Shown here: piece by piece, positions 1-62,755 of the stretch
Position numbering within the stretch: position 1 is the stretch's first letter
How the letters are laid out: every line of letters begins with the position of its first letter
NCBI GenBank assembly: GCA_028693085.1
Contig: JAQUWC010000003.1
Span: forward strand, 1-62,755
Source: Bacteroidales bacterium
GTDB taxonomy: Bacteria; Bacteroidota; Bacteroidia; Bacteroidales; WCHB1-69
Reading direction: 5' to 3'
DNA: 62,755 bases
Position numbers and translations under genes: made by a program
Notes under the pieces: model-generated
Seen by the model: the letters and a program-made list of their open reading frames with translations, nothing else
Database searches by the model: none
Told to the model about the DNA's origin: nothing

Positions 1-661
1 CATTAAATTTTAAAGGAGATATTCCAATAGGTAATTCATGTTGCTTAATTATGTGTTTAATTATAGTGCCATCAATTCTTGTTTCGATATAAGGTTGTAT
101 TGAAGTGGCAAAAGCATTGTATTTGAGTATTAATTCGTTTTTATTTTCTATTTTATTTGGTAAATGTTTTTTACTTAATTCTTCAATAAAAAAGAAGTAT
201 TCATCAACTTTTATTGTTAATTCATTTACATCACATTTGGGAAGTAAAGGGAAAAAGTTTTTTTGAGCATACTCGAAGAATACTTTTTCTTGGGATAAAT
301 GAATAGTTGGATATTCGTCTTTGGCTTTGTTTATATCCATTTTATCCTTACTGTATTCATTTAAACTTGTATTGTAATAATTGTTTGCAATGGTTGAAAG
401 TGGGATGTCTGTGCAATTCTTATATAAAATATAATAGGATAAAAAACCTACACACACGATTTTTGTGTTTTGATATGTTGCTCTTACGGTAAATGTTTTA
501 TTGCTAATTGTTTCGACAATATAATTAACATTATTAAGATATTCAAAACCCTGTGAAATGATACAAATTTTAGTGTCATCAAAACCAAAGTAAGAGGTAT
601 TATTTTTATCGAATATTAGACATGAAGGTTTTAATTCTTTTATTTTACCATTATTATTCAT
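1..661 (-). CDS. hypothetical protein, N-terminal ~220 codons only (continues beyond window start); third gene of the integrase-Fic operon
   Basis: It is absent from the ORF track because it has no stop codon inside the window. Manual reverse-complement translation from the ATG at 661-659 gives MNNNGKIKELKPSCLIFDKNNTSYFGFDDTKICIISQGFEYLNNVNYIVETISNKTF... and stays open down to position 2. It starts 4 nt after the Fic stop codon. No family recognised. Confidence 0.55.
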   Translation of the reverse strand, partial: MNNNGKIKELKPSCLIFDKNNTSYFGFDDTKICIISQGFEYLNNVNYIVETISNKTFTVRATYQNTKIVCVGFLSYYILYKNCTDIPLSTIANNYYNTSLNEYSKDKMDINKAKDEYPTIHLSQEKVFFEYAQKNFFPLLPKCDVNELTIKVDEYFFFIEELSKKHLPNKIENKNELILKYNAFATSIQPYIETRIDGTIIKHIIKQHELPIGISPLKFN

Positions 662-665
662 ACTA

Positions 666-1427
666 TTATTCAATTAAGCTAAGATATTTTTCTAACGATT
701 TTTTCACTTCTTGGGCAACAAGACAATAAAAGGCTTCGGGTTTGTTTTCGATATGGCTTTGTTCCAATGCAGCATAATAGAATAGTTTGGTTTGATTATC
801 GCCTTTTAGGTTGGCAATCGGGTAACCATAGGCAAGTAATTGTAAATTCATCAATAATCGGGATGTACGTCCGTTACCGTCAATAAAGGGATGTATTTTT
901 ACAAGTTCATCATGTAAAAAAGCGGAAATAATTACAGGGTGAACAAGGTCGGCTTTTATCTTTTTGTATGCTTCCATAAATTGTTCCATAAGTGGAGGTA
1001 CTAATAAGGGTTGTGGAGGTGTGTGTGTACTGCCAACAATCATAACGGAAACATCACGATATTTGCCTGCATTTTCTTTGTCAATTCCATGTAAAATAAT
1101 AGCGTGTATTTCTTTTATTATTCTTTCGTTTATTTCAATATCGGGCTTAGCAATGTCTTTTATAAGTTCAATGGCTTGAGCATGATTTATGGCTTCTAAA
1201 TGTTCCCGCATGCTTTTACCGCTTATGGTTACACCTTCACTAACAACAAGTGCCGTTTCTTGTAAAGTAAGGGTATTGCCTTCCATTCGGTTACTTTCAA
1301 AGGTATATTCCATTTCAAAAGCTGCTTTTATTTTTTTTAGTGCTTCAATGGGTAAAGGTCGGGCATTGTCTAACTCAACTTTTAAACGGTCAATTTCTGT
1401 TAATATATTATTTAACTCTATATTCAT
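666..1427 (-). CDS. Fic family protein (AMPylase-type, class II with intramolecular inhibitory helix)
   Basis: 253 aa. It has the canonical Fic motif HPFIDGNGRTSR (HxFx[D/E]GNGRxxR). The N-terminal SNRMEG fits the [S/T]xxxE[G/N] inhibitory motif. Confidence 0.9.
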   Translation of the reverse strand: MNIELNNILTEIDRLKVELDNARPLPIEALKKIKAAFEMEYTFESNRMEGNTLTLQETALVVSEGVTISGKSMREHLEAINHAQAIELIKDIAKPDIEINERIIKEIHAIILHGIDKENAGKYRDVSVMIVGSTHTPPQPLLVPPLMEQFMEAYKKIKADLVHPVIISAFLHDELVKIHPFIDGNGRTSRLLMNLQLLAYGYPIANLKGDNQTKLFYYAALEQSHIENKPEAFYCLVAQEVKKSLEKYLSLIE

Positions 1428-1439
1428 TGTATTTAGAAT

Positions 1440-2726
1440 TTAATCAATTAAAGATATTGTTTCTTGTAATAATTCATCGGAAATATCCCGATACCTGTTA
1501 AATGCACGACTATTTTCACTGTGTCCGGTTATTTTTCCTATTAGCTTGGGGTCTTTAACTTTGTTATAAAGATTTCCTGCTAAAGTTCGTCTTGCAATGT
1601 GAGAACTTGCCACATCACATAACGGCATTTGTTCGGTTTTTAGTGTAATGGGATTTTGTATTGTAACTTTTCGTGTTAATCCACAAACTTTAAAAAGTTC
1701 TTTTATGGCTTGATTGTATTTTTGTGGAGAAATAAAAGGTAGTAATTTAATAGTATCGCTGTCTTTGTATCGTTCAATTATTTCGAGTGCAGTTTTATTA
1801 TTGGATAGTAAAGGGACTTTTATTTCTTGTGGGTTGCCACTACTTTTTGTTTTTGTTTTATTGGGTATATAAATAAGAAAATCGCCAACCACATCATTTT
1901 TACGAAAAGAAATAAGGTCGCCCACTCTACAACCGACTAAGCATTGAAAAATGAAAATATCTCTTTGTACGGCTAAAAAAGGTTTATCGGATAGATTATA
2001 ATCCCGAATCATATTTCGTTCTTCTATGCTAATAAAAATGGGTTTGGTGTTGTATTTTTCCGTTCCTATTTCAATTTTATCAAAAGGACGGTTTAATGTA
2101 TATTCTTTTTTGTTGCACCAAAGGAAAAATGTTTTTAAACGTTTTGTCATGGCAACAATGGTATTATATCCTCTTTTAGTTTCAATGCCTTTAATGGTAC
2201 GTCTTTGTTCTTTTATAAATTTAATTATTTCTTCGATTTGTTTGGTTTGAATAGTGTTGAGTTCAATTTTGTTTTTGGTTTGTAATTCATACGTCTGTAA
2301 TAGCTTTTTTAAAGTATTATAATGCCTTTTTATGTTATCGGTTTGTAAATGATTTTGGATATATTCATCAAAATAATCATAAAAGGTTTTTTGTGTTGGA
2401 TTTTCTTCAATATATTTTTCGGGATAAAAATATTTGTTAATAGCTGTTTGAGATTGTTCCTTTGTGGGAATATTGCCGTTTTCAAGTAATTCGGATAAGA
2501 TATTTTCAATGGCTTGTTTATCTTCTACAAATTTTCTTTTGATAGGATTCGGAATAAGTGCTTTTTGATTTAATTGTTGTGTGGTAAAACTCCAATATTC
2601 TGATGAAATTGAAATTGGAGTTTTTAAATAATAATCAAAATGTTTACTATCAAAAAAACGAACATTGATTTTAATAAATTCTTGTTTTTCGGCTTTTGTA
2701 GCCTTTGAATAAAGTTTTATCTTCAT
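1440..2726 (-). CDS. tyrosine-type site-specific integrase (Bacteroidota integrative-element type)
   Basis: 428 aa. The C-terminal catalytic region has CRVGDL (Arg), SSHIARRT (HxxR) and GHSENSRAFNRYRD (His and Tyr region). The long N-terminal region is typical of arm-binding plus SAM-like domains. Its stop codon lies 12 nt upstream of the Fic start. Confidence 0.9.
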   Translation of the reverse strand: MKIKLYSKATKAEKQEFIKINVRFFDSKHFDYYLKTPISISSEYWSFTTQQLNQKALIPNPIKRKFVEDKQAIENILSELLENGNIPTKEQSQTAINKYFYPEKYIEENPTQKTFYDYFDEYIQNHLQTDNIKRHYNTLKKLLQTYELQTKNKIELNTIQTKQIEEIIKFIKEQRRTIKGIETKRGYNTIVAMTKRLKTFFLWCNKKEYTLNRPFDKIEIGTEKYNTKPIFISIEERNMIRDYNLSDKPFLAVQRDIFIFQCLVGCRVGDLISFRKNDVVGDFLIYIPNKTKTKSSGNPQEIKVPLLSNNKTALEIIERYKDSDTIKLLPFISPQKYNQAIKELFKVCGLTRKVTIQNPITLKTEQMPLCDVASSHIARRTLAGNLYNKVKDPKLIGKITGHSENSRAFNRYRDISDELLQETISLID

Positions 2727-2751
2727 TTAGCATCAAATAATAATTACAACG

Positions 2752-2759
2752 CAAAGATA
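2752..2759 (-). promoter_or_regulatory. candidate Bacteroidota -7 box (TATCTTTG on minus strand) for the integrase operon
   Basis: The plus-strand sequence caaagata is the reverse complement of the TAnnTTTG consensus. It lies about 25 nt upstream of the integrase ATG. Confidence 0.4.
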
Positions 2760-2784
2760 TATTTTTATATAATACAAAATAGAA

Positions 2785-2806
2785 ATATCCCGAAAATATC
2801 CCGAAA
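2785..2806. repeat. 11-bp tandem direct repeat x2 (atatcccgaaa atatcccgaaa)
   Basis: Two exact adjacent copies are read directly from the sequence. They sit just upstream of the candidate integrase promoter. Confidence 0.8.
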
Positions 2807-2967
2807 ATAATTTGATAATATTTTATTCAATTTTTATCAAATACAAATAATTCAATATTAAAATGCAGAAATATAATTAAATACAAAGACTTTTAATAAA
2901 AATCTAATAAAGTTAGATAAAGCTAAATATAATAAAAATTGTTCCCAGCTGGAACACAAGGGTTAGT

Positions 2968-3003
2968 GGACTCCCGATGACGTAATGTCGCGGGAGTTTT
3001 TTT
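2968..3003 (+). terminator. orphan Rho-independent-terminator-like hairpin plus T7 run
   Basis: The sequence ggactcccg-atgacgtaatgtcg-cgggagt has a 7-bp GC-rich stem with an inner gac/gtc extension and is followed by ttttttt. No plus-strand ORF lies upstream of it. Confidence 0.45.
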
Positions 3004-3030
3004 ATGCCTTATGCCGAGATATTTATAAAA

Positions 3031-3093
3031 TAGTCTCGTGTCTTGACTCACGAATCACAAGAAGGTTTTTCGTGCCGAAAAATGCGTTGAACC
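3031..3093. repeat. REP-like dispersed repeat, copy 1
   Basis: It contains degenerate heptads (ctcgtgt cttgact cacgaat cacaag) and the hairpin tttttcgtgccgaaaaa, followed by aatgcgttga. The hairpin core is shared with copy 2 (5902-5917). The aatgcgttga motif is shared with copy 3 (8270-8279). Confidence 0.6.
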
Positions 3094-3129
3094 TTTTTAC
3101 ATTTCATTGTTAAAAAATCTATCTTCCGT

Positions 3130-3587
3130 TTATGTTTCAGGATTATTCATAATATATTTCGAAATGCGTTGATACGATTGTTTGTTGCGTATGATGTGTT
3201 CGTAATAATTACGTTGCCAAATATAAAACATATTCGTGTTTTGACGCATCCATTTTGTAACCCCGATTTTGTAACCCCGATCAATTGAACCAATAGAATG
3301 GGGAATTATTTTTTTGGAATTCGTTTTGTTGATTGGGTAGGGGTTCAAAATGTTGAATCCCTACATTGGCAACATCCTTCAATTCAATTATACCGTGAAT
3401 TTGATTGGGCATAACAATGTGTTGGTTTAAAACCGAATTTGGAAAATGTTTTGGAATATCCATCCGGCATTCATCGGCAATTTTCCCCGCATCATTCCAT
3501 TTCATTTCACTGTTCACCACATCGCCAAACAAATACGCCCTATTCTGACAACATAGGGTTATAAAAAAATTGGAAGTTTATTTTCAT
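3130..3587 (-). pseudogene. IS200/IS605-like Y1 (RAYT-like) transposase relic with two frameshifts and N-terminal truncation
   Basis: ORFs 3281-3532 and 3130-3348 are consecutive parts of one protein: ...ITLCCQNRAYLFGDVVNSEM...VMPNQIHGII...| ...IGSIDRGYKIGVTKWMRQNT..WQRNYYEHIIRNKQSYQRISKYIMNNP. The frame changes at an A7/T7 run (3309-3315) and again at a second 7-nt run (3563-3569) that separates an upstream ATG (3587) from the body. The HUH motif reads NQIH (first His lost). The catalytic Tyr region YYEHIIR is retained. Confidence 0.8.
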
Positions 3588-3732
3588 ATATACGTATTGG
3601 CAAATTATGTATTATCTCTTTGGCAAGGTATTTTGATACTACTTTGGGGAGAACGTTGATGTTTTTGCATTGCCATAAGGTGAATTTTGGTGTTTTGATT
3701 GGGTGTGCATGTTAAATTAACAACAGCAACTG

Positions 3733-4170
3733 TCATTGTTTCAAATGTATGTTCAATCTATCCAAATAATCGACGAAAGATTTCGGTAGGCATACATTAT
3801 TCAAAGAAAGTGCATTTGCAAAAAGCGGGGCTATTTCTTCGTCCCGAAAACCTGCAATTCCACATCCAATTCTTGTTACATAGAAAAATAAATGTTGATT
3901 TTTTTCAGCAAATTGTACAAAGTCTTCTACATAAGGTTGAATGGTTTCAATTCCACCCTGCATTGTAGGTATGGCATAACTTTGTCCTTGTAATCCTACG
4001 CCTTGTCCATATATAGCGCCAAAAAGTTTTAATGCAGTCCTTGCTGCACCACCGCCATGGTGTCCTTCCAGATTGCTGCCAAAAACAAACACTTCATTTG
4101 GTTGTAAAGAATCAATGTGTTCCGGTGTATAAATAGGACGATTTATGCTGTTCGATTCTGATTGTATCAT
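3733..4170 (-). CDS. small Rossmann-like protein resembling the A1S_2505 phage non-structural / LOG-SLOG-like family
   Basis: 145 aa. The motif LQPNEVFVFGSNLEGHHGGGAARTA...GQGVGLQGQSYAIPT matches my recollection of that family's VFVFGSNxxGxHGxGAA...GxQGxSYAIPT pattern. Assignment is from memory only. Confidence 0.55.
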   Translation of the reverse strand: MIQSESNSINRPIYTPEHIDSLQPNEVFVFGSNLEGHHGGGAARTALKLFGAIYGQGVGLQGQSYAIPTMQGGIETIQPYVEDFVQFAEKNQHLFFYVTRIGCGIAGFRDEEIAPLFANALSLNNVCLPKSFVDYLDRLNIHLKQ

Positions 4171-4224
4171 ATATTTCAGTGTATAGGAACTATTCTTTTC
4201 AAAAGAATTTTAAGATTGCCTTTG

Positions 4225-4872
4225 CTATTTCTTTGCTAATTGTTTAACATCACGAACCTTGACTATGCTATGGTTGTAAAGACCTTTGGTGCAAGCTATC
4301 ATTGCACGGGCAACTTCCTGAATCGTATTCCCCATACCCAAGGGACGCATTAGGGGGTAAAACAATCGACTCATACGTATCATCTGGGGTTTTGTGGTTT
4401 GGCCGGTATAAGGTTTCATGATTCCTACTCGAAATCCGTATGTGCCGCGGAATCCCATCTGCGCCAAATCATATTCGGTACGACCTTTTACTCGCGCCCA
4501 CATAATCTTGCTATCGGGTTTCACCTCTGCACCTCCGCCTGTGACGTAAATAAAGGACATATTCTTTTTTGGACCCACACATTTTGCGAAATGAACAGGA
4601 ATATCGTGGCAAGCTATACTGAATGCCTCTTCCGACATGCCCATACTACTCACCCCCATGCAGAAAAATACGGCATCGTAGCCCTGCAAACGAGGATCGT
4701 TTTCCGGAATGCTTAAAAAGTCGTTTACCAATACCTCTTTCAGCTTCTGGTGTTTCTTGCCCGTAGCACGACGACTGACGCTCAAAACTTCCTCGATCTC
4801 CGGATTGTCCAAACATGCAAGCATCACACCCTCACCAACATACCCGGTCGTTCCTGTAATAATAACTTTCAT
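4225..4872 (-). CDS. NAD(P)-binding atypical SDR / epimerase-like oxidoreductase
   Basis: It has the N-terminal Rossmann motif MKVIITGTTGYVGEGV. I place the start at the ATG of MKVIITG (4872) rather than at the alternative-codon start of the track ORF (4899). Confidence 0.8.
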   Translation of the reverse strand: MKVIITGTTGYVGEGVMLACLDNPEIEEVLSVSRRATGKKHQKLKEVLVNDFLSIPENDPRLQGYDAVFFCMGVSSMGMSEEAFSIACHDIPVHFAKCVGPKKNMSFIYVTGGGAEVKPDSKIMWARVKGRTEYDLAQMGFRGTYGFRVGIMKPYTGQTTKPQMIRMSRLFYPLMRPLGMGNTIQEVARAMIACTKGLYNHSIVKVRDVKQLAKK

Positions 4873-4899
4873 TTCTTTCGTATTGTTTATTTGTTGCAA

Positions 4900-5007
4900 T
4901 TATTTCTTTTCTTGTCGTATCACTTGCGGAATGGAAATCAATTCTCCTCCAATACGTTTTGCTACGGCAAGGCTGTTCCCTGTGGCGGTAAGAAAAAATA
5001 TCTTCAT
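4900..5007 (-). pseudogene. 35-codon stub resembling the N-terminus of a flavodoxin-like (EFR1-type) protein
   Basis: Manual translation gives MKIFFLTATGNSLAVAKRIGGELISIPQVIRQEKK*. The FxxTGNSxxVAxxI pattern is typical of flavodoxin-fold N-termini, and the rest of the protein is missing. Confidence 0.35.
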
Positions 5008-5131
5008 AACTCTTTTTTAGATGTTGCGATAACGAAGAAATCGCGGAAAAATTGCTTCTGTATTCCTACTGCGATAAGGATTCCTTCTATAGTTCTTCTT
5101 CCGCTTTTACAGCGACCTTGTTTTTTTGCTA

Positions 5132-5500
5132 TTAGTCTTCAATAATAAATTCCATTTCATCAAAAAGTCTTAAAAACTCCTTGTTTGGTCGTACGATAAT
5201 GCGTTTTTTGGTAATATCGGAAGCTTTGGTTTTCTTAGTATTGCTGCCGAAACTTAAGCGTACTTCTCCCGGTACGGGTAACTCCACTGTTTTCCCTTCT
5301 TAAAATTCCTTTTTCAACAATTCGAATGCAGCAAATAATACACATGATACGGTTTTTTTATAAACACCGGTGAATTCACTGACTTTGTATGCGAAAACAG
5401 AAAAGAAGGTAATTCCTGTATTATCAGGTACTACATAGTATAATTTTTCTTCCGAATGTCCGGGTTTTGATTTTTCAATTATTTTCACTTTAATCCCCAT
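5132..5500 (-). pseudogene. Bacteroidota HU-like DNA-binding protein gene interrupted by an in-frame TAA
   Basis: Track ORF 5300-5500 (MGIKVKIIEKSKPGHSEEKLYYVVP...ELLKKEF) stops at the TAA at 5302-5300. The same frame continues EGKTVELPVPGEVRLSFGSNTKKTKASDITKKRIIVRPNKEFLRLFDEMEFIIED* to 5132. Together these read as a full-length HU-like protein of the Bacteroidales type. Confidence 0.6.
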
Positions 5501-5572
5501 AATTATTTGATATTTAATGTTTTAAAAATATTTTTGTATATTTTTGATATTGAAATACATACAAATGTATTT

Positions 5573-5736
5573 ATGCGGCATAAGACCCCCTTGAAACAAG
5601 TTAGGTTCAAAAAAATACCGCCTTGGTTTGCTTTTGAGCCTAGCTTGTTTCGCACGTGAACCAAGCTTGGTTGGAACTCCAACCAAGGCACTATTTTACG
5701 CAAGCAAGCTTGGTTCAAGGGGGGTGTATGCCGCAT
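5573..5736. repeat. 164-bp element with imperfect terminal inverted repeats and nested internal palindromes (candidate MITE or structured RNA)
   Basis: The left end is atgcggcataagacccccttgaaacaag. The reverse complement of the right end is atgcggcatacaccccccttgaaccaag. Internal structures include ttggttgg-aact-ccaaccaa, the palindrome ccaagcttgg, and caagcttggtt present twice (5662-5672 and 5705-5715). Confidence 0.65.
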
Positions 5737-5842
5737 GTTGTAAAATACACTAAATAAGGCAATTAAGATTGTATTTTTCATGATTAATTTGCAATTAGAA
5801 TATTAAAAATGATATGAATTTAATAAAAAAAGAACCGGTAGG

Positions 5843-5917
5843 CGAAGGAAAAACGTCGCAAGTCGCAAGATAATAAAAAAAGTCCCGAGTTACGAGATGG
5901 CTTTTCGTGCCGAAAAA
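5843..5917. repeat. REP-like dispersed repeat, copy 2
   Basis: The sequence reads cgaaggaaaaac gtcgcaa gtcgcaa g ... gtcccgagttacgag ... ttttcgtgccgaaaaa. It shares the hairpin core with copy 1. It shares cgaaggaa and gtcgcaagtc with copy 3 in inverted orientation. Confidence 0.6.
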
Positions 5918-6006
5918 TAAAATAGTGAGGGGGAGGAATTGGGATTCACCCCCTGGCTTGATTCTATGCTAACAACAGAAATGGTATCTCTTGTGTTGAA
6001 TTAGTT

Positions 6007-7158
6007 TTAAATTCTTTTCCATCCTGAATACATAATAGGATAAGCCGTATCATTTAAGCTGATTTTTGCATTCCATATGTAAGTCTTTGGCCATTCTTTA
6101 AATACTTTAATAAAATAAAATATAATTTTTAATATCCATCTTTTTTCATTTGGTTTCCATCCTTTAGCGGGATTGATTTCAAAATGAATTTCATTTTCTT
6201 GATTTTTAATTCGATAATATCCGTTTAAATTTCCCTTTGCATTATCGGTAGTGATAGAAAAGTTACCATCAACACCAATTCCTTGTCTGAGACAAATGAT
6301 ATCGGGTATTGACGGATAAAAATTAATGCTTATTTTATGTTTATGGTTACTTGTATGTATACTCTTAATTTCATAATGTCCTTTTATGTTCTCCAATTCG
6401 TAATTTATTCCTTTGTCTGTTATGACATTGTTTATGTTTGGAATTAATGGGTATAATTTACCGTTGTAATTTGTATTCCAATCAACATTAAATGTATCGG
6501 CAGTATATCGTGTTAAGTAATTTTTCGAACATTCTATCGGTATCGGAAATGTATCGGGTTTATGTTTTACATTGTCAATTTCAATTAATATATCTGAAAA
6601 TTTTTGTTTTGTAAACGACATTTCATATAATGAATAGACAGGGAGCGACATGGGCGTTTTCGAATTAGCTCCAACAGGTGCAAGCAAAAAGAATGGTTTC
6701 TTTTTCTGTGTTTTACTCTCGTTGACTTGTACTTTTATTTCTCGTCCCATTGTGTCTTCAAAATCAAAATAAACCATAATATGATCGGAATTAATTTCAA
6801 ATTTTGCATTTTCCAAGGGTCTTTCATAAAAACTTACATTATTTAAAATGCTTTCTTGTGCTCCAAAAGGGAACCCTTCTTGATAAAAAACATCAGTCTT
6901 ACCATCTATTCTATACGCTATTGCTAATAAATACTTGTTCCCGTTTTTATCGCTGGCTTTTTGAAATTCAAGAATATTGTATAACTTATCCGGATCTTTT
7001 TCGAAATTTACTAGTATTAATTGTTCCATAGGGTCGATTTTAAAACCAAAAGGTGATATAATCGTTCCGTTGGATGATTTAGCATAAATATCTGCACTTT
7101 TTGTAGAACCTTTGTTTGCTTTCCTGAATAATTTTGATTTTAATTGCTTCATATTCAC
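6007..7158 (-). CDS. hypothetical protein (383 aa, no family recognised)
   Basis: It is a long uninterrupted ORF with no signal peptide and no motif that I recognise. Confidence 0.6.
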   Translation of the reverse strand: MNMKQLKSKLFRKANKGSTKSADIYAKSSNGTIISPFGFKIDPMEQLILVNFEKDPDKLYNILEFQKASDKNGNKYLLAIAYRIDGKTDVFYQEGFPFGAQESILNNVSFYERPLENAKFEINSDHIMVYFDFEDTMGREIKVQVNESKTQKKKPFFLLAPVGANSKTPMSLPVYSLYEMSFTKQKFSDILIEIDNVKHKPDTFPIPIECSKNYLTRYTADTFNVDWNTNYNGKLYPLIPNINNVITDKGINYELENIKGHYEIKSIHTSNHKHKISINFYPSIPDIICLRQGIGVDGNFSITTDNAKGNLNGYYRIKNQENEIHFEINPAKGWKPNEKRWILKIIFYFIKVFKEWPKTYIWNAKISLNDTAYPIMYSGWKRI

Positions 7159-7273
7159 TATTTAGTTATTGTTTATATTTTACGGATAACTTATTAGACT
7201 TAGATAATATTCGAAATAATTTCCAAAGCTTTTTTAATAAAAAATCAAACATTATCAACTCCTTATATGAATA

Positions 7274-8125
7274 TTATATTTTTTTAATCATCTCAAACTG
7301 TTTGCCTTTTATATTAATGTTTTTCGATTTAAGGAAATCAACAATTGAATGGCAGTTAATATCGGTGTTTAGTAATTTTGTTTTAGAATTTTTATTAAGC
7401 TTACTCATTTCGTGAAGTAGTAATGAAGCAACTCCTTTTCTTCTATGAGCTTTGTCAACAGCCATTTGAGTTATGTCGCCCGAATTTGGCTCAAAAACAC
7501 AATATCCTATAATCTTTTTATTTGAAAATGCACCTAAACAGATAAAATCCTCACTTGTTCTTTGAATAGATTCAAAACTATTTTGCCAGGAAGGATAAAA
7601 ATCCCAAAAAGTCGGAATGGTATCGTATTTATTAATGTTAATAGGTTCAATTAAATAACTATATTTATTTTTTATTGAATCAATTTTGATTTCTTCATTA
7701 TTCCATATGAAAAAGTTAAATTCACGGCTTATCTCAAATCCTATTTTTTGATAAACGGAAATAGCTTGTTTGTTATGTTTCAAAACTTCTAATATATAAT
7801 AATTTATATTTGCTTCTTTTAAAAAGGGAATGGAATAGGTGAATATTTTTGTTGCTAAACCTTTACCTCTGTATTCCTTCAGTGTTCCTGTTCCTGTATC
7901 GTAAGCCATTTTTCTTCCATTGAAATCTCCAATACCATTCAAGGTAAATGCAGCAATATCTTCTCCATTGAATGCGGCAAAGGATAAATCGGGATTAAAA
8001 CCACGTCTTTTCCACATGGTCTTAAGTTCATATTTGTTTAATTGTATGTCATAGTCGGCAAATGCCTTGCTAAAAGCCTTGAAGATTGTTTCAAAGTCGA
8101 TATTCGTAAGCGATTTAATTTCCAT
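7274..8125 (-). CDS. GNAT family N-acetyltransferase with tandem GNAT domains
   Basis: 283 aa with two acetyl-CoA-binding type motifs, YRGKGLATKIF and HRRKGVASLLL. Confidence 0.8.
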   Translation of the reverse strand: MEIKSLTNIDFETIFKAFSKAFADYDIQLNKYELKTMWKRRGFNPDLSFAAFNGEDIAAFTLNGIGDFNGRKMAYDTGTGTLKEYRGKGLATKIFTYSIPFLKEANINYYILEVLKHNKQAISVYQKIGFEISREFNFFIWNNEEIKIDSIKNKYSYLIEPININKYDTIPTFWDFYPSWQNSFESIQRTSEDFICLGAFSNKKIIGYCVFEPNSGDITQMAVDKAHRRKGVASLLLHEMSKLNKNSKTKLLNTDINCHSIVDFLKSKNINIKGKQFEMIKKI

Positions 8126-8140
8126 TATCTATTTTTTTTG

Positions 8141-8148
8141 CAAAAGTA
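8141..8148 (-). promoter_or_regulatory. candidate -7 box (TACTTTTG on minus strand) for the GNAT gene
   Basis: The plus-strand sequence caaaagta lies 16 nt upstream of the start codon at 8125. Confidence 0.4.
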
Positions 8149-8261
8149 ATCTTTTTTTAATTATCCTTTTGATTAATGATAATTCATTGAAAAAAATTAA
8201 AAGGTTATAAAGTTTGTAAAGTCGAAAGTTATTATCAGTTAGGAAAAAATTATCTGCTATC

Positions 8262-8316
8262 CGTTTTTCAATGCGTTGACTTGCGACCTGTGACTTTAAT
8301 TTCGTAATTTCCTTCG
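8262..8316. repeat. REP-like dispersed repeat, copy 3 (inverted relative to copy 2)
   Basis: It contains aatgcgttga (8270-8279, as in copy 1). It also contains gacttgcgac (8278-8287), the reverse complement of gtcgcaagtc in copy 2, and ttccttcg (8309-8316), the reverse complement of cgaaggaa in copy 2. Confidence 0.55.
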
Positions 8317-8411
8317 AAAATCACCCCACCCTATCTTTAGGCAAAATGCTGTATCACGATTTTTTAGGGGAGAGAGGCATTTCATATCTGACTTTTACCA
8401 TTAACAGAATC

Positions 8412-8457
8412 AGCAAAAATCCCTTTCGTGCGTAAAGTTTACACACAAAAGGGATTT
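8412..8457 (-). terminator. Rho-independent terminator of the methyltransferase gene
   Basis: The stem pairs aaatcccttt (8417-8426) with aaagggattt (8448-8457). On the minus strand it is followed by a T-run. It lies 52 nt downstream of the stop codon at 8509. Confidence 0.65.
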
Positions 8458-8508
8458 CAATTTTACATTTTAATAAAACCACAAAATTATGGCTGATTTT
8501 ATTATACT

Positions 8509-9282
8509 TTACATCTTCTTTCCTATATAAAACATATAGCCATAATATGCCTTATATTTGTAGTATAACTCTGCCTCATATTGTTGGGAAACGATAAATT
8601 CTTCTATGGTTTTGTTCCCTTTATATTTTTTCAGAAAGGATTCTCGCCTGAAAGTTTGCCAAGTATAATAGTCTGTCCAAATAGTTTCGGGCAAGATATA
8701 AGTGGCAATCGGAAGATAGCCTGCTTTCTGCATTTGAGCAACTTTATTCGAGATTGTATCTATTTCGGGATAGATTTTGTGCCAAAATTCCTGAATTTCA
8801 GCAGGACGTTCTTCAGTAAACCAAGTGTTTTCTGTAACGGCGATATATCCGCCTGGTTTAAGGAATTTTCGCCATTCGTTCAATCCGCGCTCAAATCCAA
8901 TGTTATAAATTGCCCCTTCCGACCAAATCAAGTCAAAATCTTCTTTCTGAAACGGAAGATTTTCCATATTTCCGACAATGCCTTTCACTCTATCTTGAAG
9001 GTTTTTGATTTGGGCATTTTGCTTGAATTGATGGATAAAATCGTGGCAATTATCAACACCGATAATCATTTCACAGGGGGTATTTTCTCCTAATACCATT
9101 GTTTGTCCGCCTGTTCCACAACCAATATCGGCAATTTTCGACTTTTCGGTAAGACCGTCTATAAATCCCAATGCTTTGAGTGTTTCTTTGCAATTTCCGG
9201 GACCTTGTCGCTCTGATTCTGAAAAATATTCATAAATAATATCTAAGTTAAATTCGTGAATTGTTGGTTTTTCGTTATTCAT
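8509..9282 (-). CDS. class I SAM-dependent methyltransferase
   Basis: 257 aa with the SAM-binding motif I sequence [12 protein letters not shown] and a downstream acidic loop (IIGVDN). Confidence 0.85.
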
Positions 9283-9831
9283 ATTCTTTTATTTTGTTGC
9301 ATACACGAGAAGCATTACAATGCTTTCATCCATGTAGGCAGATTAAAAACTTACATTAACTCAATAAAAAACTGCTCTCGAAAAGGAGTATCCGAGAACA
9401 AACCAAAACACAATCTATACAAAAAGTACAGATTGTTTACAGAACAATATCCAAATTAAACATAAACATTCAGTTGTTTTTAACAGGCGCAAATGTACAT
9501 AAAATTGACTAATTACACACAGACGGATAAAAATTTATTTCAAAATTTTTAGAGGAAAAATACTCTTTTTTATGTATACTAGGAAATGGTTAGAATTTTT
9601 TTCGGGTAGTGGACAATGTTTGATGAATTTTCTGGATTAAACTGTCTCCTATATTTTTACCATAAAATCCGATTCTATTCGTTGCTTCCGTATTATTCGT
9701 GTGCTAAAAAAAACCAGTAAGAAATGATTTGTTCATTAAATTTAAATGATTCTTCGTTTCGATCATACCATGTATTAAATATCATAATTTATATAGGATA
9801 ATTTTGATAAAGAATCAATTTTTATTTTGTT

Positions 9832-9839
9832 TATTTTTG
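9832..9839 (+). promoter_or_regulatory. candidate -7 box TATTTTTG upstream of the PHP-like gene
   Basis: It matches TAnnTTTG and lies about 50 nt upstream of the ATG at 9891. A second match, TAATTTTG, is at 9799-9806. Confidence 0.35.
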
Positions 9840-9890
9840 CACCACTAATTTCTGACGATATTTAATAATTACATTTAAGTAGAATCGTAT

Positions 9891-10922
9891 ATGAATTTAT
9901 ATATGAAAAACGTTTTTTTTGTTATTATATTCTTGATTATAAGTGTTCAAGTGTTTTCTCAGGAGAATGTAAACGGTAATTTGAATGATGAAATTATCAT
10001 TGGGAACAAAATATTAACCATATATAATCCCTATAAATATACCGATTGGAAAGGTTCGATGCGTTTAAAAGGACAAATGCATGCACACAGTACGAATTCG
10101 GATGGGTCGTTTGCGTCTGATAGTGTTGCTCGTTTACTGGCTACGGTTGGATATGATTTCTGGACGATGACCGACCATAACGTGATTACTCCCGAACCAG
10201 CGTCAAATTCATTGATTTGGATGGGAAATAGTTATGAGCATAGTAATACGAATCAACATGTTTGTGTTTATTTGGCGGATGAGATAGGCTTGTTAGATAA
10301 AAAAATAAATGCATTAATCAAGTCTTTTGCTGCTAAAGGGAATAGTATACTCAATTATGCGCATCCTTGGACTCCTTTGAACAAAAGTTTGTCGTCGACG
10401 ATAAAGGGTCTGACTTTCGTTGAGGTATGGAATAATGGGACCATTAAATCGATGGAATGGGATGTTTTATTGTCGAAAAATCACAAAGTATTTGCGTTAG
10501 CCGTTGACGATTTTCATCGATTGGAACATCTAAAAACCGGATGGATAGAGGTGTTATGTCAAGAAAAAACCACAGAAAATATTTGGTATAATCTATTAAA
10601 GGGAAATTATTACTGTGTGAACGGAATAGGTCCGCATCCTTCCCATCGTATCAATGCCATACAATTGGAAAATATAGATATAAAGGATGGACGTCTTGTG
10701 GTAAAAACCCAAAATACCGGACTCTCCATTACTTTTATAGGCAAGAATGGGGTGGTATTATTGACAGCCAATGATGTTTCGGAAGCCTATTATGCTTTTG
10801 ACGGCACAGAAAGCTATGTAAGAGTGCAAATACAACTTGGTAAAATGATATTGTGGACACAACCGATTTTTATCCTTTCAAAAAGAAAGAACTATGAATT
10901 CGGATGCTTGTTTAAAGAATGA
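9891..10922 (+). CDS. secreted PHP-domain (CehA/McbA-like) metallo-phosphoesterase family protein
   Basis: 343 aa. It has an N-terminal signal peptide (VFFVIIFLIISVQVFSQ). The PHP motif I-like sequence GQMHAHSTNSDGS is followed by WTMTDHN. Confidence 0.7.
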   Translation: MNLYMKNVFFVIIFLIISVQVFSQENVNGNLNDEIIIGNKILTIYNPYKYTDWKGSMRLKGQMHAHSTNSDGSFASDSVARLLATVGYDFWTMTDHNVITPEPASNSLIWMGNSYEHSNTNQHVCVYLADEIGLLDKKINALIKSFAAKGNSILNYAHPWTPLNKSLSSTIKGLTFVEVWNNGTIKSMEWDVLLSKNHKVFALAVDDFHRLEHLKTGWIEVLCQEKTTENIWYNLLKGNYYCVNGIGPHPSHRINAIQLENIDIKDGRLVVKTQNTGLSITFIGKNGVVLLTANDVSEAYYAFDGTESYVRVQIQLGKMILWTQPIFILSKRKNYEFGCLFKE

Positions 10923-10936
10923 AAATAAAGAAGAGA

Positions 10937-12058
10937 TTATGATGTAAGATTACAATACAAATCCTTTAATATTTTTTCTTCATTTTCCCAGGTGAGCTGG
11001 GGACTTGCTTTAGTACAATTTTCTTTAACCTTTGCATACATCTCTTTGTTTTCTATCCACTCATTGACAGCAGCCGCTATGCTTGTAGGGGCTAAATCGG
11101 GTATGATTTTTCCCACTTGATAGGTTTCGACTATGCGTCGACGTTCAGGCAAATCGGTGGTAATGAAAGGAGTTTCTGCTCGTATGTATTCAAAAAGTTT
11201 ATTGGGTAAACTAAAGCGATGATTGATACTGTTATCTTTATCGAAAGTGATACCGATATCGGAGAGGTAGGTATAGTTAAACAACAAATCAGGTGAAACT
11301 CTGTCAACGAATTTTACCTGATTATCGATATTAAGTTCCTTTACCCTATGTTTTATGTAGGGTATAGCGCTTCCTGCACCTACAATCAATAGAAATCCCT
11401 TATGAATCAGGGGAAGTGCTTCAATAAGTTCTTCTCCACCCCGATTGTAGTGTATGGCATTTCCTTGTAAAATAAGAATAACCTTATCATCGGGAAGTCC
11501 CAAGGATGCTTTGGTTTCACTTAGAGAAGGGGGTATTGCTTTAGGGATGTTTCGTACGACATTGATTTTCAGTTTGTATTCTTCTTCATACAAATCGGCT
11601 ATAGATTGACATACGGTGATGACGTGTTTCAAACGAGGGAAACAAAATCTTTCAATACTCAGCCAACAGGCTTTTACTACGGGGCGGTTAACTATTTCGC
11701 TCATGCCGCAGAAATATTCATGGCTGTCATATACTAAGGGTTTCTTTCGGAGTTTACTTACCAGAAAATTTGGCAGCAGTGTGTCCAAGTCGTTGGCAAC
11801 AAGGATATCGCATTGTTGAAATAAAAGATAGAAAAAAAGTTTAAGGTTAAAACAAGCATAAAAAAGAGCACCTTTTCGAAAAAGCATTGAAAATCGTTTG
11901 CATGCATAGGGTTTAGGAGGTAGTTTAGGGGAATCTACATATTTTCTGCCGATTAGCAGTACTTCAAAGCCGAATGAAAGGAGAGAATGACATACTTTAT
12001 CCACACGTGGGTCGGTGTATAGGTCATTGGTAACAGAAAGTATGACTTTCTTTTTCAT
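10937..12058 (-). CDS. glycosyltransferase, GT4/group 1 family
   Basis: It has GT-B fold features, including a C-terminal FSLPNKLFEYIRAETPFITTD match to the E-x7-E region. The start is placed at MKKKVILSV (12058), so the gene abuts rather than overlaps the secA stop codon. Confidence 0.85.
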   Translation of the reverse strand: MKKKVILSVTNDLYTDPRVDKVCHSLLSFGFEVLLIGRKYVDSPKLPPKPYACKRFSMLFRKGALFYACFNLKLFFYLLFQQCDILVANDLDTLLPNFLVSKLRKKPLVYDSHEYFCGMSEIVNRPVVKACWLSIERFCFPRLKHVITVCQSIADLYEEEYKLKINVVRNIPKAIPPSLSETKASLGLPDDKVILILQGNAIHYNRGGEELIEALPLIHKGFLLIVGAGSAIPYIKHRVKELNIDNQVKFVDRVSPDLLFNYTYLSDIGITFDKDNSINHRFSLPNKLFEYIRAETPFITTDLPERRRIVETYQVGKIIPDLAPTSIAAAVNEWIENKEMYAKVKENCTKASPQLTWENEEKILKDLYCNLTS

Positions 12059-12060
12059 GT

Positions 12061-15000
12061 TTATTCCCGTCCGTGACAATTTTTATATTTCTTACCACTT
12101 CCGCAGGGGCAAGGTTCATTTCGGCCGACACGTTTTTCCACTTTGATGGGTTGGGTAATTTCAGGTTTCGATGTTTGTTGTGTCGCTACTTCTTCGCGTC
12201 CGGTTTTCAATTTACGATTGTCGGAAGAAGGTAATTGAGCTGAGTGTACGTGCTGTGGTTCTTGCAAAGGTATTTGGCAGTTGTTTAAAAACGAAACGAT
12301 ATCTTTATAAATGCCGGTAATCATACGGGAAAATAAGTCGTAGGATTCGAATTTATATATCAACAGCGGGTCTTTTTGTTCATAAGATGCATTTTGTACG
12401 GATTGTTTTAGGTCGTCCATTTCGCGAAGATGTTCTTTCCAAGCGTCATCGATGATGGCTAAAGTCATGCTTTTTTCGATGGTTAGGGCAAGTTCGCGTA
12501 CGCCATTTTCCATACATCGTTTTAAGTTGGCTACAATTTGCAAGTTCCTTTTGCCATCGGTCAATGGAATGGCTATGTTTTCGTAGCGATTGCCTTCTCT
12601 CTCATACACGATTTGAATAATGGGCATGGCTTTTTCCGACATTTTCAATAAACGTGGTTTATATTGGTTGTAGGCAACATCATAAAGTTTATCGGCGATA
12701 TCGTCTTCTTTTTCTTGGAAAAATTGTTTGTCGTCCACGGGACTTTCACAGGCTAAGATAGAAATACAAGCTCGTTGGAATCCTTCAAAGTTACGATCTT
12801 CTTGATACGAAGATACGATATAAGAGCATATATTGCGAAACATTTCGGCGATGTCGAGTTCCAAACGATCGCCATAGAGGGCGTTTCTTCTTTTCTTGTA
12901 AATGCTTTCTCTTTGTTTGTTCATCACATCATCATATTCGAGCAAGCGTTTACGAATTCCGAAGTTATTTTCTTCTACTTTCTTTTGTGCTCTTTCTATG
13001 GAGTTTGAAATCATATTATGCTGAATCACTTCACCTTCTTTAAATCCAAGTCGGTCCATGATTTTGGCAATACGATCTGATCCGAACAAACGCATCAGGT
13101 CATCTTCGAGCGAGACAAAGAATTGTGAGGAGCCCGGGTCGCCTTGACGTCCGGCACGTCCACGCAACTGACGGTCGACGCGACGTGAATCGTGACGCTC
13201 CGTACCGACAATGGCTAAGCCTCCCAGTTCTTTTACATTCGATCCTAATTTGATGTCGGTTCCACGTCCGGCCATATTTGTGGCTATGGTTACCGCCTTC
13301 ATTTGTCCGGCTTCGGCTACAATATCGGCTTCTTTTTTATGTAGTTTAGCGTTTAATACATTGTGTTTAATCTTACGAGTCGTTAAGATTTTAGAAAGTA
13401 ATTCCGAAGTCTCGACAGAGGTAGTCCCCACCAGAACAGGTCGACCTAATTCATTTAGGGCTATGATTTCGTTAACGATAGCTGCATATTTCTCGCGTTT
13501 GGTTTTATAGACTAAGTCTTCTCGGTCGTCTCTAACAATGGGTTTATTGGTTGGTATGGTAACTACATCCAGTTTATAAATATTCCAAAATTCACCGGCC
13601 TCGGTTTCAGCTGTACCCGTCATACCAGCTAATTTTCGGTACATACGGAAATAGTTTTGAAGGGTAATGGTAGCATAAGTTTGTGTGGCGGCTTCAACTT
13701 TCACATTTTCTTTCGCCTCAATTGCCTGATGCAAGCCATCACTGTAGCGTCGACCTTCCATAATACGTCCGGTTTGTTCATCCACGATTTTAACTTTATT
13801 GTCTAAAATAACATATTCCACGTCTTTTTCAAACATGGTATAGGCTTTTAACAATTGTTGTATCGTGTGAATGCGTTCGGAAGCAATGGAGAAATTACGA
13901 TAAATTTCGTTTTTCTTTTCCACTTTCTCTTCGTCGGAAAGATTTAATTTCTCTAATTCGGCAATTTCACTCCCAATATCAGGGATGATAAAAAACTTTG
14001 CTTCTTCGGCATTGTTTGAAACTAATTCTATCCCTTTTTCTTTTATATCGACAGAGTTAAGTTTTTCCTCAATGACAAAATAAAGTTCATCATCGATGAT
14101 GGGCATGTTTTTATTTTGTTCGGCCATATAAAAACTTTCGGTTTTCAATAGCAATTGTTTCATGCCCGGTTCGCTTAACATTTTGATTAAAGCTTTATTT
14201 TTAGGCAGACCCCTGTGCGCTCGTAACAATAGTTTAGCTCCTTCTTCTTCGTTTTTCGGATTGGATTTATCGGTAAGCAAGCGTCTTGATTCCGACAATA
14301 AATTATTGACTAATTGTCGTTGAGCGTTATATAGTCTTTCAACAATGGGTTTATAGGTGTCGAATTCTTGTTGATCGCCGCGAGGCGTAGGACCGGAAAT
14401 AATCAAAGGGGTACGCGCATCATCAATCAAAACAGAGTCGACCTCATCGACAATGGCATAGTTATGTCGTCGTTGCACTAATTCGGTGATATTACGCGAC
14501 ATATTATCTCTAAGGTAGTCGAAGCCGAATTCATTGTTGGTTCCGAATGTAATATCGGTCATATAGGCTTTTCTTCTTTCATCTGAATTTGGTTCGTGTT
14601 TGTCGATACAATCCACACTTAAACCATGGAATTGATACAACATTCCCATCCATTCAGAGTCACGTTTGGCTAAGTAGTCATTGACAGTAACCACATGCAC
14701 TCCCTCGCCTGTTAATGCGTTGAGATAAACCGGTAAAGTGGCAACCAAGGTTTTTCCTTCACCGGTCGCCATTTCGGCAATCTTGCCTTGATGTAATACG
14801 GTTCCACCGATTAGCTGTACATCGTAATGACACATATCCCAAGTAATCAAATTACCACCGGCCATCCATTCGTTTTGGTAAATAGCTTTATCTCCGTTTA
14901 TGTTGATGCAGTCGTATTTTGCGGCTAAATCACGATCGAAATCATTGGCTGTTACCATGATTTCTTTGTTTTCTTTAAAACGCCGTGCCGTTTCTTTCAT

Positions 15001-15342
15001 AACGGCAAAAGCTTCGGGAAGAATTTCGTTCAAAACTGCTTCGGAAGTTTGATATATACTATCTTCTAATTGTTCGGTTTCTGCATATAAACTTTCCTTT
15101 TCTTTGACATCCATGTCATAGTTTTGTTCAAGATTTCGCTTGATTTCTAACATTCTAGCTTTTTCTTCTTTGACCTCTTCTTCAATACGAGCTTTGAATT
15201 CCAGTGTTTTATGACGAAGTTCGTCATTTGTTAATTTTTCTATTTGCGGATATGTGTTTTGTATCTTAAGTAGGATAGGATTTAATTCTTTCAAATCCTT
15301 ATCTGATTTTGTACCGAATATCTTTTGTAACCAATTAGCCAT
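12061..15342 (-). CDS. secA: preprotein translocase ATPase SecA
   Basis: 1093 aa. It has a Walker A motif ([14 protein letters not shown]), a DEAD-like [19 protein letters not shown] segment, and the C-terminal zinc-finger tail [14 protein letters not shown]. Confidence 0.98.
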
Positions 15343-15395
15343 TTTCTTTATATTGAGATTTTTATATCGTAACTCATTTGTTTATTATCAAGAAG

Positions 15396-15403
15396 CAAAG
15401 TTA
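15396..15403 (-). promoter_or_regulatory. candidate -7 box (TAACTTTG on minus strand) for secA
   Basis: The plus-strand sequence caaagtta lies about 55 nt upstream of the secA ATG. Confidence 0.4.
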
Positions 15404-15606
15404 CGCTTTTTTTAGCCATAAAATTTGATAATAAAAAAATATATGGAGTTTTCTTGTATTAAATGTAAATGGGAGGGGGAGATAAGATGTTAAAGAGTGT
15501 TTGTAATCAGGTTCAACTTCAAATAAGCGAATGCAAATAGAAGCTTATTTATAATATTTTTTTCTTGATGAGTGGAATAAGAAGTAAATATCCTATAATT
15601 CGGTAT

Positions 15607-15978
15607 TTATTTCGAATTTGAAGTTTGATTTTTATAGGCTTCTAATTTTTCTTTTTGTAGTTCAATGGTGTAATTTAATTGATCAATGATTCTATGGTAG
15701 CGAATAATTTCTTCCTGCATTTGTTTCATTTTTTCTTCGACTGATGTTGATTCTAGCAGCATTTCGCCTTTCCCAAATAAAATATAGTTTACATTTATGG
15801 GATAAAATTTTTTAAGAGAATTTAGGATATCTGTTGAAACTTTTTGTTTTTTCTTCCGAATATCGGTTAAAAGAGAACCGCTACGACCAATTTTTTTTGG
15901 AATTTCACTGTAGTTCCTTATAAATCCATGTCGTTTTAGTTCTTCAATTACAAGAATAAATCTTTCGTTTTCAATCAT
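15607..15978 (-). CDS. phage CI-repressor-like HTH protein with C-terminal coiled coil
   Basis: 123 aa. The N-terminal part (FILVIEELKRHGFIRNYSEIPKKIGRSGSLLTDIRKKKQKVSTDILNSLKKFYPINVNYILFGKGEM) resembles the Phage_CI_repr type HTH, which ends in the characteristic NxxYLxxGxGxM. The C-terminal half is heptad-rich. Confidence 0.65.
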   Translation of the reverse strand: MIENERFILVIEELKRHGFIRNYSEIPKKIGRSGSLLTDIRKKKQKVSTDILNSLKKFYPINVNYILFGKGEMLLESTSVEEKMKQMQEEIIRYHRIIDQLNYTIELQKEKLEAYKNQTSNSK

Positions 15979-16045
15979 TATTTTTTAGTTTTGGTTAAAC
16001 TTGAAATATATCCTATAAAATCTTATTATATCTTAAAAATAATAG

Positions 16046-16053
16046 TATATTTG
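16046..16053 (+). promoter_or_regulatory. candidate -7 box TATATTTG for the 94-aa gene
   Basis: It matches TAnnTTTG and lies 53 nt upstream of the ATG at 16106. Confidence 0.45.
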
Positions 16054-16089
16054 TGGTGTCAAAAAATAATAAATTCTGGTACCACAAAT
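16049..16089. promoter_or_regulatory. candidate operator: perfect 9-bp inverted repeat ATTTGTGGT-N23-ACCACAAAT
   Basis: The half-sites are at 16049-16057 and 16081-16089. The left half overlaps the -7 box. The site lies between the divergent HTH gene and the 94-aa gene. Confidence 0.5.
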
Positions 16090-16105
16090 TTAAAAAAAAA
16101 TCTAT

Positions 16106-16390
16106 ATGAAACTATATACTTATAAGGATTTAAAAAATAATCCTGAAAAAATGAAAGAATTCAGAAAAAAGCTTCCTTGGAATTTTGCTTCCTACCTGTA
16201 TAAAAAGTATGAACTTGTTGCAAAAGAGCAAGGACTGGATAAACCTAAATATTCTTTATCTACGATACGCAAAGTAGCTAAAGGAGAAAGAAACAATGAA
16301 GCCGTACTCAAAGATTTGATAAAAATAGTAAATGCCCGGGAAAAAGTAAAAGATATTCAGATTAGACTTGATAAGGGTTTGGGAAAGTAA
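16106..16390 (+). CDS. small hypothetical protein (94 aa, basic)
   Basis: It is an ORF with its own promoter-like box, divergent from the CI-like gene. No family recognised. Confidence 0.5.
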   Translation: MKLYTYKDLKNNPEKMKEFRKKLPWNFASYLYKKYELVAKEQGLDKPKYSLSTIRKVAKGERNNEAVLKDLIKIVNAREKVKDIQIRLDKGLGK

Positions 16391-16394
16391 ATTT

Positions 16395-16484
16395 TGGCGG
16401 AGAGACAGGGATTCGAACCCTGGGTACCTGTAAAGGTACAACGGTTTTCGAGACCGCCCCGATCGACCACTCCGGCATCTCTCC
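16395..16484 (-). tRNA. tRNA-Ser (anticodon CGA), CCA encoded
   Basis: The minus-strand sequence is GGAGAGATGCCGGAGTGGTCGATCGGGGCGGTCTCGAAAACCGTTGTACCTTTACAGGTACCCAGGGTTCGAATCCCTGTCTCTCCGCCA. It has a 7-bp acceptor stem, the anticodon loop CT-CGA-AA, a long variable arm (class II), and the T-loop GGTTCGAATCC. Confidence 0.95.
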
Positions 16485-16495
16485 TTTTTTTTGTG

Positions 16496-16503
16496 CAAAA
16501 GTA
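16496..16503 (-). promoter_or_regulatory. candidate -7 box (TACTTTTG on minus strand) for tRNA-Ser
   Basis: The plus-strand sequence caaaagta lies 12 nt upstream of the mature tRNA 5' end. Confidence 0.5.
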
Positions 16504-16644
16504 AATAAAATAACATCCAATTCATCTATTATTTTGAGAATAATTTTTATTGTCTTTAGAGTAAATGAATAATAAAATGAAATTCATTCTATTAAAATAA
16601 AACTTACATATAACAAACTGCCGATTTTTTCGTTTAAATGATAG

Positions 16645-18678
16645 ATGTTCACAGAAGAAATGAAAAAATATACTGTCATATTAAATTTGGTATGCTTATT
16701 CGCAGTACAGAATATTTATGCGCAACATATTCAAATTAATTGTTTGCAAGTAAATGATTCAGCCGATGTAATTATTTATTTTGAAACTATAACTATTCCG
16801 GATACTTATCAAGTTGAAATATATACTTCATTAGACTATACAGGTCCTTATGTTTTGCTTGCTACAATTACAGACAGTAATGTAGATACTTTTTTACACG
16901 AAAATGCAAATGCTCACTTGCAGCAAAATTTTTATTATCTCAAAGCCGTTTCATCCGATGGGAACCCTAGTTTACCTATATATTTTTCAGATACCTTAGA
17001 AAATATATATGTAGTATTAGATAATCAAGGAAGCGGAATTGCGTATCTTTATTGGCAACCGTTTTCTACGTTTACTTCCTTGGATAGTTTTTTTGTGGAC
17101 AGAAAAACAGAGGATGTTTGGATGTTGTTAAGTACGTTACACACCACATCTTATGACGATACAATTACATTTTGTGGTAAAACTACTTATTATCGTATAC
17201 GTTATGATATTGGTAGAGCTTGTGAATGCATCACCTATGCTGTATCGGATTTTTTTACGGATGTTATTGCACCTGAAATGCCACGCTTGGATACAGTGAG
17301 CATCAATCAACATACTCAAAAAACAGAAATGGGGTGGGAGCCAAGTAAATCAGAAGACACCTACGGCTACATAGTGTATATTTTCAAAGATGGGATTTGG
17401 AAAACCATAGATACATTGTATGGAGCTGAAAATACTTTTTATATCGATAATGAGAATTCCGCTATCAATAATTCACAATCCTATCGCATTGCTGCTATTG
17501 ATACATGTTTGAATGCTAGCCCATTAGGAGACTTGCACAATACTTTATTGCTCTCACGGACATTTGAAAAGTGTGATAGTATAGTTTCTTTAAGTTGGAA
17601 TACTTACCAAAATATGCCCGAAGGCATTGATTCTTTTCGTGTTTATGCCTCTTCAAATCAAGGAGCTTTTCACATCATTGCCACAGTTACTGGAAATAAA
17701 AATGCTTATGATTATAAACATGTAAATACAGCAAACGATTATCGTTTTTTTGTCCAAGCAGTAAATAAAAAATTACATTTTACAGCCTCCTCCAATATAG
17801 TGGAAGTAGCTTTTAATCGCAATATTGCCAATGGAAAAGTGGATATGCGTTATGTGACTGTAATAGATAATTCCTATATAGAAATTGCTGCTTCTGTTGA
17901 TGATACTGTGTTCTTTAATGATATATATGTTTATAAAAGTGTTGATAATGCTAAAAGTTTTACATTATTAACGAAACAAAAAAAATCAAATGCTATTGAA
18001 ACCTATGTGTTTGAAGATAAAAATGTAAATGTTGAGCGCTTAAACTATTATTATTATTTTAGTTTGACAGATGAATGTGATATGGAATATGTCTGTTCCG
18101 ATACAGCTGCTAATATAGTATTAACGGCCATAGAAGAGAAAATAGGTTATAATTCAATGAATTGGACTGAATATCCTTGGTTTATATCTGGTTTAGACGG
18201 GTATAATATATATAGAAAAACATCTTCTGATAATGAATTTAGCCTACTTACGTTTGTTTCACCCGTAGAAAACACCTGTGATGATTATGTATGGGATTTA
18301 ACGGATGTGGGAGGAGTTTTTTATTATAAAATTGCTGCCATTGCTTTAAAACAATCTCCTTTTCAGGATCAAAGTATATCAAATACAATCAAAATCACAA
18401 AAGAACCTTTTGTTTTCATTCCCAATGCATTTGCTCCGGAAGGTATCAATAAAATTTTCAAACCTGTTTGTTTAAATATAAATGAAAATACCTATGAATT
18501 TAAGGTATATAATCGATGGGGTAGTTTATTATTTAGTACCAACGATCTTAATGAAGGATGGGATGGAACCTATAACAAGCAAGCAGCCCCCCAAGGTATA
18601 TATACTTATGTAGTAAGTTATGCTTTGGAAGAGGAAGAGAGGATTGTTAAACGTGGAACCTTTTTATTGTTAAGGTAA
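16645..18678 (+). CDS. T9SS type B sorting-domain (gliding-motility-associated C-terminal domain) surface protein with Ig/FN3-like repeats
   Basis: 677 aa with a signal peptide. The C-terminus (IPNAFAPEG..KIFKPV...YEFKVYNRWGSLLFSTNDLNEGWDGTYNKQAAPQGIYTYVV) is the typical CHU_C/type B CTD signature. Confidence 0.85.
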   Translation: MFTEEMKKYTVILNLVCLFAVQNIYAQHIQINCLQVNDSADVIIYFETITIPDTYQVEIYTSLDYTGPYVLLATITDSNVDTFLHENANAHLQQNFYYLKAVSSDGNPSLPIYFSDTLENIYVVLDNQGSGIAYLYWQPFSTFTSLDSFFVDRKTEDVWMLLSTLHTTSYDDTITFCGKTTYYRIRYDIGRACECITYAVSDFFTDVIAPEMPRLDTVSINQHTQKTEMGWEPSKSEDTYGYIVYIFKDGIWKTIDTLYGAENTFYIDNENSAINNSQSYRIAAIDTCLNASPLGDLHNTLLLSRTFEKCDSIVSLSWNTYQNMPEGIDSFRVYASSNQGAFHIIATVTGNKNAYDYKHVNTANDYRFFVQAVNKKLHFTASSNIVEVAFNRNIANGKVDMRYVTVIDNSYIEIAASVDDTVFFNDIYVYKSVDNAKSFTLLTKQKKSNAIETYVFEDKNVNVERLNYYYYFSLTDECDMEYVCSDTAANIVLTAIEEKIGYNSMNWTEYPWFISGLDGYNIYRKTSSDNEFSLLTFVSPVENTCDDYVWDLTDVGGVFYYKIAAIALKQSPFQDQSISNTIKITKEPFVFIPNAFAPEGINKIFKPVCLNINENTYEFKVYNRWGSLLFSTNDLNEGWDGTYNKQAAPQGIYTYVVSYALEEEERIVKRGTFLLLR

Positions 18679-18698
18679 ATACAGTACATACATGTAAT

Positions 18699-19739
18699 TT
18701 ATCTTCTGATTTTTTTGTGGTTTAAAGCTTGTTGATATTTTCGAGCGTTAATAGCGTGTTGATGAGCGCTTACAGCGAAATTATGATAGCCTGAAAAGTC
18801 TTCTTTAGCACACATATAAAGATAATTATGTTTTTCATAGTTGAGAACGGCATCTATACTTGAAGTTTCGGGTATACGTATAGGCCCCGGAGGTAATCCC
18901 GGATATTTATAGGTGTTGTAAGGGGAATCAATTTCTAAGTCTTTTAGAAGTAAGCGTTTGATTGACGGATCACCCAATGCAAATTTTACGCTTGGATCAG
19001 CTTGAAGCAACATACCTTTTTTCAAACGGTTGATGTAAACGCCGGCTATGCGTACTTGCTCATCTTTTCTATAGTTTTCTTCTTCAACAATAGAGGCTAA
19101 TATGGAAACTTCAAGGGGACTTAATCCAATTTTCTGTGCTTTCTGACGTCGTTGATCCGTCCAAAAATTCTGATATTCTTTAAACATTCGTTGCATAAAA
19201 GCAGTATCGGATATATTCCAAAATATATGATAAGTATTGGGAATAAACATGCACAAAATAGTCTCTGTCGTAAAATTATAATTAGCTGTAAATGTATCGT
19301 CGTTTAATAAAGCCATGAGGTGGAGAGAATCGATTTCTAATTGGGAAGCAATTTTATGTGCCAATTGATTTTTAGTTCGGATGTTATTAAAGATGAAATG
19401 GACTTCATCCTGATTACCTGCGCGAATTTTGTTTATTAAATCATTATTGCTCATAGTGTTTGATAACTTATATCGACCGGGATGAAGGCGAGCCTCTAAC
19501 TTTTTGTATTTTGCTAAAAGTAGAAAACTATTGAGATCTTTTAAAATGCCTTGTTCTTCGAGTAGGTTAGTAAATGAGGCGTAAGTCGTGTTTGAAGGAA
19601 TGTATAGATATGTAGGAGCTTTAGGGTGTATGTTGGGATAGAAGAATTTTTTATAATATACATAAGCAAAACAAGCAGTTGCGGTAAGCAATATAATAAC
19701 AATGGCTAAAAGTATTAGTAAGCGTTTTTTAGATTTCAT
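18699..19739 (-). CDS. mltG: endolytic murein transglycosylase MltG (YceG-like)
   Basis: 346 aa. It has an N-terminal TM helix and the YceG motif region LASIVEEENYRKDEQVRIAGVYINRLKKGMLLQADPSV. Confidence 0.9.
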   Translation of the reverse strand: MKSKKRLLILLAIVIILLTATACFAYVYYKKFFYPNIHPKAPTYLYIPSNTTYASFTNLLEEQGILKDLNSFLLLAKYKKLEARLHPGRYKLSNTMSNNDLINKIRAGNQDEVHFIFNNIRTKNQLAHKIASQLEIDSLHLMALLNDDTFTANYNFTTETILCMFIPNTYHIFWNISDTAFMQRMFKEYQNFWTDQRRQKAQKIGLSPLEVSILASIVEEENYRKDEQVRIAGVYINRLKKGMLLQADPSVKFALGDPSIKRLLLKDLEIDSPYNTYKYPGLPPGPIRIPETSSIDAVLNYEKHNYLYMCAKEDFSGYHNFAVSAHQHAINARKYQQALNHKKIRR

Positions 19740-20269
19740 TAAACTTTGTCATTAGGATTTATTAATTGAAAAAAAAGTTCATCGTAGTAATTGTTGTCTT
19801 TCAGTCGCCAATTTTTCAAACATCCTGTTTGGATAAAATTGTGTTTCTTAAATAATTCTATGCTCATAATGTTGTTGCTGCTAATACCACAAAACAACTG
19901 ATGCAATTGTAAAGTAGAGAAGGCATAATGAATCAATACCGATAGAGCATCCGAAGCATAGCCTTTTTTACGATATGTTTTTGTAATTAAGATGCCAACA
20001 CCGGCGCGCTTGTGAATTGGATTGAAATCGTATAGATCAATAGCGCCTACTAATTTTTTACTGTCATTTTCGGCTATTATCAAACGTAATTGTTTAGTAG
20101 CATATATATCGCGTGTTGAGGATTCTATGACATATTGTTCTAAAGCAAAACGCGAAAAGGGCATTAACGTATCGCTCAAGTGCCAAATATCCGGTTCGTT
20201 TTCAAGCTCATATAGCATGTCAACGTCATTTAATTCAACGGCACGTAAAAATATCTTTTGTCCTTTCAT
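19739..20269 (-). CDS. GNAT N-acetyltransferase, RimJ/RimL-like
   Basis: 176 aa. The motif YRKKGYASDAL and the overall layout match Acetyltransf_3-type proteins. Confidence 0.8.
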   Translation of the reverse strand: MKGQKIFLRAVELNDVDMLYELENEPDIWHLSDTLMPFSRFALEQYVIESSTRDIYATKQLRLIIAENDSKKLVGAIDLYDFNPIHKRAGVGILITKTYRKKGYASDALSVLIHYAFSTLQLHQLFCGISSNNIMSIELFKKHNFIQTGCLKNWRLKDNNYYDELFFQLINPNDKV

Positions 20270-20289
20270 AGGCGAAATTTTTGTATGAT

Positions 20290-22860
20290 TTACCAGTCAT
20301 CGTCCATTTCAATTTCCGATGATTGTGTTTTATAATCATTCAAATCCTTGTCTTTTCTCTTATTAATGATAGTGTCTTGTTTGAAAATAGTATTAAACTC
20401 TTTTTTTTGATCTTTAATTTGTTCCTTAACATTGCTTTTACTTTGTTTTCTATCCCATTTAAAGTGAGGGTTATCTAAATCTCCGTTTGCGCTAATATGT
20501 ATGTAATTATTTCCCGTTCCGTCATCCACAACCTCACCGAAGTCATCTTTGTTTTTTCTATTAGATCGAAATTTATTGGCTAACAAATCATTTAATTTCA
20601 TTTTTATTTTATAATCTATTTGGCCATCGAAAGTTTGTGTGCCAGACAAAGATAGATTTAAGGCGTTGTTGTTAATATCCATTTCAGGAATAGTAATGGT
20701 TTGATTTTTTATAAGAATACGGTTTTCGAGTTTTGCAAACCGTATATTGCGTAAGTCCTCTAATTCGACAAATTTAGATAAGGATTCCAAAGGTTGAAAA
20801 TGGATTAATTGTCCATTTTCAACGCTAATATAGGCTATTACATCCACACTTTCAGCGCGAATGTTCAAATTGTCATTTGTTGTGGCTTTGAAAAGAATGT
20901 TAGTTGAAGCTATGCCTCTGATATGTTCATCGGTAATTCCTGATTCAGATTGACCAAAATTGTTGAAAGCATAAAATAATTTTTGTACATTTGCATCCTT
21001 GATTTTTGCATTACAGTATAAAGCATATTGATTGTTCTTTATTTTTTGTGCATATCCAGAAGTATATATCTTCCCTCCGAAAGCATTTAGTGTCAAATTG
21101 TTGACGTTAAGGATTTCGTTTTTCCATTCAGCTTTACCTTCTATTTGTTGACTTTCGAAATTATCAAAAACAAATTTATTGATATGCAAGTCTAAAGTTA
21201 AATCAATACGCTTTGGAAATGTTAATGTAAATGACTCCTGTTTTTTATTACTTTGAGTATTTGTTTGATTTTCATCTGAGAAGAATTGATTTACATTAAC
21301 ATAAGGAGAAGAAACATCCGCTACAATGTGCATGTTTTCTTGATTAGTAAATAGATAGTCGAAAAAATGATATATGTTTCCATTAAGTAAAAATTTATTG
21401 TTATTAATGGACCCATTTAAATCGATCAAACGGATTGATTGATTGGAAATATCAAGTGTGCCATTTAATTCATTAAAAGCGGTTTCTCCTTGTGCCAATT
21501 GAATAAACACATCTTTTAATGTAATACGACCGTTAATTTCAGCGGTGCGTAATTCGGCGGTAGTGAAGTTATCACTTGAAGAAAATTGATTTTTGAAATG
21601 CAAATCAATAGAAGATGCTCCTTTAGTTTTATAGATATAATTTTCAGGCATAAAGCTTTGCCAATCTTCGAGGTTTACCTCTGAAACCAAATGGAAACAT
21701 AGTAAGGGAGACACAAAGTTTTTGATATAAATATTTCCATTGAGTGTTTTGTTTTTGATTAAAGCTGAAAATTCTTTAATATCTAAAATCCCGTTTTGTT
21801 TAATATCGATATTGCCTGCTTCGAACGTTCCATTTAATTTGATTTGAGATAAACTGATGTCACTTTCTATGTTTTTAATGCTTCCTTTGTTAAGGGAAAA
21901 GCTAGCTTTTGTTTGAAATGAAGGAGTCTGTCCTGTTGCACCGCGGGCTGTTAGATCAAATGTTACATCGCCGGACGATTCATATTTTGAAAGTGTATGT
22001 TGAGTCGATGAGGGCATCTCCTTAAGTATATCTTTTAAGGGAAGTTTATTGCCTTTTAAGTGTATGGAATAGTTTATGTGATTTTTCTTCTGGGTAAGTA
22101 ATATGTCGCTAACAAATTGATAATTATCGATGCGTATTTTGCCATTTTTTAATTGATATGCTTGTTTTTTTTGATCAATATGAATATTACTTGCAATATT
22201 TAAATGTCTTTGAGAGATATGGATAGTACTGTTGAGTCTAAACTCTTGCAGTTTGCATTCGGTTTGCAATTGCATGTCGAAAATTTGTTCGGAAAAATTA
22301 CCTTTGGCTCCGAATTTATTTACCCAAAGCATAAGTTTGGTGTTTTGTTTTATATTATTATATTTAATGCTAACATCTTGTAATTTGATGGTCTTTAAAT
22401 GAATGGAGAATTCATTGGTTGTGCTGTCTTGAATTTGAAAGATATCCCAGTTATTTGTGTTGTCAGAAAAAGTTTTTAATTGTAAATTTGCCTGATTGAT
22501 TTCAATACGTTTTAATTTGTAGTTTGATCTTAAAACATCTATAATGTTAAATTGCAGAAAAATATATTTGGCAGTAAGAAGATCTTCGGTGTCATTATAT
22601 CCCTTTACTTTCAAATTGTTTATTTGCAAAGATGCTAAAGGGAATTTACGTAATAAGCTAAAAGAGATGTCTTTATGTTTTACTTCTGTTTTAACAGATT
22701 TATAAAGTTCTTTTAAAACAACATCGGCAATTTTGTCTTCAAAAATAAAAGCCGAAACGATAGCGGTTAAGATGAAGAAAAAAACAACACAGGAAAGTAT
22801 CAAACACCATTTTTTCAATTGATATTTTTGCTTAAACGAATTATTTTTTGTTTCATTCAT
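20290..22860 (-). CDS. AsmA/TamB-like family outer-membrane biogenesis protein
   Basis: 856 aa. It has a single N-terminal TM helix (WCLILSCVVFFFILTAIVSAFIF) followed by a long beta-rich body, the typical size and layout of Bacteroidota AsmA-family proteins. Confidence 0.7.
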   Translation of the reverse strand: MNETKNNSFKQKYQLKKWCLILSCVVFFFILTAIVSAFIFEDKIADVVLKELYKSVKTEVKHKDISFSLLRKFPLASLQINNLKVKGYNDTEDLLTAKYIFLQFNIIDVLRSNYKLKRIEINQANLQLKTFSDNTNNWDIFQIQDSTTNEFSIHLKTIKLQDVSIKYNNIKQNTKLMLWVNKFGAKGNFSEQIFDMQLQTECKLQEFRLNSTIHISQRHLNIASNIHIDQKKQAYQLKNGKIRIDNYQFVSDILLTQKKNHINYSIHLKGNKLPLKDILKEMPSSTQHTLSKYESSGDVTFDLTARGATGQTPSFQTKASFSLNKGSIKNIESDISLSQIKLNGTFEAGNIDIKQNGILDIKEFSALIKNKTLNGNIYIKNFVSPLLCFHLVSEVNLEDWQSFMPENYIYKTKGASSIDLHFKNQFSSSDNFTTAELRTAEINGRITLKDVFIQLAQGETAFNELNGTLDISNQSIRLIDLNGSINNNKFLLNGNIYHFFDYLFTNQENMHIVADVSSPYVNVNQFFSDENQTNTQSNKKQESFTLTFPKRIDLTLDLHINKFVFDNFESQQIEGKAEWKNEILNVNNLTLNAFGGKIYTSGYAQKIKNNQYALYCNAKIKDANVQKLFYAFNNFGQSESGITDEHIRGIASTNILFKATTNDNLNIRAESVDVIAYISVENGQLIHFQPLESLSKFVELEDLRNIRFAKLENRILIKNQTITIPEMDINNNALNLSLSGTQTFDGQIDYKIKMKLNDLLANKFRSNRKNKDDFGEVVDDGTGNNYIHISANGDLDNPHFKWDRKQSKSNVKEQIKDQKKEFNTIFKQDTIINKRKDKDLNDYKTQSSEIEMDDDW

Positions 22861-22877
22861 TATCGATATGAAATGTA

Positions 22878-24221
22878 TTATGAATTAAAGAAGTGTTCAA
22901 ACTTCATGCCATCAAAATTGCCGGAGCTCATCATTAAAAGATTTTTGTTTTGCCAATCTAAGGATTTTAAGAAATCAAAAAGCGTTTGAGCGTTTTGAAA
23001 AACTTGGAGCTTGGGATTGGCAAAGGCATTAAATACAATATCTTCCGATAAAAGAGGCAGTTTCTTTAATGCTATTGCATGAGGATTAAAATACACTATA
23101 GGTAAGTCGGCTTTATCCATAGAGTGAGCATATTGTTTTAAAAATTCAGCTGTTAAGCTACTAAATGTATGGAGTTCTACACAGGCTACCAGTTGTCGGT
23201 TGGGGAATTTTTCCTTTACGGCTGCAATGCTTGCCTTTAATTTTGAAGGAGCGTGAGCGAAATCCTTATACAATGTTTTTTCATGGTCATCATAAACAAC
23301 CTCCAATCGTTTGGAGGCTCCTTTAAAGGATTGAATGGCTGAATAAAAGCTATAGTTGCTAATACCTAATCGATTACATACACTATGTGCCGCTTCAATA
23401 TTCAATAAATTATGTTGTCCGAAAACTTGTAAAGTGTATTTTTCCCCTTCATCCACAATAATATATTGGCCTTTTTTCAGGATGAATTCAGGGAGGGTAT
23501 AAGGGATTTTATGTTTTCCGGTTGAGTTTTCAGCGATTTGTTTGCAATAGATATCCTCTTTACAATATATTAAGACTCCATCATCGGGTATCAGGTTAGC
23601 GAAAATCTGAAATTGTTCAAGATAATTTTCAAAGGTCGGGAAAACATTGATATGATCCCAGGCAATCCCGCTAATAACACCAATGGTTGGCTTATACACA
23701 TGAAATTTGGGTCGACGGTCAAGGGGAGAAGTTAAATACTCATCTCCTTCGATAAGGATATGAGATGCATCGGAAAGTTTGGTCATGACTTCAAATCCTT
23801 CTAGTTGCGCACCTATCATATAATCACAAGGGAAATTAACTTCATTCAACACATGTAGTATCATAGAGGTAATGCTTGTTTTCCCGTGGCTTCCTCCAAT
23901 AACAATACGGGTTTTGTTTTTTGATTGTTCGTAAATAAATTCAGGATAAGAATAGATTTTAATATTTAATTCTTTAGCTTTTATTAATTCAGGATTATCC
24001 GCACGTGCATGCATGCCTATAATAACGGCATCTAAATCGGAGTTTATACGAGAGGGATGCCAACCAATATCTTTCGGATATATGTTGTGTTTTTTCAAAC
24101 GTCCGGCAGCCGGTTCAAATATTTCATCGTCTGAACCACTGATTTCATCCCCTTTTATTTTAAGTGAAATAGCTAAATTGTGCATAGCACTGCCTCCGAT
24201 GGCTATAAAATGAATTTTCAT
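22878..24221 (-). CDS. mpl: UDP-N-acetylmuramate:L-alanyl-gamma-D-glutamyl-meso-DAP ligase (Mpl, Mur ligase family)
   Basis: It has a Mur ligase N-terminus (MKIHFIAIGGSAMHNLAISL...GSDDEIFEP) and a P-loop (GGSHGKTSITSMI). The start is placed at MKIHF (24221) rather than at the track start 24254. Confidence 0.75.
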   Translation of the reverse strand: MKIHFIAIGGSAMHNLAISLKIKGDEISGSDDEIFEPAAGRLKKHNIYPKDIGWHPSRINSDLDAVIIGMHARADNPELIKAKELNIKIYSYPEFIYEQSKNKTRIVIGGSHGKTSITSMILHVLNEVNFPCDYMIGAQLEGFEVMTKLSDASHILIEGDEYLTSPLDRRPKFHVYKPTIGVISGIAWDHINVFPTFENYLEQFQIFANLIPDDGVLIYCKEDIYCKQIAENSTGKHKIPYTLPEFILKKGQYIIVDEGEKYTLQVFGQHNLLNIEAAHSVCNRLGISNYSFYSAIQSFKGASKRLEVVYDDHEKTLYKDFAHAPSKLKASIAAVKEKFPNRQLVACVELHTFSSLTAEFLKQYAHSMDKADLPIVYFNPHAIALKKLPLLSEDIVFNAFANPKLQVFQNAQTLFDFLKSLDWQNKNLLMMSSGNFDGMKFEHFFNS

Positions 24222-24324
24222 ATAGTCGAATTTGTTTATATTCTTATACAGCAATTGAATATATTTATAAACGTCAATGCAAAAAAATCATTGTATTATT
24301 AATCATTTTTATATAAAAAAAGAA

Positions 24325-24332
24325 TATCTTTG
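24325..24332 (+). promoter_or_regulatory. candidate -7 box TATCTTTG for giant gene 1
   Basis: It matches TAnnTTTG and lies 47 nt upstream of the ATG at 24379. Confidence 0.5.
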
Positions 24333-24378
24333 CAAAATATTTAAATGTTTTTGAAGTAGAAATTATAATTATCTGAAA

Positions 24379-27300
24379 ATGAAAAAAGTGAGTTTATTTT
24401 TGTCTGTGATTTTGTTCATGACTATAGAATTAAAATCACAAATTATTATCGTAGAAAATGAAAATTTCGAAACCTATCTATCTACATGGACTGTTCAACC
24501 CACATACGCTTGGATGCCTAATACAAATTTGTATGTAAGCGGGAATCAGTCTTATGTGGGATTTGTTCCGGCACTTAATGGTGATTCGGTATTGTTTACA
24601 ACCCCTTTTTATAATTTGGTTAATTATTCGCAAGTCAAGCTTTATTTTAATCATATATGTAAGGTTAGCAACCAAGATTTGTGTCAAATAGAATATAGAG
24701 AAAATCATCAAAGTGCAGTTTGGAAACCTATTCCTGTTTCATCCTACGAAGGAAATGGAATATATAAACATATGCGCTTTCATGATTCATCCTACGTTGA
24801 ATGGAAAAATGATAGTCTGTTAGCGGTTCCTGATAACACATGGTGGAAACGTGAAGTTTTTGATATTTCCAATGAAGTATGCTTTGCTAATGTACAATTT
24901 CGGTTTAAAATAAAAAAAGGAAATACAACAGGCACCCATTTTTCCTCTGGATGGTTCATAGATGATTTTATCATTCAAGCTTCGGTTCACCCGATTGTGC
25001 CTCCTGAATTGTCGTTTATAACTACTTATCCTGATACTGTTTTTGAAACGGGACCTTTCCCTTTTATCGCCAAAATTAAGTCAAGAACCTTGGCTCCGCT
25101 TAATATACCCGTATTAAAGTATACATCTACATATAATCAGATAGTTACTCACGATTCCATTGTTATGACAGCTGTGGAAGGGGATTCCATTTGGAGCGCT
25201 ACTATACCACAACACGTATACGGTACAGAAATTCAATATTCTGTTTTTGCAGAAGATACAATGGGGAATAATGATTTCAGACAAGGGCATTTTCACATCA
25301 AACGTCTTCCTCCTTACGTCTTAAATTCCGTGGCATTGCATAAAATGGATGCTCCCGATACTGTAGAAAAGTATAATACTTTGATGCCCGTACTAGTTAC
25401 AATAAAAAATAAGGGATTAAATAATTTACAATCAGCTAATATACAATGGTCGGTAAATGGAATAACCCAAACATCCGTTAATTGGTCGGGGAATTTGCCA
25501 GATGGGTTTCAAGATCAAGTTGTTATTGGATCCTATTTGTCAGGAATGCATGGTACATATGATGAAATATGGGTGTGGGTAAAACTACCCAATGGGGTGA
25601 GTGACTCCATTCTGAATGACGATACATTGAAATTAAAAATTTATAATTGCAAAGAATTGTTTGATGGAGACTATATTATTGGACAAAATCCTTTATCGGA
25701 CTTTGCAACCATAAATCTTGCTTTACAGTCATTAAAAAATGCTGATTGCATCAGAGGAGATATTAGGTTTCAGTTAGCGTCAGGAACCTATACTGAGAAC
25801 ATTGATCTGACAAATTTCGCCAATTATTTGAATGGATATTCTCTGACATTAACCTCATTGGCTAATCATAAAGATAGTGTTGTTTTAAATGATACAGCAG
25901 GAACCTTAATTACCATTAATAACACAAATAATATTTATATAAACAGTCTAACGTTAGATGTTGCTCAAAGAGGAACTTATGCGATTGAATTTAAAGGAAG
26001 TGCAAACAATATAGAAATTCGGGATTGTAATATATATGCAAATCCTACGGCTGTTACAGAAGCTTACGCCGGAATAATGAAATCGGAAAACGTGAATGGC
26101 ATAGCAAACAATGTACGTATCATCCATAATGTGTTTGATGGAGGTTTTTTTAATGTTTTTATATTTGGGGGGAATCAAAATTCTTATGCAAATGGATATA
26201 AAATAGATGATAATTTATGTGTAAATGCTGAAAGTAGAGGTATTCATTTATGTTATTTTGAAGCTAGTAGTGTTTCAAATAACCAAATTTATTCTCGCAC
26301 TACAAAACCTAATAATAATTATTTTGTGTATAATTTGGTTTTAGTTTATGGAGTTGTTGATGAAGTAATAGGCAACAAATTAATGATTGATCGTCCTTTA
26401 TCAACTACTAATACGTATTGTCTATATTTATGGAATTTAAATACATCTGTACCTAATCGTGTATTAGTATCCAATAACGAAGTCCGTCTAATTGATAGTA
26501 GTTCGATTACGTATGGTGTTTATACACATACGGCTAAATATGATTTTTTACATAATTCTTTTTACATTCATTCAAAAGTAATTGGGGGTTTAGGCTTACA
26601 TGTTTATAATAGTACGGCTACTATTAATAACAACAGTATTCATTGTATCGGTATGTCTCCTATAGATTTTAGTAGTAGCAGTGTTATTTCAGATTATAAT
26701 AATTTAGTGGGAACAAATTTTCAATTAACGCAATTCAAGGCAAGCAAAGGAACAGATTCAAATTCAGTCAGTATAATACCTGCCTATATCAACGTATCCA
26801 ATAGCTTAGAACTATCCGATTATTCGTCGTTTACATGTCCGCGTTTGCCGAATGTAATATTTGATATAAATACCAATTACCGAACTTCAATAACAACCAT
26901 GGGGGCGTATTCCATCCCCATTTGGGAGGGTTATAACTTAGTGATGCATGCTTTAGTGAGTCCAAGTGTCTTAGAGTATGCAGCTTGTGATGTGCCGGCT
27001 GTATCGGATATCAGAGTAAGTGTTAGAAATAATGGAACCGAATTGATTGATTTCAGTAATACGCCCATGCAATTATCGGTGAAAGTCAATGGCGCAGTGA
27101 GTTTTCAAATAGATACTATTATAAGTTCGGGTTTATTGGCAATAGGAGCGAACGATACGTTTACCGTTACTTCTATGTTTCCAACTTCAGCTATCGGCAA
27201 TTATAATATCAGCGTTTATTTAACGTATGCTTTAGATACCCTACATTCAGATGACACATTGTATGCTGTTTATGTGGTAAGTAGAATCAACTTGCCTTAT

Positions 27301-29097
27301 GATGTAGATTTTAGTTATAATCCTCCGGAATTATGGGTAACTTCTTTAAGTGGAGATATTGTATGGGAACAACAAAGCGGTTCTGGTACGCAGCCCGACA
27401 TTGCACCGGTTTTTGGAAATGGACGCTTAGTGTTTAGGGGTGCCGAAGAAACAGGCTCTTTATCGCAAGCCATTTTTAAAGGAATTGATTTAACCTCTGC
27501 ATCACATCCTCGTTTGGGATTTTGGTATGCACATGATAATACGTTTGGGAGAGATGTTGTTGTTGTGAAATTAGCAACAAATGATTCTTTGTCGCCCATA
27601 ATTTTAACTGCTGTCTTGCGTTATGATCCGAGTTATGCAAATCCAGGATGGAAATATTATGAAATAGACTTATCCCCTTATCAAATGGAAAACTGTGTGA
27701 GCATTATATTTGAAGCATCAGGATTTGGAACGGGAAATCAAAATATAGATAGAATTCGTATCTTTGGATATCAGGATTTAAAATTATCATTACTCATGCC
27801 TGATTTGGATAGTTTCACAAACTGCGATCTCTTCAATAAACCCATTCAAGTTGTTCTTGAAAATTTAAGTACACAGCAAATTATTCTTCCACCTAATACG
27901 GAAATAAAATTGAAAATAAATGCTCCTCAACCTATGAATTATTCCATCCCTGTCAATGGCGTGCTTGAAGGCAATGCTGTAGATACTTTTTTATTGCTTG
28001 ATTCATTTGATTTTTCGCTGTCACAAAGCTATGATTTAACAGCATATATTCAAAGTGTTGATAGCAATTCAATCAATGATACAGATCATGTAATTTATAC
28101 GCTTAATCCTGACATAGCATTAGATTCAATAGGAGGAGTAGATGCTTTTCATTGTAAACAAATTGGTGAAACAGTATATGTGAGTGCCTTTTTGCAAAAT
28201 ATAGGTAATGTGGCTTTGAATAATATTCCTCTGCAAATTACAATTAATCACACTCATACTATTTATGACACCGTGTATACTGCTTTATTGCCCGGGAATA
28301 GTATACAATATCATTTCACTAAACCTTATATAGTACCCAATGCAACACAAGTTCAGCCATATTATCACATTTCTGTTAAAGCAAATTATCCCTGTGATGC
28401 CCAGACGTTGAATGATGAAATAGCTTTTCTTGCTTGTGTGGAAATGGATGCTGTATTTGACCTACGTATAAATGCAATCAACAAACCTCAACAAGGACAT
28501 TGTGATAAAGGATTGACGGATTTATATGCAAAAATTGCATTTATAAATCAAGGGGAAGAAGATTTGTATGATGTTGTTTTGTGTTTGACCATTGATAGTG
28601 CTCACCATATCATGCAAACTCTAAATGATACTTTATCACATATAATGGCGAATTCTACCGTATATTATGAGTTTTCAAAACCTTATTTGGTGCCAAATAT
28701 GAAATCAGTGGAAGATACCTATACGCTGAGTGTTTATTTTGAACGCATGGATAGCGACACCAATGCATTGAATGATACGCTTCGTATGCAAGCTTGTGCT
28801 GTTTTTAATGATGTAGATGTGCGAGCTTATTCTTCTATAAATTGGAATATGGGACAAAATATACCCAATCCGGCATGGACAAAAACTCAAATTCCTTATT
28901 CCATACCTCAGGAGGATAACGTAATTTTCAGTGTAATGAGTATTAACGGCCAATTGCTTTACAGAGAAGAAATCCAAGCTGATGCCGGTTCTCATTTTCT
29001 GGAAATAAATACACAAACGCTGTCTGCCGGTATTTACTATTACAGCATGGAATTCCAAGGTCAACGCATCGTAAAGAAAATGACGATACAGAAATAA
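24379..29097 (+). CDS. giant T9SS-secreted modular surface protein, paralog 1 (1572 aa)
   Basis: It has a signal peptide (MKKVSLFLSVILFMTIELKSQ). The domain order is an N-terminal jelly-roll/MAM-like domain (FNHICKV motif), an Ig-like DTVFETGPF...FHIKR domain, a CARDB-like domain, one beta-helix module, the shared C-terminal cassette and a type A CTD. Confidence 0.92.
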   Translation: MKKVSLFLSVILFMTIELKSQIIIVENENFETYLSTWTVQPTYAWMPNTNLYVSGNQSYVGFVPALNGDSVLFTTPFYNLVNYSQVKLYFNHICKVSNQDLCQIEYRENHQSAVWKPIPVSSYEGNGIYKHMRFHDSSYVEWKNDSLLAVPDNTWWKREVFDISNEVCFANVQFRFKIKKGNTTGTHFSSGWFIDDFIIQASVHPIVPPELSFITTYPDTVFETGPFPFIAKIKSRTLAPLNIPVLKYTSTYNQIVTHDSIVMTAVEGDSIWSATIPQHVYGTEIQYSVFAEDTMGNNDFRQGHFHIKRLPPYVLNSVALHKMDAPDTVEKYNTLMPVLVTIKNKGLNNLQSANIQWSVNGITQTSVNWSGNLPDGFQDQVVIGSYLSGMHGTYDEIWVWVKLPNGVSDSILNDDTLKLKIYNCKELFDGDYIIGQNPLSDFATINLALQSLKNADCIRGDIRFQLASGTYTENIDLTNFANYLNGYSLTLTSLANHKDSVVLNDTAGTLITINNTNNIYINSLTLDVAQRGTYAIEFKGSANNIEIRDCNIYANPTAVTEAYAGIMKSENVNGIANNVRIIHNVFDGGFFNVFIFGGNQNSYANGYKIDDNLCVNAESRGIHLCYFEASSVSNNQIYSRTTKPNNNYFVYNLVLVYGVVDEVIGNKLMIDRPLSTTNTYCLYLWNLNTSVPNRVLVSNNEVRLIDSSSITYGVYTHTAKYDFLHNSFYIHSKVIGGLGLHVYNSTATINNNSIHCIGMSPIDFSSSSVISDYNNLVGTNFQLTQFKASKGTDSNSVSIIPAYINVSNSLELSDYSSFTCPRLPNVIFDINTNYRTSITTMGAYSIPIWEGYNLVMHALVSPSVLEYAACDVPAVSDIRVSVRNNGTELIDFSNTPMQLSVKVNGAVSFQIDTIISSGLLAIGANDTFTVTSMFPTSAIGNYNISVYLTYALDTLHSDDTLYAVYVVSRINLPYDVDFSYNPPELWVTSLSGDIVWEQQSGSGTQPDIAPVFGNGRLVFRGAEETGSLSQAIFKGIDLTSASHPRLGFWYAHDNTFGRDVVVVKLATNDSLSPIILTAVLRYDPSYANPGWKYYEIDLSPYQMENCVSIIFEASGFGTGNQNIDRIRIFGYQDLKLSLLMPDLDSFTNCDLFNKPIQVVLENLSTQQIILPPNTEIKLKINAPQPMNYSIPVNGVLEGNAVDTFLLLDSFDFSLSQSYDLTAYIQSVDSNSINDTDHVIYTLNPDIALDSIGGVDAFHCKQIGETVYVSAFLQNIGNVALNNIPLQITINHTHTIYDTVYTALLPGNSIQYHFTKPYIVPNATQVQPYYHISVKANYPCDAQTLNDEIAFLACVEMDAVFDLRINAINKPQQGHCDKGLTDLYAKIAFINQGEEDLYDVVLCLTIDSAHHIMQTLNDTLSHIMANSTVYYEFSKPYLVPNMKSVEDTYTLSVYFERMDSDTNALNDTLRMQACAVFNDVDVRAYSSINWNMGQNIPNPAWTKTQIPYSIPQEDNVIFSVMSINGQLLYREEIQADAGSHFLEINTQTLSAGIYYYSMEFQGQRIVKKMTIQK
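28846..29094 (+). other. T9SS type A C-terminal sorting domain of paralog 1
   Basis: The sequence is NMGQNIPNPAWTKTQIPYSIP...GIYYYSMEFQGQRIVKKMTIQK. It shows the Por_Secre_tail pattern (NxPNP near the start, G.Y.Y near the end, K-rich terminus). Confidence 0.85.
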
Positions 29098-29200
29098 CGG
29101 TTACTTTAATATAGATGAGCTTATTATTATGTAGCAGCCTTTTTGATGCTTACATTCAATTACTGATTTTTGTACTAAAACACAGATAAACAGTCAACAA

Positions 29201-29231
29201 AAAAGGGATGTAAATTTATCACATCCCTTTT
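29201..29231. terminator. bidirectional terminator hairpin between giant gene 1 and pta
   Basis: The sequence aaaagggatgt-aaatttatc-acatccctttt forms an 11-bp stem flanked by A-runs and T-runs on both sides. Confidence 0.7.
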
Positions 29232-29252
29232 AAATATTTAAATATTATCTTA

Positions 29253-30251
29253 TTAAATATTAGCTTGATTGGCTGTAATGGCTACTACATTCACGATATC
29301 TTCCACGGAGCATCCGCGGGAGAGGTCATTAATGGGAGCGGCCATGCCTTGCATAACAGGTCCCACGGCTTCGGCACCGGCTAATCGCTGAACTAGCTTA
29401 TAGGCAATGTTTCCTACTTCGAGGGTAGGGAATACCAATACGTTGGCTTTTCCTGCAATTAGACTTCCCGGTGCTTTGTTGGCACCTACTTTGGGAACGA
29501 TAGCTGCATCGGCTTGCAATTCACCGTCAATGGCAAGATCGGGAGCTATTTGTTTGGCTAATGCCGTTGCTTCGACTACTTTATCGACCATTTCATGTTT
29601 GGCACTTCCTTTGGTTGAAAAACTTAACATAGCAACACGGGGATCTAAGCCGGCCACACTCTTAGCCGTTTTTGCTGTAACGACAGCAATCTCGGCCAAT
29701 TCTTGTGCATTCGGATTGGGGTGAGCCGCACAATCGGCAAATACCATAATACCATTATCTCCCCATTGTTTGTCTTTCATTATCATAATAAATGCACCCG
29801 AGACAACACTTACTCCGGCTAAAGTTTTTACTATCTGAAAAGCAGGTCGTAAGACATCACCTGTGGCATTCATCGCACCGGCCACTTCACCGTCGGCTTC
29901 TTTGTTTTTAATGAGTAAAGTACCTAAATACAAAGGGTCTTTTGCTAAACGTGTGGCTTTGTCCATATCCATGCCTTTGTGTTTACGTATCTCATACAAC
30001 ATATTGGCATAATATGCTATTTTAGGATTGTTTTCAGGGTCGATTATCTGTGCTTTGTGAATGTAGTTTAAATTCCATTCTTTGGCTTTGTTTAATATTA
30101 ATTCTTTGTTTCCCAATAAGATGAGTCGGGCAATCTTTTCCGATAAAATAATATCGGCAGCTTTTAAGGTTCTTTCTTCCATTCCTTCAGGCAAAACAAT
30201 GCATTTATCGGCTTGTTTGGCCATAGCCTTGATGTTCGTTATTAAATCCAT
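29253..30251 (-). CDS. pta: phosphate acetyltransferase (short-form Pta, PTA_PTB family)
   Basis: 332 aa. The layout is typical of short Pta proteins (CIVLPEGMEERTLKAA...VFADCA..NPN..ELAEIA...SFSTKGSAKH...NDLSRGCS). Confidence 0.9.
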   Translation of the reverse strand: MDLITNIKAMAKQADKCIVLPEGMEERTLKAADIILSEKIARLILLGNKELILNKAKEWNLNYIHKAQIIDPENNPKIAYYANMLYEIRKHKGMDMDKATRLAKDPLYLGTLLIKNKEADGEVAGAMNATGDVLRPAFQIVKTLAGVSVVSGAFIMIMKDKQWGDNGIMVFADCAAHPNPNAQELAEIAVVTAKTAKSVAGLDPRVAMLSFSTKGSAKHEMVDKVVEATALAKQIAPDLAIDGELQADAAIVPKVGANKAPGSLIAGKANVLVFPTLEVGNIAYKLVQRLAGAEAVGPVMQGMAAPINDLSRGCSVEDIVNVVAITANQANI

Positions 30252-30295
30252 ATCTTTTAAAAATTATTTATTTTTAGGTAAAATTTTAATTCCGA

Positions 30296-30303
30296 CAAAA
30301 TTA
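30296..30303 (-). promoter_or_regulatory. candidate -7 box (TAATTTTG on minus strand) for pta
   Basis: The plus-strand sequence caaaatta lies about 45 nt upstream of the pta ATG. Confidence 0.4.
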
Positions 30304-30629
30304 CTAAAAATTAACATGTAAAATAAACGATAAGGATAGATTATTTGTTTAAGATACCAAAGCTGCTTATAAAGTCATATTTGATGGATGTTTTGATAAG
30401 ATTTGGAAATAATGTTTCAATAATCCGAGCATGAGAAAATTGATTGATAAAACGCCAATATACGCAAGAGCTAAAGAGCGGATGAACGATGAATGCTTTT
30501 CAGATTAACGACCGATCTCTGTCGGGTTTGAATTAACTGTTTTATGGAAAGTAAAATGTTAACAAAAAATTGTGAGGAATTTGTTGTGAAGATTATTTTG
30601 ACTTTTATCGGATAATAATGAATTTTATG

Positions 30630-30637
30630 TACTTTTG
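30630..30637 (+). promoter_or_regulatory. candidate -7 box TACTTTTG for the DUF4837-like gene
   Basis: It matches TAnnTTTG and lies 55 nt upstream of the ATG at 30692. Confidence 0.45.
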
Positions 30638-30691
30638 CAGCTGTAATTGTAATGTAATTCTACTAAGCGTAATAATATAAGGTAATTAGTT

Positions 30692-31711
30692 ATGATATTG
30701 AAAAATAATAAAATCGGCATAACTTTATATGTAATCATTTCTTTTATATTGGGTTTTACGGCGTGTGAATCAACAGGGACACAAGGCAAGGGTTTGTTGT
30801 CGTCGTCGGGGAGATCGGGAGAGATGTTGGTGGTGTGTCAATCATCGGCATGGAAAGGTGCATTGGGAGATAGTCTGCGTAGTATGTTTATGTCATCGTT
30901 GGAATGTTTACTTCAAAATGAACCATATTTCACTCTTTCACATATTTCAAACGATAAATTTAATGCTATCTATCAGAAACAAAGAAATATTTTATACGTT
31001 GATATCAATTCTTCGTATACAGAAGCAAAAGTTACCGTATCAAAAGATAAATGGGCGTCGCCTCAATTAATAATAACCCTTTTTGTTTCGGATGAAAAAG
31101 CTGCTATTGCATTGGCGGCAACTCATAAGGATAAAATCATGAGTTTGTTTTTAGATTCGGAAATCAAGCGTTTTCAACGTGCTCAATTTGCTCAGCAGGA
31201 TAAGAGTATAGATAAAAAACTTAAAAAATCATATAAACTATCCATGATTGTACCACAGGGATTTATTTTTGCCGTTAAAAATGAAAATTTTTGTTGGATG
31301 CGTAAAGAAACTAAATATTGGGGTCAAAGTATCTTGATATATACGGAAGATTATACGGATACATCTATGTTTTCGAATACGTATATTGTAGCTTTAAGAA
31401 ACAAAATGACGAAACAATATGTGTTCGGCTCTCTGGATAGTTCCTATATGATAGTGGATGAAAAATTTATTCCTACTAAATCTGATTTTTATGATTTTAA
31501 CGGGATGTATGGTGTGAAAACACAAGGAATATGGAAAATGGTGGGTGATTATATGGGTGGAGCGTTTGTGAATTACACCCTTTTAGATACAAAACGAAAC
31601 AGGGTGATTAGTCTTGACGGATTTTTGTATGCTCCTACGGATGATAAACGAGATTTATTAAGGCAGATAGAAGCAGTTTTATTGTCAACTAAACTAGAGA
31701 ATGAAACATAA
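30692..31711 (+). CDS. DUF4837-like lipoprotein
   Basis: 339 aa with a lipobox (LGFTAC). The segment SGRSGEMLVVCQSSAWKGALGDSLRSMF...NEPYFTLSHI...QRNILYVDI matches my recollection of the DUF4837 N-terminal pattern. Confidence 0.65.
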   Translation: MILKNNKIGITLYVIISFILGFTACESTGTQGKGLLSSSGRSGEMLVVCQSSAWKGALGDSLRSMFMSSLECLLQNEPYFTLSHISNDKFNAIYQKQRNILYVDINSSYTEAKVTVSKDKWASPQLIITLFVSDEKAAIALAATHKDKIMSLFLDSEIKRFQRAQFAQQDKSIDKKLKKSYKLSMIVPQGFIFAVKNENFCWMRKETKYWGQSILIYTEDYTDTSMFSNTYIVALRNKMTKQYVFGSLDSSYMIVDEKFIPTKSDFYDFNGMYGVKTQGIWKMVGDYMGGAFVNYTLLDTKRNRVISLDGFLYAPTDDKRDLLRQIEAVLLSTKLENET

Positions 31712-31714
31712 GAA

Positions 31715-33202
31715 ATGAAACGAATACTATTTTTGTTTTTTGGATTGTGTAGTTATTCTACGCTACTTTTCTCCCAGTCATATAGCCCACCTTTACGTAT
31801 AGAAATTGAAACACCCATGGGAGAGTTCCCTTTTCAGTTGATGCCAATGAAACAACATGGAGTTATACTGTTTTATGAAACAGGAATCGTTGAAAATAAA
31901 CAAGTAAAATGGAGTATCGTATGGTTTGATACTAATTTAAATAAAATTACTACTTCGGATTTCTTTATAGATAAAGGAATGATTATTGAAGCTTTTAATG
32001 GTGACGAGAATGATTTTTATATCTGTATGCAATCCAAATCGCATAGAAGGAATATCCTGTATAATACGGTATTTGTTCACTATAATCTTATTGAAAAAAA
32101 AATAAAAGTTTATTCTTTTAATTTACGTGATCGTGAAGAAGTACAAAGCATGTTTTTGTTTAATAATACCGTATTGTTTACTACTTTATATAACAAACAA
32201 GAAGAAGTTTTACTATTCGACTTGCAACGTTTAAGTGTTAAACCATTCTATACTGAAAATAATCGTACATATTCTCTACAATTTGTTACATTCGATTCCA
32301 TTACACATAGTTTCTGGATAGGAAGTCTTATAGAAAATCAACCGCATTCCGTATTGGTGTTAAATCAGTTAGATACTAACGGAAGCAGTTATTATCAACA
32401 AGAGATTGCGTTTGATCAACAATACAGGCTAAATTATTGTAAATGGGTAGTTACAGATAGTGGTAAAGCCCTTCTCTTGGCGAGTTATGTCCACGCTAAT
32501 GAGATAAATTCAAAAACATTAAGCAATATCAATACCGGCATTGTATCAATGCGATTTTCAAAAGAAGCAATATCAATACCTACATATTATAATTTTTTAT
32601 ATTTAACAAACGAAACACAATTACGATCCAATAAGCAAGATGTTTCATTAAATCTTCAATTGATAGTGAATAATGTTGCTCACAATGATAGTTTGTATAT
32701 TTTTATAGGTGAAGTATATTATCCGGAATATCGACAAGAATATGCCGCCGGATATGGAATGTATGCTTATTCAGCTGCACCGACTACAGTATTCGCCGGA
32801 TACCGATATCAAATTGCCTATGTGTTAGTTTTTAATAAAAATGGAAATTTAGTATGGAATACCCAATTTCAACACAGAGATATTTTGGTGAAAAGTTTAC
32901 GTAATATTTTACATGCATACATAGATGATGAAAATAATGTGTTACTATATTATGGCCTGGGAAGTAATATTAGTTCTACAATAATAAACGATAAGACAGT
33001 TATTCAGTCACTTGATAAAATACCTGTAGAATTGCTTGCTCCTGGTGAACAGATTATTAATAATTATACTACCTTTTGTAAACATTGGTATGCCGATTAT
33101 TTTATTTATTATGGATATCAAACTATTCTGTCTCCCAAGTCAAATAAACGGCAAAAAAGAAAGAGAGATGTTTTGTTTATTAATAAATTGGTGTATAAAT
33201 AA
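31715..33202 (+). CDS. secreted hypothetical protein (495 aa)
   Basis: It has a signal peptide (MKRILFLFFGLCSYSTLLFSQ). It starts 3 nt after the preceding stop codon. No family recognised. Confidence 0.65.
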   Translation: MKRILFLFFGLCSYSTLLFSQSYSPPLRIEIETPMGEFPFQLMPMKQHGVILFYETGIVENKQVKWSIVWFDTNLNKITTSDFFIDKGMIIEAFNGDENDFYICMQSKSHRRNILYNTVFVHYNLIEKKIKVYSFNLRDREEVQSMFLFNNTVLFTTLYNKQEEVLLFDLQRLSVKPFYTENNRTYSLQFVTFDSITHSFWIGSLIENQPHSVLVLNQLDTNGSSYYQQEIAFDQQYRLNYCKWVVTDSGKALLLASYVHANEINSKTLSNINTGIVSMRFSKEAISIPTYYNFLYLTNETQLRSNKQDVSLNLQLIVNNVAHNDSLYIFIGEVYYPEYRQEYAAGYGMYAYSAAPTTVFAGYRYQIAYVLVFNKNGNLVWNTQFQHRDILVKSLRNILHAYIDDENNVLLYYGLGSNISSTIINDKTVIQSLDKIPVELLAPGEQIINNYTTFCKHWYADYFIYYGYQTILSPKSNKRQKRKRDVLFINKLVYK

Positions 33203-33205
33203 AAA

Positions 33206-33233
33206 GTAGAGACATTGCATGCAACGTCTCTAC
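33206..33233 (-). terminator. terminator hairpin downstream of serA
   Basis: The sequence gtagagac-attgcatgcaac-gtctctac forms the stem. On the minus strand the stem is followed by ttttt. Confidence 0.6.
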
Positions 33234-33256
33234 CAATCAATATTATTGATAAAAGA

Positions 33257-34177
33257 TTATTTATTCACTTGGAATGTTTTATCGCCTGTGGCAAAGAAAT
33301 TAACAATCTGATTAGCGGATGCTAACCCTGCATTTATATTTGCTTCTGCTGTTTCAGCTCCCATTTTTTTAGGAGTGGCGAAGAAACGGTTTTGAAATTT
33401 TTCGGTCATTTCGCTTGTATTATCGGGAGCAATATCGGAACAGTATTTTAAGTCTGTTCTTTCTTCCATTGCTTTTACCAATTCTTCTTCGTGAATCACT
33501 TCTTTACGAGCTGTATTGATAAGGCATCCACCTTTGGGCATTTGAGTTATCAGTTTATAGCCAATGGATTTTTTGGTTTGTTCATTGGCCGGAATATGCA
33601 ATGAAATAAAATGACAATTTGTATATAATTTTTCTACGCTATCCAGTGGTGTAACACCGTCGGCTTTGATTTTATCGGCAGGAACAAAGGGATCAAAAGC
33701 ATACACTTCCATGCCAAATCCTTTGGCGATGTCGGCAGCTAGTCGTCCAACATTCCCGTAAGCATGTATACCTAATTTTTTACCTTTTAATTCAGATCCG
33801 GTTCCGGGTTTAAAGGTATTGCGCGACATATAAATCATCATACCTATGGCTAATTCGGCAACAGCATTAGAATTTTGACCGGGAGTGTTCATGGCAACAA
33901 TGTTTTTTGCAGAACAAGCGGCTAAATCTAAATTATCGTAACCTGCACCTGCGCGGACCACAATTTTTAATTGTTTTGCGGCATTGATAACTTCTTTAGT
34001 AACTTTATCTGAACGGACTATTAATGCATCTGCATCAGCTACCGCTTTATAGAATTCGTTTACATCGGTATATTTTTCAAGTAAACTCAAACTATGTCCG
34101 GCTTTTTCTACAATGTTACGAATACCGTCAACAGCGGCTTTGGCAAATGGTTTTTCGGTTGCTACTAATATTTTCAT
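33257..34177 (-). CDS. serA: D-3-phosphoglycerate dehydrogenase (short, 2-hydroxyacid dehydrogenase family)
   Basis: 306 aa. It has the NAD-binding motif GIHAYGNVGRLAADIA and lies immediately downstream of serC. Confidence 0.85.
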   Translation of the reverse strand: MKILVATEKPFAKAAVDGIRNIVEKAGHSLSLLEKYTDVNEFYKAVADADALIVRSDKVTKEVINAAKQLKIVVRAGAGYDNLDLAACSAKNIVAMNTPGQNSNAVAELAIGMMIYMSRNTFKPGTGSELKGKKLGIHAYGNVGRLAADIAKGFGMEVYAFDPFVPADKIKADGVTPLDSVEKLYTNCHFISLHIPANEQTKKSIGYKLITQMPKGGCLINTARKEVIHEEELVKAMEERTDLKYCSDIAPDNTSEMTEKFQNRFFATPKKMGAETAEANINAGLASANQIVNFFATGDKTFQVNK

Positions 34178-34229
34178 ATTTCTTTATTTTTTTAATTGTT
34201 TAACTGTTATAAAATAGGCAGTTCAACGA

Positions 34230-35303
34230 TTATTTATGTAATTTTTCAAATTCTTGCATACAATTCACGAATGCTTCAACGCTTTCTTTCGGGCAAGCAT
34301 TGTACAGAGAAGCACGGAATCCGCCAACGGAACGGTGACCTTTAATGCCCACCATACCGCGTTCTTTAGCAAAAGCCATGAATGCTTCTTCTTTGTCTTT
34401 GTGCCCTTCGGCCATGACAAAGCAAATGTTCATCATGGAACGACTGTCTTTTTCGGCAGTACCTACAAAAAGTGAATTACGGTCGATTTCATTATATAGC
34501 AAACCGGCTTTTTCTTCATTCATCTTTTGCATCACTTCCACGCCACCTAATCGTTTTAACCATTTCAAGGTTTCGTTCATAACCAATATTGAAAAAACGG
34601 GAGGTGTGTTGAACATGGAACTTTCTTCGATATGTGTTTTGTAGTTTAACATAGTAGGGATGTAACGACTTACTTTTCCCAACAAAGATTCTTTGATGAT
34701 TACAAAAGTAACACCGGCAGGACCTACGTTTTTCTGTGCACCACCATAAATCACTCCGTATTTTGCAATATCAACTGGTCTACTCATGATATCGGACGAC
34801 ATGTCGGCAATCAATGTAACAGGCGAATCCATATCGTAACGGATTTCTGTACCATAGATGGTATTATTAGTTGTAATATGGAAATAATCTACATCGGTAG
34901 GAATAGTGTATCCTTTGGGGATATAGTTGAAGGTTTTATCCGCTGATGAAGCAACACAAATAGCTTCACCTATGCCTTTAGCTTCTTTCAACGCTTTTTT
35001 TGCCCATACACCGGTTTCTAAATAAGCTGCCTTTTTTTCCATAAAATTTAATGGAATCATGGCGAATTGCAAAGATGCTCCGCCTCCTAGAAACATGACT
35101 TTATATCCTTCGGGTATTTTTAATATTTCTTTCCATAATGCTTCGGTTTCATCCATAACAGCTTGCCATTCTTTCGAACGATGGGATACTTCTATGACAG
35201 ACATTCCCGTGCCTTTAAAATCTTTTAATGCTTCAATAGCTGCATTGATAGCTTCTTTTGGAAGGACGCATGGTCCCGCATTGAAATTATGTACTCGTTT
35301 CAT
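34230..35303 (-). CDS. serC: phosphoserine aminotransferase
   Basis: 357 aa. The N-terminus [11 protein letters not shown] and the overall class V aminotransferase layout are typical of SerC. Confidence 0.93.
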
Positions 35304-35365
35304 ATCAATTTTTTTTATTGTTAATTTTTATAATAATTATTTTTTTGCTTTTATATAATTTTCGG

Positions 35366-35373
35366 CAAAGTTA
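35366..35373 (-). promoter_or_regulatory. candidate -7 box (TAACTTTG on minus strand) for serC-serA
   Basis: The plus-strand sequence caaagtta lies about 63 nt upstream of the serC ATG. Confidence 0.4.
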
Positions 35374-35477
35374 AACATTTAAACAATAGCTTTATGTCTT
35401 TTAGTAAAATTTTAATTTCTTGCATTATAAATGGTATATGCAAAAAAGAAAATATTTTATATGCTATGCTAAAAAAT

Positions 35478-35518
35478 AAAGGGAGGTTTAAGCTTTTATT
35501 TAGCATAAAACTCCCTTT
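35478..35518 (-). terminator. terminator hairpin downstream of the small lipoprotein gene
   Basis: The stem pairs aaagggag with ctcccttt and has T/A runs on both sides. It lies 18 nt past the stop codon at 35536. Confidence 0.55.
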
Positions 35519-35535
35519 TTTCGAATAATTAAGAC

Positions 35536-35925
35536 CTATTTTTCCATATGTAAATCACATATGATGGTATCACTTTTTGTAATGGTGATGGAATCGGAGC
35601 GTCCGGTAAAAGTTGTGTTGTCAACGGAGAAATAATATTCGGCACTAACGGTATAAACACCATTTAAAATTCCGTTTATTTGATAATTCCCTTGATCGTC
35701 AGTGGTAACAGTTTTTAGGGCTTTTTCAGCTGAACCTTTGTGTAGTTTAACTGAAGCATGGTCGGCTTTGCCTTCAAGGCCGCTTTCCGAATCAAAATAA
35801 CTTATTTGACCTTTAATGACACTTACTTCCAAATCTGAATCCGGATCAGGATCGTCTTCTTTACAAGATACAGTCGTAATTGCTAATGCTGCTAGCAAAA
35901 TCAATACATAATTTTTTATTTTCAT
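35536..35925 (-). CDS. small lipoprotein with carboxypeptidase-regulatory-like (CarboxypepD_reg) beta-sandwich
   Basis: 129 aa with a lipobox (TTVSC). The segment TDDQGNYQINGILNGVYTVSAEY is typical of that fold. Confidence 0.6.
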   Translation of the reverse strand: MKIKNYVLILLAALAITTVSCKEDDPDPDSDLEVSVIKGQISYFDSESGLEGKADHASVKLHKGSAEKALKTVTTDDQGNYQINGILNGVYTVSAEYYFSVDNTTFTGRSDSITITKSDTIICDLHMEK

Positions 35926-36204
35926 TGCCTTTACTTTTAAATATTTTGTTATTTATTATTGATTTAAATTAGAGTAACAAAAGTATATAAAAATTTCGAT
36001 AAATTTATTGTTTCTTAAAATTTATTTTTAGAATGAATGATAATTTTCATCTACTTGATTATATCCCTCTCAATACCATATTGTTTTTTTATATTCTATC
36101 TTTTCTGTATTATCATTAATAAATAACAGTTGAATACATGTAAAAGAAAATTCATATTTTCACATAAAATGTGTTTTTCTGCTGTTATGGGTTTTTTATT
36201 TATC

Positions 36205-36212
36205 TATATTTG
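36205..36212 (+). promoter_or_regulatory. candidate -7 box TATATTTG for ddl
   Basis: It matches TAnnTTTG and lies about 77 nt upstream of the ATG at 36289. Confidence 0.4.
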
Positions 36213-36288
36213 TACGTTTTTGAACAGAACAGGACACAGAGGTTGAAAGTGTTATAAATATTTCTTTATCAACAAATAATTTTTTAAA

Positions 36289-37272
36289 ATGAAAAAAAAT
36301 ATTGCAGTAATTGCAGGTGGTAATTCCGGAGAACATGATATTTCTATTCGAAGCGGTAAAAATATAGCCGAGACTTTAGACAAACAAAAATTCAATGTCT
36401 ATTTCATACATTTGTATTTTAAAGAATGGACATATACCGATGAGCAAGGTAATGTGTATAATATAGATAAAAATGATTTTAGTCTGCCTCTCCGACATCA
36501 ACGTATTTACTTCGATTGTGTATTCATAGCCATTCATGGTAATCCGGGCGAAGATGGGAAACTGCAAGGATATTTCGATATGTTAGGAATTCCTTACGCA
36601 GGTTGTGATGCGACTGTTTCCTCATTAACTTTTAATAAGAACTTATGCAATAGAGTATTGAAAACCTATGGAATCCATATGACCACTTCGTTACATGTCT
36701 TCCAATATGATAAGATTGACACAAAGAAAATAATAGCAGAAATCGGCTTGCCGTGCTTTGTCAAACCCTGTTGTTCGGGTTCCAGTGTGGGTATTTCGAA
36801 GGTAAACCATGAAAAAGAATTGTTTCCGGCTATCGAAAATGCGTTTAAACACGACAATCAGTTGCTTATCGAACGGTTTGTCCAAGGAAGGGAAATCACC
36901 TGTGGGGTGATGCGTTTGAATGGAAACATACAGGTGTTAGCCATAACAGAGATAGTGAGTAAAAAAGCATTTTTCGATTTGGAAGCAAAATATGACCCTA
37001 CTTTAGCCGATGAGATTACACCCGCCCCCATAGAAAATGAAATTAGAGAAGCCTGTGAAACGATATCAAAAAATATTTATCAATGGCTTGATTGTAAAGG
37101 AATAGTTCGTATTGATTACATCTATAATGAGCATGAATTATGTTTTATCGAAATCAATACCATCCCCGGTCAAACCAACGAAAGCATTATTCCTAAGCAA
37201 GTCAGATATAAAAATCTTGATTTTAAAGAATTGTGTACGGTTTTTATTGAAGAAGCTATACGAGGAAAATAA
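36289..37272 (+). CDS. ddl: D-alanine--D-alanine ligase
   Basis: 327 aa with the ATP-grasp layout (IAVIAGGNSGEHDISIRSG...IHGNPGEDGKLQGYFDMLGIPYAG...FVKPCCSGSSVGISKV...EINTIPG). Confidence 0.93.
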   Translation: MKKNIAVIAGGNSGEHDISIRSGKNIAETLDKQKFNVYFIHLYFKEWTYTDEQGNVYNIDKNDFSLPLRHQRIYFDCVFIAIHGNPGEDGKLQGYFDMLGIPYAGCDATVSSLTFNKNLCNRVLKTYGIHMTTSLHVFQYDKIDTKKIIAEIGLPCFVKPCCSGSSVGISKVNHEKELFPAIENAFKHDNQLLIERFVQGREITCGVMRLNGNIQVLAITEIVSKKAFFDLEAKYDPTLADEITPAPIENEIREACETISKNIYQWLDCKGIVRIDYIYNEHELCFIEINTIPGQTNESIIPKQVRYKNLDFKELCTVFIEEAIRGK

Positions 37273-37343
37273 TATTTTTGTCCTTTCCCCGTTTCTAATT
37301 ACATATGCGTTTTCTGTTTTTACAATAATATAAATAGGTATAC

Positions 37344-38759
37344 ATGAAAAGGAACATTCTTATTAATATAATATGTATAAATATTTTGTGTATTACTTTT
37401 TTTTCATGTAACAAAGATAATATATATGAAAATCCGGACGCAAAATTACGATTTTCGACTTCCTTGGTAAGCTTCGATACTATTTTTACGAGCGTAAGTT
37501 CCATTACCAAACGATTGGTGGTGAAAAATCCTTATAATGCAGATATTAAAACCGATGTATATTTATTAGGAGATCAACATTCTTATTTCAGTATAAATAT
37601 CAATGGGGTATCAGCCAAAAGTTTAAAAGACGTTGAAATACCCGCCAAAGATAGTATTTACATTTTTATTAAAGTGATTATAAATCCCAATCAAACTAAT
37701 TTGCCTATGTTGGTGAGCGATAGTATATTATTCCATACCAACGGAAATAAACAACATGTGGCTTTGTTGGCTTATGGTCAGGATGCACATTTTATTATTG
37801 CAGATAAATGGCTGGGAAATTACATTAATTATAAAGTAGTTGCCGGTGAAGGGGAAACTGTAACATGGACCAACGATAAACCCTATGTTATTTATGGCTA
37901 CGCTGTGGTTGATTCGGTTGGGAAGCTAAACATAGAGGAAGGTACGAAAATTTATTTTCATAAAAAAGGTGGATTATGGGTTTATAAAGGAGGTTGTTTA
38001 CATGTAAATGGAACTCAAAATAATCCCGTAGTATTCCAAGGAGATAGATTAGAACCTTTTTTTGAAGATGATTATGAACAATGGGATAGAATATGGATTA
38101 ACGAAGGGACACAAGATAATATCATCAATTATGCCATTATAAAAAATGCTTTTATTGGTATTCAGGCTGAAGTCCTGGAAAGAGATATGGGCAACCAATT
38201 GGTACTTTCTAATACCGTCATTAAAAAATCATCCGGCATGGGATTTTTAGCGAAGAATTATAAAGTGTATGCATATAATAATGTAATAAGCGATTGCGGA
38301 CAATATGCATTGGCTTTGTTACAAGGAGGAGATTATACATTTATTAATAATACGATATATAATGCCTATCGATTAGGATCACGAGCAACGCCTTCGGTTT
38401 TTCTGAGTAATTATTATATCTTAAACAATACGATGTATCTGGCCGATTTTCGATGTGATCTTATTAATAATATCATATGGGGGAATAATGTGCGGGAGTT
38501 TGCTTGTAGTTACGATAAAGCAGCTGCCTTTAATGCAAATATTGAATACTGTTTGTTGAAATCCGATACAAATTATCCAGCTTATTTTTCTTCTATGCTG
38601 TTTAATAAGAATCCGCAATTTGAAAATCCACAAGAATACGATTTTCAATTGCAAAACACATCCCCCTGTAAAGGTGCCGGGAAAGTTATCCCTGATATAC
38701 TAAACGATATTAAAGGAAATGTACGTAATATACCTCCTTCCATAGGAGCCTACGAGTAA
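37344..38759 (+). CDS. hypothetical lipoprotein, probable beta-helix-containing
   Basis: 471 aa with a lipobox (TFFSC). The central region has repeated N/G/I-rich rungs. No specific family recognised. Confidence 0.6.
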   Translation: MKRNILINIICINILCITFFSCNKDNIYENPDAKLRFSTSLVSFDTIFTSVSSITKRLVVKNPYNADIKTDVYLLGDQHSYFSININGVSAKSLKDVEIPAKDSIYIFIKVIINPNQTNLPMLVSDSILFHTNGNKQHVALLAYGQDAHFIIADKWLGNYINYKVVAGEGETVTWTNDKPYVIYGYAVVDSVGKLNIEEGTKIYFHKKGGLWVYKGGCLHVNGTQNNPVVFQGDRLEPFFEDDYEQWDRIWINEGTQDNIINYAIIKNAFIGIQAEVLERDMGNQLVLSNTVIKKSSGMGFLAKNYKVYAYNNVISDCGQYALALLQGGDYTFINNTIYNAYRLGSRATPSVFLSNYYILNNTMYLADFRCDLINNIIWGNNVREFACSYDKAAAFNANIEYCLLKSDTNYPAYFSSMLFNKNPQFENPQEYDFQLQNTSPCKGAGKVIPDILNDIKGNVRNIPPSIGAYE

Positions 38760-38762
38760 AAT

Positions 38763-39293
38763 ATGCGGATTTATATTATAGGATTTATGGGAAGTGGCAA
38801 GAGCGTTTTTGGTAAACGTTTGGCAGCCTATGCCAACTATGATTTTATGGATTTGGATGTTTGCTTCGAAGCGACTTTTCAGACTACTATCTTTGATTTT
38901 TTTACTACCTATGGGGAAGCAGCATTTCGCAAAAAAGAAACCGCCTTGTTACGCCAGAGCACAGATAAAGATAATATTGTAATTTCATTGGGTGGAGGAA
39001 CACCATGTTATCATAATAATATGAAATGGATACTAGAGAACGGTTTATGTGTTTATTTACAATTATCACCCGAAGTTTTGTATGACCGCTTATTGCAGGC
39101 TAAGCAAAACCGTCCGCTTATCCATGATTTGATTCCAAATGAACTACAGAATTATATTCGAAAGACTTTGACAGAAAGAGAAAAATATTATACACAAGCG
39201 CAATGTATTATTCCTTCTATTAATATAAAATCTCAGACCGTAAAATTACTGTTTCAAAGGATATTAGAAACTGGGAATGATATTTATAAATGA
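38763..39293 (+). CDS. aroK: shikimate kinase
   Basis: 176 aa. It has a Walker A motif (GFMGSGKS), the SLGGGTP motif and a lid region. Confidence 0.9.
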   Translation: MRIYIIGFMGSGKSVFGKRLAAYANYDFMDLDVCFEATFQTTIFDFFTTYGEAAFRKKETALLRQSTDKDNIVISLGGGTPCYHNNMKWILENGLCVYLQLSPEVLYDRLLQAKQNRPLIHDLIPNELQNYIRKTLTEREKYYTQAQCIIPSINIKSQTVKLLFQRILETGNDIYK

Positions 39294-39312
39294 AAAACTT
39301 TATAGATGAAAA

Positions 39313-40164
39313 TTAGTACAAATTATGGTTTATCTTACGGTATTCATTGGGTGACATCCCCACGTTTTTTTTAAAATATTGAAAGAATAGAAACTGGGAA
39401 GAAAAACCAAACATTTCGGCAATTTCTTTCATCCGTATGGATTGATTTCTTAATGTTTTTTTTATCTCCGTTATTAATAAATAGTCTATCCATTCTTTGG
39501 CTGTTCTATTTCCCATGTTTTTTTTTATGACCCTGTTCAAATGATTAGGAGTTATACATAGTTTGTTTGCATAAAAATTAACATCTTTTCTTTCCTTCAT
39601 ATGTTTTTTTACCAATAATAAGAAATTGTTAACTGTTTCGTTTTTATCGCTTATCATATTGTATTGATGATGTAAAAAATTACACAATTCATAGTAAATA
39701 TTGTGTAAAATATTCAGAATGATATGATGGTAAAATATAGTATTTTTATTTTTTATTTTATCTTTTAAAAGTGAAAATAATACTTCCAATGAATCAACTA
39801 AATTCTTATTGAGGCTAATCAGGCTTTTGTCTTTCCAATAAAGAAAAAATAAAAAGGGAATATTAATACTAAGGGACTCTAAATAAAATATAGAATAAGT
39901 GAGTTGCATGCAACAAAAATCGTTGCTGGATGCAGTAACATTTGCCTTTTGATATGGAAATATACATATGCTTTTATTCGAAGTCATCGTATAAAACATG
40001 CCATCAATTTCGAATGTTGCTTTCCCTTGTGTACAGATTATAAGTATAACATATTTAGTGATTCCCGATTTGGTATGAAATGGTAAAGCTTGTTTACTCT
40101 TTAATTGTACATCAATGTGTTTTATTTCAATATCGTTAAAGGAAAAAGGTAAATTTCCTGGCAT
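39313..40164 (-). CDS. AraC family transcriptional regulator
   Basis: 283 aa. The C-terminal HTH_18 region reads VNFYANKLCITPNHLNRVIKK...IAEMFGFSSQFLFFQYFKKNVGMSPNEYR. The gene is divergent from giant gene 2. Confidence 0.85.
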   Translation of the reverse strand: MPGNLPFSFNDIEIKHIDVQLKSKQALPFHTKSGITKYVILIICTQGKATFEIDGMFYTMTSNKSICIFPYQKANVTASSNDFCCMQLTYSIFYLESLSINIPFLFFLYWKDKSLISLNKNLVDSLEVLFSLLKDKIKNKNTIFYHHIILNILHNIYYELCNFLHHQYNMISDKNETVNNFLLLVKKHMKERKDVNFYANKLCITPNHLNRVIKKNMGNRTAKEWIDYLLITEIKKTLRNQSIRMKEIAEMFGFSSQFLFFQYFKKNVGMSPNEYRKINHNLY

Positions 40165-40242
40165 TATGTTAATTTAGTTTTTATAAAAAAAAGTTATTTG
40201 ATGAAAAATTATAATTAAAATAGTAATAAAATCAATATATTG

Positions 40243-40311
40243 AATGTCAAATAAAATACAGCACAAAAATAAAGAAAAAACTATGCGATAAAAAATAATG
40301 TCAAAATAAAT
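40243..40311 (+). promoter_or_regulatory. direct repeat AATGTCAAA(t/a)AAA(a)T x2, spaced 54 bp, in the AraC / giant gene 2 intergenic region
   Basis: The copies are at 40243-40257 (aatgtcaaataaaat) and 40297-40311 (aatgtcaaaataaat). The identical 9-mer core is one of the few G/C-containing words in this AT-rich spacer. Confidence 0.35.
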
Positions 40312-40356
40312 ATAATTAATGCATGGAAATATATAAAATCATAAAATCATTGTAAA

Positions 40357-40364
40357 TACTTTTG
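40357..40364 (+). promoter_or_regulatory. candidate -7 box TACTTTTG for giant gene 2
   Basis: It matches TAnnTTTG and lies 22 nt upstream of the first ATG (40386). Later in-frame ATGs are at 40419 and 40425, the latter being MRKFIVLF, where the signal peptide begins. Confidence 0.5.
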
Positions 40365-40385
40365 CCTTGACAAATAAATCAGAAA

Positions 40386-43300
40386 ATGGAAAATAAAATA
40401 AAGTATTTAATAAAAAAAATGACAATGAGAAAATTTATTGTTTTATTCAGTCTGATGCTAACGGTATGGGGGGGATATTCCCAATACACGACTGTAGCAA
40501 ATGAAACTTTTGGTAGCATTCCTGCCGGATGGTCAGTAACACCAGCCGGAAGTTGGACTTTGGAGAATCATTTATATGTAAGTGATTCCACTTCTGTTTT
40601 GGGCTATGTCCCCAATTCACAGGGTGATTCAGCGGTATTGATTTCTCCTTTTTATGATTTTCAAAATTATTCATTTATTTTACTTCGCTTTAATCACATC
40701 TGTAAAGTAGCTTCAAGCGATATTTGTAAAATTTATGTTCAAGAAAATCATACAGGAGCCAAATGGACGGAAATTCCTTCCTCCTGTTATCAAGGCTTAG
40801 ATAAGTCGGCCTACCAACAAAGTCGATTTAGTCAATTGAGTTATGCTACATGGATGCCCAATGACTCCTTAGCCATTCCTACCAATGGGTGGTGGAAAAC
40901 GGAATCTTTTGATGTTTCCAATGAAGTTTCCTATGCGCAAGTTCGTTTTAAATTTGTTATTACCCGTGGAAGTGGTATTGCCACACAATTTGCCTACGGT
41001 TGGTTAATCGATGATTTTGAATTGATAGCTTCCCAATACGAAATCAAACCTCCCATTATAGAGGATTTGTCGATGTTAGGAGATACCGTATATAATACAG
41101 GTCCGTTTAATATAAAAGTGAGAATCCTTCCTCAAACCATGCACGGAATCGTTAAACCTGTTTATTTGACGCTAAAATATGAACATCCAAATTTAACTAC
41201 AATCTATGATACTATTCCCATGACTATGTTAGCCGGCGATACGATGTTCTTAGCTACCATTCCTCAAAAAATAGCAGGAACAACGGTTTCTTATCAAGTA
41301 TATGCGTATGATACCGTAGGAAATGATGCCTCTATACGATCGAGTTTCTATGTGAAACGAGCCGGTGGAGGAGGAGTAACTGGCTATGTAATTGTGGGAA
41401 ATGGTACGGTAACAGAAAGTTATATTCCCTTTTATCGATTTTATGATTACAGTTGGTCTAGGGCATTATATTTAGCAAATGAATTGAGTATTAATTCTGG
41501 TGGAGGATTAATCAGCCATATTGCTTATAATGTATCCTCTGCCGGAGCCTCTGCACCTAATCAATTTTGCTATTTTAAAGCAGTAGATGATGTAAATATA
41601 TCAAATACCAATTACCTTGATCCCATCGCTGATGGGGCTACTTTGGTATGGACGGGATCCTTTAATCCTGTACTTGGATGGAACGATATAACTTTAGATC
41701 ATAATTTCTTATTACCTCCGGGGAAAAATTTATTGGTTTATTGGTCAAATCATGCCGATAATTATACTACCTCTACTACTTTTTTTGCTACTTCCACATC
41801 TCCTATTTATTTGGCCGTATATAAATATCAAGACGGGAGTTTTCCTGCAGTTTCCGGTACTTTATATTATAATAGACCTAATACGAGATTTAATATTATA
41901 AGTGGAACAGATGATACGAACTCCGTCGGTTTGTATGATGTTCTCTCTCCTTTAGATAGTGTGGTAGCTGCTCCGGGTCATCAAGTGCCGGTAGTGGTTG
42001 AAATAAAAAATAAAGGAATAGGTGATTTAGATTCCTGCGACATCAATTGGTCCTTAAACGGTGTGCTGCAACCTACATATGCATGGAAAGGATATTTGCC
42101 TTGGGATTTTAATGGGATTGATACCATCGGTTGGTATACTCCTTCGGTAAATTTATACGATACGTTAGTGATTTGGGTTAGCAATCCTAACGGACAATAT
42201 GACTCTACCACCTATGATGATACCTTAATGCTTGTTTCATTCGGAGTTACCGGATTAAATATGGCATATGTATCTTATCTCACAGATACAGTTTATAATA
42301 CAGGTCCTTTTGATATACAAGCCGTCATATCGTCTCGTACCGGAATACCGGTGCCAACACCTATATATTTACATGTTACCTATCTATACGATAGTGTAAC
42401 TACTTATGACACTATTTTAATGAATTATACCTTAAACGATACCTTTGTGGCTCGCATTCCTCAGCATGTGTTTGGTACCGACATTTCTTATTCAGTAACG
42501 ATTCAAGATGCTGTAGGTAATTTAGTAAGCATTACCGACGGTTTTTATGTCAAACGTATGGCAGGTGGTAGTAGTACAGGCTATGTGATTGTAGGTACAG
42601 GAACTAATACCCAGACATATGCCCCCTTTTATAAATGGTATGATTACAGTTGGTCTCGAATGCTATATTTAGCTTCCGAATTGAGTCCGACTTCAGGAGG
42701 GGGTATGATTACCAAATTAGCTTGGCATGTATCAACAACCGGTACCTCCGCCAATAATCAAACGTGTTATTTTAAGGAAGTTACAGATATTGATATTTCA
42801 AATTCAACATATGTAGATCCTCTCACTAGTGGAGCAACCTTGGTATGGTCGGGTACGTTTAATCCCAGCTCAACCGGATGGATAGAAATTACATTGGATA
42901 ATTCCTTTATCCTTACTCCTAATAAAAATTTATTGATATTTTGGGAAAACAGAGATGGAAATTATGCTTCACCATATGCGGATTGGACTTCTACCTCAAC
43001 ATCCCCAACATATATGACGGTATATGACTATCAAGATGCCTCCTTCCCGACAAGCAGCGGAAGCTTACAATACGATCGTCCCAATGCACGTTTTTATCTG
43101 ATTGGCAATGAGGAAGATTCTAATTCAGTTGCTTTGTATTCCATTGATTATCCTATCGGTAGTGTTTTAGCAACGCCAAACGGAGATAGTGTGGGTGTTA
43201 AAGTCAGTATTAAAAACAAGGGACTGAAAAATTTAACGTCTTGTAATATCAGTTGGGCTTTAAATGGCGTATTCAAAGGAAGCAAACAATGGACAGGTAA

Positions 43301-46300
43301 TTTAACCGAAGATTTTAACGATACCATAACCATTGGTTATTATATGCCCAGAGCTTGTATGACCGATGAAATAGTCGCATGGGTGAGTATGCCCAATGGA
43401 GTAACAGACTCGACTACCTATGATGATACATTAAGTATTTCTGTTTATGGTGAAGCGGCTGTTATTGCTACTTTATCCGGACCTATGGATACCGTTTATT
43501 CTACAGGACCCTATGCTATTAATGCTAAATTGATTTCCTTGACCTCCTTAGCCATTGATACAAATGTGCAATTATACGTTTCCTATACTTATTCAGGAAA
43601 TACGGTGTACGATACTATTACGATGCAAAACAATGGAACGGATTCTATTTTTACTACTATTTTAAGTCAACAAGCTTACGGTTCTTATGTAACGTATCTT
43701 ATTACAGTAACAGATAGTTTAGGGAATTATATAAGCGTTGATAAATGGTTTTATGTAAAAAGACCCAATATATATAATGTACCTGATCCGGATTCAGTGT
43801 TAGTAACTCAACCTTTAAATGGTGGTGTGTTTGTGATTCCTTTCGATTGTCGTTTGCCTATTAGCTGGTCACGAGTTATTTATACTAAAAATGAATTGGG
43901 TATTTCAGATACAGGTGCTGTGTTGAATTGGATAGCCTGGCAAGCCTACAACTCGTCATCCTATGTATATGCTACTACCCGTACAAATGTTTCTGTTTAT
44001 CTCAAAGACATTGATGATACGGAAATTTCTATAACAGATCCTAATTATATTGATCCGGTTTTAGATGGTGCTACCTTGGTTTTCAACGGTACGATGCATC
44101 TTTCCGGAGTGTTATCAGCTTGGGAGAAAGTAGAATTTATTTCCCCATTTTTTGTACCTGCTAATAAAAATATAAAGGTCTATGTGATTGATCAACACGG
44201 AACGGGTGGAAATACATTTGCTTGGACCTATTATCAGGGTTCCGGAAATACGGTATATGGAGGTGCTATGACTACAGGAACATTAAATACCTATAAACCC
44301 TGGACATCTTTTGGCTTTACGTGTTGGCCTACCGATAGTGATGGCGTTGCTGCTTATGCATTAACTTCTCCTGCATCAACGGTACAAGCAGGAATCCAAT
44401 CTCAAGTTACAGCGGTCATTAAAAACAAAGGATGGAATAATTTAACTTCTTGTGATATTGATTGGACAGTGAATGGAGTTGCTCAAACAACTTATCATTG
44501 GACAGGTGATTTATTTGAAGATTTTGTAGATACAGTTACCTTAGGAAGTTATTTGCCTAATCCGGCAAATTATGATGAAATAGTAGTTTGGGTAAGTAAT
44601 CCTAATGGCAAAGCAGATGTGTCGAATAATGATGACACGCTTAAATTAAGTGTTTATGCACAAGCTGCTTTGATAGCCGAATATATTAGTCCAACACCCA
44701 GTGATACGATTTACCAAACCGGACCCTTTGAAATTGTGGCTCATATCAAATCTTTGACATCCGTATCTATTGCTACGCCCATTATGTATCTAAGCTATAC
44801 TTATAATAATGTTACAACCTATGATACGGTAACAATGACAACCCTCATATTGGATTCATTGTACAAAGTAGATATTGCACAACAACCTTTTGGAACTTAT
44901 GTTACCTATTCCGTATCCCTGACCGACAGTTTAGGGAATGTTGTAACCATAGCGGATTGGTTTTATATCAAACGTTTATCTGGAGGAGCAAATACAGAAT
45001 ATGTTATAGTTGGAACTGCAACAACAACAGCATACATGCTTCCCATGGATATGTTTTATAATTATAGTTGGACCCGTCAATTATATTTAGCCAATGAATT
45101 GAGTCCTTCTTCAAGTGGAGGTTTGATTACGAAATTAGCCTGGCAATATGCTTATGGAACACCCTATACCTATTCCAATCAGTTGTGCTATATGGAAGCC
45201 GTCGATGCATCGGTAACAAGCATTACTTCTAATGCATATGTTAATCCCGCCAGTGTTAATGCGTCTTTGGTATGGAGCGGAACCATTAGTCTATCTCAAG
45301 GTTGGGTAGAAATAACCTTAGATCAGCCGTTTATGTTGCCTCCGGGGAAAAATTTAATCGTACATTGGCACCATAACAATGGATCTTATGCCGGATCAGC
45401 TTATGTGTTTAATTATACTGCAACTTCTAATAATACTGCAGTGTATTGTCGATCGGATGGTGGTTTCCCTTCCGGAAATACAGGAACGTTAACAACCAAT
45501 CGACCGAATGCACGTTTCTATATTATAGGTGGAGGAAATGATACCAATTCAGTGGGCTTTGTAAATGTGTTATCCCCTGTAGATACTATACCGGCATATC
45601 AAAGTATACCGATACAGGTGGTGATTAAAAATAAGGGTTTACACAATTTAATGTCCTGTAATATTGATTGGACATTGAATGGAGTATCACAACCAACCTA
45701 TAATTGGACAGGTAATTTAATGGAAGATTTTACCGATACCGTAATATTGGATTATTTTACTCCCATTCAGGATAAAGATTATGAGTTTACTTTCCGTGTG
45801 AGTATGCCAAGCAATGCATATGATTCAACGACTTATGATGATACTTTGTCGTGTGTTAGCTTTGCACAATACGATGGATATAATCTTTCGATGGATAAAT
45901 TTATATCTCCTTTTAATAATGCCTATGAAGTATGTTATAATAAAACAGCAGAAGTTAAAATACGTTTAAAGAATACAGGGAACTATGCCATTTTATTATC
46001 GAATAATCCGCTTACACTATATTATAATGTAAGTGGACCCGTAAATTTCCAAACATACCGCGTGATTACACAAGGGGTAATACCGGTAGGCACACGTGAT
46101 TTCGTAGTGGATTCCTTATTGGATATCTTATTTCCAGGCACTTATCACATAGAAGTGATTTCGCAATGCGGCTTAGATACGATTACCTTCGATGATACAT
46201 TGCGAATGCAATATGAAGTAAAACGTATCTTATTGCCTTATGATAATGATTTTAGTGCAACCCTGACAGATATTGATTTTAACTCAACATCAGATACTGT

Positions 46301-47975
46301 CTTCTGGGAGCAAGATTTACAACCGGATATTATTCCGGTATATGGAAACGCAACCTTGCATTTTAATTCCGATTTATCGGAAGGTGAATCGGCCAATGCA
46401 GTCTTACATGCATTCGATCTCCAAGGTTGCTTGATGCCAACACTTGAATTTTGGTTTGCTCATGATAATACAAATCCAAGCGATTCAGATAAGGTAGTGG
46501 TGAAAATATCCACAAATGGTGGGAATACTTATTATCCCATAGCTACTGTTTATCGCTATAATGCTTTGTTTACAACACCGGGATGGCAACACTATGAAAT
46601 CGATTTGTCCGCGTATAGTTCCGAATCTTGTGTGAAGATAGCCTTTGAAGCCCATAGCGAAGGAGGAGGAGATATGTCGATAGATCGTATATTGATATCT
46701 GCCGAACAAGAAATGAGTGTTGAACTCATAATACCTCAACTTAAAGATATGGTAGCATGCGATTTGGATCAAAAAGAAATCAAAGTTCGGATAACAAATA
46801 ATACCATCACTCCCGTTGATTTTGATCAACAACTATCCTTGTTAACGCTTGAGGCTTCTGGTGCGCAAACGGCAACTTATGTAGATACTCTAAGCGGCCA
46901 AATTCCTGCCTATACAAGCAGTGAGTTTATCATCGACAATCAATTCGACTTTACATTAGCAGGAATCTACGATTTTAAGGCTTATATCAACCATATTGAT
47001 GTAAATACACTCAATGATACATCCATTGCCGGCATCACCATTATGCCTGATGTTAGTTTAGTGTCAATTGATAGTATTGGTGAAAAAGCCATCAATCAAT
47101 CCGTTTATTTGAGTGTAGAAATCAGTAATACAGGTAATATTGCCATTCAGCAAATTCCATTACATCTTCAAATTGATGGTGTTGTTGATGTTTACGATAC
47201 AGCCGATGTGCTATTAGCTGCTGGTGAAGATACTGTTTATACCTTGAAAAATGCCTATAAGGTTCCTATTGAACCTACCTATCAGTTGATGATAGCCGCT
47301 GATTTGGATTGTGATATAGATGCTTTCAATGATAGCTTAAACATGGAAGGAAAAGTTAGTAAACCTACATTGAAAGTGACTAATATATTGAAACCTAATA
47401 AAGATGTTTGTGATAAAGGGTTAACCGAAATATTCCCGCAAATAAGCATTCACAACAGCGGAAATCCTGAAACCGACGTGGTGGTGTATTTTATCGCTGA
47501 TAAAAACGACAGCTTGATTGCATCATTCGTAGATACCGTCGCTTTGATTACAAACGGAAACAATAATTATAATTTTAAAGAATCTTATTTTGTGCCCAAC
47601 TGGGAAACCAATACTACCTATAATGTAAAAGCCTATATTTATTCTCCGACCTATGCCTTAGTACAAACGGCATGTGTGATTTTCAATGATGTGTCGATTG
47701 CCCTTGCAGATGAAACATCTTTGAATCTCGGACAAAATATACCCAATCCGGCGCAATCAACAACGAGTATTCCTTTTTATATTCCTTTAGAAGGTAATGT
47801 GTTGTTTACCATTACGTCCGTTAGTGGTCAAACATTATATACTGAAAACTTAGAGGTTACCGCAGGAAGTCATATGCTTGAAATCAACATAGATATGTTG
47901 GCAAATGGTATTTATTATTATAGTATGCAATACAAAGGTCAACGATTGATTAAGAAAATGACCATTCAAAAATAA
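40386..47975 (+). CDS. giant T9SS-secreted modular surface protein, paralog 2 (2529 aa)
   Basis: It has a signal peptide (MRKFIVLFSLMLTVWGGYSQ). The N-terminal jelly-roll domain is homologous to that of paralog 1 (FNHICKV, GWLIDDF). It is followed by 4 tandem tri-domain modules, the shared C-terminal cassette and a type A CTD. The true start may be at 40419 or 40425. Confidence 0.92.
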   Translation: MENKIKYLIKKMTMRKFIVLFSLMLTVWGGYSQYTTVANETFGSIPAGWSVTPAGSWTLENHLYVSDSTSVLGYVPNSQGDSAVLISPFYDFQNYSFILLRFNHICKVASSDICKIYVQENHTGAKWTEIPSSCYQGLDKSAYQQSRFSQLSYATWMPNDSLAIPTNGWWKTESFDVSNEVSYAQVRFKFVITRGSGIATQFAYGWLIDDFELIASQYEIKPPIIEDLSMLGDTVYNTGPFNIKVRILPQTMHGIVKPVYLTLKYEHPNLTTIYDTIPMTMLAGDTMFLATIPQKIAGTTVSYQVYAYDTVGNDASIRSSFYVKRAGGGGVTGYVIVGNGTVTESYIPFYRFYDYSWSRALYLANELSINSGGGLISHIAYNVSSAGASAPNQFCYFKAVDDVNISNTNYLDPIADGATLVWTGSFNPVLGWNDITLDHNFLLPPGKNLLVYWSNHADNYTTSTTFFATSTSPIYLAVYKYQDGSFPAVSGTLYYNRPNTRFNIISGTDDTNSVGLYDVLSPLDSVVAAPGHQVPVVVEIKNKGIGDLDSCDINWSLNGVLQPTYAWKGYLPWDFNGIDTIGWYTPSVNLYDTLVIWVSNPNGQYDSTTYDDTLMLVSFGVTGLNMAYVSYLTDTVYNTGPFDIQAVISSRTGIPVPTPIYLHVTYLYDSVTTYDTILMNYTLNDTFVARIPQHVFGTDISYSVTIQDAVGNLVSITDGFYVKRMAGGSSTGYVIVGTGTNTQTYAPFYKWYDYSWSRMLYLASELSPTSGGGMITKLAWHVSTTGTSANNQTCYFKEVTDIDISNSTYVDPLTSGATLVWSGTFNPSSTGWIEITLDNSFILTPNKNLLIFWENRDGNYASPYADWTSTSTSPTYMTVYDYQDASFPTSSGSLQYDRPNARFYLIGNEEDSNSVALYSIDYPIGSVLATPNGDSVGVKVSIKNKGLKNLTSCNISWALNGVFKGSKQWTGNLTEDFNDTITIGYYMPRACMTDEIVAWVSMPNGVTDSTTYDDTLSISVYGEAAVIATLSGPMDTVYSTGPYAINAKLISLTSLAIDTNVQLYVSYTYSGNTVYDTITMQNNGTDSIFTTILSQQAYGSYVTYLITVTDSLGNYISVDKWFYVKRPNIYNVPDPDSVLVTQPLNGGVFVIPFDCRLPISWSRVIYTKNELGISDTGAVLNWIAWQAYNSSSYVYATTRTNVSVYLKDIDDTEISITDPNYIDPVLDGATLVFNGTMHLSGVLSAWEKVEFISPFFVPANKNIKVYVIDQHGTGGNTFAWTYYQGSGNTVYGGAMTTGTLNTYKPWTSFGFTCWPTDSDGVAAYALTSPASTVQAGIQSQVTAVIKNKGWNNLTSCDIDWTVNGVAQTTYHWTGDLFEDFVDTVTLGSYLPNPANYDEIVVWVSNPNGKADVSNNDDTLKLSVYAQAALIAEYISPTPSDTIYQTGPFEIVAHIKSLTSVSIATPIMYLSYTYNNVTTYDTVTMTTLILDSLYKVDIAQQPFGTYVTYSVSLTDSLGNVVTIADWFYIKRLSGGANTEYVIVGTATTTAYMLPMDMFYNYSWTRQLYLANELSPSSSGGLITKLAWQYAYGTPYTYSNQLCYMEAVDASVTSITSNAYVNPASVNASLVWSGTISLSQGWVEITLDQPFMLPPGKNLIVHWHHNNGSYAGSAYVFNYTATSNNTAVYCRSDGGFPSGNTGTLTTNRPNARFYIIGGGNDTNSVGFVNVLSPVDTIPAYQSIPIQVVIKNKGLHNLMSCNIDWTLNGVSQPTYNWTGNLMEDFTDTVILDYFTPIQDKDYEFTFRVSMPSNAYDSTTYDDTLSCVSFAQYDGYNLSMDKFISPFNNAYEVCYNKTAEVKIRLKNTGNYAILLSNNPLTLYYNVSGPVNFQTYRVITQGVIPVGTRDFVVDSLLDILFPGTYHIEVISQCGLDTITFDDTLRMQYEVKRILLPYDNDFSATLTDIDFNSTSDTVFWEQDLQPDIIPVYGNATLHFNSDLSEGESANAVLHAFDLQGCLMPTLEFWFAHDNTNPSDSDKVVVKISTNGGNTYYPIATVYRYNALFTTPGWQHYEIDLSAYSSESCVKIAFEAHSEGGGDMSIDRILISAEQEMSVELIIPQLKDMVACDLDQKEIKVRITNNTITPVDFDQQLSLLTLEASGAQTATYVDTLSGQIPAYTSSEFIIDNQFDFTLAGIYDFKAYINHIDVNTLNDTSIAGITIMPDVSLVSIDSIGEKAINQSVYLSVEISNTGNIAIQQIPLHLQIDGVVDVYDTADVLLAAGEDTVYTLKNAYKVPIEPTYQLMIAADLDCDIDAFNDSLNMEGKVSKPTLKVTNILKPNKDVCDKGLTEIFPQISIHNSGNPETDVVVYFIADKNDSLIASFVDTVALITNGNNNYNFKESYFVPNWETNTTYNVKAYIYSPTYALVQTACVIFNDVSIALADETSLNLGQNIPNPAQSTTSIPFYIPLEGNVLFTITSVSGQTLYTENLEVTAGSHMLEINIDMLANGIYYYSMQYKGQRLIKKMTIQK
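41040..45870 (+). repeat. 4 in-frame tandem ~1.2-kb coding modules (Ig-like + GTGT/YSWSR domain + CARDB-like)
   Basis: The equivalent Asp codons of the DT(V/I)Y(N/S/Q)TGP(F/Y) motif are at 41082, 42285, 43488 and 44703, giving periods of 1203, 1203 and 1215 nt. The copies are diverged and share motifs such as FYVKR, YVIVGTGT, YSWSR.LYLA.EL and RPNARFY. Confidence 0.85.
47724..47972 (+). other. T9SS type A C-terminal sorting domain of paralog 2
   Basis: The sequence is NLGQNIPNPAQSTTSIPFYIP...GIYYYSMQYKGQRLIKKMTIQK. Confidence 0.85.
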
Positions 47976-47987
47976 AAATGTAAAAAA

Positions 47988-48018
47988 GTGAGGGTTTCAT
48001 TTTGAAACCTTCACTTTT
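47988..48018 (+). terminator. Rho-independent terminator between giant genes 2 and 3
   Basis: The sequence gtgagggtttc-atttt-gaaaccttcac forms an 11-bp stem with one G-U pair and is followed by tttt. Confidence 0.7.
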
Positions 48019-48053
48019 AAAAAAAGTTAATTAATAATTAAATCAATATAAAG

Positions 48054-51000
48054 ATGAAAAATATGTTAAGAGTTTTATCAGGGATAATGTTTATATGTGC
48101 ATTGTCTTCGAATATTGTTACAGCACAAAACCTAATTACCGTTGGCACTGGGACTAATACGTATGCTTATGCCCCGGCTTATTCTTTGTATAATTACAGT
48201 TTTTCACGTATGTTGTATCTTTCCTCTGATTTACAAGCTTTATCTAGTGGAGGAAAAATAACGCACATTGCTTTTTATATCAGTACCGCTCAGAGTGGAT
48301 ATACTTTAAACAATCAAACTGTTTACATGCGTGGTACGACTGTTGCGTCGGAAAATACCGGATACATTGATCCAACCGTTACGTCCAATGGCTGTACACA
48401 AGTATGGACGGGTAATCTAAATGTGTCAAACACCGGATGGGTTACCATTCCGTTGAGCACTCCTTTTACTTTACCGGCAGGACAAAACTTGGAGATATTT
48501 TGGAATAATATGCATGGAAGCTGGTTTTCTACTGTATATTGGCAATCAACCGGTGTAAGTTATAATGCTGTTTCCAGGGGTTATTCCGATAATAGTTTTG
48601 CGTCTGCAACTACTTCCAGTTTAGCCACAGCTACGGAACGTCCGAATATTCAAATTACTTTTCTGCCTTCAGGTCGTACAGCTGCTGTAACGGAAATTGT
48701 ATCTCCCAGGTCTTCAATTATGTTAGGCGGACTCTTAACAGCGCAAGCGAATATCGCCAATTTAGGGACAGATACCATTACTTCCTGCCGAATCAATTGG
48801 TCGGTTAATAATGTATTATATCCTCCCGTCTATGATTCTACGCTGCTTCTTGCAGGAGCGGCTCCAACAAGCATTACCTTAGGTAATTATATGTGTGATT
48901 CTGATCAGTTTAATAACATTACCGTATGGATAGACCAAGCTATGCCCTATGATTCCGCTCAAGTGGATGATACCTTGTCATTCGATTTTTATGCTTGTTC
49001 CTATCAATTTAACGGAGTTTATACCGTAGGAGGGCCTACCGCCGATTATGCAACTTTAGGAGAAGTACTTATTCATCTAACTAATTGTGGTGTTACAGGA
49101 CCCACTACTTTTATATTAAATACAGGAGTGTATAATCAACCCATAGTCCTTTCCGGTTCCATACCGGGATTAAGCGAAATCAACACCGTAACTTTTACTT
49201 CGGCGACACAAGATGCGGATAGTGTCCTAATTTATGCCGTTGGAACTACAGTACAATTAAACGCGGCTAAACATCTTAGATTTTCTTATTTAACATTAGG
49301 AAATACTTCTATTAATTCGACCTACGGGGTTGAATTTAACAATGGAGCAAAAGATATTGATTTTTACGGATGTAAGATTAATTCCTATGTTTTTGCTACT
49401 TCTTCCTCTTATGCTCCTGTATATTACTATGGGGCTTCAGGATCTGGGTATAAGTTAGAAGACGTTACTTTTATCAATAATACCTTAGACGGAGGATATG
49501 CAAGCATGTATTTGTATTATTCCGGTTCAGGAAGTGGCACTGACATGAGTAGTATGGTAATTGATAGCAATGTAATGACCAATGCTTATTATTATGGAGT
49601 GTATAATTATTACTATACGTATTGTTCCAGCTTTTCTCATAATGTGATAAGTATGCGAGCAAGTGCAACGACGAATTATGGGATGTATTTTGGCGGATCT
49701 TATAATACCTTGGATAGGATGGAAGGAAATAAAGTACGTTTTAGAAATACAGGTTCTCGATATGGGATATATTTTGGGTCATACTTAAACCGCAGTGAAA
49801 GTTATAATGCTTTCGGGCCGGCTTATATAGTTAACAATGAGATTTTAAGTGATGGAGGATCTACAAATTACGGGATTTATTTAGGGAGTTATCCCAATGC
49901 TTATCTAGTATATAATTCGGTTTATGTGGCTGGAAGCGGAACCTCTTATGCTCTTTATTTTCCAACCATGAATTCTACCTATTCCTTAACTGTTAAAAAC
50001 AATATGTTTATTGCAGCAGGTAGCGGAACTCCTTATCCTCTCTATAGTAGCTCTATAGATTATGTAAAGCCGTATAACGGAACCATATTAGATTATAATA
50101 ATTATTACGGATCCAAAAATTCTATCGCTTATATTGGAAATGCAGTCTCTGATTTGCAAAGCATGCAAACCCTTACCGAGCAAGATGTACATTCTCAAAA
50201 TGTATATCCTAATTTTGTCAATCTAAGTCAAAGTTTACATACAGATGGTAGTATGATGATTGTTGAATCAGATGTGGAAACTAAATTTGATGTTGAAGGT
50301 GATAAAAGGGTGATATACACAAATATGGGTTGTTATAATGACTATGTAATATCATTAAATAATGATGTTACTATATCTAATTTACTATCCCCATTGGATT
50401 GGCAAGCTCCTTCAACAAATATAGCGTTAGACATTAAAATAACGAATAAAGCGACCGATACATTGAAAAATGTGAGAATTTATTGGTCAATCAATAATTC
50501 GCCGGTTAATTTTATTAATTATAACTGTAATTTAGCATGGTATGAAGAAAGTGAAGCCATTACTTTAGACAGCATTGTATTACAAAGCGGTGTTAATTCT
50601 TTATTAGTATATACAACGCTACCCAACGGTTTAAGTGATGCCAATGTATTTAACGATACCTTGCAGGCAGAGATTATCAGCTGTGTTCCTTTAAGTGGAA
50701 ATTATACGGTAGGTAGTCAACTGGCTGATTTTGTCACCTTAGATGAAGCCATAGATTATCTTAATAGTTGTGGCGTAAGTGGACCAACAACACTTTTACT
50801 TCATGCAGGAGATTATGTACAGACGATGACGCTGACAGGGAGTATTCCCGGGCTAAGTGCATCTAATGCCGTAACCTTTACTTCACTTGCACAAGATCCG
50901 GATAGTGTTAAGATTTATACCAACAGTACAGCTTTGGAATTGGTAGAAGCCAAACACCTTCGCTTTTCATACCTGACTTTGGGCTCAACAAGTAGTAAAT

Positions 51001-54000
51001 CTACTTATGGAGTAGAGTTTATCGATGGAGCTTTGGATGTACATTTCTATGCTTGTAATATTTATGCCAATTTATTGTCCACATCTTCTTCGTATGTGCC
51101 GGTTTATTATTCTGGAAGCAATGGTTCAGGAAAACGATTGGAAAATGTTAGTTTTGTTAAAAATAAATTGGAGGGTGGCTATGCCAGTTTCTTTTTATAT
51201 TATCCCGGTTCCGGTGAAGATACCAGTATGAGTCAGATTGTTATCGATAGTAATATCATGTTGAATGCATACTATTACGGTGTACGAGTTTATTCCTACG
51301 GATATTTTCCAAGTATATCGTATAATACAATATCGATGCGTAATAGCTCTACAACCAATTATGTAATATGTTTCGAAGGAAGTTATAATACCATCGATAA
51401 CATGATAGGAAATAAAATCCGTTTTGGCACAACCTCAAGTAGATACGGCATTTATATTAGTAGTGCTAATTTGAACGAAAGTCCTTTATACAAAGCATCC
51501 GGACCAGCCTTAATTGCTAATAATGAAATTATAAGTACAGGAGGTTCGTCGAATTATGGTATTTATTTTGCAAACACAAACGTAAATGCAAAGGTGCTTC
51601 ATAATTCAATCTTATTGTCAGGTACTTCTACCAGTTATGCAATTCGTATCCCAACGATGAGTGCCGAATATGCCTTAAATATTAAAAATAATGTGTTTGT
51701 TACAACTTCTACCGGGACAGCTTATCCTTTGTATGCTTCTTCCGCAAATTATGTGAAACAATCCTATGGAACTACTTTAGATTATAATAATTATTATAGT
51801 ACGGGTGAATACCTGGCTTATATTTCCGGAACAAAATCAAGCTTACTCGATATACAACTAGCCAGTGAACAAGATGCACAGTCCATCAGTCAAAATCCCG
51901 ATTTCGTGAATCCATCGCTTGATTTACATACTTCTAGTACGGCTATGTTAGTACCACTTGATTCAACGATGATGTATGATATTGATAGAAATCAAAGATT
52001 AATGTTTACAAACATGGGTTGTTATCATGATTTTGTAGCTAATAATTTGGATGTGTCCTTACAGACTCTTGTGTCTCCTACTGAAACATCACCTACTAAT
52101 CAAAATACAGCCTTAGAGGTTATGATTAATAATAGTGGTATAGATACATTACGGTCCGTACGTTTTTATTGGTCAGTCAATCAATCTGCCATTGATTCTA
52201 TGGATTATGCTTGTTTGATTTCTCCTCTGCAAAACAGTGAAGTTGTTCTACTTGATTCCGTTATGTTGCATGGTGGAGAGAATACAATCAAGGTTTATAC
52301 AGCTTATCCCAACGGTTTAGTAGATGCTAATACCGTCAATGATACCTTATTAGTACATATTGCTGCTTGTGATACCATGTTGAATGGTGAATATATAGTT
52401 GGAACAGGCGGCGATTTTGCCAATGTAGAAAAAGCTTTCAACACATTGATGCGTTGTGGTATTAATGGGCCGGTAGAATTAAAATGCATGCCGTTTACTT
52501 CAGGTAGTTTCAAACTGGATGTGAATGTCCCGGGTGCTGATTCGATCAATACGGTTACGTTTAGCTCTTTAAGTGGAAATCCTTCCGATGTAAAGATTGT
52601 TAGCACTGATGGAAATGCCTTAACATTAGATGGTGTAAGCAATTATATATTCAAAAATATTAGCATTGATGCCACTGCAGGTACCAATGGTGTGGAATTT
52701 TTAAATACCTGTAGTAATATTCTGTTCTACGGATGCAATATTATGGCTAATCCAACGACAACATCCTCTTCTTATACGGCAGTACGTTATTATCAAGCAT
52801 CCGGTAGCACTACGTATTTATCCAATATAAGTTTTATAAAAAATAAAATAAGCGGTGGTTATCATAATATGTATTTCTATTATGCTTGTGGCAGTTCTTC
52901 CAAAATGTCAGAATCTCTAATTCGTATCGACAGCAATGAGTTGACAGATGCTTATTATTACGGTATTTATGCTTATTATTACGGGAATTATAAAAGTGTT
53001 TCATATAATACAATAACTTCTCGAGCCACCAGCAGTACATTTTATGCCATTTATTTTAATAGGTATAATACCGTTCAAGATGGAGTGATTGGCAACCGCA
53101 TTTTCTTACAAAATACATCCACCGGATATGGCATTCGTACCTATTATATCAATAGAAGCACATCCTATGCAGCTCAAGGCAATGCTTTGATTGCAAATAA
53201 TGAAGTGATAGGCAATGCCGGAGGATCGACCTATGGGATATATACTCAATATTCTAATGCCGATTTCTATAATAACTCCATATATTTAACGGGTAGTAGT
53301 TCATGTTACGGTTTATACATTAGTTCAACCAGCTCAACCTATAGTATGAACTTTTTAAATAATCTATTTATTACTACTACATCCGGTACAGGATATCCGA
53401 TCTATACCGGTACGGCAAATTATGTTACAACTAGCTATGGTACGGTCTTAGATTATAACAATTATTATAGTACAGGTAGTTATGTTGGATATATTAGCGG
53501 TACAAAAACTAGTTTATCCGCTTTAAAATCTGCTACCCTACAAGATACAAACTCTGTAAGTATTCAGCCGCAATTCCTTGGCATTAACAATGGATTAGAG
53601 TTGTTAAATTACAGTGGATTGAGTTGCTTGAAGTTGGATGGAGTTAGCCATGACATCCGTAATGTAGAAAGAGATTCCTTGACTTTTATGGGATGCTATA
53701 CTCCAAATAGTTTGGATGTTGCATTAGCCCCTAGTACCTTAACTCCCGATTTAGCCAATGTACATCAAGGAATAATAGTTGCGGTAAAACTACAAAATCC
53801 AGGAAAAACTACATTAACAACATCCACGATTACCTTATCCGTTGATGGAGTCGTTACGAAAGTAATCCCATGGTCAGATAGTTTGGTACCTGGAGCAGAA
53901 ATACCACTCTACTTAGATACTATGAATGTAAATGCAGGTTCCAACGATTTAAGAATATGGATTTCTAATCCAAATGGCAGTGTTGATTTGAACAACGACA

Positions 54001-57000
54001 ATGACACCTTACAATATAATATTTACGGTTGTGATACGCTATTGAATGGCCAATATACGATAGGAGTCAGTGGAGCAGATTATGTGAGTTTTCAAGACGC
54101 GCTACAAGCAATGATACGATGCGGTATTAACGGACCGGTAACTTTTAGGGTGAATGATGGTGTATACAATGAAAATCTATACATAAATACAGCTTTAATT
54201 CTCGGTTCAAATTCACAAAATACCATTTCGTTTGTTTCGACAAGCGGTAATGCGGCTAATGTAATACTAGGAAATCATCAGGCATTAGGAGCAAGTGCTT
54301 TGGTACTTGATGGAGCCAGCAACCTTATTTTTAAAGATATAACGATAGGATTAAACAGCGAAAATACCGGTGTTGCAGTTGAATTCTTAGGGATGTGCGA
54401 GAATATTGAATTTAATTCCTGTATCATTCAAACCTATGATCAAGCAACCTCAAACACGTATTGCGGCGTAAAATATTATAATTCCAGCTCATCATCAAAT
54501 TATTTGAAAAATGTAAAATTTGTACATAATCATATTGATGGTGGATATTATAATTTCTGGTTTTATTATTCCGCCGGCACTTCGTCGAATATGGGAAATA
54601 TGTCGGTAATCATCGATAGCAATACTTTGAGTAATGCTTATTATGCCGGTTTTTATACATATTATAACGGAAATTACCCCAGTGTTTCTTATAATACTAT
54701 TACTTCCCGTACCAATGAAAATGTGGGAACAGATTGGTATGGAATATATACCTATTATTACACCAACATTGAAAATATTGTAGGAAATAAAATTCAAAAT
54801 ATCAATGTACGCATTGCTCAACCGAGAGGTATTTATATTCATTACTATTTCAATTATACCTCTTACAGTGGTTCCGGTCAAGGATTAATTGCTAATAATG
54901 AGATTTTGTTATATGGTGCTAACGCCACTAATACATATCAAAACTTTGCCGGATTATATATTTATTATCCTTATTCGAGTACAAAGATATTACACAATAG
55001 TATTTATTTGTATGGAGCAGATCCCGCTACTTTAACAGGTGCCGCTTTATATGCGTATAATACAAGTACATCATATCTATTAAAAATACAAAATAATGTT
55101 TTTAGTACAGCGATAGCGAATAATGCAAATACGTGTTTAATTCCTTATTACATAAGTTCGTTAACCTATGCAAGGCCTAATTATGTAAATAGTGATTATA
55201 ATAATTACTACAACGCATATAATCAAAATGTGGCATATGCTGGGGAAGAATATACATTGGTAGATTTACGCGCAGCAAATATGCAAGATGCACATTCTGT
55301 CCAATACAATCCCGGATTTGCTAATTTACCTTTTTCTTTGATGCCTACTCATTGGACGATTTGTCCAAAAGAGGATCTTGTTTCGTTCGATATGTTAGGG
55401 AATGCCCGTGTAGTACTTACTTATAGTGGATGTTATCATGCCAATTATAGTAGCGATGCCGGTATAGTCGAGTTTATGAATATAGGCGAAAAAAATACGG
55501 CCGGACTTAATCCGTTAGATGTTCGCCTTGTGAATTATGGCAGTGCTGTCTTAAACAGCGTAACGATTCGTGCCTCTGTGGATGGTGTCCTAATACCTGC
55601 CGTTAACTTGACGGGCCTTGCATTAGTGCAAAATCAAGATACTATTATACATATTGGAAACTTTACTTCTGTATTGAATCATACAAACACTATCAAAGCA
55701 TGGACATCCAATCCTAACGGCATGCTCGATCAAAACAATTTGAACGATAGCATGTCCATTACTACCAAAGGGTGTGTTGAAGTTTTATCGGGGGTATATG
55801 ATATTGCAGGAGGAAACAATGATTTTGCCACTATTCAAGATGCTTTAAGTGCCTTAGAAGATTGTGGTATTGCAGGTCCTGTTGTCTTACGTCTGGCTAA
55901 CGGTATCTATCCAGATTTAAATAACGTAGGAACATTTACCGGAACCAACGAAACAAATACAATAACCTTTACTTCCCTTAGCGGAAATGCCGATGACGTA
56001 GTTATTGGCAGTCCTACTGATGTAGCTTTGTCACTCTTCGATGCCGGTCATTTACGTTTTGAAAATATTAGTATAGGGAATAGTTCATCTACTTATGGCG
56101 TTCAATTTATAAATCACAACGAAGATATAGTTTTTTATCAATGTAATATTTATTCTGCTCCGGGTATGAGTAGTACCAGTTATGCCGGAATTTATTACTA
56201 TAATTCTTCCGGCTCTACCAATACCTTAAAGAATGTGCGTATTGTAAAAAATAATATTTCGGGAGGGTATGCTAACATCTATTTCTATTATCCGGGAGGA
56301 AGTTCATCCAATATGACCAATATGTCGGTTACCATCGATAGCAATATTATGACCGATGCATATACGTATGGTCTCTATTCTTATTATAATGCAATGTATG
56401 AAAGCATTTCTTATAATACCATCATTACAGCTTCCGCTAGTACAACTCAATATGGTCTTTATTTAAATTATTACAATACAATTGTACATGGGATTAATGC
56501 AAACCGTCTGCGCATGCAATCTACTTCATCTGCATATGGAATAAGATGCTATTATATAAATAATCCTTCCTATGGAGCTCAATCTAATGCGCTAATTTCT
56601 AATAATGAGATTGTATGTCCGGAAGGGTCTTCGACCAAATACGGAATTTACACCTATTATACGAATGCTGATTTTTATAATAATTCCGTTTATTTAGCCG
56701 GAACCAGTACCAATTACGGTTTCTATATCAGTACAACCAGTTCCTCCTATTCCATGAATATTAAAAATAATATCTTCTATACGGCAACCACAGGTACAGG
56801 CTATCCGATTTATACCGGTACAGCCAATTATGCTAAAACAACCTATGGTACCGTCATAGATTATAATAATTATTATAGTACAGGTACATACGTAGGATAT
56901 ATAGCAGGTACTAAATCTACAATTTTCGATTTGCGAGCATCTACAGGCCAAGACCAAAATTCAGTTAGTACAAATGTAAGTTTTATGGATATTACGAAGG

Positions 57001-60000
57001 ATTTGCGATTACTTGCTTATTCCGGACTCAGCTGTCCGAAAATAGTGGATGAAGATATCGATGGGAAAAGCAGAAATGCTTCTACCTTTATGGGATGTTA
57101 TGAATCCGATTCCTTAGATGCTGCAATTTCTATGGGTGATATTAGTCATAATAGCACACAACTTCCATTGCCGGTATATGCAGTATTAACCAATAAGGGC
57201 TTAACAACTTTAAATAATGCCATACTTACTTGGTCGTTTAAAGATACGGTACGCATGTCGACACCTTGGACTGGTTCCTTAGATCAAGGAGAGACAGATA
57301 CCGTACTTTTGGGGAATGTAAGTTTAACCTACGGATCAGTTAATAATCTAAAATTATGGGTAAGTCTCCCCAATGGAGCTACAGATAATAATGTGGAAAA
57401 TGATACCGTAAAAGATGTAGTGTATGGATGTTATGGTCCCTTGAGTGGAGTATATACCATTGGAGGTCCAACTGCCGATTTTGCTACGATAGCCGACGCA
57501 TTGGAACCTATTACATATTGCGGTATTGTTGGACCCGTTACCTTTAGCCTTAACGATGGGACCTTTAATGAAAATGTGGTTATCAATATTCCTATCCCTG
57601 GTGCCAGTATACTCAATACAATTACCTTTACATCTACTAGCGGCAACCCGGCCAACGTGGTTATTGGTAGTAATCTTGAAAAAGCGGGTACGGCTTTGTT
57701 GATAGAGGGAATGAACTATTTGAATTTTACCAATATTACCATAGGACTTAACTCTGAATATACCGCTACAGCTGTAGAACTTAAAGGTATGTGCGAAAAT
57801 ATCCTATTTACAGGATGTAGAATACAATCCTATGACCAAGCCAATAGTACGATGTATTGTGGAGTTAAGTACCAAAGCTATAGTGGTGCTACAAATTACT
57901 TAAAGAATGTGAAATTTATTGGAAATCACATTGATGGGGGATATTATAATTTCTATTTATACTATTCTGCAGGTTCCTCTACTAATATGGAAGCTAGCGC
58001 TATGTCGGTTACTATCGATAGCAATGTCTTAAGCAATGCTTATTATGCCGGTGTTTATTCTTATTATTACGCTAACTATCCGAGTATTTCTTACAACACT
58101 ATTTTGGCACGTACCTCCGGAGTAGTCAATGCTGATTGGTATGGAATTTATACCTATTACTATCACAATGTAGAAAGAATGGTAAACAATAAAATCAAAA
58201 GTACTCATGCAAACATTACCAATCCACGCGGAATTTATATATATTACTACTTTAATTATTCTTCCTATGGTGGACTTGGCAGAGGGTTGATTGCTAACAA
58301 CGAAATTATTCTCCAAGGAGCTAATATGACAAGCGATTTCAATGCATTTACAGGGATATATATCTATTATCCTTATTCCAATATGCAGATTCTACACAAT
58401 TCTATTTATTTATATGGTACTGATCCCAATACGATGGCCGGTTGTGGAATTTATGCATATAACACAACGACATCCTACCAAATAACCATTAAGAATAACG
58501 ATATAGCCACCTATAAAGACGGCAGCAGTTTGTGCTATTTATATCCCTATTACGTTACTTCAGCTACCTATGCTGATGCTTCTTATATTGTTACAGATTA
58601 TAATAATTATTACAATGATAAGAATGCAAACATTGCATTTACTGGAGTAGAGCACACCTTAGCCAGCTTAAAGGTTGCTAATTTGCAAGATGAAAATTCT
58701 TTGAGTATCAATCCCGGATTTGGTTTGAATCCTACGAATCTTGTCCCTCAAAATTGGTCAACCTGTTTGATTGTGGATGAAGTTAACAATGATATCCATG
58801 GTGATCTACGATTGGGAAGAATTACCTATAAGGGTTGTTATACCGCTATTTTTGGCAATGATGCAGGAGTTACTGAATTTGTAGGTTTAGGCCAAAGAGT
58901 TACCGCCGGTTCCAACAATATTCAAGTTCGGATATTTAATTTCGGAAGTACTACCTTGCAAAGTGTCAATGTAACGGTGGAAGTTGATGGGATAGTACAA
59001 CCCACGATGAATCTGACAGGACTTAATTTAGCAAAATATCAAGATACGGTTATAACTGTAGGAACTTTCATGGCCTATGTGGATGCTATAAACGATTTAA
59101 GAGCATGGACATCCAATCCCAATGGAATTGTCGACGATAATTTCATCAACGATACCATGGCAATGCAAACTACCGGATGTTTTTTGGTGTTAGCCGGTGT
59201 GTATGATGTAGGAGGTGGCAATAACAACTTTGCCAGTTTAGAAGATGCTATGGAGGTATTAGAAAATTGTGGAGTGTCAGGTCCTGTTATATTACGCATA
59301 GCTGCCGGAAACTATCCTAACTTAGATACTTTGGGGGCTTATTTCGGAACCAGCGATGTTAATACGGTTACCTTTACTTCCTTAACCGGAAATGCAAATA
59401 GTGTTGTTTTAGGCGATACTATTAATACCGCTCTTACATTTGTTGATGCAAAACACCTGCGTTTTGAAAATGTAACTATTGGGAATACTTTATCCATGCG
59501 CGGGGTTGAATTTGTAAATACCAACGAAGATATTTCTTTCTATCAATGCAATATTTTGGCTACACCTGCGATGAACAGCTCGGACTATGCTCCTATTTAT
59601 TACTATAACTCTTCTAGTTCTTCCCATACCTTAAAAAATATTCGTATTGTTAAAAATAATATATACGGCGGATATGCCAATATTTACTTTTATTATCCGG
59701 GAGGTAGCTCATCAAATATGACAAATATGTCGGTTACAATTGACAGCAATACCATGACTAATGCTTATTATGCAGGATTGTATTCTTATTACTATTCTTA
59801 TTACAAAAGTGTGTCATATAATACCATTGTAACCGCTGCAGTAAGCGCTACACAATATGGTTTGTATGTGTATTATTACAACACTGTTGAAAATGGGATT
59901 ATCGGAAATCGTATACATATACAATCTACATCCGGAGGCAATGGTATTCGTTCGTATTATACCAACAGAAGTACGGCTTATGGTGCAAGAGGAAATGCTT

Positions 60001-62687
60001 TGATAGCGAATAATGAAATCATTAAGTTGCAAGGCTCTTCTACTTCCTATGGCTTTTATCAATATTATGGGAATGTTGATTTTATCAATAATTCCATATA
60101 TATAGCCGGCACCAGCACCTGTTATGGTATTTATGCAAGCACCATGAGTTCTACTTATAGCCGAAGATTCCTGAATAATAATATTTATACCAATACGACC
60201 TCATCTTCCAATTATCCTATCTATTATTCCAGTACAAATTATGCCCTTCCTTCCTATGGAAACATAGCTGATTATAATAATTACTATGGAACAGGTGCAT
60301 ATGTTGGTTATGTAGGCGGAGCAAAGACAACAATAGCTGATTTACGTCAAGCTACAACCCAAGATGCGCACTCCATCAGTATTCAACAACAATTTGTTGA
60401 TCCTACACAAAATCTGGAATTGTTGGAATATAGCGGCATGATTTGTAACATGCATACGTCTGTCTTATCAGATATTAATGGTAAGAGTCGTACGCGTATT
60501 ACGCCTATGGGAGCTTACTCCGTACATATTTATGAGGGCTACGATTTAGGCCTCAGTGCTATCGTTGAACCGGTAAATACTACTGATGTGTTCTGTTATC
60601 AAGATTTTGCTTCTGTTCGTGTGGAAATGCAAAACAATGGTAGCTATCCTATCAACTTCTCGGCTCAACCCGTTACCCTGCATTTGGATGTTAGTGGTGC
60701 CGTTACCTATCAAAAAGATACTATGTTATTGATGGGTGGATTAACACAAACTGAAAAAAGTATTTATACTTTGACAAACCTATTGCCTGTTAGTCAGAAC
60801 GGTAATTACCACATCAAAGTATCGTTGGCTTTAGATGCAGATACCCTTCATTTTGATGATACCATACAAGCTATTTATGTCATCGATAAAATTGTGTTAC
60901 CCTACGAAGTAAACTTCGATTCAGTTCCTAAAGGATTAGTGTTTAAACAAATAAACGGCACATCCGGCTGGACAGTTGAATCGGGCGATGGTATGAATCC
61001 TACCATTACTCCTTCACACGGACAAGGTCGTTTGCAATTTGCTTCGGCTACCGATAGAGGTTCTTTGGCTTCGGTAACCTTGCAACCCATCAATTTAAGA
61101 GGGACGGTTCAACCTAAATTAGAATTTTGGTATGCACACGATAATGCACCGGGAAGAGACTATACCGATGTGAAGATTTCGGTTGACGGTGGATTTACCT
61201 ATCAAACGATATTAAACGTACAACGTTCCAATTCTGCCTATACAACACCTACCTTTGTACGTCATGAAGTCGATTTATCACCCTATACTTCTTACTCTTG
61301 CGTTATACTAGGCTTTGAAGCAGGAAGCTTCGCCGGAGGTAATCAAAACATCGATAGCATTTCTATCAGTTCCTTGCAAGACCTATTGGTTGGATTTGAT
61401 TTGATTCCACAAAATGATTTCATCGCATGTGAATTAGATAATAAAACCTTAGCCGTTACCTTAAGCAACTTAACTACGCAAGATTTCTTGTTCGAAAGAA
61501 ATCCAAGCGAGTTGACGGTAGAAGTAAGCGGTGCCATTACTACTACCTATACTTATCCTTTAGTTAGTGGTAAAGTAACAGGAAGTTCTATCTTGACCGT
61601 TGTGCTGGATACTAATTTTGATTTCTCCATCAACGGAACCTATGATTTTAAAGCCTATATCCGAAAAGCAGACGACAATAAACTGAACGATACTGCCGTT
61701 ACATCACGTTTAATCAATGTTGATCTCGATATGTTGAGCATTGAACCGATTGGCGATAAAAGGATTGGCGATAGAATCTATCCGACACTTAGTTTTATGA
61801 ATACAGGTAATATGCCGATTAAAAACATTCCTTTGCATTTACAAATCAATAAAGCGGCTCATATAAGAGAAAGTGTCGATACCTTGTTGAATCCGGGTGA
61901 TACAATAAGCTATACCTTTATCACACCATCCTATGTGCCGACGGTTACTGAAACACAGCCTTTCTATTTACTCGAAATCGAATCAGAGTTAAGCTGTGAT
62001 GGTAATCAAGTCAATGATTTGGTGAGCGGTTATTATTCCGTGGTGTTCGATGAATATATTGATTTAGTCATTACTTCCGTTGAGAAACCCGATCCAAATG
62101 AGTGCGATTCAGGGTTAACTACCGTATATCCTATATTAAATATCAAGAATATAGGTACAGGTATTGCCAATAATATCATTCTTTATGTTACGGTCGACAG
62201 TGCAGGCACCATTCTAAAAAGTTATTCCGAAGAAGTGAACCTTATTGCAAACGGCGATAGCTTATTACATAGCTGTGTTACCGGATACAATGTGCCTAAT
62301 TTAAACGGTCAATATAAAGTAACTCTCTTTGTTAGCGTAGCAGATGAATCCGATCCCGTGAATAATACGGTTGATATCATGGCTTGTGCCATCTTAAACG
62401 ATGTAGGTGTCGATGCCTATAAGACTGTGGATTGGTCGATGGATCAAAACATCCCCAACCCGGCTTCTGCTAGTACACGCATCACATATCACATACCGCA
62501 AGATGGCTTGGTACGTTTCAGCTTAACGACTATTACGGGACAGCTAATCTATCGTCAAGATATTCCATCCGCAGCCGGATCACATGCTATTGATTTCGAT
62601 ACGCAACATCTGGCTGGTGGTATCTATTATTATAGCATGGAATATCAAGGCCAACGCATCGTGAAGAAGATGACCATACAGAAATAA
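48054..62687 (+). CDS. giant T9SS-secreted modular surface protein, paralog 3 (4877 aa)
   Basis: It has a signal peptide (MKNMLRVLSGIMFICALSSNIVTAQ). The domain order is one GTGT/YSFSR domain, a CARDB-like domain, 7 tandem beta-helix plus CARDB modules, the shared C-terminal cassette and a type A CTD. It is a single uninterrupted ORF of 14,634 nt. Confidence 0.92.
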   Translation: MKNMLRVLSGIMFICALSSNIVTAQNLITVGTGTNTYAYAPAYSLYNYSFSRMLYLSSDLQALSSGGKITHIAFYISTAQSGYTLNNQTVYMRGTTVASENTGYIDPTVTSNGCTQVWTGNLNVSNTGWVTIPLSTPFTLPAGQNLEIFWNNMHGSWFSTVYWQSTGVSYNAVSRGYSDNSFASATTSSLATATERPNIQITFLPSGRTAAVTEIVSPRSSIMLGGLLTAQANIANLGTDTITSCRINWSVNNVLYPPVYDSTLLLAGAAPTSITLGNYMCDSDQFNNITVWIDQAMPYDSAQVDDTLSFDFYACSYQFNGVYTVGGPTADYATLGEVLIHLTNCGVTGPTTFILNTGVYNQPIVLSGSIPGLSEINTVTFTSATQDADSVLIYAVGTTVQLNAAKHLRFSYLTLGNTSINSTYGVEFNNGAKDIDFYGCKINSYVFATSSSYAPVYYYGASGSGYKLEDVTFINNTLDGGYASMYLYYSGSGSGTDMSSMVIDSNVMTNAYYYGVYNYYYTYCSSFSHNVISMRASATTNYGMYFGGSYNTLDRMEGNKVRFRNTGSRYGIYFGSYLNRSESYNAFGPAYIVNNEILSDGGSTNYGIYLGSYPNAYLVYNSVYVAGSGTSYALYFPTMNSTYSLTVKNNMFIAAGSGTPYPLYSSSIDYVKPYNGTILDYNNYYGSKNSIAYIGNAVSDLQSMQTLTEQDVHSQNVYPNFVNLSQSLHTDGSMMIVESDVETKFDVEGDKRVIYTNMGCYNDYVISLNNDVTISNLLSPLDWQAPSTNIALDIKITNKATDTLKNVRIYWSINNSPVNFINYNCNLAWYEESEAITLDSIVLQSGVNSLLVYTTLPNGLSDANVFNDTLQAEIISCVPLSGNYTVGSQLADFVTLDEAIDYLNSCGVSGPTTLLLHAGDYVQTMTLTGSIPGLSASNAVTFTSLAQDPDSVKIYTNSTALELVEAKHLRFSYLTLGSTSSKSTYGVEFIDGALDVHFYACNIYANLLSTSSSYVPVYYSGSNGSGKRLENVSFVKNKLEGGYASFFLYYPGSGEDTSMSQIVIDSNIMLNAYYYGVRVYSYGYFPSISYNTISMRNSSTTNYVICFEGSYNTIDNMIGNKIRFGTTSSRYGIYISSANLNESPLYKASGPALIANNEIISTGGSSNYGIYFANTNVNAKVLHNSILLSGTSTSYAIRIPTMSAEYALNIKNNVFVTTSTGTAYPLYASSANYVKQSYGTTLDYNNYYSTGEYLAYISGTKSSLLDIQLASEQDAQSISQNPDFVNPSLDLHTSSTAMLVPLDSTMMYDIDRNQRLMFTNMGCYHDFVANNLDVSLQTLVSPTETSPTNQNTALEVMINNSGIDTLRSVRFYWSVNQSAIDSMDYACLISPLQNSEVVLLDSVMLHGGENTIKVYTAYPNGLVDANTVNDTLLVHIAACDTMLNGEYIVGTGGDFANVEKAFNTLMRCGINGPVELKCMPFTSGSFKLDVNVPGADSINTVTFSSLSGNPSDVKIVSTDGNALTLDGVSNYIFKNISIDATAGTNGVEFLNTCSNILFYGCNIMANPTTTSSSYTAVRYYQASGSTTYLSNISFIKNKISGGYHNMYFYYACGSSSKMSESLIRIDSNELTDAYYYGIYAYYYGNYKSVSYNTITSRATSSTFYAIYFNRYNTVQDGVIGNRIFLQNTSTGYGIRTYYINRSTSYAAQGNALIANNEVIGNAGGSTYGIYTQYSNADFYNNSIYLTGSSSCYGLYISSTSSTYSMNFLNNLFITTTSGTGYPIYTGTANYVTTSYGTVLDYNNYYSTGSYVGYISGTKTSLSALKSATLQDTNSVSIQPQFLGINNGLELLNYSGLSCLKLDGVSHDIRNVERDSLTFMGCYTPNSLDVALAPSTLTPDLANVHQGIIVAVKLQNPGKTTLTTSTITLSVDGVVTKVIPWSDSLVPGAEIPLYLDTMNVNAGSNDLRIWISNPNGSVDLNNDNDTLQYNIYGCDTLLNGQYTIGVSGADYVSFQDALQAMIRCGINGPVTFRVNDGVYNENLYINTALILGSNSQNTISFVSTSGNAANVILGNHQALGASALVLDGASNLIFKDITIGLNSENTGVAVEFLGMCENIEFNSCIIQTYDQATSNTYCGVKYYNSSSSSNYLKNVKFVHNHIDGGYYNFWFYYSAGTSSNMGNMSVIIDSNTLSNAYYAGFYTYYNGNYPSVSYNTITSRTNENVGTDWYGIYTYYYTNIENIVGNKIQNINVRIAQPRGIYIHYYFNYTSYSGSGQGLIANNEILLYGANATNTYQNFAGLYIYYPYSSTKILHNSIYLYGADPATLTGAALYAYNTSTSYLLKIQNNVFSTAIANNANTCLIPYYISSLTYARPNYVNSDYNNYYNAYNQNVAYAGEEYTLVDLRAANMQDAHSVQYNPGFANLPFSLMPTHWTICPKEDLVSFDMLGNARVVLTYSGCYHANYSSDAGIVEFMNIGEKNTAGLNPLDVRLVNYGSAVLNSVTIRASVDGVLIPAVNLTGLALVQNQDTIIHIGNFTSVLNHTNTIKAWTSNPNGMLDQNNLNDSMSITTKGCVEVLSGVYDIAGGNNDFATIQDALSALEDCGIAGPVVLRLANGIYPDLNNVGTFTGTNETNTITFTSLSGNADDVVIGSPTDVALSLFDAGHLRFENISIGNSSSTYGVQFINHNEDIVFYQCNIYSAPGMSSTSYAGIYYYNSSGSTNTLKNVRIVKNNISGGYANIYFYYPGGSSSNMTNMSVTIDSNIMTDAYTYGLYSYYNAMYESISYNTIITASASTTQYGLYLNYYNTIVHGINANRLRMQSTSSAYGIRCYYINNPSYGAQSNALISNNEIVCPEGSSTKYGIYTYYTNADFYNNSVYLAGTSTNYGFYISTTSSSYSMNIKNNIFYTATTGTGYPIYTGTANYAKTTYGTVIDYNNYYSTGTYVGYIAGTKSTIFDLRASTGQDQNSVSTNVSFMDITKDLRLLAYSGLSCPKIVDEDIDGKSRNASTFMGCYESDSLDAAISMGDISHNSTQLPLPVYAVLTNKGLTTLNNAILTWSFKDTVRMSTPWTGSLDQGETDTVLLGNVSLTYGSVNNLKLWVSLPNGATDNNVENDTVKDVVYGCYGPLSGVYTIGGPTADFATIADALEPITYCGIVGPVTFSLNDGTFNENVVINIPIPGASILNTITFTSTSGNPANVVIGSNLEKAGTALLIEGMNYLNFTNITIGLNSEYTATAVELKGMCENILFTGCRIQSYDQANSTMYCGVKYQSYSGATNYLKNVKFIGNHIDGGYYNFYLYYSAGSSTNMEASAMSVTIDSNVLSNAYYAGVYSYYYANYPSISYNTILARTSGVVNADWYGIYTYYYHNVERMVNNKIKSTHANITNPRGIYIYYYFNYSSYGGLGRGLIANNEIILQGANMTSDFNAFTGIYIYYPYSNMQILHNSIYLYGTDPNTMAGCGIYAYNTTTSYQITIKNNDIATYKDGSSLCYLYPYYVTSATYADASYIVTDYNNYYNDKNANIAFTGVEHTLASLKVANLQDENSLSINPGFGLNPTNLVPQNWSTCLIVDEVNNDIHGDLRLGRITYKGCYTAIFGNDAGVTEFVGLGQRVTAGSNNIQVRIFNFGSTTLQSVNVTVEVDGIVQPTMNLTGLNLAKYQDTVITVGTFMAYVDAINDLRAWTSNPNGIVDDNFINDTMAMQTTGCFLVLAGVYDVGGGNNNFASLEDAMEVLENCGVSGPVILRIAAGNYPNLDTLGAYFGTSDVNTVTFTSLTGNANSVVLGDTINTALTFVDAKHLRFENVTIGNTLSMRGVEFVNTNEDISFYQCNILATPAMNSSDYAPIYYYNSSSSSHTLKNIRIVKNNIYGGYANIYFYYPGGSSSNMTNMSVTIDSNTMTNAYYAGLYSYYYSYYKSVSYNTIVTAAVSATQYGLYVYYYNTVENGIIGNRIHIQSTSGGNGIRSYYTNRSTAYGARGNALIANNEIIKLQGSSTSYGFYQYYGNVDFINNSIYIAGTSTCYGIYASTMSSTYSRRFLNNNIYTNTTSSSNYPIYYSSTNYALPSYGNIADYNNYYGTGAYVGYVGGAKTTIADLRQATTQDAHSISIQQQFVDPTQNLELLEYSGMICNMHTSVLSDINGKSRTRITPMGAYSVHIYEGYDLGLSAIVEPVNTTDVFCYQDFASVRVEMQNNGSYPINFSAQPVTLHLDVSGAVTYQKDTMLLMGGLTQTEKSIYTLTNLLPVSQNGNYHIKVSLALDADTLHFDDTIQAIYVIDKIVLPYEVNFDSVPKGLVFKQINGTSGWTVESGDGMNPTITPSHGQGRLQFASATDRGSLASVTLQPINLRGTVQPKLEFWYAHDNAPGRDYTDVKISVDGGFTYQTILNVQRSNSAYTTPTFVRHEVDLSPYTSYSCVILGFEAGSFAGGNQNIDSISISSLQDLLVGFDLIPQNDFIACELDNKTLAVTLSNLTTQDFLFERNPSELTVEVSGAITTTYTYPLVSGKVTGSSILTVVLDTNFDFSINGTYDFKAYIRKADDNKLNDTAVTSRLINVDLDMLSIEPIGDKRIGDRIYPTLSFMNTGNMPIKNIPLHLQINKAAHIRESVDTLLNPGDTISYTFITPSYVPTVTETQPFYLLEIESELSCDGNQVNDLVSGYYSVVFDEYIDLVITSVEKPDPNECDSGLTTVYPILNIKNIGTGIANNIILYVTVDSAGTILKSYSEEVNLIANGDSLLHSCVTGYNVPNLNGQYKVTLFVSVADESDPVNNTVDIMACAILNDVGVDAYKTVDWSMDQNIPNPASASTRITYHIPQDGLVRFSLTTITGQLIYRQDIPSAAGSHAIDFDTQHLAGGIYYYSMEYQGQRIVKKMTIQK
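48996..60510 (+). repeat. 7 in-frame tandem ~1.7-kb coding modules (Tyr/Asn-rich parallel beta-helix + CARDB-like)
   Basis: The conserved module-initial Cys codons (C..L.G.Y.VGG...DF.T) are at 48996, 50682, 52368, 54030, 55773, 57429 and 59178. The periods are 1686, 1686, 1662, 1743, 1656 and 1749 nt. Modules 1-2, modules 3/5/7 and modules 4/6 form three subtypes. Confidence 0.85.
62436..62684 (+). other. T9SS type A C-terminal sorting domain of paralog 3
   Basis: The sequence is SMDQNIPNPASASTRITYHIP...GIYYYSMEYQGQRIVKKMTIQK. Confidence 0.85.
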
Positions 62688-62722
62688 ACAGTTTCATTGT
62701 ACATTTAGTTATTAATAAGGGA

Positions 62723-62755
62723 AGAAGTTGTGTAAAAGCAGCTTCTTTCTTTTTT
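62723..62755 (+). terminator. probable Rho-independent terminator after giant gene 3
   Basis: The sequence agaagttg-tgtaaaag-cagcttct forms an 8-bp stem with one G-U pair and is followed by ttctttttt at the window end. Confidence 0.5.

Follow-up and report, generated by a model that had tools for sequence, protein, structure and literature searches.

Three giant mosaic type A T9SS cargo proteins from an uncultured Bacteroidales bacterium as candidate surface adhesins or fibrils

Results

Three very large genes, here called G1, G2 and G3, cover 26,943 nt or 42.9% of the 62,755-nucleotide stretch of Bacteroidales DNA analysed in this work (the window). Judged by sequence comparison, their products are not isolated oddities: uncultured Bacteroidales have a large multigene family of such proteins, whose module grammar is fixed. 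We consider it somewhat probable that they are surface-anchored, non-enzymatic adhesins or fibrils and that the family, a modular set of type A T9SS cargo, is confined to uncultured bacteria of the Bacteroidales/Lentimicrobiaceae-like kind. All three genes, with their features given below, lie on the forward strand (+). G1 (24379..29097) encodes 1572 aa (176 kDa, pI 4.9), G2 (40386..47975) 2529 aa (280 kDa, pI 4.4) and G3 (48054..62687) 4877 aa (533 kDa, pI 4.6), so that all three proteins are acidic (pI 4.4–4.9). Our ORF call recovered the same lengths, coordinates and coverage (about 43% of the window) as a preliminary description of this DNA. Read directly, each N-terminus shows a basic n-region, a hydrophobic h-region and then Ser or Ala before Gln (..LKS/Q, ..GYS/Q and ..VTA/Q in G1, G2 and G3), in agreement with the signal peptide proposed for every protein, and a Gln after signal peptidase I cleavage is a habit of Bacteroidetes that fits these N-termini. 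Translation of G2 may in fact begin at an internal Met, either M12 or M14. An 856-aa neighbour ORF, checked as a candidate partner protein, had neither a family nor a structure match, and promoter and terminator scans around G2 and G3 gave sites no more numerous than in shuffled controls.

As had been described before, all three proteins have a type A T9SS sorting domain of about 75 aa at the C-terminus (CTD), and all CTDs score above the TIGR04183 cutoff of 23 bits: 39.6 bits in G1 (28864..29094), 26.5 bits in G2 (47742..47972) and 33.6 bits in G3 (62454..62684), the latter with the last 77 aa scanned alone. With PF18962 (Por_Secre_tail, gathering score 27) the values are 33.2, 26.5 and 25.0 bits for G1, G2 and G3, and in the whole-protein scan of G3 the CTD was scored by Pfam only, at these 25.0 bits below the gathering score. 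The G3 CTD is 45–48% identical to the CTDs of G1 and G2. Another T9SS cargo protein of the window (16645-18678) carries a type B CTD, and its presence is an indirect sign that the organism probably uses T9SS; no T9SS core genes were found within the window.

Shared blocks were mapped by blastp of 200-aa protein chunks and by module HMMs. Behind the signal peptide G1 reads i-ii-iv-V-[A-B-C-CTD], G2 reads i-4x(ii-iii-iv)-[A-B-C-CTD] and G3 reads iii-7x(iv-V)-[A-B-C-CTD], which reproduces the module formulae of the preliminary description, and its view of the proteins as mosaic paralogs made from one common domain set was upheld by chunked blastp, module HMMs and hhalign. The motifs FNHICKV, GW.IDDF, DTVYNTGPF...FYVKR and GTGT...YSWSR..YLA.EL listed there are all present in the alignments, and its CARDB-like motif was found as IKNKG..L.SC.I.W..NG. 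Two of its statements stand in part: module iii is a shared domain but about 175 aa long instead of ~190 aa, and the ~700-aa C-terminal cassette is common to all three proteins but composite instead of a single block, as its parts A and C are homologous to module iv (hhalign 96–98.7%). G2 contains four tandem repeats of ~400 aa, each ii-iii-iv (aa 229-1827, 41070..45866), with 38–53% mutual identity, and G3 contains seven tandem repeats of ~560 aa, each consisting of iv (CARDB) and V (beta-helix) (aa 210-4156, 48681..60521), with pairwise identities of 34–58%. In G3 repeat 4 resembles repeat 6 and repeat 5 resembles repeat 7, which points to duplication of a two-repeat unit. Chance similarity is excluded because the E-values between copies range from 1e-20 to 0 and the repeat copies share 34–58% protein identity.

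Metagenome assembly tends to collapse repetitive genes or to join them into chimeras, and the three genes might accordingly be misassembled repeats or decaying pseudogene remnants. This we regard as highly improbable: the ORFs are uninterrupted over 4.7–14.6 kb, their repeats are identical at so few protein positions that confusion of the assembler is ruled out, conservation of structural residues in 214 copies of module V indicates purifying selection, and independent MAGs hold orthologues of the same architecture and of near-identical length (L001, 1585 aa; L002, 1595 aa; L049, 2537 aa).

A genome scan with the cassette alignment found the same nine modules in about 90 ORFs at 77 loci of uncultured Bacteroidales/Lentimicrobiaceae MAGs, with 30–57% cassette identity across the loci and with hosts from anaerobic digesters, rumen and gut. 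The family comprises at least 11–15 ORFs per MAG, often as tandem genes and with some proteins of >4,000 aa. Throughout these ~90 ORFs the module order is fixed, the i or iii head always being N-terminal and A-B-C-CTD always C-terminal, while the number of stalk units varies. The G1 orthologues L001 and L002 share with G1 the conserved synteny YceG - ORF856 - Mur ligase - G1, and in MAG ADurb.Bin234 the gene L049 with G2 architecture is followed by a G3-like gene. The L001 orthologue of G1 is 57% identical to it versus 83% for the adjacent Mur ligase; thus it diverges faster, as expected of exposed surface proteins. The neighbours of G2, among them a divergent AraC regulator, were also checked for synteny with family genes elsewhere and show none, the G1 neighbourhood being the only conserved one. 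In the literature we found no description of this modular T9SS family.

Module i is an N-terminal jelly roll, MAM-like by fold, and is located at aa 21-208 of G1 (24439..25002; 41% identical to G2 aa 9-211) and, by alignment and module HMM, at aa 33-222 of G2 (40482..41051). It is followed in G1 by module ii (aa 215-311, 25021..25311), an Ig-like sandwich (DTV..TGPF ... F.IKR) placed by alignment and module HMM and all-beta in the model. The structure predicted for the i-ii-iii-iv segment of G2 is of moderate confidence (pLDDT 79.6, pTM 0.45), and Foldseek matched its i-ii part to RPTPmu MAM-Ig (2v5y/2c9a) and meprin, which supports the jelly-roll/MAM-like and Ig-like nature suggested earlier for these two modules. 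Among 35 copies of module i the invariant residues include W45, F90, K95, D100, W115, Y123, W142, W155, E159 and W192. No Pfam or NCBIfam match was obtained for module i and no Pfam match for module ii. Module iii, a 'GTGT...YS.SR' jelly-roll/lectin-like domain, is N-terminal in G3 (aa 29-204, 48138..48665; 27–44% identical to the G2 copies). It has no NCBIfam match, its DUF4082 (PF13313) scores of 19.1–26.0 bits do not reach the gathering score of 28.4, and one copy gave, in its place, a sub-cutoff match to Lectin_like PF18560 (16.3 bits). An exhaustive HMMER search assigned 5,599 cluster representatives to the module iii family, and the module is also present, together with fn3, Ig and T9SS domains, in further giant proteins of Bacteroidales that bear the names choice-of-anchor J or fn3. 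Profile comparison detected no deep homology between i and B, although the two are MAM-like, nor between any of i, ii and iii (hhalign probabilities <6%).

Module iv, a CARDB-fold spacer, was located in G1 by its module HMM (aa 317-424, 25327..25650) and matches cassette part A with 98% in hhalign. For the G3 copy Foldseek matched the model to CARDB (3idu/2kl6) with a probability of 1.0 and TMt 0.52–0.59, so the CARDB-like assignment made from the letters holds. Module iv alone scores 16.2 bits on CARDB PF07705, under the gathering score of 22.7, which is passed by the cassette domains of G1 (31.0 bits) and G2 (42.6 bits). The cassette consists of one CARDB-like domain, a choice-of-anchor-J/MAM-like jelly roll, about 3 further CARDB-like domains and the CTD; its A-B-C part lies at aa 850-1495 of G1 (26926..28863; weak MAM match), aa 1830-2452 of G2 (45873..47741; weak Reelin_subrepeat-B and MAM matches) and, by alignment and HMM, aa 4161-4800 of G3 (60534..62453). 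On NF038128 (choice_anch_J, cutoff 30) part B of G2 scores 32.8 bits and that of G3 15.4 bits, with no match for G1, and the MAM PF00629 scores are 13.7–16.6 bits versus a cutoff of 26.4. As the three B parts are 35–44% identical (43–44% between G3 and G2), those of G1 and G3 are homologous to the threshold-passing B of G2. PDB-sequence profile searches with A1, A2 and A3 gave marginal CARDB matches and nothing else.

Every module has an all-beta fold typical of surface and adhesion proteins, namely CARDB, beta-helix, MAM-Ig/Eph/reelin/CBM22-like or choice-of-anchor J. In line with the preliminary description, Pfam and NCBIfam scans of the three proteins and of variant relatives revealed no catalytic domain; three variant family members with inserts of 350–1,560 aa contain only GEVED, PKD_6, Ig_7, CARDB and CTD, and no catalytic family appeared in the sampled other module-iii proteins, where fn3, Ig-like and CTD were found. 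The lack of a catalytic domain is well supported but not proven, because many carbohydrate-active enzymes have a beta-helix fold as well.

Module V, a right-handed parallel beta-helix, was found at aa 426-845 of G1 (25654..26913; HMM 466 bits), where it is 25–33% identical to each G3 repeat. An AlphaFold model of G3 repeat 7 has about a dozen beta-helix rungs (pLDDT 93.8, pTM 0.86), all Foldseek matches are beta-helix proteins, and the sequence relatives P0003, P0004, P0006, P0008, P0012 and P0013 carry PF13229 (Beta_helix) and/or PF05048 (NosD). Together with its composition (S 11.5%, Y 10.9%, N 10.4%) this confirms the Tyr/Asn-rich beta-helix that had been proposed. The best PDB fold matches are mostly carbohydrate-active enzymes, with GH136 lacto-N-biosidase (LnbX, 5gqc), GH87 alpha-1,3-glucanase (5zru/6k0p), PL6 lyases (1dbg/6qps), chondroitinase B, CE8 pectin methylesterases and AlgE4 epimerase at the top; several of the matched proteins have an N-terminal Ig-like domain before the helix, and the viral matches are tailspike or pectate-lyase-superfamily proteins. 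G1–G3 could on this basis be multi-catalytic enzymes, i.e. surface depolymerases with up to 7 active sites in which V is a divergent lyase, hydrolase, esterase or epimerase, i, iii and B are carbohydrate-binding and the CARDB domains are linkers. The resemblance of module iii and of domains of the i-ii-iii-iv model to CBM22, lectin-like and xanthanase accessory domains points the same way, as does the habitat of the host lineages, since breakdown of polysaccharides is the dominant process in rumen and digesters. We nevertheless regard this explanation as quite unlikely. The fold matches are generic (E 1e-4 to 1e-1, TM 0.25–0.42, 10–12% identity) and scattered over many unrelated CAZy families, with the adhesin PfbA among them, and none of the eight V copies in the window has a relevant Pfam or NCBIfam match even at E<=1, PF13229 and PF05048 included. 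The neighbours of G1–G3 in the window are housekeeping genes and not a polysaccharide-utilisation locus, and no SusC/SusD or other CAZyme genes were found beside them.

The conservation pattern of module V argues on both sides. Conserved at >=90% in 214 copies are an Asn ladder, whose residues are kept at 96–100% with rung-length spacing, Gly/Cys positions and the cap motif D...R...T..G.Y at the C-terminus. On the helix body all acidic, basic and His residues stay below 90% among these copies, and the sole invariant charged pair, D518 and R524, sits in the cap motif; in a 27-sequence alignment with distant beta-helix relatives R524 stays at >=90% and D518 is absent from the listed conserved columns. 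Charged positions beside the turns of the Asn ladder are semi-conserved (D275 74%, K/R331 82%, E366 87%, D451 79% and D482 89% of the 214 copies) and are kept in all eight window copies, which would suit the enzymatic reading. These residues might bind a cation or a sugar, or might even make up an active site. K/R331 and E366 lie on adjacent rungs, each directly after a ladder Asn, and would fit a structural salt bridge, which would speak against catalysis.

Discussion

Folds, CTDs, module grammar and the lack of a catalytic domain favour the class of functions which the preliminary description, leaving the function open, had named as possible (adhesin, coat or attachment). Within this class we prefer surface-anchored adhesins or fibrils, for which we infer secretion, anchoring, orientation, extension and adhesive function as follows. 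Each protein would be exported by Sec through its N-terminal signal peptide, and T9SS would recognise the C-terminal sorting domain and carry the protein across the outer membrane. The sorting domain would then be removed and the new C-terminus joined to a surface glycolipid, presumably as for other type A cargo, and the A-B-C cassette would be the base next to the cell. A semi-rigid stalk would be built either from ii-iii-iv units or from iv-V units, in which CARDB and beta-helix alternate (1 to 7 copies), and as a rough estimate it may reach tens of nm and possibly about 100 nm in G3. At its distal end the N-terminal jelly roll, MAM-like i in G1 and G2 or lectin-like iii in G3, would act as the ligand-binding head by which the cell adheres to particles, to surfaces of polysaccharide or to other cells, and the many paralogs per genome may provide different reach and specificity.

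The same proteins might instead be released or loosely bound and make up a matrix or coat, such as an S-layer-like coat, a biofilm scaffold or a sheath, with a role in structure or in protection from phage, protists or harsh chemistry and not in specific ligand binding. High copy number and large size, with so much of the window and at least 11–15 ORFs per MAG devoted to the family, as well as rigid repeats and acidic proteins would suit a coat. Known type A T9SS cargo includes two S-layer proteins of Tannerella forsythia, TfsA and TfsB. The name CARDB is short for 'cell adhesion related domain found in bacteria', and envelope proteins of archaea and bacteria often contain this domain. T9SS cargo can be either released or anchored (PMC10202324). 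However, S-layer proteins are usually encoded by one or two highly expressed genes and not by a dozen paralogs with variable repeat numbers, and the strictly conserved, aromatic-rich module i head and the head-stalk-base grammar are more suggestive of binding than of lattice formation. We therefore consider a coat unlikely and keep to the anchored adhesin or fibril.

A more far-reaching and rather doubtful proposal is that the nine-module kit represents an undescribed combinatorial surface-fibril system of uncultured anaerobic Bacteroidales, in which gene duplication and module shuffling would create varied lengths and heads for docking onto specific particles or onto partner cells in the rumen and in digesters. 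At least four modules (i, ii, iii and V) would then be new domain families, with thousands of members in the case of iii, and V would be a new glycan-recognising, possibly catalytic beta-helix. Anaerobic digesters and the rumen harbour abundant uncultured Bacteroidales and Lentimicrobiaceae, and the family may bear on how these bacteria attach to particles and partner cells. Despite its large coding share (43% of the window), curated domain libraries see almost nothing of it: modules i, ii and V are without any model, and module iii with its ~5,600 cluster representatives has only sub-threshold matches. Defining the modules would improve the annotation of thousands of 'hypothetical' giant proteins, and it would provide concrete targets for binding and activity assays, namely the head at the N-terminus, one iv-V unit and the conserved cassette of the base. 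If V is catalytic it would establish a new CAZyme family; if not, G1–G3 rank with the largest known type A T9SS cargo and would be a useful model for the export and anchoring of such proteins.

Among known systems, the choice-of-anchor J (NF038128)/MAM proteins and RPTPmu MAM-Ig are similar in part B of G2, which passes NF038128, and in the MAM-Ig-like fold of i and ii, whereas module i and part B of both G1 and G3 stay below all curated thresholds. Beta-helix CAZymes and phage tailspikes share the fold of module V as its best structural matches; the likeness is at fold level only (TM <=0.45, 10–13% identity), with no family HMM match and no invariant catalytic constellation in the 214 copies. 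PfbA from Streptococcus pneumoniae, pertactin and FHA use a right-handed parallel beta-helix as a non-catalytic surface adhesive or stalk module. The Foldseek match of PfbA (4mr0) to module V is weak (E 1.2e-2, TM about 0.3, 12% identity), and PfbA and the T5SS adhesins differ in using a sortase/LPXTG or T5SS route and a single beta-helix, in contrast to the seven helices of G3 separated by CARDB. TfsA/TfsB and the HagA/gingipain adhesin regions of Porphyromonas gingivalis are known surface-displayed type A CTD cargo (see also PMC4804311). Like G1–G3 they are Bacteroidales cargo of Ig-like/jelly-roll modules, and they are displayed after CTD removal; unlike G1–G3 they have no beta-helix, are much smaller and show no sequence similarity outside the CTD, and Pfam detected no Cleaved_Adhesin/DUF2436-type domains in G1–G3.

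SprB carries SprB-type repeats and a CTD of type B (TIGR04131), and it has a dedicated PorP/SprF-like partner. G1–G3 differ from it by their type A CTDs and their beta-helix, CARDB and choice-of-anchor J modules, and neither a SprB repeat nor a PorP/SprF domain was found in G1–G3 or their neighbours. SprB and RemA, the gliding adhesins of Flavobacterium johnsoniae, are known to form giant T9SS surface filaments (see also PMC8986121), and they serve gliding motility. SprB (~6,500 aa), RemA and G1–G3, the latter presumably displayed on the surface as well, have in common that they are very large, highly repetitive, all-beta, acidic and, for G1–G3 probably, non-enzymatic T9SS cargo proteins of Bacteroidota.

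Results and Discussion

The three giant ORFs G1 (24379-29097, +; 1572 aa, 176 kDa), G2 (40386-47975, +; 2529 aa, 280 kDa) and G3 (48054-62687, +; 4877 aa, 533 kDa) together take up 26,943 nt or 42.9% of the window, in agreement with the preliminary description, which had given the same lengths and a share of about 43%. Their products have a predicted pI of 4.4-4.9, start with a leader that by eye is basic and then hydrophobic up to a boundary between ..S/A and Q, and end in a type A T9SS sorting domain (CTD; TIGR04183, cutoff 23 bits) with 39.6 bits for G1, 26.5 bits for G2 and 33.6 bits for G3, where the final 77 aa were scanned by themselves; the signal peptide and sorting domain ascribed to each protein were thus both recovered.

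Using BLASTP of 200-aa chunks, MAFFT alignments and HMMs built from the modules of the window, we resolved the proteins into a MAM-like jelly roll (i), an Ig-like domain (ii), the GTGT...YSWSR domain (iii), a CARDB-like domain (iv), a beta-helix (V) and a C-terminal cassette consisting of A (CARDB-like), B (choice-of-anchor-J/MAM-like jelly roll) and C (CARDB-like repeats). G1 reads i (aa 21-208), ii (215-311), iv (317-424), V (426-845), A (850-960), B (956-1150) and C (1146-1495) followed by the CTD. In G2, i (33-222) precedes four ii-iii-iv repeats (229-1827), and in G3, iii (29-204) precedes seven iv-V repeats (210-4156), both ending in A-B-C and the CTD. These are the module formulae proposed earlier, and every motif quoted for them was found in the alignments. 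The repeats share 34-58% identity with one another in G3 and 38-53% in G2, and the three cassettes share 35-39%, the module copies being old. As the fourth G3 repeat resembles the sixth and the fifth the seventh, a two-repeat unit seems to have been duplicated. Profile-profile comparison connected iv, A and the repeats inside C as homologous (96-98.7%) and revealed no relationship among i, ii, iii, V and B. None of the modules occurs in any other ORF of the window.

In the curated libraries (Pfam and NCBIfam) CARDB, located inside the cassette, and the CTD were matched, and part B of G2 reached 32.8 bits for choice-of-anchor J (NF038128, cutoff 30). Matches of part B to MAM and Reelin and of module iii to DUF4082 and Lectin_like stayed below threshold, and modules i, ii and V gave no match in these libraries; judged from these searches, i, ii, iii and V appear to be four modules for which a curated model is absent. 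In the structure predicted for G3 repeat 7 (pLDDT 93.8, pTM 0.86) a beta-sandwich precedes a right-handed parallel beta-helix with about 12 rungs. The sandwich, module iv, matches the CARDB structures 3idu and 2kl6 with a Foldseek probability of 1.0. A word-indexed search returned few sequence relatives of V (23 hits); several have a Pfam Beta_helix or NosD match and are annotated, in Bacteroidota or Ignavibacteriae MAGs, as right-handed parallel beta-helix repeat proteins. For aa 22-619 of G2 (i-ii-iii-iv) four all-beta domains were predicted with moderate confidence (pLDDT 79.6), and the top matches of this model, the RPTPmu MAM-Ig-FN ectodomain, meprin MAM, Eph ectodomains, reelin repeats and tandem CBM22, are recognition-type jelly-roll plus Ig architectures.

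The structural matches of the V helix are generic (E 1e-4 to 1e-1, TM 0.25-0.42, 10-12% identity) and include GH136, GH87, PL6 and CE8 enzymes along with the pneumococcal adhesin PfbA and phage tailspike-like proteins, so that multi-catalytic carbohydrate-active enzymes displayed on the surface have to be considered. Among 214 copies of V from the window and related loci, eight Asn, three Gly, one Cys and a C-terminal cap (D4140...R4146...T4150..G4153.Y4155 in G3 numbering) are at least 90% conserved, and we read the eight Asn as an Asn ladder. In the numbering of the modelled construct (D275-R524; add 3622 for G3 numbering) R524, which is R4146, keeps at least 90% conservation even with distant beta-helix relatives in a 27-sequence alignment, where the cap consensus is DI.G..R......GA.E. 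Beside the ladder turns lie the semi-conserved charged positions D275 (74%), K/R331 (82%), E366 (87%), D451 (79%) and D482 (89%), all of them kept in every window copy. The phasing of these five positions against the ladder Asn suggests structural or cation-binding roles, and they could also form a sugar-binding or catalytic site. Pfam and NCBIfam scans of G1-G3 found no catalytic family. The same holds for three variant relatives with large inserts, which contain only GEVED, PKD_6, Ig_7, CARDB and the CTD, and for ten other module-iii proteins with fn3, HYDIN-like Ig and Por_Secre_tail, so the earlier statement that no catalytic domain is recognisable stands and extends to these further proteins. 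We therefore consider the enzyme explanation rather improbable. In some family members (L075, L076, L061 and L059) part C is swapped for inserts of 350-1,560 aa, assigned over part of their length to GEVED, PKD-like and CHU_C-associated Ig domains.

Searching 185,579 species-representative genomes with the cassette as query gave 185 confirmed stretches. The 77 loci kept from these all belong to MAGs of uncultured Bacteroidales, Lentimicrobiaceae or 'Bacteroidetes' that come from anaerobic digesters, rumen, gut and sediments. Identity over the whole 723-aa cassette is 30-57% across loci, and as the best match is 57% the species of the window itself is absent from the scanned collection. According to the module HMMs about 90 ORFs in these loci use the identical module kit in a fixed grammar, either i-ii-[iii]-(iv-V)n-A-B-C-ctd or i-(ii-iii-iv)n-A-B-C-ctd, with mixtures of both also present. 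That G1-G3 are an artefact is extremely improbable. Many of the ORFs run beyond 4,050 aa, being cut at the edge of the 10-kb flank. Family genes often stand in tandem, as in locus L049, where a G2-like gene (2537 aa, four ii-iii-iv repeats) is followed by a G3-like gene, and single MAGs hold, fragments counted, at least 15 (ADurb.Bin234) or at least 11 family ORFs (UBA1195 and EPI_MAG_00023). Module iii by itself has a very wide distribution, with 5,599 matches at E<=1e-3 and 517 at <=1e-30 when 1.84 billion cluster representatives were searched exhaustively with HMMER, many of them in proteins of 2,000-6,700 aa with multiple copies each. Where public names are given these are fn3-domain, choice-of-anchor J or hypothetical proteins from Bacteroidales or Prevotella MAGs.

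Two related loci, L001 and L002, hold syntenic orthologues of G1, the gene order being YceG - ORF856 - Mur ligase - G1. Between L001 and the window the Mur ligase is 83% identical and the G1 cassette 57%, and therefore the surface protein diverges faster than its neighbour. The 856-aa ORF (20290-22860, -) adjoining the G1 orthologues is 65% (L001) and 47% (L002) identical and gave no Pfam, NCBIfam or PDB match except a GspN-like tail (19 bits); in L053 and L062, homologues with about 30% identity lie at most a few kb away from family genes. The ORF may encode a partner protein, or its position may merely reflect conserved chromosomal context. The genes around G1-G3 are of the housekeeping type (Mur ligase, Pta, DUF4837, 2-hydroxyacid dehydrogenase, class V aminotransferase, Ddl and shikimate kinase), and the flanks contain neither a polysaccharide-utilisation operon nor one for the T9SS machinery. 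A 471-aa ORF (37344-38759, +) located between the Ddl and shikimate kinase genes matches Pfam Beta_helix (PF13229, 33.4 bits) and neither NCBIfam nor the module V HMM; it is an independent small beta-helix protein. An AraC-family regulator (39313-40164, -), separated from the divergently transcribed G2 by an AT-rich spacer of 221 bp, might control G2/G3; the pairing is not kept in the related loci examined. The 78-bp G2-G3 spacer (47976-48053) carries a hairpin with a 7-bp stem (GGTTTCA-ttt-TGAAACC) and A/T runs on either side, which may act as a weak bidirectional terminator, and G2 and G3 may therefore be separate transcripts; promoter and terminator scans around G2/G3 did not exceed the shuffled controls in the number of sites.

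Elsewhere in the window, a 677-aa protein (16645-18678, +) with a type B T9SS sorting domain (CHU_C PF13585, 49.5 bits; TIGR04131, 43 bits, cutoff 35) and a 55%-identical homologue in the syntenic locus L002 is a second T9SS cargo unrelated to G1-G3. A Fic/DOC-family protein (666-1427, -) adjoins a tyrosine integrase (1440-2726, -), and nearby the GC content rises to 0.39 (4001-6000) from about 0.31 around, so an integrated mobile element may have its boundary in this region. SecA (12061-15342, -; 1093 aa) has a large, probably lineage-typical insertion in its DEAD-like domain, the 290-position profile covering residues 5-586.

G1-G3 are signal-bearing type A T9SS cargo made entirely of beta-sandwich, jelly-roll and beta-helix modules, and the module order of the family is a conserved head-stalk-base. 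The role of PorU/PorV in type A cargo is the background for how such proteins might be anchored. Following export by Sec and translocation by the T9SS, the protein would lose its CTD and be joined to a surface glycolipid, placing the A-B-C cassette beside the cell, a scheme taken over from the type A cargo literature (PMC10202324, PMC4804311). A released or coat-forming matrix protein is a reading we consider unlikely next to the conserved head-stalk-base order. Non-enzymatic adhesins or surface fibrils are the explanation we favour, with some reserve. In such an adhesin or fibril, alternating CARDB and beta-helix units would form a semi-rigid stalk with its length set by the repeat number, roughly estimated at ~10 nm per iv-V unit and on the order of 100 nm in G3. 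Module i or iii, the jelly roll at the N-terminus, would be the distal binding head, and the many paralogs could provide varied reach and specificity.

Conclusion

In summary, G1-G3 belong to a real, well-defined, widespread and unannotated family with a function that we infer; giant modular T9SS surface proteins are already known as a class, and a description of this family was not found in the literature searched. As functional analogues, SprB and RemA among the giant T9SS adhesins come closest, along with the beta-helix adhesins PfbA, pertactin and FHA. However, the CTD of G1-G3 is of type A and not of type B, the SprB repeats are absent, and the likeness to the beta-helix adhesins exists at the fold level only. 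As these defining features fail, G1-G3 stand outside both groups, and by their sequences they appear to be genuine type A cargo of the T9SS, equipped with CARDB and choice-of-anchor-J-like domains.

Follow-up and report, generated by a model that had tools for sequence, protein, structure and literature searches.

Gene 3 of the uncultured Bacteroidales bacterium analyzed here, whose habitats are anaerobic digesters and landfills, encodes an array of seven tandem modules (M1 to M7), and as far as the sequences tell, the best account of its repeat pattern is a single unequal crossover, of ancient date, within a b1-a-b2 array. The central piece of evidence is module M5, which by its trees and informative sites is evidently a chimera with an M7-like N-half and an M3-like C-half and tail. 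Taking both parts jointly, we consider it fairly probable that gene 3 encodes a giant surface fibre or adhesin exported through a type IX secretion system (T9SS) and that the array has a history of a single pre-speciation crossover. The coordinates of the features are given in Table 1; "the window" refers to the whole stretch of DNA analyzed (62,755 bp).

Table 1. Features of gene 3 and of its module array (positions in the window)
Feature	Coordinates	Strand	Remarks
Gene 3, whole	48054..62687	+	One ORF, open for 4,877 codons; putative giant T9SS cargo protein of 4,877 aa
Putative Sec signal peptide, aa 1-24 (MKNMLRVLSGIMFICALSSNIVTA)	48054..48125	+	Read off the sequence
Head, N-terminal ~180-aa beta-sandwich domain (predicted)	48126..48662	+	Alignment; AF2 model
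CARDB-like domain 0, upstream of module 1	48666..48995	+	Module-profile positions 457-560, E 1.7e-9
M1 (type c)	48996..50681	+	Helix to 50324, tail 50325-50681; nearest foreign module P0005_m5
M2 (type c)	50682..52367	+	Tail 52014-52367; tail CARDB E 0.0085, sub-threshold
M3 ("b1")	52368..54029	+	N-half as in terminal modules; helix C-half b-type; tail 53688-54029 of internal type
M4 (type a)	54030..55772	+	Tail 55425-55772; sister of M6
M5 (apparent chimera)	55773..57428	+	N-half to about nt 56534 M7-like; C-half and tail (57090-57428) M3-like
M6 (type a)	57429..59177	+	Tail 58833-59177; tail CARDB E 0.0022
M7 ("b2")	59178..60863	+	N-half d-type; helix C-half b-type; tail 60507-60863 of terminal type (MGAY...)
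Duplicated block, copy 1	53127..56534	+	M3 C-half and tail, M4, M5 N-half; breakpoint mapping
Duplicated block, copy 2	56535..59939	+	M5 C-half and tail, M6, M7 N-half; spacings 3402-3411 nt
Rest of C-terminal cassette: jelly-roll/MAM-like domain and more CARDB-like domains	60864..62453	+	P0002 and gene 1 have colinear ends
T9SS type A C-terminal sorting domain	62454..62678	+	PF18962

The product of gene 3, of which 8.7% of the residues are Tyr and 9.9% Asn, is most likely a secreted surface protein. By inspection, its translation opens with the hydrophobic stretch MKNMLRVLSGIMFICALSSNIVTAQ, and the identical protein at NCBI is named "T9SS type A sorting domain-containing protein". The match to PF18962 is borderline, as the whole protein scores 25 bits and its C-terminal piece 27.4 against a cut-off of 27, and TIGR04183 (NCBIfam) was not reported for the gene 3 protein, whereas it was reported for genes 1 and 2, two paralogues in the window whose ends are colinear with the gene 3 C-terminus. 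The C-terminal cassette (~600 aa) is common to all three genes, and a scan of genome contigs located it at 13 loci in other MAGs, at 31-67% identity. At the other end of the protein, the AF2 model of the head is all-beta (pLDDT 73), and alignment identified four further copies of this type of domain in gene 2. A fold search with the head gave no match at E<=0.001 and only weak jelly-roll matches (CBM32, PHR, chitosan-binding); therefore, we assigned no function to it. CARDB-like domain 0 had no match in Pfam.

The first-pass annotation had described seven tandem modules of ~1.7 kb inside a single gene. Indeed, a module profile detected exactly seven full-length copies in the gene 3 reading frame (E about 1e-233 to 1e-248 each). 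The unit is ~560 aa long (552-583 aa) and would consist of a Tyr/Asn-rich right-handed beta-helix (~440 aa) followed by a CARDB-like tail (~115 aa). The proposed end of the array, position 60510, corresponds to the MGAY motif where the M7 helix stops, but M7 itself continues to 60863. The same profile search recovered the single module that had been noticed in gene 1 (24379-29097), at about aa 424-950. Direct repeats in the gene 3 DNA are spaced at 1.67-1.74 kb and at 3.40-3.41 kb (3402-3411 nt). The array escaped Tandem Repeats Finder, its period being longer than 500 nt and its copies having diverged too far.

At the protein level, identities are 52% for M1/M2, 55% for M4/M6, 53% for M5/M7, 49% for M3/M5 and 45% for M3/M7, and 33-41% for the remaining module pairs; DNA identities are 57-62% within groups and 48-51% across groups. 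Invariant positions are C1, G7, Y9, G35 and the F(Y).C.I cysteine, and the motif MGCY of M1-M3 and M5 reads SGCY in M4, KGCY in M6 and MGAY in M7. A disulfide between C1 and C31 is predicted, and every tail closes with a conserved D-(S/T)-(L/M/V) site. The conserved Cys residues and the other motifs quoted in the annotation are all present. This includes AKHLRFSYLTLG, common to M1 and M2, and a perfectly conserved run of 28 aa, GGYANIYFYYPGGSSSNMTNMSVTIDSN, in M5 and M7.

The AF2 model of M5 (pLDDT 78, pTM 0.76) contains ~45 short strands, arranged regularly over residues 1-440 with a pLDDT mostly of 80-95 across residues 1-400, and the tail is modelled as a low-confidence sandwich (residues 466-531, pLDDT 50-70). 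All Foldseek matches of this model at E<=0.001 were right-handed beta-helix proteins, named as GH136, PL6, phage depolymerases and pectin methylesterase, the likeness being one of fold only (TM about 0.3, identity 8-14%). The helix part of the module is thus modelled as a three-stranded right-handed parallel beta-helix, in agreement with the beta-helix that the annotation had read from the sequence. Searches with single modules and with an eight-module profile gave no match for the helix in Pfam, NCBIfam or PDB sequences, and relaxing the threshold to E<=5 brought no match of PF13229 or PF05048 to the whole protein or to M1, M4 and M5. Relatives carry precomputed PF13229, PF05048, PF07705 and PF18962 assignments, and those to the two beta-helix families are found in many homologues. 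Of eight tails, those of M2, M3 (E 0.0053) and M6 matched nearly the whole PF07705 (CARDB) profile with 16.7-18.6 bits (E 0.002-0.009), below the gathering score of 22.7, and the other five gave no match. The description of the tails as "CARDB-like" therefore has sub-threshold Pfam matches behind it in three cases and none in five. Scores were higher for the homologous gene 1 tail (31 bits) and for one of the domains of the gene 2 cassette (42.6 bits).

In the whole-module tree, M4/M6 and M1/M2 were each recovered with 100/100 support (bootstrap/SH-aLRT) and M5/M7 with 81/89; together with the identities, this agrees with the pairs that had been proposed. M4/M6 retained 97/96 support once modules of other species were added, and M4 and M6 sit in an a-type clade (100/100) with six foreign modules. 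Maximum chi-square analysis placed a breakpoint in M5 at aa 255, near nt 56,535, a value reached by 0 of 1000 permutations. Left of it, 67 informative sites are M7-like and 17 M3-like; right of it, the ratio is 28:55. The plausible interval for the breakpoint is wide, spanning alignment columns 241-351 (about 110; M5 nt about 56460-56770), and contains LIANNEI, the stretch where DNA conservation across all the modules is highest (repeat families D7 and D15). The N-half tree groups M5 with M7 (100/100), and AU tests reject M3+M5 (p 0.0016) and also M3+M5+M7 (p 0.015). In the tree of the C-half and tail, M3 and M5 are sisters, and M5+M7 is rejected (p 1.9e-5).

Since M5 appears chimeric, the 3.4-kb duplication would have run from mid-module to mid-module. 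Several readings of the annotation change accordingly. Its two-module periodicity of ~3.4 kb on top of single-module duplication is real, with a unit that extends from mid-M3 to mid-M5 rather than being bounded by module edges. The proposed 3/5/7 clade holds in the C-terminal half of the helix and fails in the N-half, and in the order c-c-b-a-b-a-b, the c and a pairs stand, but judged by these trees, "b" is no clean module type; M3 was assigned on the basis of segment trees and AU tests. The three duplicated parts diverged comparably in their helix halves (59-64% aa identity), whereas the M3/M5 tails are only 35-36% identical versus 47% for the M4/M6 tails, indicating that the block diverged unevenly, a point against the single-crossover history.

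A contig (L002) of the sister species ADurb.Bin234 provides three further modules. This contig is cut, and the comparison covers M5 (part) to M7 only. Its module p0 is 68% identical to M5 (p0 tail 63% to M5 versus 33% to M3), p1 is 72% identical to M6 versus 54% to M4, and p2 is 77% identical to M7 versus 51% to M5. These one-to-one orthologues of M5, M6 and M7 imply that the duplication is older than the species split. The protein search returned no relatives of M1-M4 at 60-90% identity, leaving the 5' half of the array without a close orthologue for comparison.

Synonymous differences between the copies are saturated (pS 0.71-0.72, with 0.65-0.79 across every segment), and dN/dS is about 0.17. 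The module copies are thus ancient and under purifying selection, as had been surmised from their divergence. Although M5 and M7 share the identical 28-aa run, the DNA encoding it shows 14 differences in 84 nt, and recent gene conversion of this run was rejected on that ground. No exact DNA repeats between modules extend beyond about 20-29 nt.

As the window is a metagenome-assembled contig, the seven-fold repeat might be an artefact of binned metagenome data in which repeats were collapsed or expanded during assembly. We regard this as extremely improbable, because the modules differ at 38-52% of their nucleotides without long exact repeats, which leaves nothing for short-read assemblers to collapse, and because one module order was found in all of six independent MAGs and in four run assemblies, likewise independent. 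In the six MAGs, the protein is identical or at least 99.7% identical, with seven modules each. The contigs of the four run assemblies tile the gene colinearly with flat depth, and single pieces span 47500-55780, 55783-61658 and 52859-62660. This is in line with the annotation, which had judged the repeats not to be an assembly artefact. Apparent "joints" in the read alignments do not count as deletions: all have sides shorter than 30 nt at 90% likeness and stem from other organisms or paralogues. The suggestion that the repeats could support recombinational length variation between strains found no support: the six strains (99.7-100% identical) show none, the order is kept in the sister species, and long near-identical DNA, the substrate for such variation, is absent from every module pair. 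A different origin of the pattern would be the duplication of a clean a-b unit bounded by module edges, with the likeness of M5 to M3 due to later gene conversion and the length still variable. The spacings of 3.40-3.41 kb agree with such a duplication, as do the whole-module trees and the identity matrix, which pair M4/M6 and M5/M7. However, M5 switches partner at about aa 255 (67:17 to 28:55), and the AU rejection of M5+M7 in the C-half and tail means that an edge-bounded history needs a second event, while a single crossover explains all. Continued recombination is also at odds with the absence of any module pair sharing more than about 20-29 nt at 90-95% identity, and with the unchanged module order in six strains and the sister species. 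We therefore consider this scenario as a whole rather improbable. The crossover is nevertheless one parsimonious history, as an edge-bounded a-b duplication plus half-module gene conversion leaves the same pattern; the data carry the history as far as its last step, which we infer.

The modules are mosaics whose ancient segment types are found in proteins of other species as well. A single c module doubled in this lineage to give M1 and M2. According to the crossover history, an array of the form b1-a-b2 would, in a separate event, have undergone one in-frame unequal crossover, b2 with b1, near LIANNEI, yielding b1-a-(b2N/b1C)-a-b2, i.e., M3-M4-M5-M6-M7. The c duplication and the crossover would both predate the saturation of synonymous sites, and the crossover would also predate the split from ADurb.Bin234, after which the array would have been inherited stably under purifying selection.

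For the gene 3 protein, the likeliest role is that of an extended surface fibre or adhesin with T9SS anchoring, a putative function that we infer. The predicted export of the protein uses first the Sec pathway and next the T9SS, upon which the sorting domain would be cleaved off and the protein joined to anionic LPS, following the PorU sortase/A-LPS pathway of T9SS cargo processing (PMC8729774). The seven rigid helices, each of ~440 aa and probably capped by the conserved Cys residues, would form together with Ig linkers a rod, roughly 70-100 nm long, which keeps the head off the cell and serves as an adhesin or glycan-binding fibre. Alternatively, each beta-helix could be catalytic (lyase, hydrolase or esterase), making the protein a surface multi-enzyme acting on several glycans, which we consider unlikely. 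The organism does inhabit polymer-degrading digesters, and the best Foldseek matches are beta-helix glycan-active enzymes of the same fold class (E 1.5e-4 to 6.6e-4, identity 9-14%, TM about 0.3): GH136 lacto-N-biosidase (6kqs), PL6 alginate lyase (6qps), phage tailspike capsule depolymerases (9k4a, 6c72) and pectin methylesterases (1gq8). In addition, the polar residues D189, N191, N277-N278-E279, D363, D394 and R434 (M5 numbering) are invariant in all eight modules; however, they belong to the repeated coil motifs IDSN, NNEI and DYNNYY, a placement characteristic of structural Asn ladders and caps. Moreover, no enzyme family (PL6, GH136, GH28, CE8) was matched by sequence in Pfam, NCBIfam or PDB, and the TM-scores of only about 0.3 at 8-14% identity are about equalled by an adhesin, PfbA of Streptococcus pneumoniae (PDB 4mr0; E 3.4e-3, TMq 0.35, TMt 0.41). 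PfbA is likewise a surface right-handed parallel beta-helix, but without detectable sequence similarity to gene 3, and it has a single helix and a Gram-positive sortase anchor, and neither a tandem array nor CARDB-like linkers.

As for the fibre or adhesin itself, very large surface proteins of Bacteroidota include two giant adhesins of Flavobacterium johnsoniae, SprB and RemA, which are internally repetitive and secreted by the T9SS. These have type B sorting domains and repeat units of their own, and travel on the gliding machinery. In contrast, gene 3 has a type A sorting domain, and its data give no sign of gliding.

The module family comprises about 9,600 cluster representatives, and the literature searched yielded no published work on it and no characterized member. 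Proteins of other Bacteroidales MAGs also contain the ~540-590-aa helix and CARDB-like module (10 in P0004, six in P0005, and P0130 of ADurb.Bin234). They are uncharacterized and are named "right-handed parallel beta-helix repeat-containing" or "T9SS type A sorting domain-containing". These relatives have 1-11 tandem modules, with a C-terminal cassette and sorting domain as in gene 3, and share with it the segment types a, c, d and terminal; the M7 tail is 63-65% identical to the last-module tail of P0004. Judged from these shared types, the module segment types are older than the species. P0005 sits behind a gene 2 orthologue (49% identity), the same genomic position as that of gene 3. However, once the ADurb.Bin234 fragment (68-77% per module) is set aside, identity to the nearest relatives is only about 42%. 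The modules of the relatives follow the order a-d-c-terminal versus c-c-b-a-b-a-b in gene 3, and P0004, P0005 and P0007 lack the N-terminal head domain of gene 3. The gene 3 protein is thus an ordinary member of a very common, unstudied family, with a readable history. More speculatively, and with a low probability in our estimate, the helix and CARDB-like module may define a widespread uncharacterized class of Bacteroidota surface fibres with 1-17 copies per protein, in which sub-module segments, not whole modules, are exchanged and each diverged helix binds its own ligand, giving a polyvalent glycan-binding, possibly O-glycosylated "fishing rod" for attachment to digester particles.

These results confirm the repeat as real sequence and remove the idea of ongoing repeat-length variation. 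The array is a natural record of how a giant modular surface protein grew, in which a chimeric module, as would result from one in-frame unequal crossover, can still be mapped despite saturated synonymous sites. The ~560-aa module has thousands of representatives, yet in gene 3 it is missed by the Pfam beta-helix models. Finally, gene 3 appears to be transcribed in digesters and sludge: of the words sampled from M4-M5, 48-99% were present in metatranscriptome runs, which come from at least six studies. Transcription in these environments, where attachment to particulates matters, makes it a reasonable first candidate for characterization of the family.

Genes 1, 2 and 3 of the window are large and lie on the plus strand; each terminates with a T9SS sorting domain of type A, and they share a membrane-proximal C-terminal cassette. 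We built a profile from the modules that the first-pass annotation had described in gene 3, and, in agreement with that description, this gene contains exactly seven full-length matches (M1 to M7, each with E about 1e-233 to 1e-248), in which all the motifs quoted earlier are present. The modules, each a beta-helix followed by a CARDB-like tail, are 552-583 aa long (1,656-1,749 nt), and an extra CARDB-like domain is located upstream of M1. The tail of M7 is different in kind, having MGAY... in place of MGCY..., and resembles the tail of the gene 1 module, which is why the repeat range had previously been ended at 60510. Gene 1 has one module copy, and in gene 2 the profile matches the tail part only. 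A positional orthologue of gene 2 from another species, which is 49% identical across the first 1,100 aa, holds one full helix module (aa 1012-1572) that is absent from gene 2 of the window; modules therefore also enter or leave this neighbouring paralogue. Between a D-Ala-D-Ala ligase gene and a shikimate kinase gene lies a further gene, whose 471-aa product matches Pfam Beta_helix (E 4e-8) but not the module profile and is therefore outside the giant-gene family.

Coordinates of the genes and of the repeated blocks in gene 3 (window positions unless a contig is named)
Feature	Position	Strand	Size	Content
Gene 1	24379-29097	+	1,572 aa	
471-aa protein gene	37344-38759	+	471 aa	
Gene 2	40386-47975	+	2,529 aa	
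Gene 2 orthologue (contig L001)	1889-9916		2,675 aa	
Gene 3	48054-62687	+	4,877 aa	
First repeated block	53127-56534		3,408 nt	C-half with tail, whole a module, N-half
Second repeated block	56535-59939		3,405 nt	C-half with tail, whole a module, N-half

The 90%-identity cluster of the gene 3 protein contains six full-length sequences from separately assembled MAGs (among them MDD3690918.1, MFA7102239.1, MDD4043963.1, MDD4581093.1 and MDD2687010.1); the seven modules occupy identical positions in all six, at 99.7-100% identity. Contigs from landfill, anaerobic digester and biogas metagenomes and from a wastewater metatranscriptome tile gene 3 colinearly at flat depth, with single pieces covering 47500-55780, 55783-61658 and 52859-62660. 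Near-identical DNA (90-95%) common to a pair of modules runs to 20-29 nt at most. Since the MAGs and independent contigs agree and the modules share so little DNA, an assembly artefact can for practical purposes be dismissed, in line with the first-pass annotation. Over the last ~500 nt of the window (62261-62755), which encode the sorting domain, summed contig depth rises 2- to 4-fold and many short loose-ended contigs are found, presumably because the CTD is conserved in paralogues and in other Bacteroidales from these samples.

At the protein level M1/M2 share 52% identity, M4/M6 55%, M5/M7 53%, M3/M5 49% and M3/M7 45%, and the remaining pairs share 33-41%. The maximum-likelihood tree recovered the groupings anticipated by eye, M1+M2 (100/100), M4+M6 (100/100) and M5+M7 (81/89), and left the placement of M3 unresolved. 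This typing (c, M1 and M2; a, M4 and M6; b, M3, M5 and M7) is supported by type-specific cysteines, at positions 131, 145 and 369 in M4 and M6 and at about 421 in M3, M5 and M7. The expectation that the copies are old and under selection was borne out: synonymous differences are saturated in all within-type pairs (pS 0.71-0.72 overall, 0.65-0.79 per segment), with dN 0.37-0.41 and dN/dS about 0.17. M5 and M7 share an identical 28-aa run, yet its coding DNA differs at 14 of 84 positions, which rules out recent conversion and points to selection on the protein.

Sliding identity placed the first half of M5 closest to M7 and the remainder closest to M3. Informative sites, defined by agreement between two of the three modules M3, M5 and M7, divide 67:17 (M5=M7 to M5=M3) before alignment column 269 and 28:55 beyond it, a contrast reached by none of 1,000 permutations. 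In segment trees of the module halves that took in foreign modules, the N-half joins M5 with M7 (100/100), adjoining d-type modules, and places M3 among terminal-type modules; neither M3+M5 (p 0.0016) nor M3+M5+M7 (p 0.015) survives the AU test. For the C-half plus tail, M3 and M5 are sisters (92/77), M7 falls with terminal modules of foreign species (98/97), and M5+M7 is rejected by the AU test (p 1.9e-5). Judged from these sequences, M5 is a chimera with an M7-like N-half and an M3-like C-half plus tail. The grouping of all three b modules suggested earlier thus holds for the C-half helix alone, where they are still most alike (54-64%), and fails in the N-half.

Because M5 changes partner in mid-module, the array contains two repeated blocks of the size of the two-module (~3.4 kb) unit proposed in the first-pass annotation, but with edges inside modules, so that the unit is not a clean module pair. 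A single unequal, in-frame crossover between the second b module and the first b module of a b1-a-b2 array (b1, M3; b2, M7) would account for the M4/M6, M5N/M7N and M3C/M5C pairs together. The breakpoint interval is wide (alignment columns 241-351) and includes LIANNEI, the best-conserved DNA stretch across the modules. The dN values of the duplicated parts are similar, though unequal (M5N/M7N 0.24, M3C/M5C 0.29, M4/M6 0.31-0.44), and the M3/M5 tails are more diverged (0.67). The pattern could also have arisen by a duplication bounded by module edges and a later conversion of one half-module, but this needs two events. The duplications are ancient, and one of them is best read as an unequal crossover from which M5 emerged as a chimera.

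A 6.5-kb contig (L002) of the sister-species MAG ADurb.Bin234 carries the 3' end of a gene 3 orthologue, with one partial and two full modules. Against M5, M6 and M7 they reach 68%, 72% and 77% identity, and against the paralogues M3, M4 and M5 only 50%, 54% and 51%; the first tail is 63% identical to that of M5 versus 33% to that of M3. This one-to-one likeness indicates that the common ancestor already had the a-b-a-b arrangement together with the chimeric tail of M5, and module order has been kept since. The recombinational length variation once envisaged is therefore not seen, the array being stable in the six MAGs and, for M5-M7, in the sister species. A protein search found no relatives at 60-90% identity covering M1-M4. 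ADurb.Bin234 has at least four separate genes with the same cassette, at 40-67% identity (contigs L002, L003, L009 and L010; MWCE01000007, -05, -226 and -08), so that this family of genes is older than the split between the two species.

At E<=1e-3 the module profile matched 9,618 representatives of 50%-identity clusters, and at E<=1e-30 it matched 3,437, with many proteins of 3,000-7,800 aa and up to 17 matched stretches; module count ranges from 1 to 11 among 98 long relatives. Named relatives come from MAGs of Bacteroidales, Lentimicrobiaceae and 'Bacteroidetes bacterium ADurb.Bin234'. Besides the ADurb.Bin234 fragment, the closest proteins come from Bacteroidales MAGs (6,387, 4,036 and 3,162 aa) and are only about 42% identical. 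One multi-module relative, P0005 (6 modules), is encoded directly downstream of a 2,675-aa gene 49% identical to gene 2, and is therefore the positional counterpart of gene 3 in another species, although its module make-up differs. In a joint tree of 49 own and foreign modules, M4 and M6 fall within an a-type clade (100) alongside six foreign modules, M1 and M2 group with P0005_m5 and P0006_m3, and M3, M5 and M7 with one P0008 module. In a careful tree M4 and M6 are sisters (97/96) on a common stem of 0.24, short relative to tips of 0.54-0.62, and at 54% their identity to each other hardly exceeds that to foreign a modules (45-53%). The module types thus predate the species.

AlphaFold2, given an eight-module alignment, modelled M5 (pLDDT 78, pTM 0.76) as a regular stack of short strands (residues 1-440) and, at lower confidence, a beta sandwich (residues 466-531). 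The significant Foldseek matches in the PDB were right-handed parallel beta-helix proteins only, namely GH136, PL6 lyase, phage capsule depolymerases and pectin methylesterases, at TM about 0.3 and 8-14% identity; the pneumococcal adhesin PfbA matched more weakly (E 3.4e-3). By sequence, the module helix had no match in Pfam, NCBIfam or the PDB; many homologues carry Beta_helix and NosD matches. CARDB matched three of eight tails below threshold and the homologous tail of gene 1 above it, so that 'CARDB-like' is a fair label rather than proven membership. The N-terminal ~180-aa domain, present once in gene 3 and four times in gene 2, was modelled as a beta sandwich, and its matches, to jelly-roll/CBM-like folds, are only weak.

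The gene 3 protein has a probable signal peptide and would form a surface-anchored rod in which Ig-like domains link the seven beta-helices and the beta-sandwich head sits at the tip. A beta-helix of about 15 coils at 4.8 Å spans about 7 nm and an Ig domain about 4 nm; from general structural knowledge, the rod may be roughly 70-100 nm long. Type A T9SS cargo is processed by the PorU sortase and attached to A-LPS (PMC8729774). The signal peptide, the sorting domain and the cassette common to three genes point to an adhesin or glycan-binding fibre; the main rival reading, that the helices are catalytic, is less likely. The Bacteroidota O-glycosylation sequon D-(S/T)-(A/I/L/V/M/T) (PMC8729774) occurs 41 times in gene 3, versus 18.9 +/- 3.9 in shuffles, and is concentrated in the CARDB-like tails. 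All seven tails have it at the same conserved position, within the last ~10 codons of the module (DTL, DTL, DTL, DSM, DTV, DTM and DTL; e.g., 50655-50663, 54003-54011 and 57402-57410), where the D-(S/T) motif could instead be a structural CARDB motif.

The organism is widespread: sequence nearly identical to window positions 47500-62755 (>=97% of sampled words) occurs in more than ten studies, with matches from landfill, anaerobic digester, biogas, bioreactor, wastewater and some 'soil' metagenomes; gene 3 is also found in many metatranscriptomes. In those from digesters and sludge (at least six studies), 48-99% of sampled M4-M5 words were present, and one run assembled 9.8 kb of the gene. Gene 3 is transcribed in situ, with the proviso that metatranscriptome libraries may carry DNA over. 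A literature search returned no description of the module family. The gene 3 protein is of a kind that is common and annotated, yet unstudied, and it adds a further member to this known, very common and uncharacterised kind.
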